From Eukaryota sp. TZLM1-RC (lineage: Eukaryota; Protista; Metamonada: BaSk clade), in the NCBI GenBank assembly GCA_040285825.1, contig JAUPSS010000003.1, positions 248,001 through 312,000 on the forward strand: a stretch of DNA of 64,000 nt. The letters run 5' to 3'. Below are positions 1-64,000 of the stretch, in pieces (within the stretch, counting starts at the first letter, position 1; the number at the start of each line of letters is the position of its first letter). Position numbers and translations under genes: made by a program. The notes beneath the pieces are model-generated. The model made no database searches. It was given only the letters and a program-made list of their open reading frames with translations, and had not been told where the DNA came from.

Positions 1-234
1 AATTTTAGTGAACAACAATTTTTTTGAACAATAGCTGGAAGCACAGTGGCATGAGATAAGAAAGAGTGGTGATTAGACTAGCAGAAAGCAAAAACTAAGG
101 CAGGGAATTATGAGGGGGATTAGAGTCAGGGTGGCTGGTGAGGGGGATTTTTATTCACCCGAAAAGACCACCATAATAAATTTTATCTGAAGGAAATTCC
201 CCTATTTGTTAAATATAAAGCATTTTTGTTATTC

Positions 235-530
235 TGGAATGCCGAATTGCATACTCATTATGTCCTTTGTCCATTTGCGTTCTCCTTACATGGCTCTCTT
301 GGTCCAATTGCTGTATCTCTTGGTTGTTTTTTATTGAAAATGTGAAACTTGATACAGAAAGAGTTTTGATAAGACGTTTTTGTAGAACAGAATTGTAATT
401 TCAATTTTCAAAGGTGTTGTCTCCATGTTATCTCCTGCTTTCTTATCTTTTGGTCGGTTTTATGAAAGAATAACTTCCAGTCAATTTCTTTGGCTGATTT
501 GGGGTATGAAAATATAGAATTTAAAGTTTG
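235..530 (+). mobile_element. Degenerate 3' end of RLE-type non-LTR retrotransposon (family N3)
   Basis: Translates to ...HYVLCPFAFSLHGSLGPIA... and ...NRIVISIFKGV..., matching the C-terminus at 55906-56316 (NRIVFSIFKGMI); frameshifted. Confidence 0.7.
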
Positions 531-588
531 TTCTTTGGTTTTTCATTGGAATAAGTAATTTAGAATAAAGAAAGGAAAACGGGCTAAA

Positions 589-3213
589 ATGGTGAAAAAT
601 TTGGCTAACTAGGTGAAGAATGTCATCATGAATCTTCTTTTACTAAAAAGGTGAAACAACCATTCTTCTCAATAGAAACTGTTCAACTGCTTTCAGAAGA
701 ATCGATAATGAAAATAGCATCCATCTAACAGTACACAATTCATGAACAGATTTTGGGTCATTTCAATATTATTGTGATTAACCAAACAAAGAAACAAAAA
801 TATTTCAGATTTGGAACTATCAAAGATTGAAGCCAAAAAAATAATTAAAGATATGGATAATTCGAATTACACTTTGGAACAGAAAATTAGGTTCAATTAC
901 CTAAATTTCTTTTATTCAACTCTACAAAATCTTGATAATGAGCTTGGTCAAAGAAGGATTCAATTTCCAGATAATAAATCAATGAATCGAGTTTTCCACT
1001 ACACAGCCAAACAAATTGCCATTAATTATGGCAATAATCTCAGCAAATACCTTCATGAATATATGTTGCGCTGGTTAAACATTATCCCCTTGAAGAAGTT
1101 CAGACTAGAACAAATTCAGGAAAATCATTTGATGAAAGACTTATTGCCTAAACTCAACAAAGTCAGGGAAGCCATTATCGGTGTAAATTTTGATGAACTT
1201 CCTATCAATGATCACATTGTTTTTCCCTTTCCCCAGTCAGAGTTGACTTTGAAGTTTTTTGCTTATGTGAAACATTGTTTTATTCCCACTTTTATTAAGA
1301 ATAAAAATCTTTATTATACTCAATCAGCCAAGCCATTGCAATTTCTGTCTTAGGCTATATATATTAACAGAAGCATTCAATCTTTCTGTTCCCATGATGG
1401 CAATCCTTTGTCAGTGAATAATCCTTTTCCATTGACAACTACATTGATTCCACAGCGTATAAGACTCGACACTCATTGGCTCAATGAAAGATTTAGCAAG
1501 TTTCAGAGGAAGAGCAAATGACATAAGATCATCAATTTTTACCGAAATACTAACTGATAAGGTATTAGATTCTTACAAACGTGAGACTAAAAGTTGCGTT
1601 CAATTGAAATTCTCCTCAATTGTAACAGATGGGATTGCTTGTTCAGTGGTCTTAACTGGTAAAGACCTGATTGCTGGAAATGGAAATGTTTTCAAGAATT
1701 TTACTTCCAAGACGTACCCAGAACGATACATACATTCCCTGTCTGCTGAAAATGTCGAGAAGTTGAAGTTAAAAGATAAAAGAATAGTTGCCATCGACCC
1801 TAACGAGTACGATTTAATGCACTGTGTTTCTCCAAATCCTGCTGTAACTATTACCCCAGAACAAATTTCACAAAATGTGTTCTATAAAAAAGACAACTTC
1901 CAGAAATCAGAAGCAAAAAACGCAAAAGTATTAAAAGAAGAGAGAAACAATTACAAAATCTATCAATCTATTCCAACTCTGACTCTCATTGCACGGCTAA
2001 AACCCAAACACTGGTGGAACACGTACAAATATACTGCCGGTGAACGCCATTTTGACAGAAAAAGTACCAAATATCGTTCAACGGAAAAAAGAAAAAAGAA
2101 AATTGGAAAATTGGAAAGTACAATTACCTGATGGTGATTACTCAGGTCAGGATATTTTAAATCAATTTTCTTTATCTGTCTCAAACAGACAACAAAAATC
2201 TTGTTTCAGTCAACATTTTGGTCATTACATCAAGGAATTTGAGCGATACAATGTTCATATGAATATTTTTTACCAAGATGTATCGTTCAGAAAAAGAAAA
2301 TTTCAAACGTATTCGAAGTGAAAAAAACATGCTGGAAAGATTCAAATGGACCTTTGGTTCCCCTGTAGACGTAGTTATTGGTTATGGTGACTGGAGCTCG
2401 AAAGGAAATACAAGGAAGGGAAAAACGTCAACCATATGAACCGAAATTCGCAAACTATTGAGAAGATTTGGTTATAGAATTTTCCTAGTTGATGAATATA
2501 GAACGAGTAAATCTTGTTCTAGTTGTGCTGCCAAGGGAAATTTTGGAGAATGTGTCAACGATTCTAGTAATAAAGTGTTAGGTCCTAAGGGCAAACGACA
2601 ACTAAAAAGAAAAGCAAAAAAGTTACAACAGGAAATTGAACTATTTAATCAAAACAATCCTACTAGAAAAAGAGATTTTCAACAAGAATGGGGTGAACAG
2701 AAAGATTCACTAGAAGAAACAGCAAAATCAACACCGTGGGGTTTAGTGAAGTGTCAGACGTGCATCACGTAATGGAATAGAGACTTCAACTGTGCCATAA
2801 ATAAATATCCCATTATAACATCTGCAATCAACGGTGAAGGTAGACCATCCATTTTCGAGAGACCAAAAACTCAAACAAAAGATTTCGAAAATGGATCATC
2901 TACATCACAGAGAGATAAGAAAAAGAAGACTGCTGAGAAGGACAAAAAACCGAGAAGATGTGGTTTATATCGCGGAGAAGGCCACAACAAAAGAAACTGT
3001 GCATCGCAAGTTCCTGAAACAAGCACATCCTCATCGGGTGCAAAAAGAAGACTGGGAGGAACTAAAAAGAGAGTGGTCAACAAGATCTCTGTAGAAGAAA
3101 ATATCAGTCCATCTTAAACGATGTGGCAGCTCAATAGTGTCTGAAGTGGTAATGAAGAATGGATTTCCAATGTTGGTTGGAAAATGCATTTGGATTTGCC
3201 CTAGTCTTCTTTT
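589..3213 (+). mobile_element. Fanzor1-type (TnpB-like RuvC nuclease) element, family D, pseudogenised; C-terminal zinc-knuckle tail; 3' non-coding end runs to host ATG 3214
   Basis: Across frameshifts/stops: FPLTTTLIPQRIRLDT, SIVTDGIACSV, RuvC-I VAIDPN, VVIGYGDW, RuvC-II LVDEYRTSKSCSSC, WGLVKCQTC, RuvC-III WNRDFNCAIN, GRPSIFER; final stop 3115-3117. Left boundary approximate. Confidence 0.88.
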
Positions 3214-4984
3214 ATGGGCTCTTGTGTCACCAAGCCCGATAAATCCACCACATCATCGATAGCAAATACTCGTTTGTACACATCTTCTCACTTCACTGAC
3301 CTCAGATGCTCGCTCTTTCTTTCAACACTTCCGTTTGGCTGTCATTAGTATCACTGGCACTGAGTCTTCTGATGTTTCGTGTGTAAAAAATCAACTGGCC
3401 CTAGTATCTCCCAAAACTACATCTTTTTCCATTTCCTTCTCAGGACGACCTCTCTCTTTTTCGACAACATCTGCACTCTTTGATTCTATCAAGCAGATAC
3501 CATGTGATTTTTCTCTTTCTTTTGAAAACTGTGCCATAAACCAAGATGGTGGTATCATTGAGCAGATTTGCCACTCTCTTACAGGAAGTTCCCTCATTAC
3601 TTCTCTCAACCTTACTGAGAACCTACTTGGCCCCTCTCACATACTGTCTCTTTCCCAATGTCTTTCAACTAATAAATCTCTCTCCTGTTTAGTCTTATCT
3701 CTCAACCCAATAGGTCCTTCTGGATTTAAGTCACTTTCAAGGTCTTTATTTAGAAACAATACGTTAATTGAACTGAGGTTGGCAAGATGTTCTTTAACAA
3801 GTGCGGCAGTTTCTGATATTTGTGCATTAATAAAGGGTAATAAGAAACTTGAAATTCTGGATTTTAGTGAAAATCTTTTTGATAAAAAATCTGTTGAGAG
3901 GTTGATTTCCTCAATTAAAACCAATTTCTCAATCAAAACCTGTTCACTGGACGGTAATGATGTTTCGTCAAGTCTTTCTTCTACACTTTCCGCTACGATT
4001 ACACGCAATGTAGTTGTTAATCAAATAGTTTCTGACCTGGTGGAGTCGGCTCATAGTCGTTATGTGTCGCTGTCCGATTTAAAAGAACTCGAATCATTCG
4101 CTCCTGTTCAACTATCCTCGTCCACTCCTAGTTCCAACAACTGGCATTCACTTTCTCCTCTTGACACAAGCCCTCACCAATCACTCCCTTCTGTGGTAGA
4201 TTCACCTGCACCTTCACTCCCTTCATGGCTTCAGTACAGACCGTTGCCCAATCAAGTCTTAAACCTTGGCCATTCAGAAACCATTGGAAGAAGGAATGAG
4301 ATGGAAGATGCTGTCTGTATTGCGAAGAATCTTGGAGGCTTCAAACATGTGCACTATGTCGGCCTATTTGATGGTCACGGGGGTTCTTATGCCAGCGAGT
4401 ATTGTTCAAATCATTTCCATACTGTATTGTTTGAGCATTTAAAGGTTTCTAGACCTGTGATGGCTCTGAAAACAACCTTTGTTCAGGTCAATTCCATGGT
4501 GAACAAAGCCGGAATTGAAGATGGTACAACAGCTTTGATTCTATTGGTCATTGGCAATAGAAGATTTGTCGCTAATGCCGGAGATTCAAGAGCAGTTTTG
4601 TCTCGTAATTCTAAAGCCATTAGACTCTCTGTTGATCACAAACCAACTTTAACCGAGGAGGAGGAACGTATAAGGAATCTAGGAGGGTTTGTTGAAGAAG
4701 ATAGAGTACTTGGAACATTAGCGGTTTCTAGAGCTATTGGAGACTCTTTCCTTCAACCCTATGTTTCCTGCAGGCCGTATGTCTCAGTCACTGAAGTTTT
4801 ACCAGAAGATTCTTTTCTGATTTTGGCTTGCGATGGTCTTTGGGATGTTTGTACTGATGAGGAAGCAATCAAGTTGATTGCAAATGATTATGATCCAAAT
4901 CAGGCAGCTTTAAGACTGAGAGACTATGCCTTTGCTAATGGATCAAGTGACAACATTAGTATAATCGTTGCGAAATTTTCATAG
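3214..4984 (+). CDS. LRR + PP2C (PPM) protein phosphatase with N-terminal acylation motif; 34-nt intron 3272-3305
   Basis: RNI-like LRRs; PP2C motifs GRRNEMED, FDGHGG, DGTTA, NAGDSR, DHKP, AVSRAIGD, ACDGLWD, GSSDNI. Splicing GTTTGT...CACTGACCTCAG joins ATG 3214 (MGSCVTK) in frame to ORF 3335. Confidence 0.9.
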
Positions 4985-5082
4985 AAGATTTGCTTTTTTT
5001 TGCATTTTGTACCCTTTTTTGTAAATATGTATAACCAAAATAAATTACATTTAATTAGAATTTATAAATAAAAATTACAAAG

Positions 5083-6186
5083 CTAATGACCTAAAGACTT
5101 TAACATTTCTGCTTGCTCATGAACAGTTCCTTGCAAACGAGCGATTTCATTTCTTAGTGCATAAACTTCGCTTTTCAGAACTTGTTCTCTTCTCAAAGAC
5201 TCATCCTCAGATACTTCTAGCTCACGTTTAAGGTCTTCAACGTCCAGTTCCAATTGTTGAATGTCACTCTTGAACTTCCTTGTAGAAGCATTCTGCGCCT
5301 TCTTAAGAACATCAGTTTTTCTAAGGAGATTTTCAATTTCTTCTTCTTTTTCAAGAATTTCAGCATCTTTCTGTTCACAAATTAACTTGAATCTATTAAG
5401 TTCATTTTCCAAAAGCTCATATAGTTCCAAAGGAACCATATCCCCATTATGATGCTCCTCATTTACAATATTACTACGTACAATTTCGTCAGCTTTGGAT
5501 TGTAATGGTAACAGCACATCTCCCTTCATTTCCCTAATAGTAGAAGCAACCCCTTCTAGCTTGGACATTAAAATTCTGATCCGTTTATCCTGAGATTTAA
5601 TAGTTTTCTGCTGTTGATCTCGCGTGTCCTTGTGTCTCTTCACTTCAGATTCAAGTAACTTTTTTTCACGTTCAAGGCTCTTGAAAGACGTTGGACCCTC
5701 TCCTGTATCCAGAGAGGTTTGAAGTTTGAGAATTTCTTCATCTTTACGTTGTTGTACACGGAGTAGAGTCTTTTTTTCGAGTGCAAGTTCTTGAAGTTGC
5801 CTATCTCGGTCTTTTAACTGGTTGTTTAATTGGGTGATGACATCCTGGGGAGTAGTTTCAATATCGTTGATCTTGGAGGAGAGATCTTCAATAGCTTGGG
5901 TTTTGGCTTTCTCTATGCGGGACAGGGTTCGGTTTTCGTGTTTGAAGCGTTCAAGTTCATTTTCAAGACTCTTTATTGTGTTTTGAAGCTTAGTAACTTC
6001 GTGATTGGGATCGCTGGAGTTGTCTACACGGTCACGAAGTTGTGAGAGTTCCTTTTGATAGATACGGGATTCTTTGCGGAGCATTTTGGTCTGTTCTTGA
6101 GAGGCTGAAAGTTCAGAATTCTTGAGTTTCAGTTGTGACTCAAGCTCCTTGATGCGTTCTGCAGCGTCCAGGGCAGATGCTGTCAT
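5083..6186 (-). CDS. Coiled-coil protein resembling microtubule-associated protein MAP70
   Basis: 367 aa; ENRTLSRIEKAKTQAI and DMVPLELYELLENEL...EKEEEIENLLRKTDVLKKA recall MAP70 conserved blocks (from memory). Confidence 0.65.
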   Translation of the reverse strand: MTASALDAAERIKELESQLKLKNSELSASQEQTKMLRKESRIYQKELSQLRDRVDNSSDPNHEVTKLQNTIKSLENELERFKHENRTLSRIEKAKTQAIEDLSSKINDIETTPQDVITQLNNQLKDRDRQLQELALEKKTLLRVQQRKDEEILKLQTSLDTGEGPTSFKSLEREKKLLESEVKRHKDTRDQQQKTIKSQDKRIRILMSKLEGVASTIREMKGDVLLPLQSKADEIVRSNIVNEEHHNGDMVPLELYELLENELNRFKLICEQKDAEILEKEEEIENLLRKTDVLKKAQNASTRKFKSDIQQLELDVEDLKRELEVSEDESLRREQVLKSEVYALRNEIARLQGTVHEQAEMLKSLGH

Positions 6187-6212
6187 TCTTACAGGTATTA
6201 TCTATAACAATG
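6184..6212 (-). promoter_or_regulatory. Remnant of Fanzor family C right end abutting ATG
   Basis: cattgttatagataatacctgtaagaATG: 21/26 identical, ungapped, to 58327-58352, with the ATG in the same register. Confidence 0.8.
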
Positions 6213-7464
6213 TGTGTAGTCAAAATGGATTTTCTTTTTTTTTGATAGAATAAAATCCAGTTAAGCGAATCGTTTGAAAGACGTTCAGTTGGTTCGTTCG
6301 AAACGACCCATCACTGTTTTAATTGTTCACTTTATACATATACAAAGACAGTTTTCAATAAGTAATTTGAATAGGTCCTGAAAACAGGCTTAAGTGGTTT
6401 GAGACGATCTCGATTTTCAGTGACTATCCTTCCCTTGTTGAAATCTTGTTGGTACACTATTGAAATGAATAAATTTCATGAATACAATTGTAGAATAATG
6501 TTTAACGGTGTGACTCAGAACTTCTATTGCCCACTTTGTGATTTTGCGTCTATGCGACGCATTTTTGCTTCCCAGCTGATACTTTATCTTTCAATTGCGA
6601 TGACCTTGGTTTTATGCTTATAAACTGGAAGAGAGAACATCACTTCATGAATTAAACAAATTTTTTATTTCAGTGTTCATTATGTTGTAGACAGAACCTA
6701 CATTGAATTTCGGTCGGCTGATCCACATTGGTTTGAAGTTAATAGTTTATTGCATAAATAGCCGGAAATTATTTTATGTCCGACTCAAAAACTATTGAGT
6801 ATTAATTTTTTGTCCCAAACCCTATTGTCTACTTCTGCAATTGGCAGATGTCCTGATTCATTCTTACTCGTATCTATGACTAGGTCTTCTCTTTCACGAA
6901 AATTTATGTTTCACAAATATTGCAGACATGTGGACGAGGAGGGAGAGGAGGGCGACGCTCACAGTACTGTATACTGAATGACTAGCTAACTTCACAAAAA
7001 CCTCAATTCAAACCTGAATACCCTATGGTTCTTTTTTTTGAATGTAGAATGTTTAAACAATGCGTAAGGTCTCCAGAAGTAGAGAAGGTTCTCAAGGGGA
7101 AAATGGTGATGCTGTATTTGTTTTAATTTATTTTCAGAAAAACTTACACTTTATTTTACTAAATCAGTTACCTTTCACAATCTGGATTACTAATTATTTA
7201 TTATCGTTGCTTGGACTTGCAAATATTTCTTTCAATCTGGAATAATACTAATAATTATAGATGTATTTCTGAAAACTGCTGGGACGAGCTAAACTAGTTC
7301 AATCAACGATCCGCTGAACGTTTGGATTTCTGGTACTGGCTCAATTACTATCGTTGCTAAATGGAGATTCATTCCTTTTGTAAAAAAACAAATATTCACC
7401 AACGAATTCACATTATGTGATTAAATTAAAAAGTGATAAAAATGTACGGGAGCAAGAGTTGAAA

Positions 7465-7932
7465 CAAATTTCGAAGAAAACATGAAAAATTAGAATTTTG
7501 CTGCAAGGAAAAAACAACTCTTCTCTTTCTATTGGAGCTTTTAGCTAAACAGAAATTAGAGTCATGAATTTAACAAGATTCATGGAGACAGAGAGGGTTG
7601 AAGCAAAATGGATTAATGAATTTGAATATATATTTGGAGATCCAAAAAATAACATTGTAGTGATTGATGATTGGAAACAAATAAATTTTAGACGTCAAGC
7701 ACCTGTACAGAATGTTGGTTATAAAAATTTGTTCAAAATATGTAACTTCCGTCTATTGCTCTTGGATGAATAAAGAACTAGTTGTCGATGTCTTGCATGT
7801 GTACTCAAGGGAAAAGAATGCCAAAATGAAAAGAGACATCGAGTACCTAATCCAAAACCTTATAGGAGAGCAAAGACTCCAACAGTCTCAGACAAGGAAT
7901 ACTCACTTACCAGAAGTCGATGTCTATGGAAT
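7465..7932 (+). mobile_element. Fanzor family B internal fragment (pseudogene)
   Basis: Highly similar to 17165-17640; FGDPKNNIVVIDDWKQ, LLLLDE*RTSCRC, VPNPKPYRRAK. Confidence 0.85.
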
Positions 7933-8433
7933 TTTATTGTCAAGCATAAAGCTCCAATAATAGTAATAGCAATAATTTGTTAATGAATTAAATAATTTCG
8001 AATCTGAAAAGGAATTTAAATTTGGTTTAAATAGTTTTAACGTGTTGATGACTTTCAATCATAAACAAAAATTACTTTTGATGTTACCATAGTTAGAGGT
8101 TACGGTAATAATTGGAATAATGCGTTTTCGAAAGCTCAATCAGATAAGATGTAAAAATATTCGATTTTAAAAAAATTTAATTTAATTGAAGAAATTGTAC
8201 TTCTCGTTTTGAGTGTTCATGGATTTTTTGAAACTAAAACTAAAGTAATTTTTGACCAATTTGGTTGGAATGAGTTAGCAGATGAAATAAGTCGCTTCAT
8301 TTTGAAGAATAGCTTTAAATGCCAAAGTGCTTTTAATTAAATTCTTCAAAAGACAAGAGAAGAAAGTCAGTGTTGGTAGATAGTGTTATTTTGGTTTTCA
8401 AATGGTTTCACATCAATTTAAAAAGCAAACAGT

Positions 8434-8503
8434 TCTTGATTCATTTCATCCTGCAGAATTCTTACCAGGTCACAACTATTTGACCTTTCTGTTCCATCAC
8501 CCG
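8434..8503 (+). promoter_or_regulatory. Degenerate Fanzor family B right end abutting SKA3-like ATG
   Basis: 17-nt exact match tcttgattcatttcatc to 17725, plus 26/36 ungapped identity over the last 36 nt before the ATG with 17765-17800. Confidence 0.8.
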
Positions 8504-9418
8504 ATGTCTTCCCAAAACCCTATAGGCATATTCTTTGATTCTCTCCGAGTACTATCCAAGTCTGTCAATGATAGGGTCACAGAGCTGAAACAAGTGTATG
8601 AAGGTGTCTCTGATCTTTGTTCCTCTAAATCACCCTTATATGAACTGAAGTCCAAAGTCATTAGTCTCAATGAATCTATAGACAAGGTATCAAGTGTTGT
8701 TTTCCAGGATCCTCTTTCCGACATCTTTGACGGTATTCTTCAGCTCTGTACATCCACCGACCAATCCATTTCATTTATTTCAAGTCAGCTCACTGATCAC
8801 GACTTACCTCCCCCTCCTGAATTTCAGCTTCCTAACCAACAGTCCAATCCTTCTTCTGATGCACAACACTCTGATTCTGACCATTATTTTGATCCTCCCA
8901 CTCCTTGCATCCCTTCCACTCCCAGTCATAACCAACCTTCCCCGGCTGCTCAAATCGAAACTCCTACCCTTGATGACCTTGGTCTTTCTGATCTTGCCAT
9001 TGGGGCTATTGACGGAAATACAAGCTCATCACTGCCCTCTCAACCTCTACAACTAAACATTGAAGCTTCCCTTTCTCAAGGTACTTCAAATTCCATCACA
9101 AACAATGAATCTCAATTAAATTGTTTGGATCATGTAAGTGATGTTGAATACGACACTCTACCATCATTTGTTAGGTCTTGCGTGGACTTGAATCAAGTCA
9201 ATGAAGCTATAATTAACCTTAATGCATCAATTGGTGATTCAATATTCCAGTCACGATCTTTTTTACCTTCTCAAATGTCAATGAGACAGTTGATGGAAGC
9301 AGCATCAATTGAAGAACATCAAAGCAACGCCAAGATCTTGGTTTTAGCACTTGTGAAGCTGAACAGGATTCATTCACGGAATGAATCTGGCACTGTTTTA
9401 TATATTTTAAATAATTGA
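8504..9418 (+). CDS. Spindle and kinetochore-associated protein, SKA3-like
   Basis: N-term PIGIFFDSLRVLSKSV, ETPTLDDLGLS motif and C-terminal SKA-type domain (VSDVEYDTLPSFVR...LALVKLNRI); true start taken as MSSQNP at 8504. Confidence 0.65.
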   Translation: MSSQNPIGIFFDSLRVLSKSVNDRVTELKQVYEGVSDLCSSKSPLYELKSKVISLNESIDKVSSVVFQDPLSDIFDGILQLCTSTDQSISFISSQLTDHDLPPPPEFQLPNQQSNPSSDAQHSDSDHYFDPPTPCIPSTPSHNQPSPAAQIETPTLDDLGLSDLAIGAIDGNTSSSLPSQPLQLNIEASLSQGTSNSITNNESQLNCLDHVSDVEYDTLPSFVRSCVDLNQVNEAIINLNASIGDSIFQSRSFLPSQMSMRQLMEAASIEEHQSNAKILVLALVKLNRIHSRNESGTVLYILNN

Positions 9419-9423
9419 GTTAA

Positions 9424-10992
9424 TTAATTTACAATTTTATTTTTTAATTGGTCTATAAATAGATCGTCAGCTTTCCACAAATCATCTATATTTTCACTAA
9501 CTAATTCTGTATTGTCTTCTATTGTTAAACCTTGTGGTTGATTACATTCCACTTTTATAGGTAGATCATTAATTAAAGATTCAACAATTTCCTGAATAAA
9601 CTGTTTTTCTTTTCTCCCTTCAATTAATTGTCTAATTAATTTGGTAGAAGAACTATCTTGAAAAGCACCAACTGCCCAATTGATTTCAACTATCATTTCC
9701 TCTTGGAGTGCGGGTAGAACAGAAATTTTCCATTCACTGTTGAAAATACCATAGAAATCTCCCTTAATAATAAAATCAACTTTCACGTTTTCATTAGGAA
9801 GTAATACTGAATTTGAATTGAAACACAATACATTTGCATTTGGTTCTGCTTGAGTTAATAGAACATTGACACTTTCTGCAGAGTTATTGGTTATAATTAT
9901 TGACTCAACTCTTCGGTTAAGCCCTGGAGCACCAGAATAAAGGAAGGTGGATATATGATCACGTGATAAATCAATAACAGGTTTTGAACTGTTGACAGGA
10001 GTAAAAGATTGATTGTTTTTTAGAGTTTTCTCAACCTGTGTTTGGATACTATGAACATTAAAAGACTTTTCTTGAGTTTTTGAATTCTTGACTTCTTCAT
10101 CATCAGAGAGGTCTTCATTTTGTAAATTCAAAAGAAACAAATCAAATTCCCGGGTAATTTTTTCCTCAGTTAGTAGTCCTTCTCCTGACAAAACAAGACT
10201 ATCAAAGTCTGGTTCGTGAGGTACGACAGACCTTATACGACTTTTCAATTCAATCCTTCTTGTCTGAGCATAATCTGATTGGTCAAACGATTTTTTCTCC
10301 TTTTTGACCTTTTTACCAGGCCTTCTAACCATTTCAATAGGTTTTGGTTTCGTTTGCTGTACAATTGGGCAGTAAAGACAAGAGAAGGGATTACTGGAGA
10401 TTGGAACAAAATTTGTCCCTCCACCCCTTAAAGACGCCTGCCAAGAAGACTCATCATAATGGGATCGGGGTTGGGCTCGGGAGAAGATCGCCCTTTGTTC
10501 AGTACGTTCCCTAAAAGCATCAGACCGTGAAATCACCAGCTGATCGGTTGGTACCTTTAATTTAGAAGCCAAATGAATTTTGAACTTGTCCCATATACGC
10601 TGAGTTTTGTGGTAATGGTCCAGTGCTCTTTGCTCTCGCAACAGTCGGGTTCTTTCAGATGGATCTAGTGTGGAGAGAAAAGCTTCTTCGGCATCGTGAG
10701 CATTTTCAATATTGTCTTTGATGGTCTTAATGGTTGTAGCAAGGTCAGGTAGAGAATGCGCTTTGGAAGCAGTGTTGTTGGTACCTGTGAAGGTGGAAAA
10801 TGAGAGCTGTGTAGTGGCTGTTTGGTTGTCAAGAGTAGTAATTGTATTCGCAATTGAAGAACGTTGAAGACGTTCGGGTAATGGACCATAGGTTTGTTCC
10901 TTTTGTGTAATAAGAGTGTTACGGTGAGAATCATTGAACTCTTCAATACTACCAAGAAGAGTCGTGTCGTTCAATTCTGAAGGAACAGACAT
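9424..10992 (-). CDS. MYCBP-associated protein-like (ciliary)
   Basis: REQRALDHYHKTQRIWDKFKIHLASKLKVPTDQLVISRSDAFRERTE segment followed by an Ig/ASH-like domain. Confidence 0.7.
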   Translation of the reverse strand: MSVPSELNDTTLLGSIEEFNDSHRNTLITQKEQTYGPLPERLQRSSIANTITTLDNQTATTQLSFSTFTGTNNTASKAHSLPDLATTIKTIKDNIENAHDAEEAFLSTLDPSERTRLLREQRALDHYHKTQRIWDKFKIHLASKLKVPTDQLVISRSDAFRERTEQRAIFSRAQPRSHYDESSWQASLRGGGTNFVPISSNPFSCLYCPIVQQTKPKPIEMVRRPGKKVKKEKKSFDQSDYAQTRRIELKSRIRSVVPHEPDFDSLVLSGEGLLTEEKITREFDLFLLNLQNEDLSDDEEVKNSKTQEKSFNVHSIQTQVEKTLKNNQSFTPVNSSKPVIDLSRDHISTFLYSGAPGLNRRVESIIITNNSAESVNVLLTQAEPNANVLCFNSNSVLLPNENVKVDFIIKGDFYGIFNSEWKISVLPALQEEMIVEINWAVGAFQDSSSTKLIRQLIEGRKEKQFIQEIVESLINDLPIKVECNQPQGLTIEDNTELVSENIDDLWKADDLFIDQLKNKIVN

Positions 10993-11067
10993 GCGATCTC
11001 CACAAAACTCAACTGAAGTTTGGAATTCAAATTCTCAAAACTAATGTTCTTACATCATCATAAGGGT

Positions 11068-11230
11068 GAATTTCTATCAAAACGCACTTCTGGCTTTTGA
11101 CCAATTCATGCAATCTTGATAGACGTTAAGCTTACTTTCGTTCTATCACTATATGATGTCACGATCAAATGATAGTTAAAGCAGCAACATCACAATACGC
11201 GTACAGGTACGCAATACATGGAAAAACACT
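11068..11230 (-). ncRNA. Putative omegaRNA scaffold of Fanzor family A
   Basis: Conserved non-coding tail with hairpins gcgta-cctg-tacgc and tctatcaa...ttgataga; identity to the second copy stops sharply after gatagaaattc. Confidence 0.65.
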
Positions 11231-13126
11231 TATCTACGGGGTCTACGGAACGCCTCAGGTCTTTCATTGTAGTAGTGCTCACTTATGGCAATCTCCAGTT
11301 GGTTTCTGGAAGCTGAGATGTCCCTCGACCAGAGTGTCTGACATTGAGGGCATACAATATTATCATTGTGCACCCTCCCATCATCGTGATACAACTTTTG
11401 AATACCTTACAGCAATTCGTTTTGGCAGATATGTAGAATTCATCTCCATTAGGCTTCACATATGTAAAATGTTTCTGAATCTCCTTCAAAAAGCGCTTTC
11501 TTGGGGTTTTCACAGCTTGTCTTGATGGCCCATCACCTCCACTACCATACCAAATTATGGTTTCTCTTCCATTAGCCATTAGTTTAATTTTTTCAATTAA
11601 TCCCATTATCCTTTTTTGTCTTCTTATAAAGAAATCAAACTTGTTGCGGTGCAGGGCTCGGAGATCTCCATTTATCAGCAGTTGGTCTAGTATAGTTCTC
11701 GGGCGGAAGTCGGGATTGCTGATTTCTTCATGTGTCGGTACCCACATCAAAGGCATTGCTATTTCATTAAGATATTTGTGTAAATTCTTAGCAAAATAGC
11801 AATTTGGTGATACATGAGTCAGGACTGGTGGTTGAATGATCTTCTTTGCCTTTGGATTCAGAACAAGGCCCGAAAGTTGATGGTCTACATTATTATTTTC
11901 AATTCTTGATCCAATTGAATAACCACACAAATGTTTGTGATTAGGATCAATTGAATATTCAATTGGATCAACTGGAGGAGGCTCTTAGGCGTCGTCAGTT
12001 CTTCGACGTTGCATTGGACAAACATGTTTTTAAACTCTAGAGTTTCGTTTTCGACTCTTTGCAGGCGTATCGAGTTCCCCACTGGATATGGTGGTTGCCA
12101 ATTCTCTGGCTGTCCGGCAATTCTTATTTTTTTGGGGGCAAAAGAAAAAGTGAAGCGGATTGAAACAGCATCTGAACTGATTGTGTAAGTCAGATACTTC
12201 TTTTTTCTGAAAAAGGCAAACGGTTCTTTCAGCAGACAGTGGTTGGCATTAAAAGAGAGAAAATGCTGTTCCAGTTTTTGACTAAAAGAGATAAAGCCAG
12301 GAGAATAACTGGGGGATGGGCAGACGGCATTTCTTCGCATAGTGTCAGATGCAATATTTTCCAGAAAGGATAAAATATTTAGCCCAGCAGTGAATATGAA
12401 GGTGCTGTTGTCTGGACTGAGATCAACATTGTCCAGCATCAACATAGCGTTAAAACCATGAGGGTCGGCAACCTGCTGAGTAAATAGGTCCATTATGTAC
12501 TCATGGTGACCTTCATCATACCATGCGCGCAAAGAGTCAGGAATAGTGGCTGCAGTCGTGTTCACCACTAATGAAGCATATTTCTTTGGGCAAGGGCACT
12601 CAAAGAAGGTAGCCATTGTCCGGAAGAAGTTCAGCTTCCAGGAGACAGGACCATCAGTAAGTGTTTGACAAAAGCTGTTCGCCATTTGCAGTGCGCGAAA
12701 GCTTCTAATGTCAGAGTGGCACCAGTTGTCGGTTCCCTTCTGAAAGCCAATAGGAAAAAATGGCCAGCCAGGTCGGAAAGAGACATCATAGAGTGCGCGG
12801 TACACTTCCATATGATTCTCGACTGGGCGTCTCACAGTCGGATGAGGTACCATTACAAAGTTTTGACATTGATACCAAAACTGTTGTTGATATAACCAGA
12901 AAGCCATTTTCGGATATTGCAGGACGAACAGCTGTGCTAACCGGGCAGTAAGCACAGTGACAGTTCGAATATAGCGAAACTGTCTTTCCATTGAAACAAG
13001 AGCTGCAGTAGAGAACTGAGCAGCTCTTGCTGGAACTGTCGTCTTGCTGTCGTTTATTGGTTGATCACGAAGGTTAACCTCCCAGGGCAGTACACGCCCT
13101 CGACGTGGCAACTCTGGATTTGCCAT
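11068..13126 (-). mobile_element. Fanzor family A element, near full length, frameshifted
   Basis: ORFs 11885-13126 and 11283-11930; TISSDAVSIRF, RuvC-I YSIDPNHKHL, IIWYGSG, RuvC-II GDEFYISAKTNCC, CPQC-WSRDISASRN; 3' region shared with 26693-26840. Left end undefined. Confidence 0.88.
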
Positions 13127-13499
13127 TGGGAATGTTAGTCAAGAAAAGATCAGACAGTCAACAATAAAAATTTGATTTGTTCACAACTTCATGCACCTGT
13201 GAAAATACAAAACATGAGCACAATGATAATTAAACCCTAAAATACGTGATACTTGAGCTGCCGCAACTATTTTCTTTCTTGAAAGGTTACAGTTGAAGGA
13301 GTTGTTTTAGGTGATAACATTAGCATATCCAATCAAGAAAACGTGTTGTTTCAATGTGTTCGTATAAAGTTTATTTTCATATAGTGACAGGTGTTTTGAT
13401 TCAACACAAACATTATGCCTGAAGGAGGGTTCTCCTCATCCTCCGATACAAACAGTCATTACCATACTCCCCATTCTACCAAATCCCATCACAGTCCAG

Positions 13500-14230
13500 A
13501 AATTCATACTATATTCCGACCTAATCCGACCTAATTCTCATAGCAGAAGCCATGTACATTATCAGTAAAAAAATAATTTCAAAGAATTATTGAACGAATT
13601 TCTCGACCTCTATTTCCGTCATTTAAAGCTGAACGAAACTGGCGGGAATTTTCCAAATGTCATCGAAACCCCTTTTCAAAATCTTTGAAATAGATTCTAT
13701 TCGTCTGTTCATAGGAAATTTGTTATAAATGATACTTTTTATCAGCTGAAAAGAGGTTTGGCAAATCAATTCGAGATCATTGATGACTTAAAACAGTTAA
13801 TGTTGGCTAGAAGTTTATACTTCTTTCATAATCTACATTTGTTTTTACCCAATGTAAAGGTAGATTTGCGTTTAAGAACTATGCTGTAAAGGATCACCCT
13901 CCGAAATGTTTAGGCTCGTGTTTTGGCTTATGTAATGCAAATTGTTATTTGAAATTGCCAACGTCACATCCAATTGAAAATTTACTTCCACTTCAGACCT
14001 CTAAAATATCTGAGCATGTTTTCTGGGACACACAGGCAATTTACAGAATTTTGATCCCTGATGAATCCAATTGCTTGAAAAATTCAGAAAAATTCTCTTC
14101 TTGCGGGAAATATTGTAGAATTCCAGCATCATTGGAAATGGATTTTTTGAACAGGAAAAAAAGTGCAGTAATTACCCAAATACAAGCCAAGGTTCAAAGA
14201 CAAGCCGAGCCCAAATACAATTCCTGAATT
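13500..14230 (+). mobile_element. Possible Fanzor1 N-terminal remnant
   Basis: ENLLPLQTSKISEHVFWDTQAI resembles the FPLTTTLIPQRIRLDT motif of family D; heavily degraded. Confidence 0.4.
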
Positions 14231-14893
14231 TCTGCGGCTTTATTAACAGGAACAGCTGTCCCGTAATCCAAGACAACAGAGTTTATTATTGATCCAATAA
14301 AAACAACCTTTTCTGATATCATGTTCAAAACATTTTAACTTTGAAGCTGTTATTAAGACATGTTTCCCTAAGTGTTGCCCACGATTAAAAGTAAATTCCC
14401 TCTTTGTTACTCCAAATGCCATTGTTTCTTTTTTCGGTTGCAACGACCTCAAAGCTCAAAAGGGCTGAAGGCATTCGATGTGGTCAATTGTACAGTCAGT
14501 GGAAACATTTAACACTGAAAACAATTTTGTTAAATGGATTAGGATTCCAGGCCACTTGACAGCATGGCTACAACCTACTGATAATATGTTTGTTTAGGTT
14601 GAGAAGTGTGAAATTGAAACTTGGGGACCAACTAGCAGAGTATTTCTTTAGTCCTGACGTTGCAACAAGTGCCACTAATGTAAGAGTAGTGATATTTGTT
14701 GGCAAAGAAAATGTCTGCCATTGGTTTAGTTTTTAATAATGCAGTATAAATGTTGAATTAATTGTTCTCTAATATAAGCCGGGTCCAGATACAATTCCTG
14801 AAATTCTGTGGTTTTCAATTGGATTTTGTTGACTTGTATTTGGGTGTCTACAATAATTATTTTTTAGGGAAGGAACAATTTCAACATCAACTA

Positions 14894-16560
14894 ATTACTT
14901 CCTCAAAGGAGAGGAATCTCCACCTACATTGTGAAACACTCTTTGAGCAAGAGCAAGTTCCACAGTCTCAACCATTTTACCAAGAGCTTTGTACAAACTG
15001 AAGTTAATTCGATTGATCCAGAAATTTAACCTAAACGAATGGCATTTTTTGATGATAAAATCATTAAATTCATTCAAAACTAAGGTTGCCTCAGGTCTTA
15101 ATCGTCCATTCAAAGAAATAGCAAGACCATTGAATTTTTCGTTTAGATTTTAAAAACTTATTCATTTTGAGTACTAAAGGATCAAAATGATTGTGCTTGA
15201 TTAATTCGTTTCGAGTTAACATTTTCATCACATCTTGATGTCCACAGTTTGTATTATTTGTAAGGTCAACTGACTCAACATAAATTAATAAATCAACAGT
15301 AACTTTAAATGAAGGCACAACATCCTTGGTGTCATTCGTCACAACATCTGGGTATAATGATTTCGAAATTTCTTCAATTTCAAAACTTAAACCTGAATTA
15401 CTACACATCGACCACAAGGTTTCTCTCACTCGATTGTGAAGAAAATCACGAAATTTTCCAAATTTGTTACAATTGAAGATATGGTGCAAAATAAAGAAAA
15501 GTCTACATCTACACTTCAAATCAGTTTGACCAATACTAGCAGGTACATGTAAATGTATGTTCATAGCAAGTCTGTAAACACCATCTTCTAACCACAATCC
15601 AAATTTTCGGGGAGGTTGAGTAATAGAAGCAGCACCATCAGAAACACCGTAAGAAAAGAAACTTCAAATAAAAACCTATATAGCTCTTTGTTTTTGAAAG
15701 ATTAGAAAGTAAACCATTCAAAAATTCTTCTTCCTCTATATCAGTAATTCTTTTTTGTAAATTAAGTGCAGCTTAGGTTAACACATCAAATAAACGAGCT
15801 TCAACTGTTTCTGGAGAAGTGTTTTGATGAACCAGTCATATACAAACATCTTGAGGAAAATCATTAGATTTTGAAGATAATAAAAATCCGGAAGATTGGA
15901 GTTTTTCACAAATGATAACCACAATGCAGGAAAACGTTTAGAAGAACTGAAAAGAAAATCTTTCATTCCACCAATAAAAGCTGCTTTGACAATTCTGCTT
16001 GCTTTGTGAAAACCAGTTCCACTATGTTTTGCGTTCAAAAATGTATTTTTCTATCTACGATGGATCAATTCCAACAAGTGAAGACAGAAAAGTGAAACGA
16101 ATTAGTTTGAATTTTTGAGCAATTGGGAGAGTAATTTCTGAACGTAAGCAGCGATAAAAATTATTTGAATCAGAATTAAAACAAATGTTTCTGGTAAACA
16201 ACTAGATATTTAGAAGAACCTGATCTAAAGCAAGAATTCTTTCTAGGACATTTGTATTTTTCTCAAATTATTTCCTATTTTCGAGACAATTTTCTCTTCA
16301 TTTCCAAGCAATACACCCAAACAGCGAACATCATTAAAATTTAATTCATTAAAATTTAATTCATTGAAATTGAATTCATTAAAAATTAATTTTGTTAAGG
16401 GAACTTGGAACAAAGCACTTTTTAGTACCAATCATCATCAAAATTGGGATTTTGAAATCCCCTTAAGCCGCACTTGCTATTAGTTATTTTCAAACCTAAT
16501 TATTTTGAATCTGCTATTAATTGATCAATATCGCGAGAAACGTCAGCTGAAACAACATGT
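14894..16560 (-). mobile_element. RLE-type non-LTR retrotransposon, family N2, truncated
   Basis: VRCLGVLLG (RT end), KAAFIGG, CRC..HHIFNC, HNRVRE, VDLLIYVESVD; near-identical to 50759-51993 and 57228-58012. Confidence 0.8.
16331..16390. repeat. 15-bp tandem repeat x4 (tcattaaaatttaat)
   Basis: Directly visible; reads FNELN repeats on the minus strand inside the N2 element. Confidence 0.85.
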
Positions 16561-17800
16561 GAAAAGCCTTTCCAACTTTCAGATTACTGTTTTAATTGTG
16601 CCATAAAGACGGATGGTGTAAGTTCCTCCATACATCTCATACAAAAAGATAAAGTGGGGAAGAGTCGCCTTAAGAAGCCAGAAAAAGGTGAAAAAGACCC
16701 GTACTTGACCGAAATTCCACGAAATGAGCTGTTAAATAATATCTTGACCATAACCCTAGCATTAGGGACCAATTAATGGCTGGGAAACGAAAATTAAATT
16801 GCACAAATCCCAACATGTTAACTGAACCAAACTCAACTCCAACAAATGCAAGATTAGAATGGAATCTATCTACAAATAAAATCACGAACAAAACAAAGGA
16901 AGAAAAAAAGTTTTATTCACAAAATGAAAAAAAAACAAAAAAAAAACAAAACAAAAGATTCTAGACTTCGGGCAGAAACAAAATCCTCCTCCTCCAAATG
17001 AAAACAAGAAAACAAAATTAAAAAAAAACTTTCAAGAGGCTCACTGCTTCTCAAAGGAGAAGAGAAACTCTGAACATAGACCATCAAAAATTTTATAAGG
17101 ATGGCAAAGAATCATGGATTTATCAAAACAAAATTGTAAAGGAATGAAGAAAGAAGAACTAATACAAATTTCGAAGAAAACTCTGGATCATGAAAAAGTC
17201 AAATCTTGCTGCAAGGAAAAACAACTCTTCTCTCTATTGGAGCTTTTAGCTAAACAGAAATTAGAGTCATGAAATTAAGAAGATTTATGGACACAGAGAG
17301 GGTTGAAGCAAATTGGATGAATGAATTTGAATATAAATTTGGAGATCCAAAAAATAAAATTGAAGTGATTGATGATTGGAAACAAACAAATTTTAGACGT
17401 CAAGCACCTGTACAGAATGTTGGTTATAAAAAGTTGTTTAAAATATGTAACTTCCGTCTACTGCTCTTGGATGAATATAGAACTAGTTGTCGATGTCATG
17501 TATGTGTACTAGAGGGAAAAGAAGGTGAAATTGTAAAGAAACATCCAGTACCTAATCCAAGACCTTACAGGAGAGCAAAGGCTCCAACGGTCGTTAGGCA
17601 TGGTTAACTCACTTGCAAGAAGTGTGGATGTCTATGGAATCGTAATGTCAATGCTGTTCTTGATATGATTCATGTTGTGGATCAGTATATAAAAGGCAAT
17701 GAAAGACCTCAAGTTTAGAAAAGATCTTGATTCATTTCATCTTCATATTCCAGTAATCTCAACGGGTTACTACAATTTCACATTTTTGTGCTATTAGCCG
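16560..17800 (+). mobile_element. Fanzor family B element (pseudogene) whose right end abuts ATG 17801
   Basis: AIKTDGVSSSIHL, FGDPKNKIEVIDDW, LLDEYRTSCRCHVC, PNPRPYRR, HG*LTCKKCGCLWNRNVNA, NERP; RuvC-III reads N rather than D in this copy. Confidence 0.88.
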
Positions 17801-19393
17801 ATGTCTGCGTCAATTCTCAATGTACTTTCTGCTGCAGACGTGTCCCGACGTGATTCACTGAATCCTGTGATTCAGTCTTTACTTCAAAAACTGACCTCAT
17901 CAATTGTAGAATCTCCGGTTTATGATGTTCAAAAGCTTCTACCTCATGTCATACCCCACTCTTCTTCAACTTTACTTCAACCTGTCATTTCTTGTATTCT
18001 TTCACATAAAGGCTTAACTGACCAAGTATTATCCACTGTTGCACCTCTTCTGCCTCAATCGATACATGAAAACCACATTGCACTGTCCCCTTTTTACAAA
18101 GCAAATGTCTCAATTTTTGTCAACCAACTGTCTCTTAGATTCGAACAACAAATCCTTTCTTTAGACTCTTCTCACTTCTTTGCCCATCAAACTTCTCCCC
18201 TCGCCTCCCAATTACATGAGTTCTGTAGACAATGTGGCCAAGGTATTGCATCTGAATCATTTTTCTTTCCAGTTACCTTTTCATGGCTTCGGGATTGTAT
18301 TAAAACCCCTTTTGCTGGCCAAATTTTTGCTACCCTCTTAGCTCTATCAGCTGACATTACCCATACCCGTTTATACAAGTTCCCTCTCCATACCCCTTTC
18401 AAGCACATACTTCCCGTCCCTCCTCTAGCTGATCCCAAGCCAGGGTGTAAGAGAAAGATTTGTAGTCAAATCTCTGCCCTTTTGTCAAAAACGGAGCACG
18501 ATTGTTTACTGTTTCGTGACATTGGTTTTGCTTGTGCAGGACCTTTATCACACTCTTACTACTCTTTTCTTACGTTTAATGCCGTCAAGGAGGCTGCTTT
18601 AACAGAGCAAAAGCCCGATACTATCCTTAACACCCTCCACGAAGAGCAAGTTTATTTACCATTCACACTCCTTTGTATATCATCCATTTGGCCATTAGCC
18701 AGGAGCTCTGGGATTCCACCAGAAGATTCATCAGCTGCTGCCCTTCTTACATCAGTCATGATTATTGATGTCAAGAGAAGAACACGGCTGCACTTTTCTA
18801 ATGTTGATAGGACCTCCCAAGTTTGTTCATTTTGTCATCAGTCTTTGTCTCTCCCATTGGCTAGGATGCTTTTCACTCATTACTTGATTGACTTGGTTTC
18901 AATTGGAGATTTGGATGGTTTGGGATTTTTACTCAACAATGAGTTTAATTATACGTTATGTTCGTGGGGTATTCATTTAATGTTTATGAAGTTGGATGCA
19001 CTTCATAACAAAATTTCTGAAGATAAGTTTAGGCAAATCTCGATATTTCTTTTTGTCATTTTGGGGAAGAATTTGAAATCTTTTTCCGGTGCATCAAGTT
19101 ATTTTCAAAACAACCTTTATTCTCTAGTCGGTTATAGTAATGAATTTAAGGAGTGTTTATCATATTCTTTGGCAATTTTTGATAAATTTTTACCCCTCTG
19201 CTTATCTGGTGGCCGTTGCTATAGTATACAGGAAGCAGAATTTGTAGCACAAGCCCTTTCTTTGTGTGTTTGTGGCATCAGTAATTTCGATAAGAATTTA
19301 ATTGATGATTTTATTGTTACGTTGACTGGAAAATTAATGAATTTTGGTGAACTTAACAACCTCCTTATGGATTATCTTGGACGAATGGATTAA
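17801..19393 (+). CDS. Negative elongation factor B (COBRA1)-like
   Basis: LLQKL...QKLLPHVIP...LLQPVISCILSH and LFRDIGFACAGP resemble COBRA1 blocks (from memory); divergent. Confidence 0.6.
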   Translation: MSASILNVLSAADVSRRDSLNPVIQSLLQKLTSSIVESPVYDVQKLLPHVIPHSSSTLLQPVISCILSHKGLTDQVLSTVAPLLPQSIHENHIALSPFYKANVSIFVNQLSLRFEQQILSLDSSHFFAHQTSPLASQLHEFCRQCGQGIASESFFFPVTFSWLRDCIKTPFAGQIFATLLALSADITHTRLYKFPLHTPFKHILPVPPLADPKPGCKRKICSQISALLSKTEHDCLLFRDIGFACAGPLSHSYYSFLTFNAVKEAALTEQKPDTILNTLHEEQVYLPFTLLCISSIWPLARSSGIPPEDSSAAALLTSVMIIDVKRRTRLHFSNVDRTSQVCSFCHQSLSLPLARMLFTHYLIDLVSIGDLDGLGFLLNNEFNYTLCSWGIHLMFMKLDALHNKISEDKFRQISIFLFVILGKNLKSFSGASSYFQNNLYSLVGYSNEFKECLSYSLAIFDKFLPLCLSGGRCYSIQEAEFVAQALSLCVCGISNFDKNLIDDFIVTLTGKLMNFGELNNLLMDYLGRMD

Positions 19394-19728
19394 CTTATTC
19401 GAACATATTTAATAGTCTTTATTATTTAGATGGAGTAGTGCCGCGAATCAAATGAAAAAATAACTGAATTTCTACAGCAAAAATCTTTCTTATTAAATTT
19501 ACAAGATTGGAAAATAATGTAAATAAAAGAATTGGAATTAGAAATAAAAAAGAGTACATTACTCTATCAAATTGATATCTAGTTGCGAAAAATACAACAA
19601 CAAAAGCAAAGAAAAACTGATTTTGAACAAATACAAAAGGTAGAAAAAGAAAATCAAAAATGGAAATGCAAATGAACAATTTTCCTTTGGTCTAGAAAAG
19701 AGTTAAATTTAATTTTAAATTTAAAAAT

Positions 19729-21171
19729 TTAGGAAATTTTGACTGCCAAAAAGAACAAAAAGATTGAAATTTGGCCTGAAAAAATATGAAAAAAATTTGA
19801 GAGAAACCAAAAGAAAAAAGGAAAAAATGTAAGCCAAATCCAAAAAAACATTGACCGACAGGCTGCCAATTCTGGAAAAAAAGGGCTATTGTGTACTAGA
19901 AAAACAATGAAAAAAGACAAATAGGTACTGAAGCTTTTGACTATCGAGAGCAAATAGACTTTCCAAAAACAAAAAAAGAAAACAAAAACGATGAATAAAA
20001 TGGAAAAAAATGCCTCAAAACACAAAAGAAAAGGGAAAAATAAAACTAAAATAGTTAAGGAGTAGGCCAACAACAGTGGACTAGAAGAAGAATTCGATCT
20101 TAAAATAAAGATAAAGCAAGTAATCTTCAAAACTATCAAAAAAGGATGGTCCTTGACTTTCCACTTACCAATCAAGACTGAGCTCTTTTCTGACCCGTAA
20201 TTATGAATAATTGATTGAATCACTGGTGAAGTATAAGGATCTTCCATTTTTAGAAATTTCTGGGCAAAGGTTTGCTTTTTCTTGAAAATTTCTTTAAAGT
20301 AAACATTTAATTCTAAATCTACTGGTAAAACTGTTGAAGGAGCAAAATTGGGGCAAACGAATGGAACAAAGAAGGCAAATTTGTGAAAAAAGCTCCTGCT
20401 TGAGATGTAACCAGAAAAAGACTTGCTGATTAGATAAACAATGGCGGCAAACAGAATTTCAAAGTACCTCCTGATAACAATGAAGACATCTAAAGAGCAA
20501 AGTGTACTGTATTTTGTTGGTCCTTTGTTGTTCTTCAGTCCATGACATAGAAAACATTTGCTAAAAGTAAATGGTTGGAAAAAAAGAGATAGAAAATTGA
20601 TATTTAATAAAAAAGAGTTTCTCAATGAAAGAATGGGAAAGAGACGAAAAGACATCGAATTGAGCAATTCAAGATCTTGTGAAGTAAGAATTAATGAAAA
20701 AGCATCAAGACACATAACACAAATGATTAATAGTAGTAAAGGATTAAAGTTTAAAACAAGGCTGGAGCACCTGTGTAGTGAAAGAGAAACAACAATGATG
20801 GGGAGAACAACTAGGGAGACAACAAACAAAGCACTGAGGAAGGATTCCGCTAAGAGCGGGTGAATGAGATAGAGGAGAACATCAAGGGTTGGTACCAAGA
20901 AAGACGATTTAGAGATAGTAGACTGTGGAAATGAAGGAGAGAGTGTTAAGAAGATATTGCAGAGTGAATGAATGCTGAGAGGTGCCACAATAGTGAGATC
21001 ATTAGAGCAGGAAAGAATAGAAGGGAGAAAGTAAAGCTGAGAAACTGAGTAGAGACAAAACCTGATACAAAATTGAACAGGTCTACTCAGAGAGAAACAA
21101 AGAAAGTGATGAACGATATTCAAGATGATGAACAGCAGTACAGATGAGTAAAGTGCTGGTTCATGGAGCAT
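19729..21171 (-). CDS. Multi-pass membrane protein, unknown function (may extend to 19422 via intron/frameshift)
   Basis: 480-aa hydrophobic ORF followed by hydrophobic ORF 19422-19679. Confidence 0.55.
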   Translation of the reverse strand: MLHEPALYSSVLLFIILNIVHHFLCFSLSRPVQFCIRFCLYSVSQLYFLPSILSCSNDLTIVAPLSIHSLCNIFLTLSPSFPQSTISKSSFLVPTLDVLLYLIHPLLAESFLSALFVVSLVVLPIIVVSLSLHRCSSLVLNFNPLLLLIICVMCLDAFSLILTSQDLELLNSMSFRLFPILSLRNSFLLNINFLSLFFQPFTFSKCFLCHGLKNNKGPTKYSTLCSLDVFIVIRRYFEILFAAIVYLISKSFSGYISSRSFFHKFAFFVPFVCPNFAPSTVLPVDLELNVYFKEIFKKKQTFAQKFLKMEDPYTSPVIQSIIHNYGSEKSSVLIGKWKVKDHPFLIVLKITCFIFILRSNSSSSPLLLAYSLTILVLFFPFLLCFEAFFSILFIVFVFFFCFWKVYLLSIVKSFSTYLSFFIVFLVHNSPFFPELAACRSMFFWIWLTFFPFFFWFLSNFFHIFSGQISIFLFFLAVKIS

Positions 21172-21435
21172 TAAAATTGAAAAGAATCGAGTGGAGTGAA
21201 AAGTTTACAATTTTCTGCTAAGGTTCCAATCCAATGTATTACATACCGTTGACTAAATTTATGCAATTACTGTGTTCCTTTTAAAGGAAGGTTACAACCG
21301 TATTTTCTCCTGATAGATAAATGTACATATATTGATCAATAATTCCCAATTTAACCAAAAAAATAAAATTGGGATCCAGGAAAATAAAAAAAACTAAAAA
21401 CAATGTATAAAATAACGATAAATACTCCAAAAAAC

Positions 21436-22477
21436 CTAATCAGCTTTCTTATCTTCATCAACTACAACAGAAACTGTATTGTCCTCAGCTAGATTTTCTA
21501 AAGGTTCCTCCTTAGCAGTGTTCAACTCAGAGGTTTTCAAAGGTGCTTCTTCAACTTTCAGTTTTGCTGCTTGTTGTTGTTTAATTTTAATGATGGAATA
21601 TAACACAATTCCAGTGATTGTAAGAACCATACCAAAAAAGATTCTACCCGTTAGAGGGTCGCCGAAAAACAAGAGCCCTCCTGATAAAATGAAAATGGTT
21701 TTAGCGTGAGAGAAAATGTTGTAGACCACAGCAGAAGACTTTCCGGTGATCAAAAAGAGGGAAAGATTAACGAAAAAGGACAGCATCGCGGTAGTAAAAA
21801 TGAGAAAAATAGAAACGGGACCGAAATCATATCTGATAAAACCAGATACACTGTCGAAAAGGGGAACAAAAGCAGTGAGAGAAATTAACGAGTAAGGTAC
21901 CATTTTGTAGAGCAATTGGACAGACGAAACGTTAAGCTTTCGTTGAAGTGTGCCGGACCAGATTTGATAAAATGCAGTGACGATGACGGCAGAAAAACCA
22001 GCGACAGCACCAACAAAGTCAAGCTTAAAATCAGTATCTCCTACAGTGGCGAACAGCACACCAATAGAGACAAGACCTAAGGACGAAATGGTTACGATAC
22101 CAAACTTCTTTTTGTAGATAAAGTACTCAAAAAGTGCAACTGTCGGAGAAACTAAAATCTTGGGTGAGAAGAATGGGCGTGGATAATACCTTTAAAATTT
22201 GATAAAAGTTGACGGGATTATAGAGAAGGGACAGGTTGTTGAGTACTACATATCCAGTAAAGGCGAGTGACAGAGGAGCAACATCTTTAAATGTTAAAGA
22301 GGCAGGCACAAACATGCTGCGTTTTCTCATACCATGAAGCCCCAAGTAAGTAATACAGAAATGAGTTAATGTCAATATAGTACCAAAGTTGAAGTCATAA
22401 TTGTTGAATAAAACCTTGTTCAACAGCACTATGCTGACCGCAGAGAATGTATTCAACAAAATGTAAGCAAAAACCAT
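21436..22477 (-). CDS. Nucleotide-sugar/triose-phosphate transporter family (SLC35E3-like); 31-nt intron 22159-22189
   Basis: SAVSIVLLNK, NNLSLLYNPVNFYQILK, SHAKTIFIL; removing gtatta...ctcacccaag fuses the two ORFs in frame (QILK|ILVSPTVALFEY). Confidence 0.85.
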
Positions 22478-22699
22478 ACTAACAGCTGATACACCAACGA
22501 AGAGAGATAAATTGTTTTGGGGAAAATTTTCCTTCTCAACATCTCCTCTAGTCCTGTCACATTCCTACCAAGTTCACCTTCAAAACTCAATAAACCGTCC
22601 CCTACCACTTTTTCAATGACATTGACTCTTGCTGATCTCACACACAATGTACCTGTAGCTATCTGTGAGGGATCCACCTTTAGTACCCGAATTCAATAT

Positions 22700-23010
22700 C
22701 TTACAGCCTTACATCAATATTCCTTACAACTATACAAGGATAGAATACGCATTCCCAGGACAACAGTGTGGATATGTAACCAGTAACCTGGTGGAGAATA
22801 GTAATGGATGCATAGCCGAAGCTCGAGAGTTACCCGTTACGCAAAAGTTGGATTATGTGCGAGAAGTGATAGGAAAATGGTTTGTTGAAAGAAATAAGGA
22901 CGCTGCACCATCTCGAAACGAACTTACTGAGTATGTTGAGAACAGCTACACAAGAAAAATGAGCAAGCAAAAGAACTTGCAGCTTTGCAACAGCCAGTTC
23001 CAGTAGACGA
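22700..23010 (+). mobile_element. Mutator (MULE) transposase remnant
   Basis: YVTSNLVENSNGCIAEARELPVTQKLDYVREVIGKWF resembles the MuDR TxNxxESxN..ARxLP..WF block. Confidence 0.6.
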
Positions 23011-23669
23011 GGAGCTAGGAAAGTACCAACTGAAAGATGCTCCGAAGTACTGCTTAAAATTACATTCAACAGAAAGATTCTCACTTGCTTACAAAGGGAA
23101 AGTGTTTGCTATCGACGATATTCCCCAGCCAAACGAGGAAGAAGTATCCTTTTTCAAGGTAATGTAAAATCTGGAGCTTCTAGAAAAAGGGATATTCGAG
23201 AACGGAACCCTCAAAGAGAAAACACAGGAAATCACCGAAGGACAAAGGAAGAACAGGTGTGATGTTCGATTTATTGAATAGAGGTGCAATTGAAAAAAAG
23301 GTTTGGTATTGAGAGGTGTTCGAAAACAAAAAGTGGATTTGGACGAAGGCCCTAAGATCTTCCTTAAATCATCATTAACCATGTCTAAAAATGAATGAAA
23401 GAAAAAAAAGATGTAGGAAAAATAAGATGATACGAGGAAAATATTAAACCAACTGAAGGAAAAACAACAACAACTTGGAACAACAAATAGTGCAGTTAAT
23501 GCCTACAATATCACTCATTGCCGTATTCAAGGCACGGAGGAGAACATCAATGATCGTCGACCATAGTTGTTGCAGAGAGATAAGTAAGTCTGTACAATAG
23601 TTTTATACTTTGAAAATAAAATTGTATCATGAAAAAACTTTTTATTAGAAAAGACATTTTATACCTTTT

Positions 23670-24300
23670 TTTATTTATTGAATTTGCGCACTTAATTAAA
23701 TTAAATCATAACTAATGGGACGACTATCATTGAACCAAGATTTCCTCTACAAAATCTTGATTTGCTTGCTGTCTAGCTAAAGCTTCTCTAATTCGATTGA
23801 AAAACCGCGGTAATCTATTAATAATGGCAAATTGAATCCGTGAACGCCATAAAAAAATATCAAATCTTTTCATTGTTTTTTCTTGCACCATTTTTTGGAA
23901 GTCATCCAAAAAAGTTTCTGCTTCAACTGATAATCTTCCATTTATGGAAAATGGGAAAGCAATAAAAACCAGCTGTGTATTTCTATCGACATTTGCCTCT
24001 TCAATATCTTTATCATATTTTCTATGTTTCTCTTTTGCTTTGAAATCCAGAGCAGCCACCGGATTAAGTTTTCTTCTGTGAACCAAAGTATCATTTGCAA
24101 CATTACATGAGACAAAGTCAACAATAGCTTCAGAATTATCAATCCAATCACAGTATGCATCACCTCTATCATCAGAACCAAAACTATTCAGAGAAAGTGT
24201 TTCCTTCAGCAGGGGCTCTTTGATACACGATATCCTTGCAGTTTGTGCCATATTGAAAACAGAGTCTCTCACAGCATCATGTAATGAAGAACGATAAACT
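23670..24300 (-). mobile_element. RLE-type non-LTR retrotransposon family N1, 5'-truncated
   Basis: HDAVRD, DDRGDAYCDW..IVDFVSC, KAKEKHRKYD, FPFSINGRLS; near-identical to 47330-47955 including the 3' UTR. Confidence 0.85.
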
Positions 24301-25419
24301 ACTACAACTTTCCGAATCTATTTTTCTTTAACATTGTCACTTTAGTATTATATATTTTAGGTATTTTATTAACCATTGGTTTAGGAGTTCTAGCTTATCT
24401 ATTCGGCTTCTGCTCTCAGTCAATCGTACTTCTTGATGTTTGATTGCACTTCGGTGGTTGTTTACCATTGGCGAATATCATAGACAGTCTTTTTTATTAA
24501 ATAAATAGAATAAATAAATTATTTCACCCAAACTATAAATCATATGTGGAGTCGAGTAGATTACGAATAGTGTTTAAGCAATTCAAATCAGATAAAACCC
24601 CAAGGAGTTCCCCACACAAGTGTTTAGAGAAAGGAACTAGTTTTGGTAAAAGGCTATATGCTAGAAATTTTCCAAGTATTGCAGTGATTCATCATTGAAA
24701 AGATTGATATTTCGAGTGTTATTCAATTCAAAAGAAGGAGTATCAATAGCGACTAATAATTTTGATGTGAAAACTAGACAGATGAAAATAGTGCTTGATG
24801 TATAGAAAGATTATTGTCATAATGTCTATGAACTGCTGGGAACTGTAATCAAAACTGTACTGTGGATTGGAGAAATGCCATTCTCTTTTAAAACAGTTAC
24901 TGGCGGTCACTGAGTGTTACTTATCGCATCATTGCATTGAATATCGTAAACAAAGTCGGCAAATAATGCGGGTTTAAGCAAAAAGTGTAAAGTATAAGTA
25001 CAAGGCTTTGAATTAAAAAGCAAAGACGAAGATGATAAGACGGCAACTTTAGATATAAAAATTCAGTTATTGAAGAAACAGAAATTTATCATCCTCTTTC
25101 AAACCTCATTGCTGGAAGAGCCGTATGTGAAAGTGAAATCAAGAAAAGAAAGCGTGGTGACCTGCTTCCCAGAGCACGGGTAATCTCTCATAGAGTGACA
25201 CAACAGAAAAGCTTCTCCATTCGGTTAAACATTCAAAAGCTTATAAACTAATTTGCAAGGACAACAAGACAATTGGAAAGCGTACCACTAGTCAACTTAA
25301 AGGTACCTCCAATCAGTCTACAGCCCCTAAGTGGTCTAGACGTAGTAATAGAATTAGGAAGCGTATCTCAATCTTGGTATAATTAGCTTGTATAGTAAAT
25401 TAATTAAAAAGCTCTCAAA

Positions 25420-26840
25420 TCATAATGGACCTATTTACTCAGCAGGTTGCCGACCCTCATCGTTTTAACGCTATGTTGATGCTGGACAATGTTGATCTCA
25501 ATCCAGACAACAGCACCTTCATATTCACTGCTGGGCTAAATATTTTATCCTTTCTGGAAAATATTGCATCTGACACTATGCGAAGAAATGCTGTGTCCCC
25601 ATCCCCCAGTTATTCTCCTGGCTTTATCTCTTTTAGTCAAAAACTGGAACAGCATTTTCTCTCTTTTAATGCCAACCACTGTCTGCTGAAAGAACCGTTT
25701 GCCTTTTTCAGAAAAAAGAAGTATCTGACTTACACAATCAGTTCAGATGCTGTTTCAATCCGCTTCACTTTTTCTTTTGTCCCCAAAAAAATAAGAATCG
25801 TCGGACAACCACAGAATTGGCAACCACCATAGCCAGTGGGGAAATCGATATACCTGCAAAAAGTCGAAAGCGAAACTCTAGAGTTTAAAAACATGTTTGT
25901 CCAATGCAACGTCGAAGAACTGACGACGCCTAAGAGCCTCCTCCAGTTGATCCAATTGAATATTCAATTGATCCTAATCACAAACATTTGTGTGGTTATT
26001 CAATTGGATCAAGAATTGAAAATAATAATGTAGACCATCAACTTTCGGGCCTTGTTCTGAATCCAAAGGCAAAGAAGATCATTCAACCACCAGTCCTGAC
26101 TCATGCATCACCAAATTGCTATTTTGCTAAGAATTTACACAAATATCTTAATGAAATAGCAACGCCTTTGATGTGGGTACCGACACATGAAGAAATCAGC
26201 AATCCCGACTTCCGCCCGAGAACTATACTAGACCAACTGCTGATAAATGGAGATCGCTAAGCCCTGCACCGCAACAAGTTTGATTTCTTTATAAGAAGAC
26301 AAAAAAGGATAATGGGATTAATTGAAAAAATTAAACTAATGGCTAATGGCAGAGAAACCATAATTTGGTTTGGTAGTGGAAATGATGTACCATCAAGACA
26401 AGCTGTGAAAACCCCAAGAAAGCGCTTTTTGAAGGAGATTCAGAAACATTTTACATATGTGAAACCTAATGGAGATGAATTCTACACATCTGCCAAAACG
26501 AATTGCTGTAAGGTATTCAATCAAAAGTTGTATCACGATGATGGGACGGTGAACAATGATAAGTTTGTATGCCCTCAATGTCAGACACTCTGGTCGAGGG
26601 ACATCTCAGCCTCCAGAAACCAACTGGAGATTGCCATAAGTGAGCACTACTACAATGAAAGACCTGAGGCGTTCCGGAGACCCCGTAGATAAGTGCTTTT
26701 CCATGTATTGCGTACCTGTACGCGTATTATGATGTTGCTGCTTTAACTATCATTTGATAGTGATAGAACTACAGTAAGCTTAACATCTATCAAGATTGCA
26801 CGAATTGGTCAAAAGCCAGCGTGCGTTTTGATAGAAATTC
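25420..26840 (+). mobile_element. Fanzor family A element, 5'-truncated copy
   Basis: Near-identical to 11068-12497 (reverse complement); intact GDEFYTS..CC, CPQCQTLWSRDISASRN, ERPEAFRRP; extra stops. Confidence 0.9.
26693..26840 (+). ncRNA. Putative omegaRNA scaffold of Fanzor family A
   Basis: Long terminal stem tctatcaagattgcac...gtgcgttttgataga with inner tggt-caaaa-gcca hairpin; conserved with copy 1. Confidence 0.65.
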
Positions 26841-26902
26841 TCTGTAAGGAGGAATAAAGACAATTTTCCAATGACTATCACAGCATCCCAATACTTCCAT
26901 AG

Positions 26903-29740
26903 ATGAAGCGCAAAGATTTGGCCAGAACCAATGAGCAGTACAGATCTCTTCTGGAACAACGTAATAAACTCCTTCAGCGCTTGGAAGCCAAGAAAGGTTC
27001 CAAGTCACATCTTTCTACATTACCTCACAAGCACAAGCGTGAACAAGGCTTCAACGTTCTTTTTTCAGGTGCTAATGCTGAACCCTCCTCTTATCAGCAG
27101 CAACCAAACAGTGGTACACACCATTCTAGAATAAATGTTTCAGAAACACGTTCTAAATGGAATTTAGGGTCCCGTGAGTCACTTATAATCAAAACCACTG
27201 ATGGGGAGGAAGTCAAAGTTAGTCCTCGCAAATCAACATTAGAACAATCAATAACCAAGGAGGACAATGAGGTTCACCCAGATTCTACAGACCCTTATCA
27301 GCAAGTCTTCTTCCGTATTAAACAGCTAACCCCCACCAAACTTACCAAGCTTATTGATTTCATTTCTGACTTGGAAGCCCAACCTGCTGCTTCATCTTCT
27401 TCATTGAACAAATGGAACGTTGATCCTATCTCACTATCTCAGTCAGGTTTCGAACCTGCATCCCATCCTATTTGGTTGAAACAACATGGAGATCAGGAAG
27501 AGGAAAACTCTCCTGTTGCTAGGATTGATGATCACCAAAAAGGAGATCGTAAGGAAAAGCTTGGTGGTCGTCCAATATGGTTGGAGTCAATGGCTCCTGT
27601 CAAGAAGTCAATTGAATTCCAACTTCAACAACTCAAATCTGACTCTGAACCTGAAACTCTTGAAGAAATTGAAATCACTTCGTCTGATTCAGAAATTCCT
27701 GAAGAGTTACCTGAGAAAAGTGGCCTTAATTTAGGCTCATTACGACAATCAATCGACATGTCACTTTCCCGTGTCATCAAAGAAGAGATCACTGAGGAGT
27801 CTGGCTCTTCTACTGACACACCGATGAGCTCTACTCTCATCCCCTCTCTACCTAAAGCAAGTTCTATAACCTTTTACCTCCACTCTACTCATGGTGATGC
27901 TCACTGGGTTGGACTAAGTGGTATTGAGCTTTTTGATGGTGAAGGTCGATTGATCAAGGTAGAATCAGTTGAGGCTAGTCCTGCCTGTGTCGATGAAAGT
28001 GACCCTAGACAACCAATCAATTTGATTGATGATTGTCCCAGGTCAACTTCGATATTTCATCAATGGCTTGCTCCATTCACAGGAGACAACCAAATTATAT
28101 TGACTATTCCTGAGTCGTTTGTTTCTTTAATTAGAATTTGGAACTACAACGCCAGTAGAATTCATTCCAATAGAGGGGTTAAGTCTTGTTCGGTCTATTG
28201 TGGAGACTCTCTTGTCTTTTCTGGTGAGGTGGCACAAGCTGAAGGTAAAATTGTAGGGGCAAAGGCACTAGCTGAGGTTCTTTTGTTTGCTCACCCTGAA
28301 GCAGATAAGAATCTTTTACAATTACTAGCCAAGAACGATCCTATTCCTGATGATGAAGTTGAACCAGTATTCAGTGCATCGCCAGTAAAATCATCAAGAC
28401 CAATCACCCATCAAATTGATCGCTCAAGAAAGGAAACCTTTGAGGTAGAGGTAATTCCAGTTAAAGAAGAGTCCACACAACTGCCATTTACAGAGCAAGG
28501 TATTACACAATGTAAGGAAAAGGAAGAGGGTCTCTGTGAATTAGAATTTTGGAAGAATTCAATAGAAAATTTAACAACAATTTCAATTCGGGAAATTTTG
28601 GTTCATTTGATTGACAACTATGGTGATCCATGCTATATAGGTCTAGGGTCCTTGATTCCAATTTATCTGAATGGTCAAGGAATGCCACAGCTTGTCAATA
28701 GTCGACACGTGTCAGTTTCTGCTCCTTACCAATCAGAACGAAGAAGGCCCTCAAATTTGATCAATCGTCACTTTGTCACCACCAATGATTCTTTCATGTG
28801 GCTCTGTCCATTTGAGTCAGCTAAACCCCCAACAATATCGTTCAAATTTACTTCTAAAATCCCCATAATAGGGTTTTTGGTCTATGGTTACAACAAGTCA
28901 GTGGATGACGTCATCAGATCGGTCAAAAAGTGTCTGATTACTGACCCCGACAACCGATTGATTTTGAGTGATGTTGTCATAAGGAAACCTCCAGGTAATG
29001 TACACTATGATTACGGCCAAGTGGTTTTATTTAACCAAAATCAAGTCCAAAATCAACAACAGATTTCTCTTGACCACTACATTAACCCTAACCCCCCACT
29101 TCCAAATCCTAGATTTATTAAGCTATTCCCTCAAATGTACGCAACCCCACACTTACCTAAAGGAATGACTTTGAAGTTTGTTATCAAGAGCACCCATGGA
29201 GATCCTTATTACGTGGGTCTTTCTGGAGTCACAGTCGTTACTTCTCAAGGGGTTCTTGACCGTTCGAAGATCAAAATTGAAGAGTTTCCGTCGAGATTGA
29301 TGGATGTTGATGATTGCAGAATTGTTGAAAATTTGTTGTTTGACTCTGCTGATGATGTTTGCAATTCTTGGTTGACACAATTCAAACCAAATTCAGTTGA
29401 AAATGAAATCTATTTAAGAATTGATGAAATTGTGGAATTTAATGTGATTCGTTTGTTTAATTACAAAAAAGATGAGTCACGAGGGGTCTGTGATTTTGAA
29501 CTTTTGATTGATGATTTGATTGCTTTTCAGGGGAGCTGTCCACCAAAAGGAACTCTTTCTATACTTTTTAATCATGTCTCTTCTCAAATAATGTTTAGAG
29601 AAAAAGAAAATATTTACACTGCACCCCAAATACAACCTGTCGTTTTTATTAATGATAACAAGGTAATTTCTCAACCAGAACAAATACCCAGTGCCCATGA
29701 AAGTAAGGTCAATAGGCCAAAAACCATCAGTAAAAGGTAG
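26903..29740 (+). CDS. KATNIP: Katanin-interacting protein (KIAA0556/KATNIP, DUF4457)-like
   Basis: YRSLLEQRNKLL, REQGFNVLFSGAN and three STHGD..YVGLSG / IRIWNYN..RGVK repeats. Confidence 0.85.
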   Translation: MKRKDLARTNEQYRSLLEQRNKLLQRLEAKKGSKSHLSTLPHKHKREQGFNVLFSGANAEPSSYQQQPNSGTHHSRINVSETRSKWNLGSRESLIIKTTDGEEVKVSPRKSTLEQSITKEDNEVHPDSTDPYQQVFFRIKQLTPTKLTKLIDFISDLEAQPAASSSSLNKWNVDPISLSQSGFEPASHPIWLKQHGDQEEENSPVARIDDHQKGDRKEKLGGRPIWLESMAPVKKSIEFQLQQLKSDSEPETLEEIEITSSDSEIPEELPEKSGLNLGSLRQSIDMSLSRVIKEEITEESGSSTDTPMSSTLIPSLPKASSITFYLHSTHGDAHWVGLSGIELFDGEGRLIKVESVEASPACVDESDPRQPINLIDDCPRSTSIFHQWLAPFTGDNQIILTIPESFVSLIRIWNYNASRIHSNRGVKSCSVYCGDSLVFSGEVAQAEGKIVGAKALAEVLLFAHPEADKNLLQLLAKNDPIPDDEVEPVFSASPVKSSRPITHQIDRSRKETFEVEVIPVKEESTQLPFTEQGITQCKEKEEGLCELEFWKNSIENLTTISIREILVHLIDNYGDPCYIGLGSLIPIYLNGQGMPQLVNSRHVSVSAPYQSERRRPSNLINRHFVTTNDSFMWLCPFESAKPPTISFKFTSKIPIIGFLVYGYNKSVDDVIRSVKKCLITDPDNRLILSDVVIRKPPGNVHYDYGQVVLFNQNQVQNQQQISLDHYINPNPPLPNPRFIKLFPQMYATPHLPKGMTLKFVIKSTHGDPYYVGLSGVTVVTSQGVLDRSKIKIEEFPSRLMDVDDCRIVENLLFDSADDVCNSWLTQFKPNSVENEIYLRIDEIVEFNVIRLFNYKKDESRGVCDFELLIDDLIAFQGSCPPKGTLSILFNHVSSQIMFREKENIYTAPQIQPVVFINDNKVISQPEQIPSAHESKVNRPKTISKR

Positions 29741-32700
29741 ATGTAAGTGTTCCGTTGTGGACCTAAATTTTTATCTACCATCAAAGAATATTGTTTCTTC
29801 ACGTAGTAATTTCAGAAAATTTAAATTTTTTCTGTCGTTGTGATCATTTTTGTGATTCATTTTTATCAGGTTTTTTGTACATAATTGTTAGCTTTGATTA
29901 CCCAAATTTTCACTTCTCCACTGCTCTATGTCAATGTCTTTTATAATGGTCTCTGGCAAGTTCTTCTTCAAGTTGCTTCAATGTATCATTAAATAAATAT
30001 TAAGATAATCATTTGTATGTGTATCAAGATTTTAGTAAGTTTATTTATTAAACTATCAACAAGTCTCCTTGCCAGTTGCTCTTATATAGTTTAAAAAAAT
30101 TTGTAATGTATCAACAAAGGCACTCAGGATTCGAGAGAAAATCATAAAAAGAATTGAATATTTGCATTGCTGTTTATTGAACCATTTTCACAGCATTCCC
30201 TTGTTTTCTCCCTATAGAGATAGACCTTCCTTCTAAAGAAGAAGGGAAAATAGTACAAGCAAGTTGTCTTGAATTTGTCCACCAACATGAGCTTCTTCAA
30301 TAATTTTACCACAAGATCAGTGATTTTGTTATACTTAAACCGACAGACTGAAATTTCCTTCTCTGAACCATTGTGTCATTTGCAACAACACAAACACCAA
30401 AATCAGCAGTCGCTTCAGAATTATAAATACAATCGCAGTAAATATCAGCTCTATTTTTAGCTCTGGATAATATTTATAGTTTATTAGTATATTAGTTTTA
30501 TATTGTAAATGCACCCTTGTACAACCATTTTGCCTTCATTATAAATCTCTTCACTTTGATATCAACACGTCCAATCATAACCCATGCAGATCGTCACTAT
30601 ATTTAAAACCAAAATAAATAATTTGATGACATGAAATAGCTCTGCATGAACATCAAAATACGTTGATAATTTTGGTAAATTTTGAATAAGTCGGAAACAA
30701 TTCAATCCATCATCTTGTGTCAAATAATATAAATGTTGTTTTATTGAAGGAGTCCTGTGCACCTTTCTTCTAAATAACCTTAGAAGACCTCTGCTCATGG
30801 GTTCTCACAAGTGGGACCCAAGTTGTAAGTTTAGGCTGTATTGATGTGCCATTACTTTGTACGATTATATAAATTGTCAAAATTTAGCATGTATAAAGAC
30901 AAACTTTTCTATCACAATATCAGCATATCCTGTGTAAGTTTAAGAAAAGAGCTGGGTTGGACAAACTTTCAGCTGTTGTGAAAATAATTCCTGAAATTCT
31001 TCGGCCAAACATTGGGTAAAATAACGAACGATTTATTTGTACAGTTACATCTCACAACACTTATTGCCAAGTTTACGAACTATTATGGTCAGTTGTCACT
31101 TACAAGTTTCTATTTTATTTTGATTTTATCACAAGAATGTTGTATCTTGTAGATGTTTCCATCGTTCTATTGCATCTCACTGAACTAACGGGATAGTGGT
31201 TACTAAATAAAGATGACTAGGTCTGAGAAAAAAAGAAATACACCACCCTGAAAGAAGATATATTTATGGAAAATTGATTGGCATAGCTAACTATATCTGA
31301 GAGGAATATAGATAAATTGAAATGGCAAAAAGTCATACAATAATGGTTCTGATGAGAGTCGAATTGGTCTGGGTAAACACGTTTTGACATTAGATTTCAA
31401 TTGACGAGCTTGACAAGCAAGGTAAGCAGAAAGTCTTTTCTATTAGTAAAATTTCATCTCTTTGACTGTAGTCAATCATTGAGGAGTATATTGAATGAGT
31501 TTCTATAGGGAACTAGAGAATTTTGCCATGTAGTAACAGGAGACCTGTCTTGTGGGCATTCAGGAAGAAATGCACTGTAAAAGATATTAGTCCTTAAACC
31601 CAAAACTAAGTCACCGTTATTAAAAGGGTTCCTATGTTTGTTAACTTCAGGCAGTTGTTGAGTTTGCCTAAGCTCTGCCTCTTTTTTTTTCTTTGAAATC
31701 CTTTCAAGTTTTGCTTCAAGATCTTTAACAAAGGGAATATTAACATTAGCTGATTTTATTAGTTCAAGCATATTACTAGGATCAGTTCTAGGGCTGTGGT
31801 CGCTACCAAACATTAAATTGTAGGGCTAATGACCAGTAACTCCACTAATAGTTGAATTGATTTGAAGTTGTACAATTGGGATATATTCGCTCCAATTGCT
31901 ATAATCGCCAGAGTCTACCAAAATCTTTCTAAGACTTTGTAAAATGTCTCTGTGTCGACTTTCTACTAAACCATTGCTTTGTGAAAAGCTAGTGAACGAC
32001 TTACCTCAATGTTGAATATATCGCATAACCTTTTGAAAATGGTATTTGCAAATTCAATACAATTGTCACTATGAATCCACAGTGGGATACCAAAAATTGA
32101 TACTACACTCCATAGGAGGCGATTGGTTGCCTCCACTGCATTCAATTCCTTTGCAGGGCAAATGATCGTATACCTAGTGAACGAATCTACAAAAACTATT
32201 AAATATTTGAATCCATTATCATCTTGTTGTAATGGTCCAATAGTGTCTGCGTTTAATCGTGCAAAAGGTCGATCAGCCCAAAGAGAGCCAGATGATTCAA
32301 TGACATTTTTAGGCACATGTGCCGTCTTTTGACATGCTGGACATCTCTTGATATGATTCATCATGTCTTTGCGCATGTCGGGCCAAAAGTAATTGCTATT
32401 GAGTAATTTCTTTACGCTAGTCGTCACACTAGGATGGCCAACATTTGCATGTCCATGAATGATAGTTAAAATCTGCTTCTTGAAACTATCTGAGATGACA
32501 ATCTTCCCACGATTGTTGGTATACAATTGAATATCTGAATTATAATTGTAATCTTTATAATAATCAGGATTTGAATCAACATCTATAAGTTGTTCTTGCC
32601 TAATCTTTGAGATCCAAGTGTCAAATAAATCAAATTTAGTATCCTCAACTGCTTCTTTCAGTGCAGATAAGCTATTGATCGTGGGTAGCTCAATTGTGGA

Positions 32701-33533
32701 CGGTTGAGTAATATCATCCCTTAACAAACTAACTCTAGTTAAAAAATTTAAATGGGGTAATTGTTCTTCAACTCTGTGAGGTGCCAAGTTTCTCACTTGT
32801 TGGACTCGAGGAGTTTTGGGTTTGGTATCAACCAATCTAGACAACATGCTTGCCCAATAATTCTCCTCGCCTGCAGTGTGGACTACGCCAAAATTGAATT
32901 CTGACAATATTGGTAGCCACCTCTTCACAATTCTGTTCTTTTCATGAGCTGATATAAGGTATGCTAAATTTCAATGATCAGTGAAAATAGTTAATTTCCT
33001 CGAAATTAAATAATTTTCTAAACTACTGTCAGTGAGAATTAGTGAAATTGCATACAACTCTTTCTAAAGTACAGACCAATTTTTTTGTGAAGTTGATAAT
33101 AATCTGCTAAAGAAGGCAATAGGTACAACCTTTCTCTTAATTAGCGGTGTCGTAGGATCTTTGGGTCGGTTAGCTTCTTGCCATATTTCTCCACCTAGAG
33201 CCACATCGGACGCGTCAGCACTTATTAAAATATGCTTGTCTTCTGAGGGCAATTCAAAAGGGATATTTGCTTTAATAAGATCTATAATCCTACCAATGGC
33301 CTTGTCATGATCAGAAGTCCATTTGATCTTTGACGGTTTGTTTCTGGTTAATTTGTTGATTGGTTCTATCAAGTCAGACAAATTTGGCAACCAGTCACGT
33401 ATATAATTGATCGAACCAATAAAACTACTAACTTCAGGTAATGTCCTGGGTTTGGGTAGGTTGATCAGTCCCTCAATCCTAGATTCATCTATATAACGGG
33501 TTTTGTTTACAAAAATACTACCTAGAATTCTTA

Positions 33534-33926
33534 ATTCATGTTTGCAAGTGGTAAAGCTACACTTGGGTAGGCCAAGGTTAACTCTAAAACGTTTGGCGCG
33601 TTCTAGGACCGTACCTACTCTAGATAGAAATTCATCCAGGGTCGAAGCTACCATTATTATATCATCGATATAAATAAATACGCCCTCGGAATCAAAAATT
33701 TCCATCATCATGTTTTGGAAGACTGCATTTTTATTTCATGTTTGCAAGTGGTAAAGCTACACTTGGGTAGGCCAAGGTTAACTTAAAACGTTTGGCGCGT
33801 TCTAGGACCGTACCTACTCTAGATAGAAATTCATCCAGGGTCGAAGCTACCATTATTATATCATCGATATAAATCAATACGCCCTCACAATCAAAAATTT
33901 CCATCATCATGTTTTGGAAGACTGCA
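33534..33926. repeat. ~195-bp tandem duplication inside the Gypsy RT
   Basis: MMMEIFD..YIDD..VLERAKRF encoded twice (33534-33727 and 33735-33926). Confidence 0.9.
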
Positions 33927-36900
33927 GGAACGTTCTTCAAACCAAAACAAGCCCTTTTAAAACTGATCGACATCCCGGGAATTGATACGTCAGTTTTATC
34001 AATATCCTCTTCTGCAATTTTGAGCTGCCAAAATGCCTTAGGTAAATCTAGAGTTGCTATATAATGAGCTTTACTTAGAAACTCTAAAATGTCGCTAATC
34101 CTGGTCAAATTTGCCTCTACAGATTAAGTTAAATCATTTACTCCACCAATACCACTAAAATCGCCAGTTAATCGTGGTTTCCTGTGATCAAGGTAAATCA
34201 CGAGACAGATGGGACTACTGAATTGAGACTTTGCGGGCACAGCAAATCCATTACGGATCAATTCGTTAAAAATTTCCTCGGCTACCCGTTGTTTTTCTGG
34301 GTTTAATCTTCGAGGTTTCCTTTTGACGACCTTACTTTCGTCATAAAACAAAATGGTCACCGGCTGACAATCAATTCCATCCGGGTGAGGTAGCCCACTA
34401 AATACATTTCTATATTTTTCGAGTAGCACGACTAGGCGTTCGTTGTCCCTAATGTCATCCAGGCATATTCTACAGCCCAACTCATCTAACTCATGTCTAA
34501 ATGTGGAATGTCCAAAATCATTACCTAAGTCTGATCTATTACTCAATTGTTCTATGAATTTAATTGGTTGACAAATTCTATTATCAAACTCACATTCAGC
34601 TTTTAAGATGGTGCGGTGTTCGCGATCCAAATTAATATTAAAACCGTGCTCCGTGCGTAGCCCCAAGGTTTGTAATAAGTCTCTTCCGATCAAAAAATTA
34701 TTGGTACCAGGAATGATCTGGAATTCGATCCTTAAAAACACTTGAGTGGCCAAGCTACCCACATTTAGAGCAAGAACACCACTTGCACATCCCAGGGTCG
34801 TGGAGCGAATACCATTTGCCGATAAGTATTCGACAGTCTTATTGTCATTAACTGTCATATTACATTTAGAGGCTAAATCCATTGATAATGCTGAAAATGC
34901 AGCTCCATTATCAATTTCGCCTTGTACTTCCACGTTATTTATGGTGCAGGTTAACCAAAGTTCCCTGTTAGAACTTTCTTGGTCCTCTGCTACCCTGGAT
35001 AGTCTAACACTGTGGATAGAACCCACAGGATTGGACGACTCTCTAAATGTTTTTAATGGATTTAGGTGATTATAATTCGAATCTGCTTTGCTCATTTTAT
35101 AAATGAATTTGATTGAATCATTTGTAAGGTTATTGTTAATAGATGTATAATCATCTGATTTATAACTACTACTTATACGTTTTCTATCACGTTTTTCACC
35201 TCCGTGACGCTTTTTTGAACCTGGTCTTCCCACTAATTTAAAACATTTCTCTTCAGGATGTTTATTGGTTTTGCATAAGCTACACCATTGCTCTAGGGAT
35301 GGGACTGCTTACTCTGGGGTTCTTAAAAGGACTTTTTGACTGGCTTCATCCTTGCTGCGCAGGAGCGTGAGCACCAAAAGCTGTTCTTATCAAATTCATG
35401 TCTTTGATCGAGAATTCAAGGCTATTGACCTTATTAACAAATGCGTTACCTAAATCGTAAATCGCATCGCCCAGTTTCTCGTTACTCGAATCAAACTTGC
35501 CAATCCAAATGATATATGTGTCCATCAATTGATTGTTTGTTTTGTCGTTAATAGTTTCGAGAAATCTCTTTGCTGGGTAGACGACAGACGGATTACCATC
35601 CGTTCCGGGCATAATTGTTGAGCGTCGAATTATATATATGATCTGCTCTATGAAGGCTGTCCATGAAGATTCAGCAGTCATTTTGCGACTGATCTCAGGT
35701 GGTCCTACAGACCTCAAAGCCTTCTCAACATCGGTAGGGTATTTGTACTGGGTGCTTAGTAGCAAATATTCCCAGATTTCGGCGTCAGATGGGTTGTTGC
35801 CTAACACGTTTGTTCGGCCTCCATAAAAACTCTGCCATTCTGCGATGACCTTACCCTCGATCATAAATCTCAAATACAAAGGGTCCACTTCGAAGAAAAT
35901 AGATCTAACGAAGTCGTACTGATGAACCGGTTGACCGTATTTGGTGATCGGCGTAAATGCTCTGGTGGGTCCATCGCGATCCCTAACTGTTTTAGCCCAA
36001 TTGCCAAAGTTAAGAACGAAGTCGAAGATCTTCTTGGTGTCAAACGCTTCATTTAGCTTAACTAGGCATCTGAGTTTGTCGTCTATTCTTTTCCTCAATT
36101 TCTCCTCGTCTGTTACAGGAGTTCTATAAAGACCGAGGGTGTCGACGAGAGAATCTCTAGGAGCATTCGTTCCTAGGGGTTGCGTGGGTATAGATGATTT
36201 TATAACAGATGATTGTGTAGGAGTTGCTTCACAAGAAGCTCTCCTAGATGCCAGAGGCCCTACAGAAGGTGTACTAAATAGGTTCATATTCCTCTCTTCT
36301 GAAGGCAATGTTTCGCCCAACTTAATGATAAATCTTGTCTTAGGAGGTTTTTCCTGCACAGGTACGGTTTGGGCTGGTGGCCTTAAATCCACCCAATTTG
36401 GTGCATCTTTAGATCCTCTAGGGACCTCTGCTAGTTTATGATCATATGGAAGGCAACTGCTCTTTATTAAGACATTCTCAAAAACATTTTGGTCGGGCCA
36501 GCTATCAACCCATGCCTTAAGTTTAGCCATCAATGCATCAGGATATACTAATTTTAACTTGTTAGGGCCAACACGCTGCTCTTTCAATTCAATTACCCTT
36601 GTGCCTATTTCTCTAATGTAGGACTCTTTGGTATGAAATTGAAGGGTGTCACCTCGAGATTCATCGAATCTGCCCCCAAGCATAATAAAAATGTCCGCAA
36701 TGGAATCTTTTGGGTGTACGTTCTCCACTAGGAAATGCCTTACGACGCCTCTAAGGTTTCTACCTTGTTGATTATGAGGATACATTTTAGCTATCCAAAA
36801 CAGTCTGTCGTAAGCTTCTTGATTTCCACTGAAATGTATTTTGTGGTCATCAATTGCATCCCTATGCCATTTGGCAGGCCGGGGAGTAGCAGCTTGATAC

Positions 36901-37654
36901 GTTGAACGAGGTGCGCTAAAATAGCAATCCTCGACTGCACTCATCCCACACGAGACTACCGAATCGGTAAGATCATCCAATCTCTTTAAAAGATTTGGAC
37001 TCTGATCATAACTCTCGTAGGCGACGTCGTCAAGTGTTTTGCCGTGGGCTTCCCCAAAGAGAAAGGGCCAACGTTTCGCTAAATAGTCACGTCTGACCTT
37101 GTCACATTCGGCTGAATCTACGTCTCCTGAGAGGCGTTCTGCCTCATTCTCAGCCATTTTTAGTAACTCATTATCACTCCAATCCATTACATCATCAGCA
37201 GGATTGGCGATGAGATCCAATAGGAAATCTCTAGTTACAGCCTCAACTGCCTTTGCTAGTTTCCTTCGGTAAAGACCTTGAGAAGTTGTTTCCTAAGATG
37301 GAAAACATGGAATTGGATTAGAAGGATTGGGTGTATGAGGTGGTTCATCATCGCTCTCATCCCCTCTTCTGCTGTTTTCCTGATTATCAGATCCTCTGGA
37401 ATCATTTTGTGGTTCCTCACTTGAGCTGATGTCAGAAGTAGGCGGGGAGGGAGTTTTACGTGAAGAGCTAGTCGTAGACTGTTGCTCGCCTTCGCCTCCT
37501 TCACCTTCTGTACAAGCGGTAGAATTGTTACTTATAGCAAACGCTTTGAATCTCCGTTGCTCGCTCGGAGTGAGAAAACTCTTCCTAAAAGGAAGGAGCT
37601 CCGAGGAGTTGTTAGGGTATGTGTACAGTTTTGTCACATCAACAACGTGATTAA

Positions 37655-37845
37655 CACTCTCCTTATTGGGGAGGTGACTTCCTTTCTGAGAGGTAGGGTT
37701 CTCCTCAGCGGAAAGTTCACTCTCCTTATTGGGGAGGTGACTTTCTTTGTGAGAGGCAAGGTTGTTTTCAGCGGAAAGCTCACTCTCCTCAGGAGGATTA
37801 CTCTTCCCGAACGAAGGATTACTTTCCTGAACAGGAGGATTACCG
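37655..37845. repeat. 63-bp direct repeat x2 plus 21-bp subrepeats at the gag 5' end
   Basis: cactctccttattggggaggtgactt... repeated; aggattac recurs at 21-bp period. Confidence 0.85.
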
Positions 37846-37911
37846 TGTCCTGGCCGGAGCCATTAATTAATGATGCTGTATGGTTAGACATTCCAGAATA
37901 GAGAAAAAAGA

Positions 37912-37990
37912 TGTTTATTTAAATTTCACTTATCTTATAAAGGCCGTCACTAGTGAAGTCTATACTGGACTATTTGTCCACAGTACAACA
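37912..37990 (-). repeat. Candidate short 5' LTR
   Basis: TGTT...AACA termini with AATAAA, 20 nt upstream of the gag ATG; no partner LTR seen. Confidence 0.25.
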
Positions 37991-38667
37991 TTTTTATGGA
38001 TCGACTTTTTCTCATTCATTCTTATTTCACTTGCCTTCTTTTCCGAGCCTTAGGACTCTCCCTGTACTTTTTCTACGTATTTTTCTACTCATCTCTGACT
38101 GTTTTTAACCTTATAGCTGCAGTTTATTCGCTTCTTAGAACAGTTGTTGGACTTTATATTCAACAGTTATAGTTGAAAACATTCTTTATTCTTATAAACG
38201 CAATAAAGATTTTTCAATGAAAATGACTCAAAAAATTAATAAACATTGTATTCTAAAATGTCTGGGACGAACTGCTCGAACGAACATCTATAAAGTTATG
38301 CTTCATAGTTGACATGAACACTGTCTTTACACTTGAACAGGTCCGCTGAGACCATTTTATGAAACTAGATCGATTCGTTGACTAATCTTCGATAAAAGAA
38401 GTGTTTCAGCTAGCTAAGATATAGTAAATTGTGACACAATGTAGTACAAAGTGAAAAATGTCAGCGAAAGGAGTAACCATCAACAGTTAATGGAAGGAGA
38501 GCGGCATAGGTTGATGAGAAGAGGGAGTTGACAGAAAGATCCACGACTGGTGCAACAGAAAATGAAAGATTTCTAAGGAGTGAGGCTAGGAGTATTATTC
38601 AACCAAACAGACCACCACATATCATTTCATATCAGCTTCTCATATCTGTATAGTTTCCTGGTCGCAG

Positions 38668-40254
38668 ATGACATGTCTCTCCCCTGTTATCAAACGTAAA
38701 TCTTCTCTGTCTCCTTCTAGACAGCATAATCTTATCAATCGACTTGCCCGTCCTAAGACCCACGAATGGGAACGTAGAGACAAGGAGCGTCTCAAAACAG
38801 AACAGGACACCCTTACTGAATGCACTTTCACTCCCAATGTCAATCGGAGACCCCCCATCTTTGGTGAAACTGAATATATTAGACAGCGAGCTCGTGTACC
38901 TATACATGAACGTGTTTTAATTGAAAACATTGAAAAAGAGGAGAAACTTCAAAAGCTTCGTGCTGAACAGAGTACTCCTCGTGGATCCAAGAATTCTAGT
39001 GAGCATCTATTTACTCCTAAAATCTCCAAAAAATCTGAGGAAATCATGCGTAATCGTTCCAGGCTACCCATTCAAGAAAGAATTGCTATTGAGATTAAAG
39101 AAAAAAAGGAACGACTGCGAAACTTAAAAAAGGAAGCAGAAGAACGTGAAACTTCCCTCTTACGTCCTCCCTCAGCTTCTAGGCGAAGAAGTGTGTCTTT
39201 TGAGGAAGTGGTTGATAGAATCTCTGATAGAGCCAAGGAGGTGGAGAAGAAAAAGGAAGCCGTGAAGAGGAGGTCTATGTATGAGGAAGAAAGGCAGCTC
39301 ACATTCAAGCCCACCATTAATAACACTTCTAGAATATTGGCAGCTCACGTTACTGATTTGCAATCACGACCTCCATCGAATTCCAGGCGGTCAGTAATGA
39401 ATTATGATTCACACAGCTTTAAGCCAAGTATTGATAAACAATCAATCAAATTACTCCAGCAATCAAATCATCCATCAGTTTCCGAGACTCCTGAAGAACG
39501 AGCTCAAAGACTTTACTCGGAACAGAAAGAAAGAGAGCGAAAACGACAGTTGAAAGAAGCTCAAGCTCAGAGTAAGATCAAATCTCAACAACAACCAAAA
39601 ATAAGTGAAATTTCAAAATTAATAGCACCTAATACTTCAATAGATGATCTTGCTTCATTGGAAAAAAGGCAAAAAACCCACGAATTAGCTAAAAAGAAGC
39701 TTGAAAATGAAGTTAATCAGCATTGTACTTTCAGACCCGCAATAACTGATCATCATGTAGAAGGAAATCCTTTTAGTTTGTCAGTCAATGACCCAAATAT
39801 TTTAGGAAAGACAGTTAAGGAAATACAACAGCGAAAAGAGAAGAGACTTGAAAGACTCAAAAGAATGAAGGAACTTGAGGAGCAATCTCAGTGTTCCTTT
39901 AAACCTAAAACTAATAGGAGAAGCTCTGTTGACACCCCCAGAACTGTCTTGGTCAGAGGTTTTGAGTCTCATCTGGAAAAGTGCAATCACGCAAGGAAAC
40001 TGAAAGAGGAGCAAGATGAAATTAAAAGAAAAGTGTTTTATGAAGATATTCTTCATAGAGGTGTAAGTAACAGTTCCACGGTGCCCCAATCCTTTGAACT
40101 TTCAAATACTAGCCTGTCTTCAACAAGAAGAAAATTAGAACTAAGCCGAAAGCTAAAGGAAGATTTTGGCAGCAGCCACACCTTTCAACCAATGACAGTT
40201 GAAAGTAAAAGGAGGGCTTTGGCTGAGAAATTGATAAGTGATCATCAACGGTGA
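38668..40254 (+). CDS. Basic coiled-coil protein with repeated (C)TFxP motifs, probably microtubule/cilium associated
   Basis: ECTFTPNVN, LFTPKIS, LTFKPTIN, SFKPSID, CTFRPAI, CSFKPKTN, HTFQP. Confidence 0.7.
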   Translation: MTCLSPVIKRKSSLSPSRQHNLINRLARPKTHEWERRDKERLKTEQDTLTECTFTPNVNRRPPIFGETEYIRQRARVPIHERVLIENIEKEEKLQKLRAEQSTPRGSKNSSEHLFTPKISKKSEEIMRNRSRLPIQERIAIEIKEKKERLRNLKKEAEERETSLLRPPSASRRRSVSFEEVVDRISDRAKEVEKKKEAVKRRSMYEEERQLTFKPTINNTSRILAAHVTDLQSRPPSNSRRSVMNYDSHSFKPSIDKQSIKLLQQSNHPSVSETPEERAQRLYSEQKERERKRQLKEAQAQSKIKSQQQPKISEISKLIAPNTSIDDLASLEKRQKTHELAKKKLENEVNQHCTFRPAITDHHVEGNPFSLSVNDPNILGKTVKEIQQRKEKRLERLKRMKELEEQSQCSFKPKTNRRSSVDTPRTVLVRGFESHLEKCNHARKLKEEQDEIKRKVFYEDILHRGVSNSSTVPQSFELSNTSLSSTRRKLELSRKLKEDFGSSHTFQPMTVESKRRALAEKLISDHQR

Positions 40255-40494
40255 ATTTAAATTTATTTAATTTTATTTATTTAATTTAATTTATATGTGT
40301 ATTTTAGTGTTTATTATATGTATTTTTAGCAATTAAAACTGGGGTCATAAAGCCAGTTTTTCATTACGCAATTTATTTATAAATACCTTTATGTTTTCTC
40401 ATTTTTTACGATGAATTTAGTGGGGATATTCAGTCAAATTCCAGGTTTTAATGTCTTCAAAATATTTCCTGTTTGGAAAACTCAATCTTGTACC

Positions 40495-40559
40495 TCATCA
40501 GTACCACTATAGCAGAGTAAAGGACACTTATTCCCTTGTTATAGACACTATTTCTTAAA
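40495..40559 (+). promoter_or_regulatory. Remnant of Fanzor family C right end abutting ATG
   Basis: ggacacttattcccttgttatagacactatttcttaaaATG: 30/38 ungapped identity with 58315-58352. Confidence 0.85.
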
Positions 40560-43500
40560 ATGGACCTGGGGGAGTACTATATGCAACAAAACTCTCTACT
40601 CGCAGACCCAATACCACCACTTCTTGATCTGATTGCAGATTCTTCCTGGGATAAGATCCGTGATTTGATAATTGAACGCTTCCCAGAAGGTGTTTCTTCC
40701 AATATCGATGATCCTACAACTGCTGGTATAATACCCCATTTAGTCCTTCACAAGCTTATCAATCCCTCCAACACCGATGTCTCTTATCTCTGTAATCGTT
40801 TTTCCAATCTCATCACTCATTGTGAAAACCTTCTCACCCTCGATCTCTCAATATTCACTGATCAGCGCCTCTCATCCCCTCCTGATGCCTCTACGTTTAA
40901 TGAACTACCTCTATTCCTCAAAGCTGAAGCATTATTCAAGGAGTTCGTTGCTGTTTCCAGGTTCGTCTCCACTGCCAAAGAGTACATCAGCTTGGATACC
41001 CTTTCTTCACTTGCTCCCATCTCAACTTCATTCCCTCATCAAGCCGCCTTTATTGTAGCTTCCACTGCCAGAACTTTTCCTTATCCTTCTGTTTTAAGTG
41101 TCCCTGTTTTTGCCAAAGTACTAGGTTACATTGACATTTGTATGGACAAGTGGGCATTGACAACTGCATGGGTATCTAACGCTCCTCATTTACAAGATCA
41201 AATTGTGAACTGTTTTCTTTCCGACTATATGTATTTACCCGTCGTTCGATTTTTAAGTTTTTTATCAAATTCTAACAAGATTAGTATTTTCCAAAAGGCC
41301 ACTTTGTCACCAACTCCAGTATCTATCGCGACTGCCTTGTCTTGTACAGCTACACCCAGGGATGTTGATCTTTTCTTGAAATTTTTGCTAGCTTACCCTC
41401 AAAATATTTCAAAAATTGCATCCTCATTCACACCAAAGAGTAATATACACTTTGTTCCTAAAATAATTGAAGCCACCCGGAGAGCTCTTCTACATGACCT
41501 GAATTCGAAAGTTTTGATTGATTCTGGGGACCTTTCTCCATCTTCAGCTACTTGCTTATCTATTTGTCTGGGACTGTACAAACCTTTACCAAAACCATTT
41601 GAAATTAAACAATTTTTATCAATGATTGATGCTTCACAGTTTGATCAAGTTGTAGTTCAGAACCCTCAATCACTATTAATTCCTCTTTTGTCGATCTTGC
41701 CATTTGGACAATGCTCTGATAGTCAGAATTTGATTGTAAAGTCTTTTTTTCAAGATCAAGTTGTTCCCTTTACTCAACATTATATTCAATCAAATCACCT
41801 CCCGGTCAACTATATTTCTCTTCTCTGTTTAGTTGGAATTGTGTCTTCTGCTGAAAAACCAAAAAAATTTGAAATTTTATTCAATAAGTTAGTTACCCTT
41901 TTAACTGGTGTTGAGATCAAAGCTCTCGTGGGAGGCGCTTTAATCTTTTCTTGCCTGTTGTTCAACTCGATTTCAAGAGATTTAACTAGTTTTATTTGGA
42001 ATTTAGACCCAGCTGCCTTTCTCGTGCAATGTCGTTCTCAACAATTGGGTATTTGGCTTGAATTGGTTGACGTTTTGTTCAATGTCAGTGATTTACATCA
42101 ATTAAATCTTCAAAAAGGTTACGAGTTTTTTGAAAATTTCGGTCAAAAGTGTGAAATTTTCACTAATCCCCATACTCGGATCAAGAGCTCACATAGACTG
42201 GCTTTTGTTGCTATGAGGCTTGGTCAAGCTGCTGGTAAAGCCAAGTTACCTCCATTTAATTTTAGTTTACTTACCAAATATTGCTCCTTCATTGGATATA
42301 ACAATAATGTTTCCAATGATGAATTGACTCCAATCTCAAAGGTTTTACTTCAATATTGCACAATTCTGCTCTGTCTCTGTTTCTCTTATTGCGCGGAAGC
42401 CGTTGAAGTGGAAATACCTTTAAAACATGCGGAATTGTTGCTAACCCTTCCAATTCATTCCATTAGTTCACTTTTGATTTCATTTGATTTAAAAAAGCTT
42501 GATCAAATGTTTTTGCGATGTGTCAAGTTATTTATTCCACTTAATTCTTTTGTTTACAAGGCTGAATTGTTTCTCAACTCACCATTTACTTTGGGTTTTG
42601 ATTTCAGTTTTAAATTATTAAATGTTAATGTTTTAAAGCCCACTAGAGACCATTTCCCTGCACTTCTGTCCACTTTACTTTCTTTTAATTACCCCTTATC
42701 TGCCCAATATCTTGAACAATTGGTTCAATTAATTACCCCTTTTATTGATAAAAATAATGTTCTGTCAATTTCAAGTTTATTGTTTGTTTTTTTATCAAAG
42801 TACACGCTTTGTTTTCATTCTAAACATTTATCCTTGATTCTAAGTAGACTCTTTGACGAGTCATTCACTTCAATAGAAGACTTTTTGGGCAGGTTTATCT
42901 TGAACCCACATCATTTCACTTTGGACTGCTTCACTGATTTTATTACCTTTGTTCTTTACTGTTTTTGTGAAAGAACCTCCCTTCGAGTTGATCCAAAGTC
43001 ATTTAAATTAACTTCCAATGAGGCCCATTCTCTGTATTTGGGGGTTTTCAGGCAGCTCTTGACCAGTGCAATTTCTTTACCAAATTCATTTAAGCTGTTG
43101 TCGTTGCTGTCCAAAGGAGGCCCTGTAATTGGCCAATTAATACCAGTTTCGCAAGCTCTGAACTATTACGCATTGAAGGAATCTTTTTTGTTAAAAGATA
43201 TGGTCAAGCGACCCTTACCACTCAATGTTGTTTCATTTTTAGTATATAGCATTCCATCGATTAAACACGAACTTGCTTTTATGAAAGAATTTTTTATAAA
43301 TATTTCTCATTCAATTAAAAATCACGCTGAAGTTTGTAGCGTATTGCAGTCACTTTCAGCAATGGTATTCAACATTGACTATTTCTATTTTAACCCTTCT
43401 ACTTCTGATTTTGTCTTTTTTGTTGTTGATTATTGTTATTATTGTTTGCTTGTCACTGAAGGCTCACAAATTCATCCCACTCAATCTATTTATAAGACAT

Positions 43501-43754
43501 TGGAAGTTCTACCTCTGAAATATTTAGATCCACTACTATCTGTAGTTGTTGGATGTTTACCCTTAGCTAGCAAATCTTTCAAATTAGAGTTCGTTCGCGA
43601 TGTGACTATTTCATTTCTAAATTTAATTAGATTCTCCCAAAAGGTTAGTGAAGAAGTAAAGAGAAATGGAGAAATTTCTCTTGCTGAATTGGGTGGAAGT
43701 CCCACTTTAAAATTACTAAAAAATGCTGATCAATTGTTTAATTCATGTAGGTAG
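40560..43754 (+). CDS. Integrator complex subunit 2-like helical protein
   Basis: IIPHLV, WALTTAWVSNAP and PLNVVSFLVYSIPSIKHELAFMKEF resemble INTS2 blocks (LLPCLV, LVANVP, LTVAGIPSMHICLDFIPEL, from memory). Confidence 0.55.
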   Translation: MDLGEYYMQQNSLLADPIPPLLDLIADSSWDKIRDLIIERFPEGVSSNIDDPTTAGIIPHLVLHKLINPSNTDVSYLCNRFSNLITHCENLLTLDLSIFTDQRLSSPPDASTFNELPLFLKAEALFKEFVAVSRFVSTAKEYISLDTLSSLAPISTSFPHQAAFIVASTARTFPYPSVLSVPVFAKVLGYIDICMDKWALTTAWVSNAPHLQDQIVNCFLSDYMYLPVVRFLSFLSNSNKISIFQKATLSPTPVSIATALSCTATPRDVDLFLKFLLAYPQNISKIASSFTPKSNIHFVPKIIEATRRALLHDLNSKVLIDSGDLSPSSATCLSICLGLYKPLPKPFEIKQFLSMIDASQFDQVVVQNPQSLLIPLLSILPFGQCSDSQNLIVKSFFQDQVVPFTQHYIQSNHLPVNYISLLCLVGIVSSAEKPKKFEILFNKLVTLLTGVEIKALVGGALIFSCLLFNSISRDLTSFIWNLDPAAFLVQCRSQQLGIWLELVDVLFNVSDLHQLNLQKGYEFFENFGQKCEIFTNPHTRIKSSHRLAFVAMRLGQAAGKAKLPPFNFSLLTKYCSFIGYNNNVSNDELTPISKVLLQYCTILLCLCFSYCAEAVEVEIPLKHAELLLTLPIHSISSLLISFDLKKLDQMFLRCVKLFIPLNSFVYKAELFLNSPFTLGFDFSFKLLNVNVLKPTRDHFPALLSTLLSFNYPLSAQYLEQLVQLITPFIDKNNVLSISSLLFVFLSKYTLCFHSKHLSLILSRLFDESFTSIEDFLGRFILNPHHFTLDCFTDFITFVLYCFCERTSLRVDPKSFKLTSNEAHSLYLGVFRQLLTSAISLPNSFKLLSLLSKGGPVIGQLIPVSQALNYYALKESFLLKDMVKRPLPLNVVSFLVYSIPSIKHELAFMKEFFINISHSIKNHAEVCSVLQSLSAMVFNIDYFYFNPSTSDFVFFVVDYCYYCLLVTEGSQIHPTQSIYKTLEVLPLKYLDPLLSVVVGCLPLASKSFKLEFVRDVTISFLNLIRFSQKVSEEVKRNGEISLAELGGSPTLKLLKNADQLFNSCR

Positions 43755-43800
43755 ATGCAATATTTTTTAAAAAATTAATTGTTATACTCTTTAAGTTTTA

Positions 43801-45495
43801 TTAATCAAGATCAATGAATTTATGTATTGAGCAGCAAAATGATTCTCTACATGACTCTTCATTGTACCATGCTAATAAAAATTTCTTAACTGTTGTACTT
43901 TCTCCAATGCCATGATTAACTAGCCCAACAAGAGCTTCAACGGTGATTAAGAATGGATTAGGGAGGTTTCCCTTGGTGGAACATTTTGAAATTCTAGGAA
44001 TAAGTGATTTTTTTGAATTATAGAATAAAATTGCTTCATTGTCTTTTGCTTGAAAATCAGCAAGGATAATTTTACGAATTTGTGCACATTCATCCAATAG
44101 ATCAACAACATCATCGACATCATTAATTAAAGCAACCAAACCCCTCAAGAGATACCCCAAATCCTCTAGTGTCGTATCAAATGAACACTTACCGTGATAG
44201 AAAGAGTGGCATGGAGAGTCAAAAACATTGAATGTTGAAAGCAAAGATTCTGCTAGCTGACAGGCTTGTTCTATATACTGTGTATTCTTAGTTGCTTTGC
44301 CAACCGCTGCAAGAGCCCAAAGCAAAAGACTATTCCAACTAAGAAGACACTTTTCATCCCTTTTGCAACCTAATCGATCCTGTCTTGCTTTGAATAAAAG
44401 ATTTTTACCAATACCCAATAAAGTGTTTTCTCTGTCGGTTAACTGAGAGTATAGTTTGGTTAGGAATGGATTAGACATTTCCTCATTGGCAGTGAACAAA
44501 ACCAAAAACTCAGAAATGGTCCGTTCATCAAGACCCCCAACTTCCAACACCTCCACTACTTCGGCTCTTGTCCACTGGTAGAAAGCGCCTTCACAACCTG
44601 TGAGGTCTTCAGCATCAACACCACAGCAATAAAGTCCATTCTCCAAGCGCATTTCCCTATTCAAAAAGCTAATCAGTCTATGAATGACATTCAAAAGAAG
44701 TGAGTCTTGATCATGATTGTAAAGGAGTGCCAAGATTAACAACAGTTGAGCTTGATCATACAACATCTTTTCAAAATGTGGTACCTTCCATTGAAGATCC
44801 GTTGCATAGCGAAAAACACCATCACCTAGTTGATCATAAGTGCCAGATGAAATTAAATTTAAAACAAAATCCTTACAGAAACTTAAACCATGGGGATTTC
44901 CATCATAAACACAAAGACGAAGAAGTTCAAAAGGAACGAACCTTGGCCCAGTAAAAACGGCTCTGTACCTACGAATAGCATTGTCAAGTTCTTTAGTGCA
45001 ACATAAAGAGCTTAATGAAGAAGCAAATGGTGAGCTTAGAGATAATAGCGAGATGGTCGCCTCATAAACACTTTGTCCTATCGATTCATATTCACGAAGA
45101 TCAGAATTTGAAACTCTGTTACAGAGCTCTATCAATTCAGGCTTTGGCAAGTATGTGAAGGTGTAAAACGGATGGAGATTGGATGTCAGAAATAGGTTGC
45201 AAGGCCAGCCAGCAGTGCCTTGTATGGATGATGCTGCAGTGATGTAAAACAGGTCCACATCGGGACAGGCTTCTCTGTCCACTTTGATACACATAAAAGG
45301 TAAGAGAGACTCAGCCACTTCTTGCTGAGAGAAACATTCACGATTCATGACGTGACACCAATGGCAGGTAGAGTATCCGATTGAGAGAAATATCAATTTG
45401 TCCTGATTCTTGGCTTTGGAAATAGTGGAGTGATCCCAAGACATCCATTGAATAGGGTTAGTTTCATGTTGTTGAAGATAAGGCGAGTCCTCCAT
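43801..45495 (-). CDS. SPATA20/YyaL-like thioredoxin-fold plus alpha/alpha-barrel protein
   Basis: SPYLQQHETNPIQW, SIGYSTCHWCHVM, KVDRE.PDVD, VPHFEKMLYDQAQL, EGAFYQW. Confidence 0.9.
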   Translation of the reverse strand: MEDSPYLQQHETNPIQWMSWDHSTISKAKNQDKLIFLSIGYSTCHWCHVMNRECFSQQEVAESLLPFMCIKVDREACPDVDLFYITAASSIQGTAGWPCNLFLTSNLHPFYTFTYLPKPELIELCNRVSNSDLREYESIGQSVYEATISLLSLSSPFASSLSSLCCTKELDNAIRRYRAVFTGPRFVPFELLRLCVYDGNPHGLSFCKDFVLNLISSGTYDQLGDGVFRYATDLQWKVPHFEKMLYDQAQLLLILALLYNHDQDSLLLNVIHRLISFLNREMRLENGLYCCGVDAEDLTGCEGAFYQWTRAEVVEVLEVGGLDERTISEFLVLFTANEEMSNPFLTKLYSQLTDRENTLLGIGKNLLFKARQDRLGCKRDEKCLLSWNSLLLWALAAVGKATKNTQYIEQACQLAESLLSTFNVFDSPCHSFYHGKCSFDTTLEDLGYLLRGLVALINDVDDVVDLLDECAQIRKIILADFQAKDNEAILFYNSKKSLIPRISKCSTKGNLPNPFLITVEALVGLVNHGIGESTTVKKFLLAWYNEESCRESFCCSIHKFIDLD

Positions 45496-46520
45496 GGGTC
45501 AAATTTGTCTGAAACGTTCAACAAGAAGAGAACCAAATGGAAGAAAGATATCTGCAGAAATGGGTTGGTATATGACAGGTTGAAAAAGACGTATTTCAGT
45601 GATTGCTTGAAGCTCTGTTTCGCATATTACAAGATGATTGTGAATGACTTAGTTAATGATCTGTCTGTGGTTATCAACATAGACTGGAAATGCATTCTTT
45701 ATCTGAAATGTCAATTTCCAATACTTCAACCATATTCACATGTCTAAACTTAACCTTACGGAGATGATCGGCTTAGATCAAAATACGTTGGATTTGAAGA
45801 CTCTTATTGAGGTCTTCTAAAAGCTACGGGTTTAGTGTTCAAAAAATACTCGCTTACTGCAATCTCCCACTGGTTTCTCGAGGCAGAGATATCTCTTGAC
45901 CAAACCATTCCACATTCTGGACATGCAAAATAGGCTTTAGACTTTTTCCTTTCTCCATTCTCTATGAAGTAAAGGTCTTCATGGAAGACTTTGCAACAGT
46001 TCACTTTGTTAGATGTATAGTATTCATCGCCATCCTTCACGGTTGGAAATCGAGCCTTGAGATACTTCAGAAAACGCTTTTTGGTGTTTTCACTCTTTGA
46101 CGGGATGGTCCATCACCTCCTTTCCCAACCCAAATAGTCACTTCACGATTTTCAGCCATGTTTTTGATTTTCTGGACAAAATGGCTGCATCTCTTTTGGC
46201 GATGGATAAAAAATTCGAAGCGATTACAGCGTATAGCTTTTCTTTTTCCTTGATGTAGATGGTCGTCCAATAAACTTTGTCTTTCAGTGTTGTCTCTTTG
46301 AGGATTCACATTAAGCCACTGTTCCATTTCAGTACGTTTAGCAACATCTATATATTCTGCTGCCATTGCGGTCAGATACTGATAATAGCCCTGAACGGAA
46401 TAACAGTTTGGAGTCAGTTGGCTCAATAGAGAAGACGTCATTGAGCGAGGCTTGGGTGATAGGACAATGCTTGAATGCATTGGTCCACATGCTTGACCAG
46501 CTGTCTAACCGACTAGATTA
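45496..46520 (-). mobile_element. Fanzor family A' (diverged relative of A), 5'-truncated; ~300-nt 3' tail runs to the SPATA20 ATG
   Basis: TIWVGKGGDGPSRQRVKTP, GDEYYTSNKVNCC, CPECGMVWSRDISASRN, KPVAFRRP; hairpin ttgttgaa-cgt-ttcagacaa ends ~10 nt before the ATG. Confidence 0.85.
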
Positions 46521-46664
46521 CTGTGGTAGGGGCTCATGGCCACAAAGAAAGGGTAAATAAACCATCTTAATGCGAGCAAATGCCTTCTGATTGGCTCTTG
46601 TGCTCAGAATCTTGTGATAAACGATTCTGCTGTCCCTCTTATTCATTATAGTAGTGATGCTTTT

Positions 46665-47955
46665 AAGTTCCTTGGTTGTTGGTTAGAAAATGTGCCTCAC
46701 AAGTTATTTCGGAAAAAATAAAAATTGAACTTGATTCAATTTCCACATTATGGCGGTTTAGGTTGGACGAAGGCTTCTATTCTTACTTTGTGTGCTTTTT
46801 ATTGGTGGATGCAGAAATGCAATCTTTGACTTTTCCGAAAGATTTGCAGAATGGGAAGATTTATTGATGACAACGCAAAGTTCCACTGTTTTTGCATTAA
46901 ATGAAGAAATTTCAAAAACTGATGTAGAAAAATGGAGTCGATGCTTTCCCCAATCATTCAGTGGCAATATTCCTGAAAAGAATCTTTTAGATTTAAAATA
47001 CACTCTTCGAACATTACAGAAACGATTGACTGGAAAGTATGAAAATGATCTTTATAATAATATATGCAGCTCGACTTTTTTTCAATCAAGATCTTCACTC
47101 ATTGTTATTGGAAAAGGGTGTTTGTGAAAATCAGTCATCAGTTTCTTCACTGTTTGTAACCATTGTACCACGAAGATTTGGATTGTGTGCCACTAATGAA
47201 GCATTTGTAAAAAAAATGAGATTATATTTGAATATCCCCATTAATCAATTATTATCAAAAGAAAAATGTATTTGTTCGAATTCACCTCAACTCACTTTGC
47301 GCCATGTTCTGAACTGTTCTAAATTGATAACTTATCGTTCTTCATTACATGATGCTGTTAGAGACGCTGTTTTCAATATGGCACAAACTGCAAGGATATC
47401 GTGTATCAAAGAGCCCCTGCTAAAGGAAACACTTTCTCTGAATAATTTTGGTTCTGATGATAGAGGTGATGTATACTGTGATTGGATTAATAATTCTGAA
47501 GCTATTGTTGACTTTGTCTCATGTAATGTTGCAAATGATACTTTGGTTCACAGAAGAAAACTTAATCCTGTGGCTGCTCTGGATTTTAAAGCAAAAGAGA
47601 AACATAGAAAATATGATAAAGATATTGAAGAGGCTAATGTCGATAGAAATACACAGCTGGTTTTTATTGCTTTCCCATTTTCGATAAATGGAAGATTATC
47701 AGTTGAAGCAGAAACTTTTTTGGATGACTTCCAAAAATTGGTGCAAGAAAAAACAATGAAAAGATTTGATATTTTTTTATGACGTTCACGGATTCAATTT
47801 ACCATTATTAATAGATTACCTCGGTTTTTCAATCGAATTAGAGAAGCTTTAGCTAGACAGCAAGCAGATCAAGATTTTGTAGAGGAAATCTTGGTTCAAT
47901 GATAGTCGTCCCATTAGTATGAGATAATTTAATTAAGTGTGCAAATTCAATAAAT
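46665..47955 (+). mobile_element. RLE-type non-LTR retrotransposon family N1
   Basis: FIGGCRN, CICSNSPQLTLRHVLNC, HDAVRD, RGD..VD..EKHRKY restriction-like endonuclease. Confidence 0.85.
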
Positions 47956-48032
47956 ACTTTGCTAATCATCGTAAAAATGAGGAAAAGGGAAAAATATTAT
48001 TTATTTACAATCTGTTTAACAGCTACAACAGA

Positions 48033-50758
48033 CTACTTTAGTGATTCAAATTCACTTTCAAATACGCTGGGCAACAGCCCTGCCTTCTTAATACTATGCA
48101 ATGATGTAATACCATCTTGCACTTTTGCATCTACCTCCAAACTGTGTAACTTCAAAAATAGACAAAATGCTGCCACTTTACCATAAAAGTCAACCAAGTT
48201 GACCAAGTTGACATTTGAACTGTTAGTTAAAAATTTCAAAAACTCTTCATCGTCATTCCAACTCCTGGAAAATTGGGTGATGAAATTGGTTTCAACCTCT
48301 GTGGGTGGCTTTGTTAAAGGTAAATTGAGACTAATCTGGGTTGATAAACTAATTAATTTGTCAGAGAGGTCAAAAGAAAGGCCTCGTTGTGAAAAAGATA
48401 TGCTGAAACCTAAACAGAAGCAAGCCATTGATTGGATAAAGGTCGACAGTGTTTAAAAAGACATAACAAATTCTCCAATTCCAGTTGTGAGACACCAACA
48501 GATTCCAGTATTTTGAAAGCTTCAACGGCAAAAGAACATATTACAATTGACTAATGAAGACCACAGAAAAATCAAAACCAAAAAAATCTACATCAGCTTT
48601 TCCTCGTAATTGATGAGTGAATCGTAGTAAAAATTTGGAAGTGAAAGTCATTAAAGCCTCAAAATCGGAATGTTCTGTCTTGTTAGATTTCAACACATTA
48701 ATAAGTTGAGAAGCAATGTTAATTAGAAACTGCTGATGAATTTCACAAGCAGAAAACACAATCCCAAGCAATAATTTCTTGCTTTCCACCGCAAAATCTT
48801 CTTTAGAAGAAGATTCAAAAGCCTGAATGAAGTAATTAAGGAGATTATTACTGGTACTGCTGAGAATTTTGTTACACTGCTTCTTGAAATTTTCCTTGTG
48901 AAAGTTCTTTGAATAATAAAAAACAGCATGAACAATTTCAAAATGATACACACATGTTTTTTTGGTCAAAAATCAACTGGCAGTTTTAATAATTCTGGAA
49001 CAACTGATAACTTGATCAAACAATCCAAAATGTTATTGGGTGTACTTGCTTCAGCTGAACAAACTGCTTCGTAAAGAAATGATAATAAGTGTTCTCCTCC
49101 GACATTATGCTTCAAGGCAGCGGAAAAAAGTTCACAACAAGGTGAAGCAACTTCAACTAGCCCACCACACAAAAGACCCAATGCAAAACAAGCATCAAAT
49201 GACAAGTGAGTCAAACGTTTACAGAATTGAGGGAGTAATTTAGTCCTGAGTTCGTTGACTAGAGAGGTTTTTAAACTTCCTGAGCAAGAATTTACCAAAA
49301 CAAACCAGATTTCAAACAAATAGTATAAAAACTCAGCGGGTAAATAAAAATTCCAATTAGCGTGCGGTAAGGGTATTGACAACAAAGTATTCAAAAAATT
49401 ATCATCAATTAGGCTAATAAACAAAGCATTAGTGACTTCATCTCTGTCAAAGACAGCTGAACTTCTGTAAACAATAAAGACAAACCTCAAAAGAACAATG
49501 TAGTCTGATTGAGGAACTTCCCAGGAAACACATCCACTCAAAAGACTCACAACAAGAGGAACCAACTCAGAGATAAGCTGAATTGCATGATCAGAAAGGG
49601 TAAAGTTTGAAGTGATGCCCTCATAGCTGAGGCAATTGCAGAGTGATTCAAAGAACCAAACGCAATGCTCCGTGAAAGAATTTTCAAATGTCTGAACTGA
49701 AGTCAATTGTCCAGCCAACACTGTTGCTTGTTCAAGTAGATAGACTAGAATCTCAACACCAAAAGAGTACTTGATGCAAGTTTTTGCCAACAAACCACAT
49801 CGATGTTGAAGTTCTTCGTTCTGGGAGATTATCCATATACCCCATGTTTCAATTTTTTGAACCAAACACCTGGCAAAATACTCATTATTAAACGCCAAAA
49901 CTTCTAACAAAGCGAAAAGTGAAGCCTTTGCTGAAGAAGATATAGAGGAACTAGAAACATTCATGAAAACTTTCAAGAATTTATCCACTCTTTCTTCGTA
50001 ATTAGGATGAGATTGATCAAACAAGACAATAAAAACATCTGAAAAACAACTAAAATCGCCTATACAATCACAGACCTGATAAAGACCTTCACAAACAACA
50101 TTGACAACTTCAATATTTACCAAGACAGAATTCAGAAATTGGGCAAATTTCTGGGAATTGCAATTAATGTAAAAAAAGACTGACCAAACAGAATCAGTGT
50201 TGATCAAATCCAAGAAATCTCGAGTCCAAGGATGACTGGTTGAGATCACAATAACATGGAGTAGTTTAAAGATAGGGTCATAATCAGCTCTAACTTTATC
50301 ATCACCCAAGTGTTTTTCGAATTCAATAGGGAACGGAAAGGGAAAGAAATTAGTATAATCAGCAACCAAATATTTAATCAATTCTGTTGGTAGGTCCAAT
50401 TTCATCAGTAACTGGGGAATACAGAGATCTAACGAACAAAGATGATAAAGTACCTCGAAAAATTCTTCATAATTTCTCCAATGAATTCTGGATAAGTTCA
50501 AGCAAGAGCTCCAACGATGGATAAACTTCACCACAACAGATTGATCACAATCAATTTTCTGAGTTTCAGATTGATTGAGTGACGAAAGAAGATCCTTTTC
50601 GACAGAAAAACAGACATACATAGCAATGTTGAAAATTCTAGCAAAATTTTGACGCACAATTGGTACCGAAGAAGAGATCAAAATATGAGGAAAAGAGCTC
50701 AAAACACCATTTACAGCAGAGAAAACCAGTTCCACATTTGCAAAACAGACAAAACTTT
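48033..50758 (-). pseudogene. C-terminal part of a USP9/24/34-like helical protein, 5'-truncated and frameshifted
   Basis: PIVRQNFARIF..HWRNYEEFFEVL; no ATG start, reading frame begins at the N2 element junction; breaks near 48966 and 48541. Confidence 0.5.
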
Positions 50759-51993
50759 TGCTCAAAAATTCAAACTATTTCATGTCACTTTTCTGTCTTC
50801 ACTTGTTGGAATTGATCCATCGTACATGAAAATATACATTTTTAAACGCAAAACATGGTGGAGCTGGTTTTCACAAAGGAAGCAGAATTGTCAAAGCAGC
50901 TTTTATTGGTGGAAAGAAAAATTTTCTTTTCAGTTCTTTTAAACGTTTTCCTGCATTGTGATTATCATTTGTGAAAAACTCCAATCTTCCAGTTTTTGAT
51001 GATCTTCAAAATCTAATTAATGATTTTCCTCAAGATGTTTGTATATGACTGGTTCATCAAAACACTTCTCCAAAAACAGTTGAAGCTCGTTTATTTGATG
51101 TGTTAACCAAAGCTGCATTTAATTTACAAAAAAGAATTACTGATATAGAGGAAGAAATATTTTTGAATGGTTTACTTTCTAATCATTCAGAAAACAAACA
51201 GTTATATCAATTTTTCTTAGAAGTTTCTTTTGCTTACGGTGTTTCTGCTGGTGCTGCTTCTATTACTCAACCTTTCCGAAAATTTGGATTGTGGTTAGAA
51301 GATGGTGTTTACAGACTTGCTATGAACATACGTTTAAATGTACCTGCTAATATTGGTCAAACTGATTTGAAGTATAGATGTAGACACTTTTCTTTACTTT
51401 GCACCATATCTTCAATTGTAACAAATTTGGAAAATTTCGTGATTTTCTTCACAATTGAGTGAGAGAAACCTTGTGGTCGATGTGCAGTAATTCAGGTTTA
51501 AGTTTTGAAATTGAAGTAATTTTGAAATCATTATACCCAGATGTTGTGACGAATGACACCAAGGATGTTGTTCCTTCGTTTAAAGTTACTGTTGACTTAT
51601 TAATTGATGTTGAGACAGTTGACAAAACAAATAATACAAACTGTGGACATCAAGATGTGATGAAAATATTAACTCGCAACGAATTAATCAAGCACAATCA
51701 TTTTGATCCTTTAGTACTCAAAATGAATAAGTTTTTAAAATCTAAACAAAAGATTCAATGGTCTTGTAATTTCTTTGAATGGACGATTAAGATTTTAGGC
51801 AACCTTGATGTTGGATGAATTTAATGATTTTATCATCAAAAAACGCCATTTGTTTATGTTAAATTTCTGGATCAATTGAATTGTCCTCAAGTTGTACAAA
51901 GGTCTTGGTAAAAAGGTTGAGGCTGTGGAACTTGCTGTTGCTCAAAGAGTGTTTCACAATGTAGGTGGAGACTCCTCTCCTTTGAGGAAGTAA
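50759..51993 (+). mobile_element. RLE-type non-LTR retrotransposon family N2
   Basis: Reverse-complement match to 14894-16125; frameshifted. Confidence 0.85.
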
Positions 51994-52052
51994 GTGTAAT
52001 AAATAAACATTTAATTTAAATTTTCCCACACATCTTCACTTCAATCGAACGA

Positions 52053-55000
52053 ATGGTCGAACGCAATGAAATCAGTGCCGTAGATTTGTTGTTCGTCAAG
52101 TATCCCTCTGCTTTCCTTGGTGGAGGGTGGTTTGGACAATGTTCATTCCTTGAAGTTGTTTGCCACACTCTACTTCTGTGTTTATTATGGTTAGTCCCCT
52201 TTGTTACCCTCTCCAGTAATCATTCTTTGTCCAACTCATTCCTTTTGTCTTTAACAGTCTCCATTCCTGTTTCCATTATCTTCATTACCAACAGTGTTCT
52301 TCAGTGCCTTATCTCCCGTGGCTCTTTCTCTAAACTGTCAAAGCAACAAATCTCAAATTTTATTGATTCAAGACTCTCCCCGTCACAATTATCTTTTTCC
52401 ATCTTGCTTACTATTTCCTCTTCGTTCTTCATCTTTTATTTGTCCTCCAACCACCCTAATTCGTCGTTTGCTCTTTTCTTTTCCCTTTCTACTGCTCTCA
52501 AGTCGCTCATCAAGCAACCAGATCCTGAGCCCTCTTCGCCGATTTTCTCGTACTCTATCGCTGCCTATTCGAGAAGTTACTTCATTTCAGTTGTTGGTCT
52601 GTTGTTCTTCGTTACTCCTTCTCTGATATCACCTTTTCTTATCTTTCTCCTCTCCACAATGCCTTTCCTCACCCTTCTGGGTCTTATCCCCTCTCCCAAC
52701 ATCTTTACCCATTGGCTGTTGGAGCAGCTGAACATTGTGATTCTTGGGGGTTCTGGTTTTACCTCGTTAAAAGGTGCTTCTTTCTCTATTATTCTCAGCG
52801 GCTTTTTTGTTTTTGTTTCTAGATTTATTATGGTTTATTATCTTGATCATACCTCCAGAATTGTTTTTTCTTTTTTTATTTGTCTTTGTCTTTCTCTAGT
52901 GTACTTAAGTGCTCGAATTCCTCCCAATTTCTTTTCAAATTTAATCTTTTTTGTGCTGAATTTTAAAATTAAATCTGATTCGTCTGTTAAATCAAGAATT
53001 ACTTCTTTCAAACAGTTTGTTTCAAGAACCTTTATTGGGCTAATTAGTTTTAGTTTTATTTGGTTTTTAATTCCTCTCATTTTCCATTCAACTTTTCTTT
53101 CTTTTAATTCAATCAATCCAAGTTTAATCGCTGCTTTTATTTCTTCTCTTTTTTCTTTTGTTTTGTCCAATTTACGACAACAATTTCCTTTTGGAATATT
53201 TAATTCTCCTTTTTTTAGCAGAAGTCAGCCTCATTTTTCAATGTCAGTGACTACAATTAAAAAGGAAATTGATCCTCCTGCTGTCTGGGAAGTTGTTTTC
53301 ACAGGGTTGAAAATTATTGAATCAGCAGTGGTCTTTCCTTTCTTTGTAACAACTTTATTTATCAACTCAATCGCAATCAATCAAGAATCAATCACTCAAT
53401 CAGTTTCCTTTTCTTTTGTGTTAATCATTTGTTATTTCAAATTAATTAGGAGATCTATTCAATTTAGTTGCAATTGGTTTCTTTTGACTCTTTACTTTTG
53501 CTTCTCGAAAATCGATTTTGCTGTTCATTTTAATAATCTCTCTATATTCAAGGACAACCCAATTTTATTTCTCTTCTTATTTAGTGTTTTCAGTTCCAAA
53601 CTATTCGAGCTCATCTCAAAACTTTATTTCAACTTGTACTCACTACCCACCATCAATGGCTTCTCAATCCTGTTTGCTCCACATTCTGCTTTCATATTGG
53701 CCAACAAGCTCTTATCGGTGCTTCTCTCAGCCCCAATTGTTCCTTACTGTGGTGCTGCCTTTGCTTGGGTTTGCGGAACTCCAAGGCCTGTCAAGTTTTG
53801 GCACTCTGATGAAGACCAAAAAGATCCTTCCTTCAATTGGGACGATGTCAGAAGACTTGATGGTGCATTTTATGATCAACTCAACCAATCACTCTCACGT
53901 TCCCTATCACGTGATGGGTTCTATGGGAGACTGGGTGACGTTGACACTGGAGATGTACTTTTTCTTACAGGAGACCCTCTGACTGCGATGGTAGTAGTTG
54001 TGGAAAAGGGTTTGGGTTACATTGGATTCCAATTGAGAGGACTCGAATTCAAGGGAACACCATGTCACAATTCTGAAATGAGAAGCATTGAGAGTGTCCT
54101 GAATAGTGTTGACTTTTTAGGTGATGTACCTGGTTGGCAAGCTTTCAGATTTCACTTGATGAAGCTCATCAATGCCGATTACAGAGTCTTCACTTACTCA
54201 GTGGCTGACAACCCCCTTGGTCCACTCCTGGGTTCTTTCGACTTTTGCTCGCTTCTTATTGTCAACTCCACGTATGCACTTGCCTTTGTTTTAGCTACTG
54301 ATTCTGATTTAAGGAACTTCTTAACCTCTCGAGAACTCTCTGTTAATGTCTCCCGTTACAAGGAAATTGTACATTCTGAGGTTGGTGGTCCAGAAATCTG
54401 CCCAGATTGGGACAGAAGCGTGAATGGTGTTACCTTTAACTTTTTTATCAAGAGCTTTGGACAGTTCTCATCACATTGCAGAGCCTCTCATTGTACTCAT
54501 TTAGTGACCCAGGACGTCTTTGACTCTATCCTCTTTACTTTGTCTTGCTTAATGCGCAGGGTTTTATTGTCCAATTCGTCTCAATCTTCTACTTTTGATT
54601 TGTCTCACAGGTTTAATTCGGTGTTTCAGGGTGATTTGTCCAGCTTAAAGGATCTATCTTGGGTACCGTCTTCAGTGAAGAGGCTATTGGTGTTGGCAGC
54701 AAGGTTTTCACTTAAACTCCATTGTGATTACTTTATAGATGGGGATGATGAGTTCTCCGATCCTCAGATTCTGTTGTCCCGGTTACATGCATATAAAGAT
54801 TACCACATTATTTGCTCTGAAAGAGAACCTTTGTGGAATCAGGCTATAAGGTCTGAATCTCACAATATTGATACATTGAGGACCTATTTAGACGATGGCG
54901 AACGTAAGTTTTCGATATTGCAACTCAAATTGCAGTATCAAAAATTTGGCTTGCTGAAGCTCAACCAACATTCTGTCTTTGGTCAGTGGGCAAGTGCTGT

Positions 55001-55151
55001 ACATGAAGTTGTTTTCGTAGGCAATGAGGATGCGGAGAGGGCATCACTACAACAGTGTTCCAGTTGCTTAAGGAATCTCACTGTCAGTAGCGCAAATGCA
55101 CCAACTGGGTATCCCTTAGCTGTTTGTGGTTGTGTGTGTAGTCTTTATTGA
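52053..55151 (+). CDS. Pecanex-like protein
   Basis: TM-rich N-half; LKSLIKQPDPE, HWLLEQLNIVILGGS, PRPVKFW, FQLRGLEFKGTPCH, NEDAERASLQ..LRNL...PTGYP. Confidence 0.9.
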   Translation: MVERNEISAVDLLFVKYPSAFLGGGWFGQCSFLEVVCHTLLLCLLWLVPFVTLSSNHSLSNSFLLSLTVSIPVSIIFITNSVLQCLISRGSFSKLSKQQISNFIDSRLSPSQLSFSILLTISSSFFIFYLSSNHPNSSFALFFSLSTALKSLIKQPDPEPSSPIFSYSIAAYSRSYFISVVGLLFFVTPSLISPFLIFLLSTMPFLTLLGLIPSPNIFTHWLLEQLNIVILGGSGFTSLKGASFSIILSGFFVFVSRFIMVYYLDHTSRIVFSFFICLCLSLVYLSARIPPNFFSNLIFFVLNFKIKSDSSVKSRITSFKQFVSRTFIGLISFSFIWFLIPLIFHSTFLSFNSINPSLIAAFISSLFSFVLSNLRQQFPFGIFNSPFFSRSQPHFSMSVTTIKKEIDPPAVWEVVFTGLKIIESAVVFPFFVTTLFINSIAINQESITQSVSFSFVLIICYFKLIRRSIQFSCNWFLLTLYFCFSKIDFAVHFNNLSIFKDNPILFLFLFSVFSSKLFELISKLYFNLYSLPTINGFSILFAPHSAFILANKLLSVLLSAPIVPYCGAAFAWVCGTPRPVKFWHSDEDQKDPSFNWDDVRRLDGAFYDQLNQSLSRSLSRDGFYGRLGDVDTGDVLFLTGDPLTAMVVVVEKGLGYIGFQLRGLEFKGTPCHNSEMRSIESVLNSVDFLGDVPGWQAFRFHLMKLINADYRVFTYSVADNPLGPLLGSFDFCSLLIVNSTYALAFVLATDSDLRNFLTSRELSVNVSRYKEIVHSEVGGPEICPDWDRSVNGVTFNFFIKSFGQFSSHCRASHCTHLVTQDVFDSILFTLSCLMRRVLLSNSSQSSTFDLSHRFNSVFQGDLSSLKDLSWVPSSVKRLLVLAARFSLKLHCDYFIDGDDEFSDPQILLSRLHAYKDYHIICSEREPLWNQAIRSESHNIDTLRTYLDDGERKFSILQLKLQYQKFGLLKLNQHSVFGQWASAVHEVVFVGNEDAERASLQQCSSCLRNLTVSSANAPTGYPLAVCGCVCSLY

Positions 55152-55219
55152 TTGTTGGAAATGTATCTGAATTGTAAATTACTGTGATTTTTTTCACTTT
55201 GAACTTTTTTTTGAAATAT

Positions 55220-57225
55220 ATTTATTTATTAGAAAAGTTATAAATCAACCTCTGAATAATCCATCTCTCCCAAAACAAAACAACTAGATGCAACTCTCTC
55301 ATAGTGAGATCCAAGAGAAAGCAAAGCATCAGAAACCATCTTCAACATCCCCTTAAAAATAGACAACACAATTTGATTTTGCCAAACAAATTGTTGAAAT
55401 TTCTGTTAGTTCTCTTTACAATCATTTCAAAATCTGCCAAAAAACGTAGAGCCGTAGGAGCAAGTGAACCAAATAGAGAAAATACAACGATACAAATTGG
55501 ATTTTGCATACTGATGGCTGGACATTTAGGACAAAGGTTCATTGTGTTTTTTGATTTAGAAATTTTCAGCATTTGAAAGGGAATTATGAATTTCAGAATT
55601 AGCTAGCCTTTCATTTGAGGTATTACAAGGATCAACAGACATTACAATTAATAACATGAAGGTTCGATCCAATCCAGGTAATAAGACATCACCTCTATTA
55701 TTCTTATGAAAATCATTCTTCAGCATCAAACAGATTTGACAACAGAGGGTCCAAAAAGGATTCAATTCTATGAGACTTACACATACAATATAGTTGGACT
55801 CTTACAGCAGCCTGAACCTTACTTCTAAAAGTAATAAAATGTTTACACTTTAACAAATATTATTTTATTCATTCAACAAGAAATATGAAAACATAAAATA
55901 CACAATTAAAACTCCACATCCTCAAAACCTGCCTCCCCTACATCAAAACAATTAATTGCCAAAGATTCAGAAAATTTCCCAAAAGAAGAGAGTGAATCAG
56001 AAATTAGTTTTATCATTCCCTTAAAAATAGAAAATACAATCCTGTTTTGCCAGTAAACACGATTGAGAATTCTTCCAGTTCTTTCCTTTACAACTACAAC
56101 AAAATCCTCAAGAAAATCCAAAGCAGCCTTACCTAAAGATTCGAGCAAGCAAAAAAGAAAGAGGCATAAATTATATTGGGCATGAGAATTTTCATTGACA
56201 GAAGAAATAGGTTTCGCGTATTGAGCAATTTTGTCTTTTTCCTCAGCAGGAAGAGGATAATTTACATCTGAATTAATGATTCGTTCGTTAGAAGAAATAC
56301 AAGGGTCAATAGACATGGCGTCTAAGATAGTAAACTACCATTTAAACCGGGAACAACTAGATCACCTCTTGTCAGACCCATGGTGTTAGCAGAAGAATCT
56401 GCTAAGTCTAGTTAAAAATGTTCAATGATCAACCTCTCGAGATCAAGGGCACCTCCAACAATAGAAGCTCTGTTGTAGCGCGTACTATCAATATTGGGGT
56501 CATCAAGAATTAATTTTAATAACAACTGCTCTAAAAAGGAATCTACTCGATATGATTTGCACATTACATAAATTTGGTCCCTGATATTATTATGCACTTT
56601 GCTTCTAAATGTAATGAAATGTTTACAGTTCAAAAGATGATTAAACAAAAGAAATTTACCACATTTACAAGTTAAATGATTGGGCAAATTGTTTGGCCAC
56701 AGAAAACAACGAAAACGTATGTTTAAAAGCCATTCATTGGTTTTTAACAAAAGTCCATAAACAGAGGGAATTTGAGTTACTAAAGCAGCAGCAGAACTAT
56801 CACGAATGTCCTTTAAAAAAATTACCGAAAGCGGGATTTCCAGTTTTGGCCAAGCAAAGTCTTACCAAGCCAAGTCGATTTAACAAATGAGTAATTGTAA
56901 TTTTTCAAGAACATCTACAAATAAAATTATGAGGTAAATTATCAGGCCAGATAAAGGAACGAAATCTCTTATTCAAAGTCCAAGCAGAATCAGTTAAGAG
57001 AGTGCCATTTACTTGGGGAATTGTTGTTACTGAAGCAGAAGATGTACTATCGCACATATCTTGTAAAAGATTTGCCAAATCGGGATTCTTTTTCTTGGCC
57101 AGGCCAAGTCTAACATCAAAATTCAAGCTTTCAAATATCTTTGACAATTTTTGTTGAAGCTTTTTACAGCAAAACTGCAAATTAAAAAGAGATCGGTTTG
57201 GAATTTCTTGAAATGATTGATTTTT
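55220..57225 (-). mobile_element. Stacked fragments of RLE-type non-LTR family N3
   Basis: Two endonuclease ends (RGDVLLPGLD; TRGDLVVPGLNG..MSIDPC), CKCGKFLLFNHLLNC..HNNIRD, and a second partial copy 56900-57225. Confidence 0.8.
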
Positions 57226-57227
57226 TT

Positions 57228-58012
57228 CTCTCACTCGATTGTGAAGAAAATCACGAAATTTTCCAAATTTGTTACAATTGAAGATATGGTGCAAAGTAGC
57301 AAAGTGTCTACATCTACACTTCAAATCAGTTTGACCAATACTAGCAGGTACATGTAAATGTATGTTCATAGCAAGTCTGTAAACACCATCTTCTAACCAC
57401 AATCCAAATTTTCGGAAAGGTTGAGTAATAGAAGCAGCACCAGCAGAAACACCGTAAGCAAAGAAACTTCAAATAAAAAACTATATAGCTCTTTGTTTTT
57501 GAAAGATTAGAAAGTAAACCATTCAAAAATTCTTCTTCCTCTATATCAGTAATTCTTTTTTGTAAATTAAGTGCAGCTTAGGTTAACACATCAAATAAAC
57601 GAGCTTCAACTGTTTCTGGAGAAGTGTTTTGATGAACCAGTCATATACAAACATCTTGAGGAAAATCATTAGATTTTGAAGATAATAAAAATCCGGAAGA
57701 TTGGAGTATTTCACAAATGATAACCACAATGCAGGAAAACGTTTAAAAGAACTGAAAAGAAAATTGTTCATTCCACCAATAAAAGCTGCTTTGACAATTC
57801 TGCTTGCATTGTGAAAACCAGCTCCACCATGTTTTGCGTTTAAAAATGTATTTTTCTATGTACGATGGATCAATTCCAACAAGCGAAGACAGAAAAGTGA
57901 CATGAATTAGTTTGAATTTTTGAGCAATTGGGAGAGTAATTTCTGAACGTAAGCAGCGATAAAAATGATTTAAATCAGAATTAAAACAAATGTTTCCAGT
58001 ATAAAACTAGAT
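57228..58012 (-). mobile_element. Non-LTR family N2 fragment
   Basis: Nearly identical to 15422-16207. Confidence 0.85.
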
Positions 58013-58352
58013 GCTGCAATTTAAGAAAGTGGAAAAAACAGTTGAAACATTGCGATGGTGCAGAAATCCCATGCCATAGGAGGCACGAGATGTCTAATGG
58101 TCGCGGGCTTACCATGTGTGAATCATGTAAAAGCTTGTGGAATAGAGATCGAAATGCTTCACTGAATATGTGGGTAGTGATGGAAGCATGTAAAAGGTGG
58201 AGATAGACCGGAATACCTACAGAGAATCAAGGTTGACAAAGGTTCAAAGAAAAAGGTATCAAGGAGAAAAGCTTCCATTCTCAAATACTCAGTCTCTCTA
58301 CATTGGTGTAAAGAGGACACTTATTGCATTGTTATAGACATCATCTGTAACA
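58013..58352 (+). mobile_element. Fanzor family C 3' fragment with structured right end abutting ATG
   Basis: GLTMCESCKSLWNRDRNASLNM, DRPEYLQR; hairpins ctctctaca-ttgg-tgtaaagag and cattgttataga-catca-tctgtaacaATG. Confidence 0.85.
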
Positions 58353-58868
58353 ATGAGCAGTGCATGTGCAACAGATGATTTCGTTGCCACCAATCACCTG
58401 TCACAAACACTCGACCTCAGCAAGGTTCATGGACCTACTTCATTGTCATATAGTGTCCCAATCCCCCCAACTGAGGCATCTTTGTCTTCCACTAAGCCCT
58501 CTTCGTCCTCTTCTTCGGTGTTTTTACCTCAGTTCCTCAAAAATCTATTCTTTCTATCAGGGGGTGCATTCATTGGCATGGCAATAGCCTGCACTCTCCT
58601 ATCCTTTTTTATAAATGAAGTTCCCTCTAAACAACTTTCATTATTTAATTCTTTGGCCTCATCTTTATTACTTATATTTCTTTCAGGCACAGTGCTAGTG
58701 GTGAAGGCTAATGGTAGCACCACATACAGGCTGGCTGTTTTATTTGCTGCGATTTCTCTAGTTTTGAGGACTCTTTGGTCAATTTCCAATGATTTTGTTT
58801 TTCTTTTTTTCTATTCTTTGTTTTCAGTTGGTTTCTGTTTTGCCTCTTTTATGTGTTTTGGTGGTTAG
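58353..58868 (+). CDS. Small membrane protein (~4 TM), unknown function
   Basis: 171-aa ORF, Ser-rich N-terminus and four hydrophobic segments. Confidence 0.6.
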   Translation: MSSACATDDFVATNHLSQTLDLSKVHGPTSLSYSVPIPPTEASLSSTKPSSSSSSVFLPQFLKNLFFLSGGAFIGMAIACTLLSFFINEVPSKQLSLFNSLASSLLLIFLSGTVLVVKANGSTTYRLAVLFAAISLVLRTLWSISNDFVFLFFYSLFSVGFCFASFMCFGG

Positions 58869-59201
58869 TTTATTAATTTATTACTTGAATATCGCCGTTA
58901 TTGAATAATTAACATTGAATAATTCTATTTAATTTTTTTAATTTTATTTTATTTAATTTGCGTTATAATGTTCTGTTTCTGGATCAAGTATATGGGTGTT
59001 GACCTTGACTTGTGACAACCTTTATAGGAATGTAGTTCTCTTTGATTGCAGCGGTAATTGCATCATTTTTGGTGGCGTGGTCAAAATTCTGTTGACTCTG
59101 TAGATTAGATCTAATTCTAGTTTAAAGTGAGAAAATACAATTTACAATAAATTCAACGATAAACAAAATAAACAAAAACTAAAAACAAAAGCTAATGATA
59201 T

Positions 59202-60527
59202 CTACTGAAGTACCAAATACTGTTTTTCTAGCTTAATTTGCTCCCATTCGATTCGCAAAATGGCCCACAAGATTCTTCTAAACACTTCCACAGATTCCTG
59301 AACAACCAAAACTAGTGGAGCAAAAAACCAAAGGTGCATTGGAAAGGCAAACAAAAGCCAAAAAAACCTTAAAAAGATATTGATAACAATTACTAAGGGG
59401 TAGTAACAGGGAGAAAGGTAAAGTTTTCGCCTCAAAAGAGTTACATTACGGTCTTCAAGATTCTCCAGTAAACCCCAATCAACAAATAAATCAAATAAAG
59501 AGGCGTAAAAAGAAGAAATAAAATTACTTGCCAAAAACAGATAGTAAAAAACACTATTTTCATGGTTAAATCTTCCAGAAACAATAGAGAATAAAATAGC
59601 CGCTATTGACATTAGATATTTGAGTGCATTAGTTGAATGAGGGTGTGCAGAACAAAACCTAAAAGAACAAAGACAAGACGGGCTAAACTTGATGATGTTC
59701 CTTACACAGTGCCAAAAACGAACCCAGAAAGGAAAAACTAAAAGAAACGGTGTCCAAAAGGCCAAGGAAACTTGACAACGATCATTAGCATCCAATATAC
59801 TAGGTGAATGAATGTTGAAAAACATGCATCCAGTGAAATAGAAATCTAGAAAAACTTTGGACAAACTAGTTAAGATGTCAGCCCAAAAGAACTCATTAAA
59901 CCCAATCCTGCCAAAAGGAGCAATTAGACAGTGAAAAAGGGTAGATAGAAGGTAATTACGCGGCCTTGAGTAGCAACTTCTGAATGGGAAGAAAAAGACC
60001 AAGCCAAAGTACACAATGACAAGGAAAGGGTAAGGAGACAATGGAGAGAGAAAAGCTGATGGATATAAGGGTAGGAATGGTTTGGGGAGTGGAAGGAATC
60101 CGGTGATGGTAAAGAGAAAGAGTAGAAAGAGTACATTCCATCCAATGGAGAGGAAAGAGGCAAGAGTGAAGCAGTTGGTGGGAGAGAGGGAGCGTTCAAG
60201 GGTTGTAGTTAAAATCGAGAGATAATGAACCCTGCGATGAGAGAGATAAACAGAAAGGCAGCCCCAGAGCCATAAGAGAAAGTTTAAAACAAATGTGAAT
60301 CGAAAAAAAGGAAATCCAATTGAAAAAATGGGATTAGATTCCAGTGAATATTCAAGAACCGGAATAACCAAGATAGAGCCCATCAGAAGAAGTTGTGAGA
60401 AAGCGGACACGAACCAGAAAACAATAAGCAAGGGTTTGAGTGCTGATGACCAAACGGAAGAAGTAACTGGCTTCAAGTCAAGAAGGAATTCTGAGGGAGC
60501 TGCTTGCAGTAGAGGTTGGTGACTCAT
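59202..60527 (-). CDS. EXS-family (ERD1/XPR1/SYG1) membrane protein
   Basis: FNEFFWADILTSLSKVF, PFWVRFWHC, NALKY, DLFVDWGL, NIFLRFFW, EVFRRILWAILRIEWE; start taken at MSHQP 60527. Confidence 0.88.
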   Translation of the reverse strand: MSHQPLLQAAPSEFLLDLKPVTSSVWSSALKPLLIVFWFVSAFSQLLLMGSILVIPVLEYSLESNPIFSIGFPFFRFTFVLNFLLWLWGCLSVYLSHRRVHYLSILTTTLERSLSPTNCFTLASFLSIGWNVLFLLFLFTITGFLPLPKPFLPLYPSAFLSPLSPYPFLVIVYFGLVFFFPFRSCYSRPRNYLLSTLFHCLIAPFGRIGFNEFFWADILTSLSKVFLDFYFTGCMFFNIHSPSILDANDRCQVSLAFWTPFLLVFPFWVRFWHCVRNIIKFSPSCLCSFRFCSAHPHSTNALKYLMSIAAILFSIVSGRFNHENSVFYYLFLASNFISSFYASLFDLFVDWGLLENLEDRNVTLLRRKLYLSPCYYPLVIVINIFLRFFWLLFAFPMHLWFFAPLVLVVQESVEVFRRILWAILRIEWEQIKLEKQYLVLQ

Positions 60528-60660
60528 TCTTCCAAATACTGCAAAATCGTAATGAAGTAACTGTCCTATATGCCAATGTTGAGGAATTGTGTTTTTGGAA
60601 TGGGAAATTCCTGATTGGATAAGTTCCATTTTTTGAGTTCCTGTTCCAAATCTTTTTCAA
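60528..60660 (-). promoter_or_regulatory. Degenerate Fanzor family C right end abutting the EXS ATG
   Basis: ttcccattccaaaaacacaattcctcaacattgg..ggacagttacttcatt..cagtatttggaagaATG is colinear with 58272-58355; upstream KKIWNRN recalls the LWNRD motif. Confidence 0.7.
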
Positions 60661-61829
60661 CCACTTTGAGAGTTGGCAGTTGACAGCTTAATAATTGCTG
60701 AATTTCTCAAGTAAAAGACAAACAATTTCACCGGAAGTAGTTGTATAATAGTCGAATGCTATTATTTGATGTTAAATCCTCAGGTGAATTAATAGTTTGA
60801 CTTCCAAGCCAACATTAAACCAGCAACAAAATTGTTCTAAGAAATGAAATGCTGTTCAATATTGGTCACACTATTGTTTTAAATTTGAATCACTCTATTC
60901 AATAGAGTGTATTGTATATTGTATAGAGTCTATTGTCGTTGACATCATGTTATGAGGTATAGATTGAAGGCAAATGGGGGTTAAAATGTTATGAATTTAT
61001 TTTGGTCATTGGTTTAGAAGTTTGTGCCTATTAAATCAAACTCAAGTACAACTCTTAGTAGTAACCATCACAATACATTAATGCTTTGCAATGATACTTT
61101 AAAGCACACTACTCCCCATCAAATTTCTTCAGCATCCACATAAATGGTTTAAAGAGCTCTTTAGAAAATAGTGGTCGTTCCTTCAAGATCTATTTTCAAA
61201 TAATTTATTTTATAATTTATTTAATCTATTTTCAAATAATATCAAGTAGATTCTTAGTAGATTCTTAGTATTAAATGAGTTATTCGAATCATTTTGTCAA
61301 TATTGACAACCATTGTTTGAATGATTGTTTCAATTTTTGGTCAACAATAGGAGTTTTTAGTGATACATTCGAGTAATCTTCACCAAGGTTAGATCCAAAA
61401 GTGTTCAAGTATCAAGTTTGAAAAACTTATAAATACTCTAGTACACCAATAGAGCATCAAGAACATAAAATTGAAGTAATTCATGGTCTTTTAAAGACCA
61501 CCAAGTACTGACAATTTCCTTCAATAATTTCAATTTAAATGCTGGAGTATGTTTTTACTTACCCATTTTAGTTCAATCAATTTATATTTGGATTGGTTAT
61601 TGAGCATTATGCAACATCAGGTAAATTGATATCAGAACTGTCTTTTCTGGCAAATGTCTATCATGTTACTGTTATCCTGGGCTGGTTCTTTTTGAAACTC
61701 TTTTTGAAACTTTTTTTGAAATTGATTTGCTGTAATTGTATTCAGTATATCTTGACTTCTTACAGGTCAATAATTTATGTTACCTTAAGTCAAAATTTTC
61801 TTCGCCCAAACCTTCTACGATCGTCAAAA

Positions 61830-62700
61830 TAGCCTTAGCTAATGAAATGAACAAAGAAAAAACAAAGGGACATAAATTTCATTGGACATGAAAGTTTTCA
61901 TTAACAGAAGGAATAGGTTTCCCTTATTTAGCAATTTTGTATTATTTGATAAGCAAAAAGAGGATTGTTGACATCAGCATCAATTAAATGTTCAATTTGA
62001 AGAATTACATGGATCAATAGATATGGCATCTGAAATAGTGAAGCTTCCATTTGGAGCAGGAACAACCAAATCACCTCTTCTCAGACTCATAGAAGTTCTA
62101 AAGTAGCGCGTATTGTCAATGCTGAGGGTCCCCAAGAATTAATTTAGATAACAATAATTCTAAGAGGGAATCTACTCGATAAGATTGACATTAATTTGGT
62201 CCCTGACATTATTATGTACTTTACTAGTAAATGTAATAAAATGTTTAAAGTTTAGAAGATGAGTAAACAAAAGGGGTTTACCACATTTACATGTTTAATG
62301 ATTAGGCAAATTGTTTGCCCACAGCAAACAAAAAGAACGCTCGTTTAAGAGCCACTTATTGTTGTACAACAGAGGTTCATCAATAGAGAGAATTTGGGTA
62401 ATTTATGGAGCAACATTTTGAAGCTATTACGAATGACTTTTAAAGAAATTCTAAAGGGATTTTACCATGTCTTACTTCATAATCCAAGGTTTCGTACAAT
62501 TTAACCAGTTGATGATGCGACTTTTCCAAGCTTGTTGCTTCAAGTTTTTTACAACAGTATAGGAGAATTTTGTTGTGAAATAGCACTAAATGTTAATTCG
62601 ATGTTCTTATGTTTTTTTGGAAAAATTCCAGATATTTTTGATATTTTGTCAATGAAAGAAAATGGCGAGATCACAAAAACAATTTGTTATAAGTCAGTCT
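61830..62700 (-). mobile_element. Degenerate non-LTR family N3 copy
   Basis: Colinear with 56140-56830 (RRGDLVVPAPNG, MSIDPCN). Confidence 0.75.
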
Positions 62701-62756
62701 TTGAAAGCAGTTACTACGTAATTATTAAGTTGGAAAAGAAATTAAACCTATCCAAA

Positions 62757-63113
62757 ATGCTTGATCAGGCTCAGATAGATCTCAAGAACAGCATTGTAGA
62801 AGCACTTACCACCAATGGGACTCTTGAGCGACTGAAAGCCACAATCCGTGCAGATGTCTTCTCATCCATTCAGGAATACTCTCAATTAGAGCATCAGTCT
62901 CTTGATACACTAATAATCAATTCTCTTATTGCGGAGTATCTCTCCTTCAATAAGTACGATCGCTCTCTCTCTGTTTTTTCTCCTGAATCAGGTTTGAAGG
63001 AACCTCTCTCTCGATCAGCAATATCCACAGATCTTAAAGTACATGATGAGGATGACTCTCTCCAAGTTCCTCTGTTGTATTCTATATTGAATGTTTTGAG
63101 GACGAATGAGTAA
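62757..63113 (+). CDS. FOPNL/FOR20/CEP20-like LisH centriolar protein
   Basis: DLKNSIVEALTTNGTLERLKATIRADVF, LIINSLIAEYLSFNKY..SLSVF.PESG, PLLYSIL. Confidence 0.85.
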   Translation: MLDQAQIDLKNSIVEALTTNGTLERLKATIRADVFSSIQEYSQLEHQSLDTLIINSLIAEYLSFNKYDRSLSVFSPESGLKEPLSRSAISTDLKVHDEDDSLQVPLLYSILNVLRTNE

Positions 63114-63684
63114 CATTGCTTAATTGAATACTTAATGTTTTCTTAATGTTATAGTACTTTTGGGTTTGATTTCGCTTTTGTTTGCTGTGCCTTTGTCATT
63201 TCGTTTCTTGTAAATCATTTAGTGTCATTCTTATTGGTTATTTTTATCATTTCTGTCGTTATTAAAGCAATAATACAATATGGATACATTCAAAAATTCT
63301 ACATCACAGGATATAGTTCAGCAAAATAGAGGAATTTTTTCCTTCGTTCTTGTCTATATCCTTATTTGGATGTTAATCTACCTAAAATTAAGTCCAAACT
63401 CTGTGTTTCGTATTTTGTTTTAATGGACATGATTCAATTCTAAATAATTGTGTTAACCACTTACTTCCTTTTTAGAGCATTGTGATGTCTACTTTTTTTG
63501 ACCAAATCACACAAATCATTGTGTAAATATTCTCTTGGTTGTGACTGAGTTGACTTAGACGGTGACCTAAAAGTGTTGCAAGCTCAGTATTTTACGTTGA
63601 CTGTTAAAAGGAAAAATAGATATTTTGTTATTAATAGAACCTGCGCTTTATTTGATTAAAATTTAACACTTTACAAAATGAACA

Positions 63685-63900
63685 CATGGGACGAAATTCA
63701 TTGAACCAAAATTCCCTCTAGGATATTGCGATCTTCTTGCTTTCAAGCTATTGGTTCTCTGAATTGATAAAAAGCAATGGGTTCTATTGATGATAGCAAA
63801 ATGAATAAGACAACGTGATAATAATTTAAAAATAATTCTTCAAATAAAATGAAGCAAAGTGTTGAAGGTTTCAAAAACCATGTTAGATTTTCCCCACTAG
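63685..63900 (-). mobile_element. Old degenerate N1 3' end
   Basis: tcattgaaccaaaattccctcta... colinear with 23727-23870. Confidence 0.6.
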
Positions 63901-64000
63901 ATTAGCCAAACTTTCAGATGGTTCGTTGAAGAATCCCTCTATCTAGAATAGGGTTGAGGAAATTTGTTTCATTGTTGAAGACAGTATCTTTCACAATGGA

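Follow-up and report, generated by a model that had tools for sequence, protein, structure and literature searches.

Fanzor1 Right Ends Lie Systematically, but Not Without Exception, at Host Gene Starts in Skoliomonas

The window, a stretch of 64,000 nt from the soda-lake flagellate Skoliomonas litria (TZLM1-RC), carries parts of several Fanzor families among its host genes. A decayed Fanzor1 of family D (1484-3117, forward strand) has its RuvC-I region at 1598-1981, RuvC-II, zinc finger and RuvC-III at 2365-2877, and a C-terminal extension up to the stop at 3117. It is followed by a single-copy tail of 96 nt (3118-3213, forward), in which the element boundary is not definable, and by a host LRR-PP2C gene (3214-4984, forward), whose intron at 3272-3305 restores a frame of 578 aa. 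Two family B copies lie further on. The first is split: a C-terminal fragment (7464-7943, forward; 88% identity to 17164-17651) is parted by about 480 nt of unrelated DNA from its right end (8428-8503, forward), which is flush with the ATG at 8504 of a host gene (8504-9418, forward; an earlier in-frame ATG lies at 8402). The second, a Fanzor remnant with right end (16582-17800, forward), is flush with the ATG at 17801 of a gene for 530 aa (17801-19393, forward). The family A element on the reverse strand (11068-13570), with a frameshifted Fanzor ORF (13126-11233) and an omegaRNA region (11229-11068), stops 75 nt before the ATG at 10992 of a MYCBPAP-family gene (9424-10992, reverse); its left part holds a divergent gene-start-like segment (13417-13570, forward) in common with the copy at locus L007, probably a captured flank. 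A 5'-truncated A copy of 96% identity to it (25416-26840, forward) stops 62 nt before the ATG at 26903 of KATNIP (26903-29740, forward), whose N-terminus agrees within 4 residues with the orthologues in the sister species RCL and in GEM. For family A' the C-terminal part remains (45804-46549, reverse), its stop at 45804 being 308 nt before the ATG at 45495 of a SPATA20/YyaL-like gene (43801-45495, reverse).

Family C is present mostly as ends. A Fanzor tail with zinc finger, RuvC-III and right end (58010-58352, forward) has a terminal hairpin that pairs with the ATG at 58353 of a 171-aa gene of no Pfam family (58353-58868, forward). A model of the C end, built from three copies only (this one and those at L005 and L004), recovers three right-end remnants, all in register: 40498-40559 (forward, E 1e-7), flush with the ATG at 40560 of a host gene (40560-43754, forward); 60528-60609 (reverse, E 1e-5), at the ATG at 60527 of an EXS gene (59202-60527, reverse; an upstream in-frame ATG at 60629 falls within the element end); and 63932-63995 (forward, E 0.01), flush with the ATG at 63996 of a putative gene that leaves the window. 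A C-like terminal hairpin remnant (6187-6212, reverse), flush with the ATG at 6186 of a MAP70/Lebercilin-like coiled-coil gene (5083-6186, reverse), scores weakly with this model (E 0.47) and contains a 12-nt exact match (p=0.002). These remnants at 6186, 40560, 60527 and 63996 are ends only (4/11), with no detectable Fanzor coding sequence, and a Fanzor1 profile finds no further Fanzor 3' parts in the window, nor any match in a reversed-sequence control.

A same-strand host start is thus directly ahead of the Fanzor 3' end in 11/11 cases in the window. The preliminary description had claimed this for every 3' end and had listed ten placements; its coordinates hold, and the case at 63996 has to be added. 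Its host gene names fared less well: Pfam supports an SKA1 domain at 8504, while SKA3, NELF-B and INTS2 are unconfirmed, with no Pfam match for the latter two.

What kind of nucleases are these? A profile of the A-like group and its distant relatives, Profile A2, matches SpuFz1 at 3e-57, GtFz1 at 6e-39 and PpFz1 at 7e-34, compared with 1e-11 for Fanzor2; families B, C and D are judged by motifs and profile matches only. Single-sequence PDB searches missed the Fanzors, and only the deeper profile found them. The RuvC D-E-D triad of family A reads IDPN / GDEFYTS / WSRDISA, its catalytic E immediately preceding the zinc finger; D372, E522 and D566 are invariant, and the triad is intact in all families checked. 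Judged by sequence, the nucleases are Fanzor1 with intact catalytic residues. They resemble SpuFz1, GtFz1 and PpFz1 (PMC11423790) in full-length profile match, in the triad and the position of its E next to the zinc finger, and in a folded non-coding right end; they differ from known Fanzor1 in the placement at gene starts, which is unreported there, and in that several of the families in Skoliomonas carry a fusion to an Exo1-like or a PolB-type exonuclease, the Exo1 fusion of RCL being RCL1_008468. An IS607-type (Fanzor2) element is ruled out, as there is no serine recombinase and the nuclease is not of the Fanzor2 clade. S. litria Fanzor ORFs are decaying. RCL has seven full-length 592-aa copies at 95-98% identity, which indicates recent spread; RCL also holds four copies of about 605 aa, and RCL1_004020 and RCL1_003976 are examples from these two sets.

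Does the placement hold outside the window? Among other S. litria loci and RCL, 10/14 Fanzor ends face a same-strand host start, in a small sample of which 8/14 were chosen via annotated Fanzor ORFs; 4-13% would be expected within 420 nt of a start for random intergenic positions. The claim that no right end lies elsewhere stands in the window and fails outside, where 4/14 ends have no gene start ahead. In a compact genome any element end might fall near a gene boundary, and native spacers of 36-165 nt, together with two LINE tails that also adjoin gene starts (51993 in the window, 16009 in L006), would fit such an artefact. We consider it extremely improbable, for LINE tails used as control lie at host starts in 2/22 cases against the 10/14 of the outside Fanzor ends (Fisher p=2e-4), orientation alone is biased (21/25 co-oriented, p=5e-4), and junctions in C and B keep the same register. 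The placement is systematic and, as had been proposed, shared by several Fanzor families; it holds in RCL too, and is strong genome-wide but not absolute. The orthologous sites looked for in relatives are indeed empty at KATNIP, where the promoters in RCL and GEM are Fanzor-free (66 and 71 nt); no empty alleles were seen within S. litria. The literature searched, mostly without subscription journals, holds no description of gene-start placement or of exonuclease-Fanzor fusions, and JGI metagenomes and IMG/VR gave no match to the A alignment or the C-end pattern.

The distance from element end to ATG differs with family. It is 0-1 nt in the old families B (72-88% identity between copies) and C (68-80%), and 20-115 nt in the young families A, A'', XF1 and XF2 (92-97%; p=3e-4, copy age and family being confounded). 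For flush B and C, any promoter or leader ahead of the gene now has to be supplied by the element, and to that extent the end does replace the promoter/5'UTR as had been suggested; young copies leave a stretch of native 5' length, similar to the native divergent spacers that serve two genes. One explanation for the flush ends is a ratchet of cutting and erosion under selection: elements would land loosely upstream, and Fanzor cutting, exonuclease trimming and re-invasion would shift the junction until the ATG stops it, with the ATG inside the C end supplying the start codon when in frame. The distances fit this account, as do short tandem duplications within the right ends of L004, L008 and L011, the C copy at L005 that retains its terminal ATG though no gene lies behind, and the existence of exonuclease fusions. 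It is nevertheless fairly unlikely, because the orientation bias of young copies is left unexplained, the age trend is confounded with family, and erosion should nibble the element end too, yet seven C copies share one end register.

TnpB and Fanzor omegaRNAs are encoded at the right end of the element and take their guide from the adjacent flank. Right ends of young families fold better than shuffled sequences in prediction (A, at 26693-26840 of the second copy, forward, z=-3.96; A'' -2.66; XF2 -3.52), which supports their reading as omegaRNA-like. B and C ends as whole regions fold no better than shuffles; the C terminal hairpin covers the start codon in 5/6 copies, with weak covariation (2/13 pairs). 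The proposal that the guide is the host gene start applies to B and C only. Since young families end 20-115 nt upstream, their guide would be promoter or 5'UTR rather than coding sequence; the 20 nt that follow their ends lie at a median of 43 nt from the ATG. Might a gene-start-like guide itself spread the element, the nuclease cutting similar starts and repair copying the element in with no transposase? No transposase was found. Two pairs of A flanks resemble each other, the first at 13.5/20 (p=6e-4) and the second only marginally (p=0.04), and junction bases are family-specific: all seven C ends have a purine following the ATG, and the two B ends as well as L002 read CCG-ATG-TC. Such spread is unlikely all the same: 9/11 flank pairs of sister copies are at background, which speaks against selection of new sites by the guide, and the first of the two similar pairs is readable as insertion into an older end remnant. 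Nor do 19 Fanzor-free genes have a common start motif; they are at background with no k-mer in common, and the idea that the C end reflects a promoter motif general to host genes is rejected.

How do the copies move? Copies of one family share a precise right junction, but their left junctions are ragged, with divergent host-gene pieces of variable length in the left parts, such as a CBP20 piece (E 1e-27) in L003 and L005 and 42 nt of CBP20 in L006. Across 10 elements, several with truncated left ends, no TIRs and no TSD above background were found (longest flank match 5-9 nt), and the full 4.5-kb RCL element common to L011 and L012 holds only Exo1-Fanzor and no transposase. A TIR/DDE transposon (Mariner, hAT, MuDR, Sola2) carrying Fanzor1 is rejected on TIRs, fixed-length TSD and transposase alike. 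SPu-1, by comparison, has 33-bp TIRs and TA TSDs (PMC3627910). By eye the left end of XF1 seemed to resemble the empty spacer between E2F and KATNIP, but nhmmer did not recover this, and the likeness is set aside.

An RNA route would have a LINE reverse transcriptase copy host mRNA to its 5' end and switch to the 3' end of Fanzor RNA, the chimeric cDNA then converting the resident gene start. It yields the observed geometry, in which an element with intact 3' and truncated 5' end abuts the 5' end of a gene on the same strand, with an element-ATG distance equal to 5'UTR length, and LINEs are abundant. The full-length RCL element, which bears the Exo1-Fanzor fusion, has in its leader a pistol ribozyme together with a 2A-like motif, both of them features known from non-LTR elements; an Rfam scan found no ribozymes in window positions 9401-64000 or in S. 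litria loci. We regard this route too as improbable, because the two XF1 copies also have in common some 340 nt that precede the ribozyme and so were not made from cleaved RNA, antisense CBP20 flank is carried along, and the PP2C gene retains an intron 58 nt into its CDS. There is also no TSD and no poly(A) or simple-repeat tail, and a LINE-mobilised retroposon is rejected on these grounds and on the shared upstream sequence.

Helitron2-like traits are present, namely an intact 3' end with hairpin and 5' truncation. The 12 loci searched contain no RepHel; the one helicase match is a RecD-like fragment in L006. The non-autonomous Helitron2-Fanzor1 elements CRe-1,2,3 of Chlamydomonas insert after TTTT, often with 7-19 bp TSDs, and have Helitron2 termini (PMC3627910). 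They resemble the present elements in the lack of an own transposase, intact 3' ends, frequent 5' truncation and extra captured 5' sequence; in the loci examined, the Skoliomonas elements differ by having no TSD, T-rich rule or partner Helitron, and by a gene start as site.

The reading we prefer, to which we give roughly even chances, is that the elements insert strand-specifically at transcription starts, that Fanzor homing fixes them there, and that families displace each other. Non-autonomous Fanzor1 elements would use host gene starts as their niche, each new copy being attached, in a single orientation, at the transcription start or slightly upstream of it; it is distance alone that points to the start itself. 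The joining enzyme, absent from the copies seen, may act on the opened promoter. The lead candidate is a trans-acting enzyme of HUH/rolling-circle type, and the alternative is break-and-copy repair aided by the fused exonucleases. CRe-1,2,3 are a precedent for 3'-intact and 5'-truncated Fanzor1 elements moved in trans (PMC3627910). Against this reading, one inserting enzyme would have to serve numerous families whose ends differ. An omegaRNA with the next 15-20 nt as guide would then arise when the right end is transcribed, the guided nuclease would cut the empty allele, and gene conversion would copy the element in, as established for the family, and carry the left-hand flank along. The insertion would be tolerated as young families keep a short native 5' region. 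At L002 the order is C body, A, C-like terminal remnant and ATG; at this one locus a new family is seen to have taken over the 3' portion of an earlier occupant, which means that gene starts are re-invaded.

Homing into an empty allele would be expected here from TnpB/Fanzor biology. In the passages considered from the TnpB/OMEGA review (PMC13565253), right-flank guides and empty-site cutting with gene conversion likewise form the maintenance step, whereas homing there restores or spreads an existing site and does not choose gene starts, and they describe no such placement. Homing as the rationale for the site, as first advanced, is not supported: it accounts for retention, not for gene-start choice. 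A related account does without a transposase altogether: an exonuclease-Fanzor fusion would open gene starts, repair would copy the element in, its end would become promoter or leader, and rival families would replace each other. We hold this to be a real possibility of lesser probability; if true, many host promoters have been turned over by RNA-guided selfish DNA.

Might the host have kept the elements instead? Under domestication the right ends would have been retained for a promoter or structured-leader function, or the proteins would work as RNA-guided regulators in the manner of TldR. End-only remnants that outlast the ORF (40560, 60527, 63996) and the C hairpin over the start codon agree with it. 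TldR resembles the Skoliomonas Fanzors in being of the TnpB family, with a guide that corresponds to DNA of a promoter or 5'UTR (PMC10705468). It differs in being a dead nuclease that works in trans against one fixed target, whereas the Fanzors keep the triad and have their own flank as guide; a TldR-like dead regulator is ruled out, RuvC not being inactivated. With ORFs decaying in S. litria, orthologous sites empty and the bias already in young copies, domestication is very unlikely; it can account for retention, not arrival. Tf1 of S. pombe is a promoter-targeting LTR retrotransposon (PMC3553992, PMC5741268) and, unlike these elements, has its own integrase and no RNA-guided nuclease. It resembles them in having Pol II promoters as niche and in that expression of the next gene can be affected. 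Neither strict co-orientation nor a junction flush with the ATG is known to us for Tf1.

These data address why eukaryotic elements keep Fanzor and how transposase-less copies move, both open questions. With many independent families, two species, one site rule and recent intact RCL copies, the TAM, the guide boundary and mobility are directly testable. Should expression be driven by the flush ends, omegaRNA ends would account for a sizeable share of the promoters in this genome. The natural fusions of Exo1 and of PolB exonuclease to Fanzor are relevant to repair-pathway choice and editing tools, and the pistol ribozyme in the leader of a eukaryotic element is of separate interest.

Where do Fanzor right ends, the 3' ends on the omegaRNA side, lie with respect to host genes? 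All homologues retrieved for the family A fragment come from Eukaryota sp. TZLM1-RC, and contig JAUPSS010000003.1 of GCA_040285825.1 is where KATNIP locates the window. On the strain name and the genome paper, we take TZLM1-RC for the free-living metamonad Skoliomonas litria. Host genes make up about half of the window, the remainder being decayed LINE, Gypsy and Fanzor DNA. All ten junctions listed in the preliminary description, each a right end just upstream of a co-oriented host gene, are present in the window, and an eleventh was found at 63996. Of some 18 host genes in the window 11 are affected; at the other loci sampled in S. litria the share was lower, with 6 of about 22. The ends of families B and C are flush, 0-1 nt from the ATG; for family A the upstream distance to the host ATG is 62 and 75 nt, and for the stops of D and A' the distance to the host start is 96 and 308 nt. 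A model of the C end built on three copies picks up three others in the same register, at E 1e-7, 1e-5 and 0.01, and matches the end at 6186 weakly (E 0.47); one B end used as query finds the other (E 4e-4). With a Fanzor1 profile no further Fanzor 3' part was detected in the window; outside it, the claim that no right end lies elsewhere fails for four of 14 ends.

These 14 ends were collected from six additional loci in S. litria and four in the sister species RCL; the genome was sampled through 12 look-ups, and host starts were taken from annotation and ORF calls. A same-strand host start lies no more than 420 nt ahead of ten of them. The exceptions are an A'' and a C end in locus L005, a nested remnant in L007 and an XF2 end in L010; one more Fanzor copy is interrupted by a LINE. 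Random intergenic positions have a host start placed in this way in 4-13% of cases, and the 3' tails of LINEs from these loci in 2/22 (Fisher p=2e-4 against 10/14), a few of these tails overlapping or having no gene in view. Under a 50:50 orientation null, p is 0.09 for the outside set alone and 5e-4 for all 25 ends. The placement rule for Fanzor1 elements in the two species is real and statistically supported, and we regard an artefact as very improbable. No description of gene-start placement was found in the searchable literature for any Fanzor or TnpB element, and the genome paper (10.1101/2023.05.03.539051) does not mention Fanzor. The LINE-like 3' fragments of the window used as control, from several families, are at 14895-16207, 23672-24297, 46742-47956, 50758-51993, 55205-58012, 61825-62462 and 63649-63824; the one beginning at 50758 reaches into the start region of host ORF 48966-50765. 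A palindromic remnant resembling the XF2 right end (L010 6615-6679), 31 nt from the Pecanex ATG and apparently oriented away from it, was not counted.

The junctions fall into two classes. The young families A, A'', XF1 and XF2 end 20-115 nt short of the ATG (median 43), and the old B and C end at it. Divergent gene pairs share only 36-165 nt, meaning that native promoters are tiny; young copies can therefore spare the native promoter, whereas at a flush junction any upstream sequence that the gene needs has to come from the element end. B and C ends may act as promoters of their host genes. That the host has domesticated the elements seems improbable. At KATNIP, behind a family A copy, the start is the native one to within four residues, and the upstream regions of the orthologues, 66 nt in RCL and 71 nt in GEM, are free of Fanzor, providing the empty orthologous sites that the preliminary description had proposed to look for. 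In most of six C copies CATT pairs with AATG in the terminal hairpin, and the L005 copy keeps its terminal ATG with no gene downstream. The ATG thus either comes with the element or belongs to the scaffold as an incorporated target motif; for the latter, PMC13565253 offers a precedent, a 3' TSD built into the scaffold of solved Fanzors.

Family A carries the motifs IDPN, GDEFYTS and WSRDISA. SpuFz1 is matched along its full length (E 3e-57) by a profile built from A-like proteins together with distant relatives; GtFz1 and PpFz1 follow, and Fanzor2 aligns only locally. In S. litria the copies carry frameshifts or truncations; RCL has seven full-length relatives of 592 aa (95-98% mutual identity) and four of about 605 aa, all with intact triads, and GEM has one relative. 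Since the RuvC triad is intact, identity with TldR is excluded. The right ends of A, A'' and XF2, which are non-coding, are predicted to form much more stable folds than shuffled sequences (z -3.96, -2.66 and -3.52), as would be expected of omegaRNA scaffolds. At its C terminus Fanzor D is extended by a long basic stretch (2880-3117, +) containing a knuckle-like motif, C-x2-Y-x4-H-x4-C.

Right junctions are precise and left ones ragged, the left parts carrying divergent host DNA; neither TIR nor TSD was found in the elements, and the copies seen contain no transposase. A'' copies contain a fragment, of varying length, of the nuclear cap-binding protein CBP20 (E 1e-27; L003 9315-9644 and L005 9254-9532, both -), annotated as separate genes. 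A gene-start-like segment at 13417-13570 is common to A copies, and left of the A element lies a decayed gene-like stretch (13570-14760, +), pieces of which have no Pfam match. The closest anatomy is that of CRe-1,2,3 of Chlamydomonas, Fanzor1 elements with intact 3' ends, truncated 5' ends and captured 5' sequence, which however have TSDs and a TTTT target (PMC3627910); the closest niche is that of Tf1. Reverse-transcriptase template switching is a doubtful source of the arrangement, and an erosion ratchet is unlikely.

How, then, are gene starts reached? For the Fanzor/TnpB family, a guide taken from the right flank and homing via gene conversion are described as established in PMC13565253. 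The earlier model of homing plus promoter replacement fits maintenance and the flush families and leaves the targeting step unexplained. Spread directed by the guide itself is also doubtful, as sister-copy flanks are unrelated in 9/11 pairs. Because homing, in addition, cannot by itself pick new sites, the guide probably results from the insertion site and does not determine it. The best explanation, to which we give about an even chance, is targeted insertion plus homing: insertion would be strand-specific and at transcription starts, and Fanzor homing would operate in this organism.

The longest element seen is XF1 in RCL (L012 9470-14016); it shares 96% identity with L011 along 4.5 kb and lacks a transposase. 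A pistol ribozyme (RF02679; L012 9812-9876 and L011 7823-7887, +; Rfam 50 bits, cut-off 34.5) lies in the leader of this Exo1-Fanzor element. The intact 1323-aa ORF (P0176, RCL1_008468; L012 10001-13972, +) fuses a leader, a 2A-like motif (DVEPNPG), an Exo1-like nuclease (E 3e-38) and Fanzor1; L010 holds a second, broken family of this layout. In RCL a PolB-type 3'-5' exonuclease-Fanzor1 fusion (L008 1019-3049, +) lies upstream of a DNA polymerase A gene. In L002 an A copy is flanked by a C body and a C-like terminal remnant (p=0.004), 26 nt from the ATG; this suggests that one family has replaced another. Tandem duplications of 11-17 nt inside right ends (L004 ~11040, L008 ~17340, L011 ~12010) are possibly repair scars, and a fragment of a RecD-like helicase that contains a 197-nt duplication (L006 18335-19003, +) is a possible rolling-circle relic. 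The window also holds a Gypsy-type LTR retrotransposon (31472-37900, -) with protease, RT, RNase H and integrase, a 200-nt internal duplication (33527-33926) and 63-nt repeats (37655-37780).
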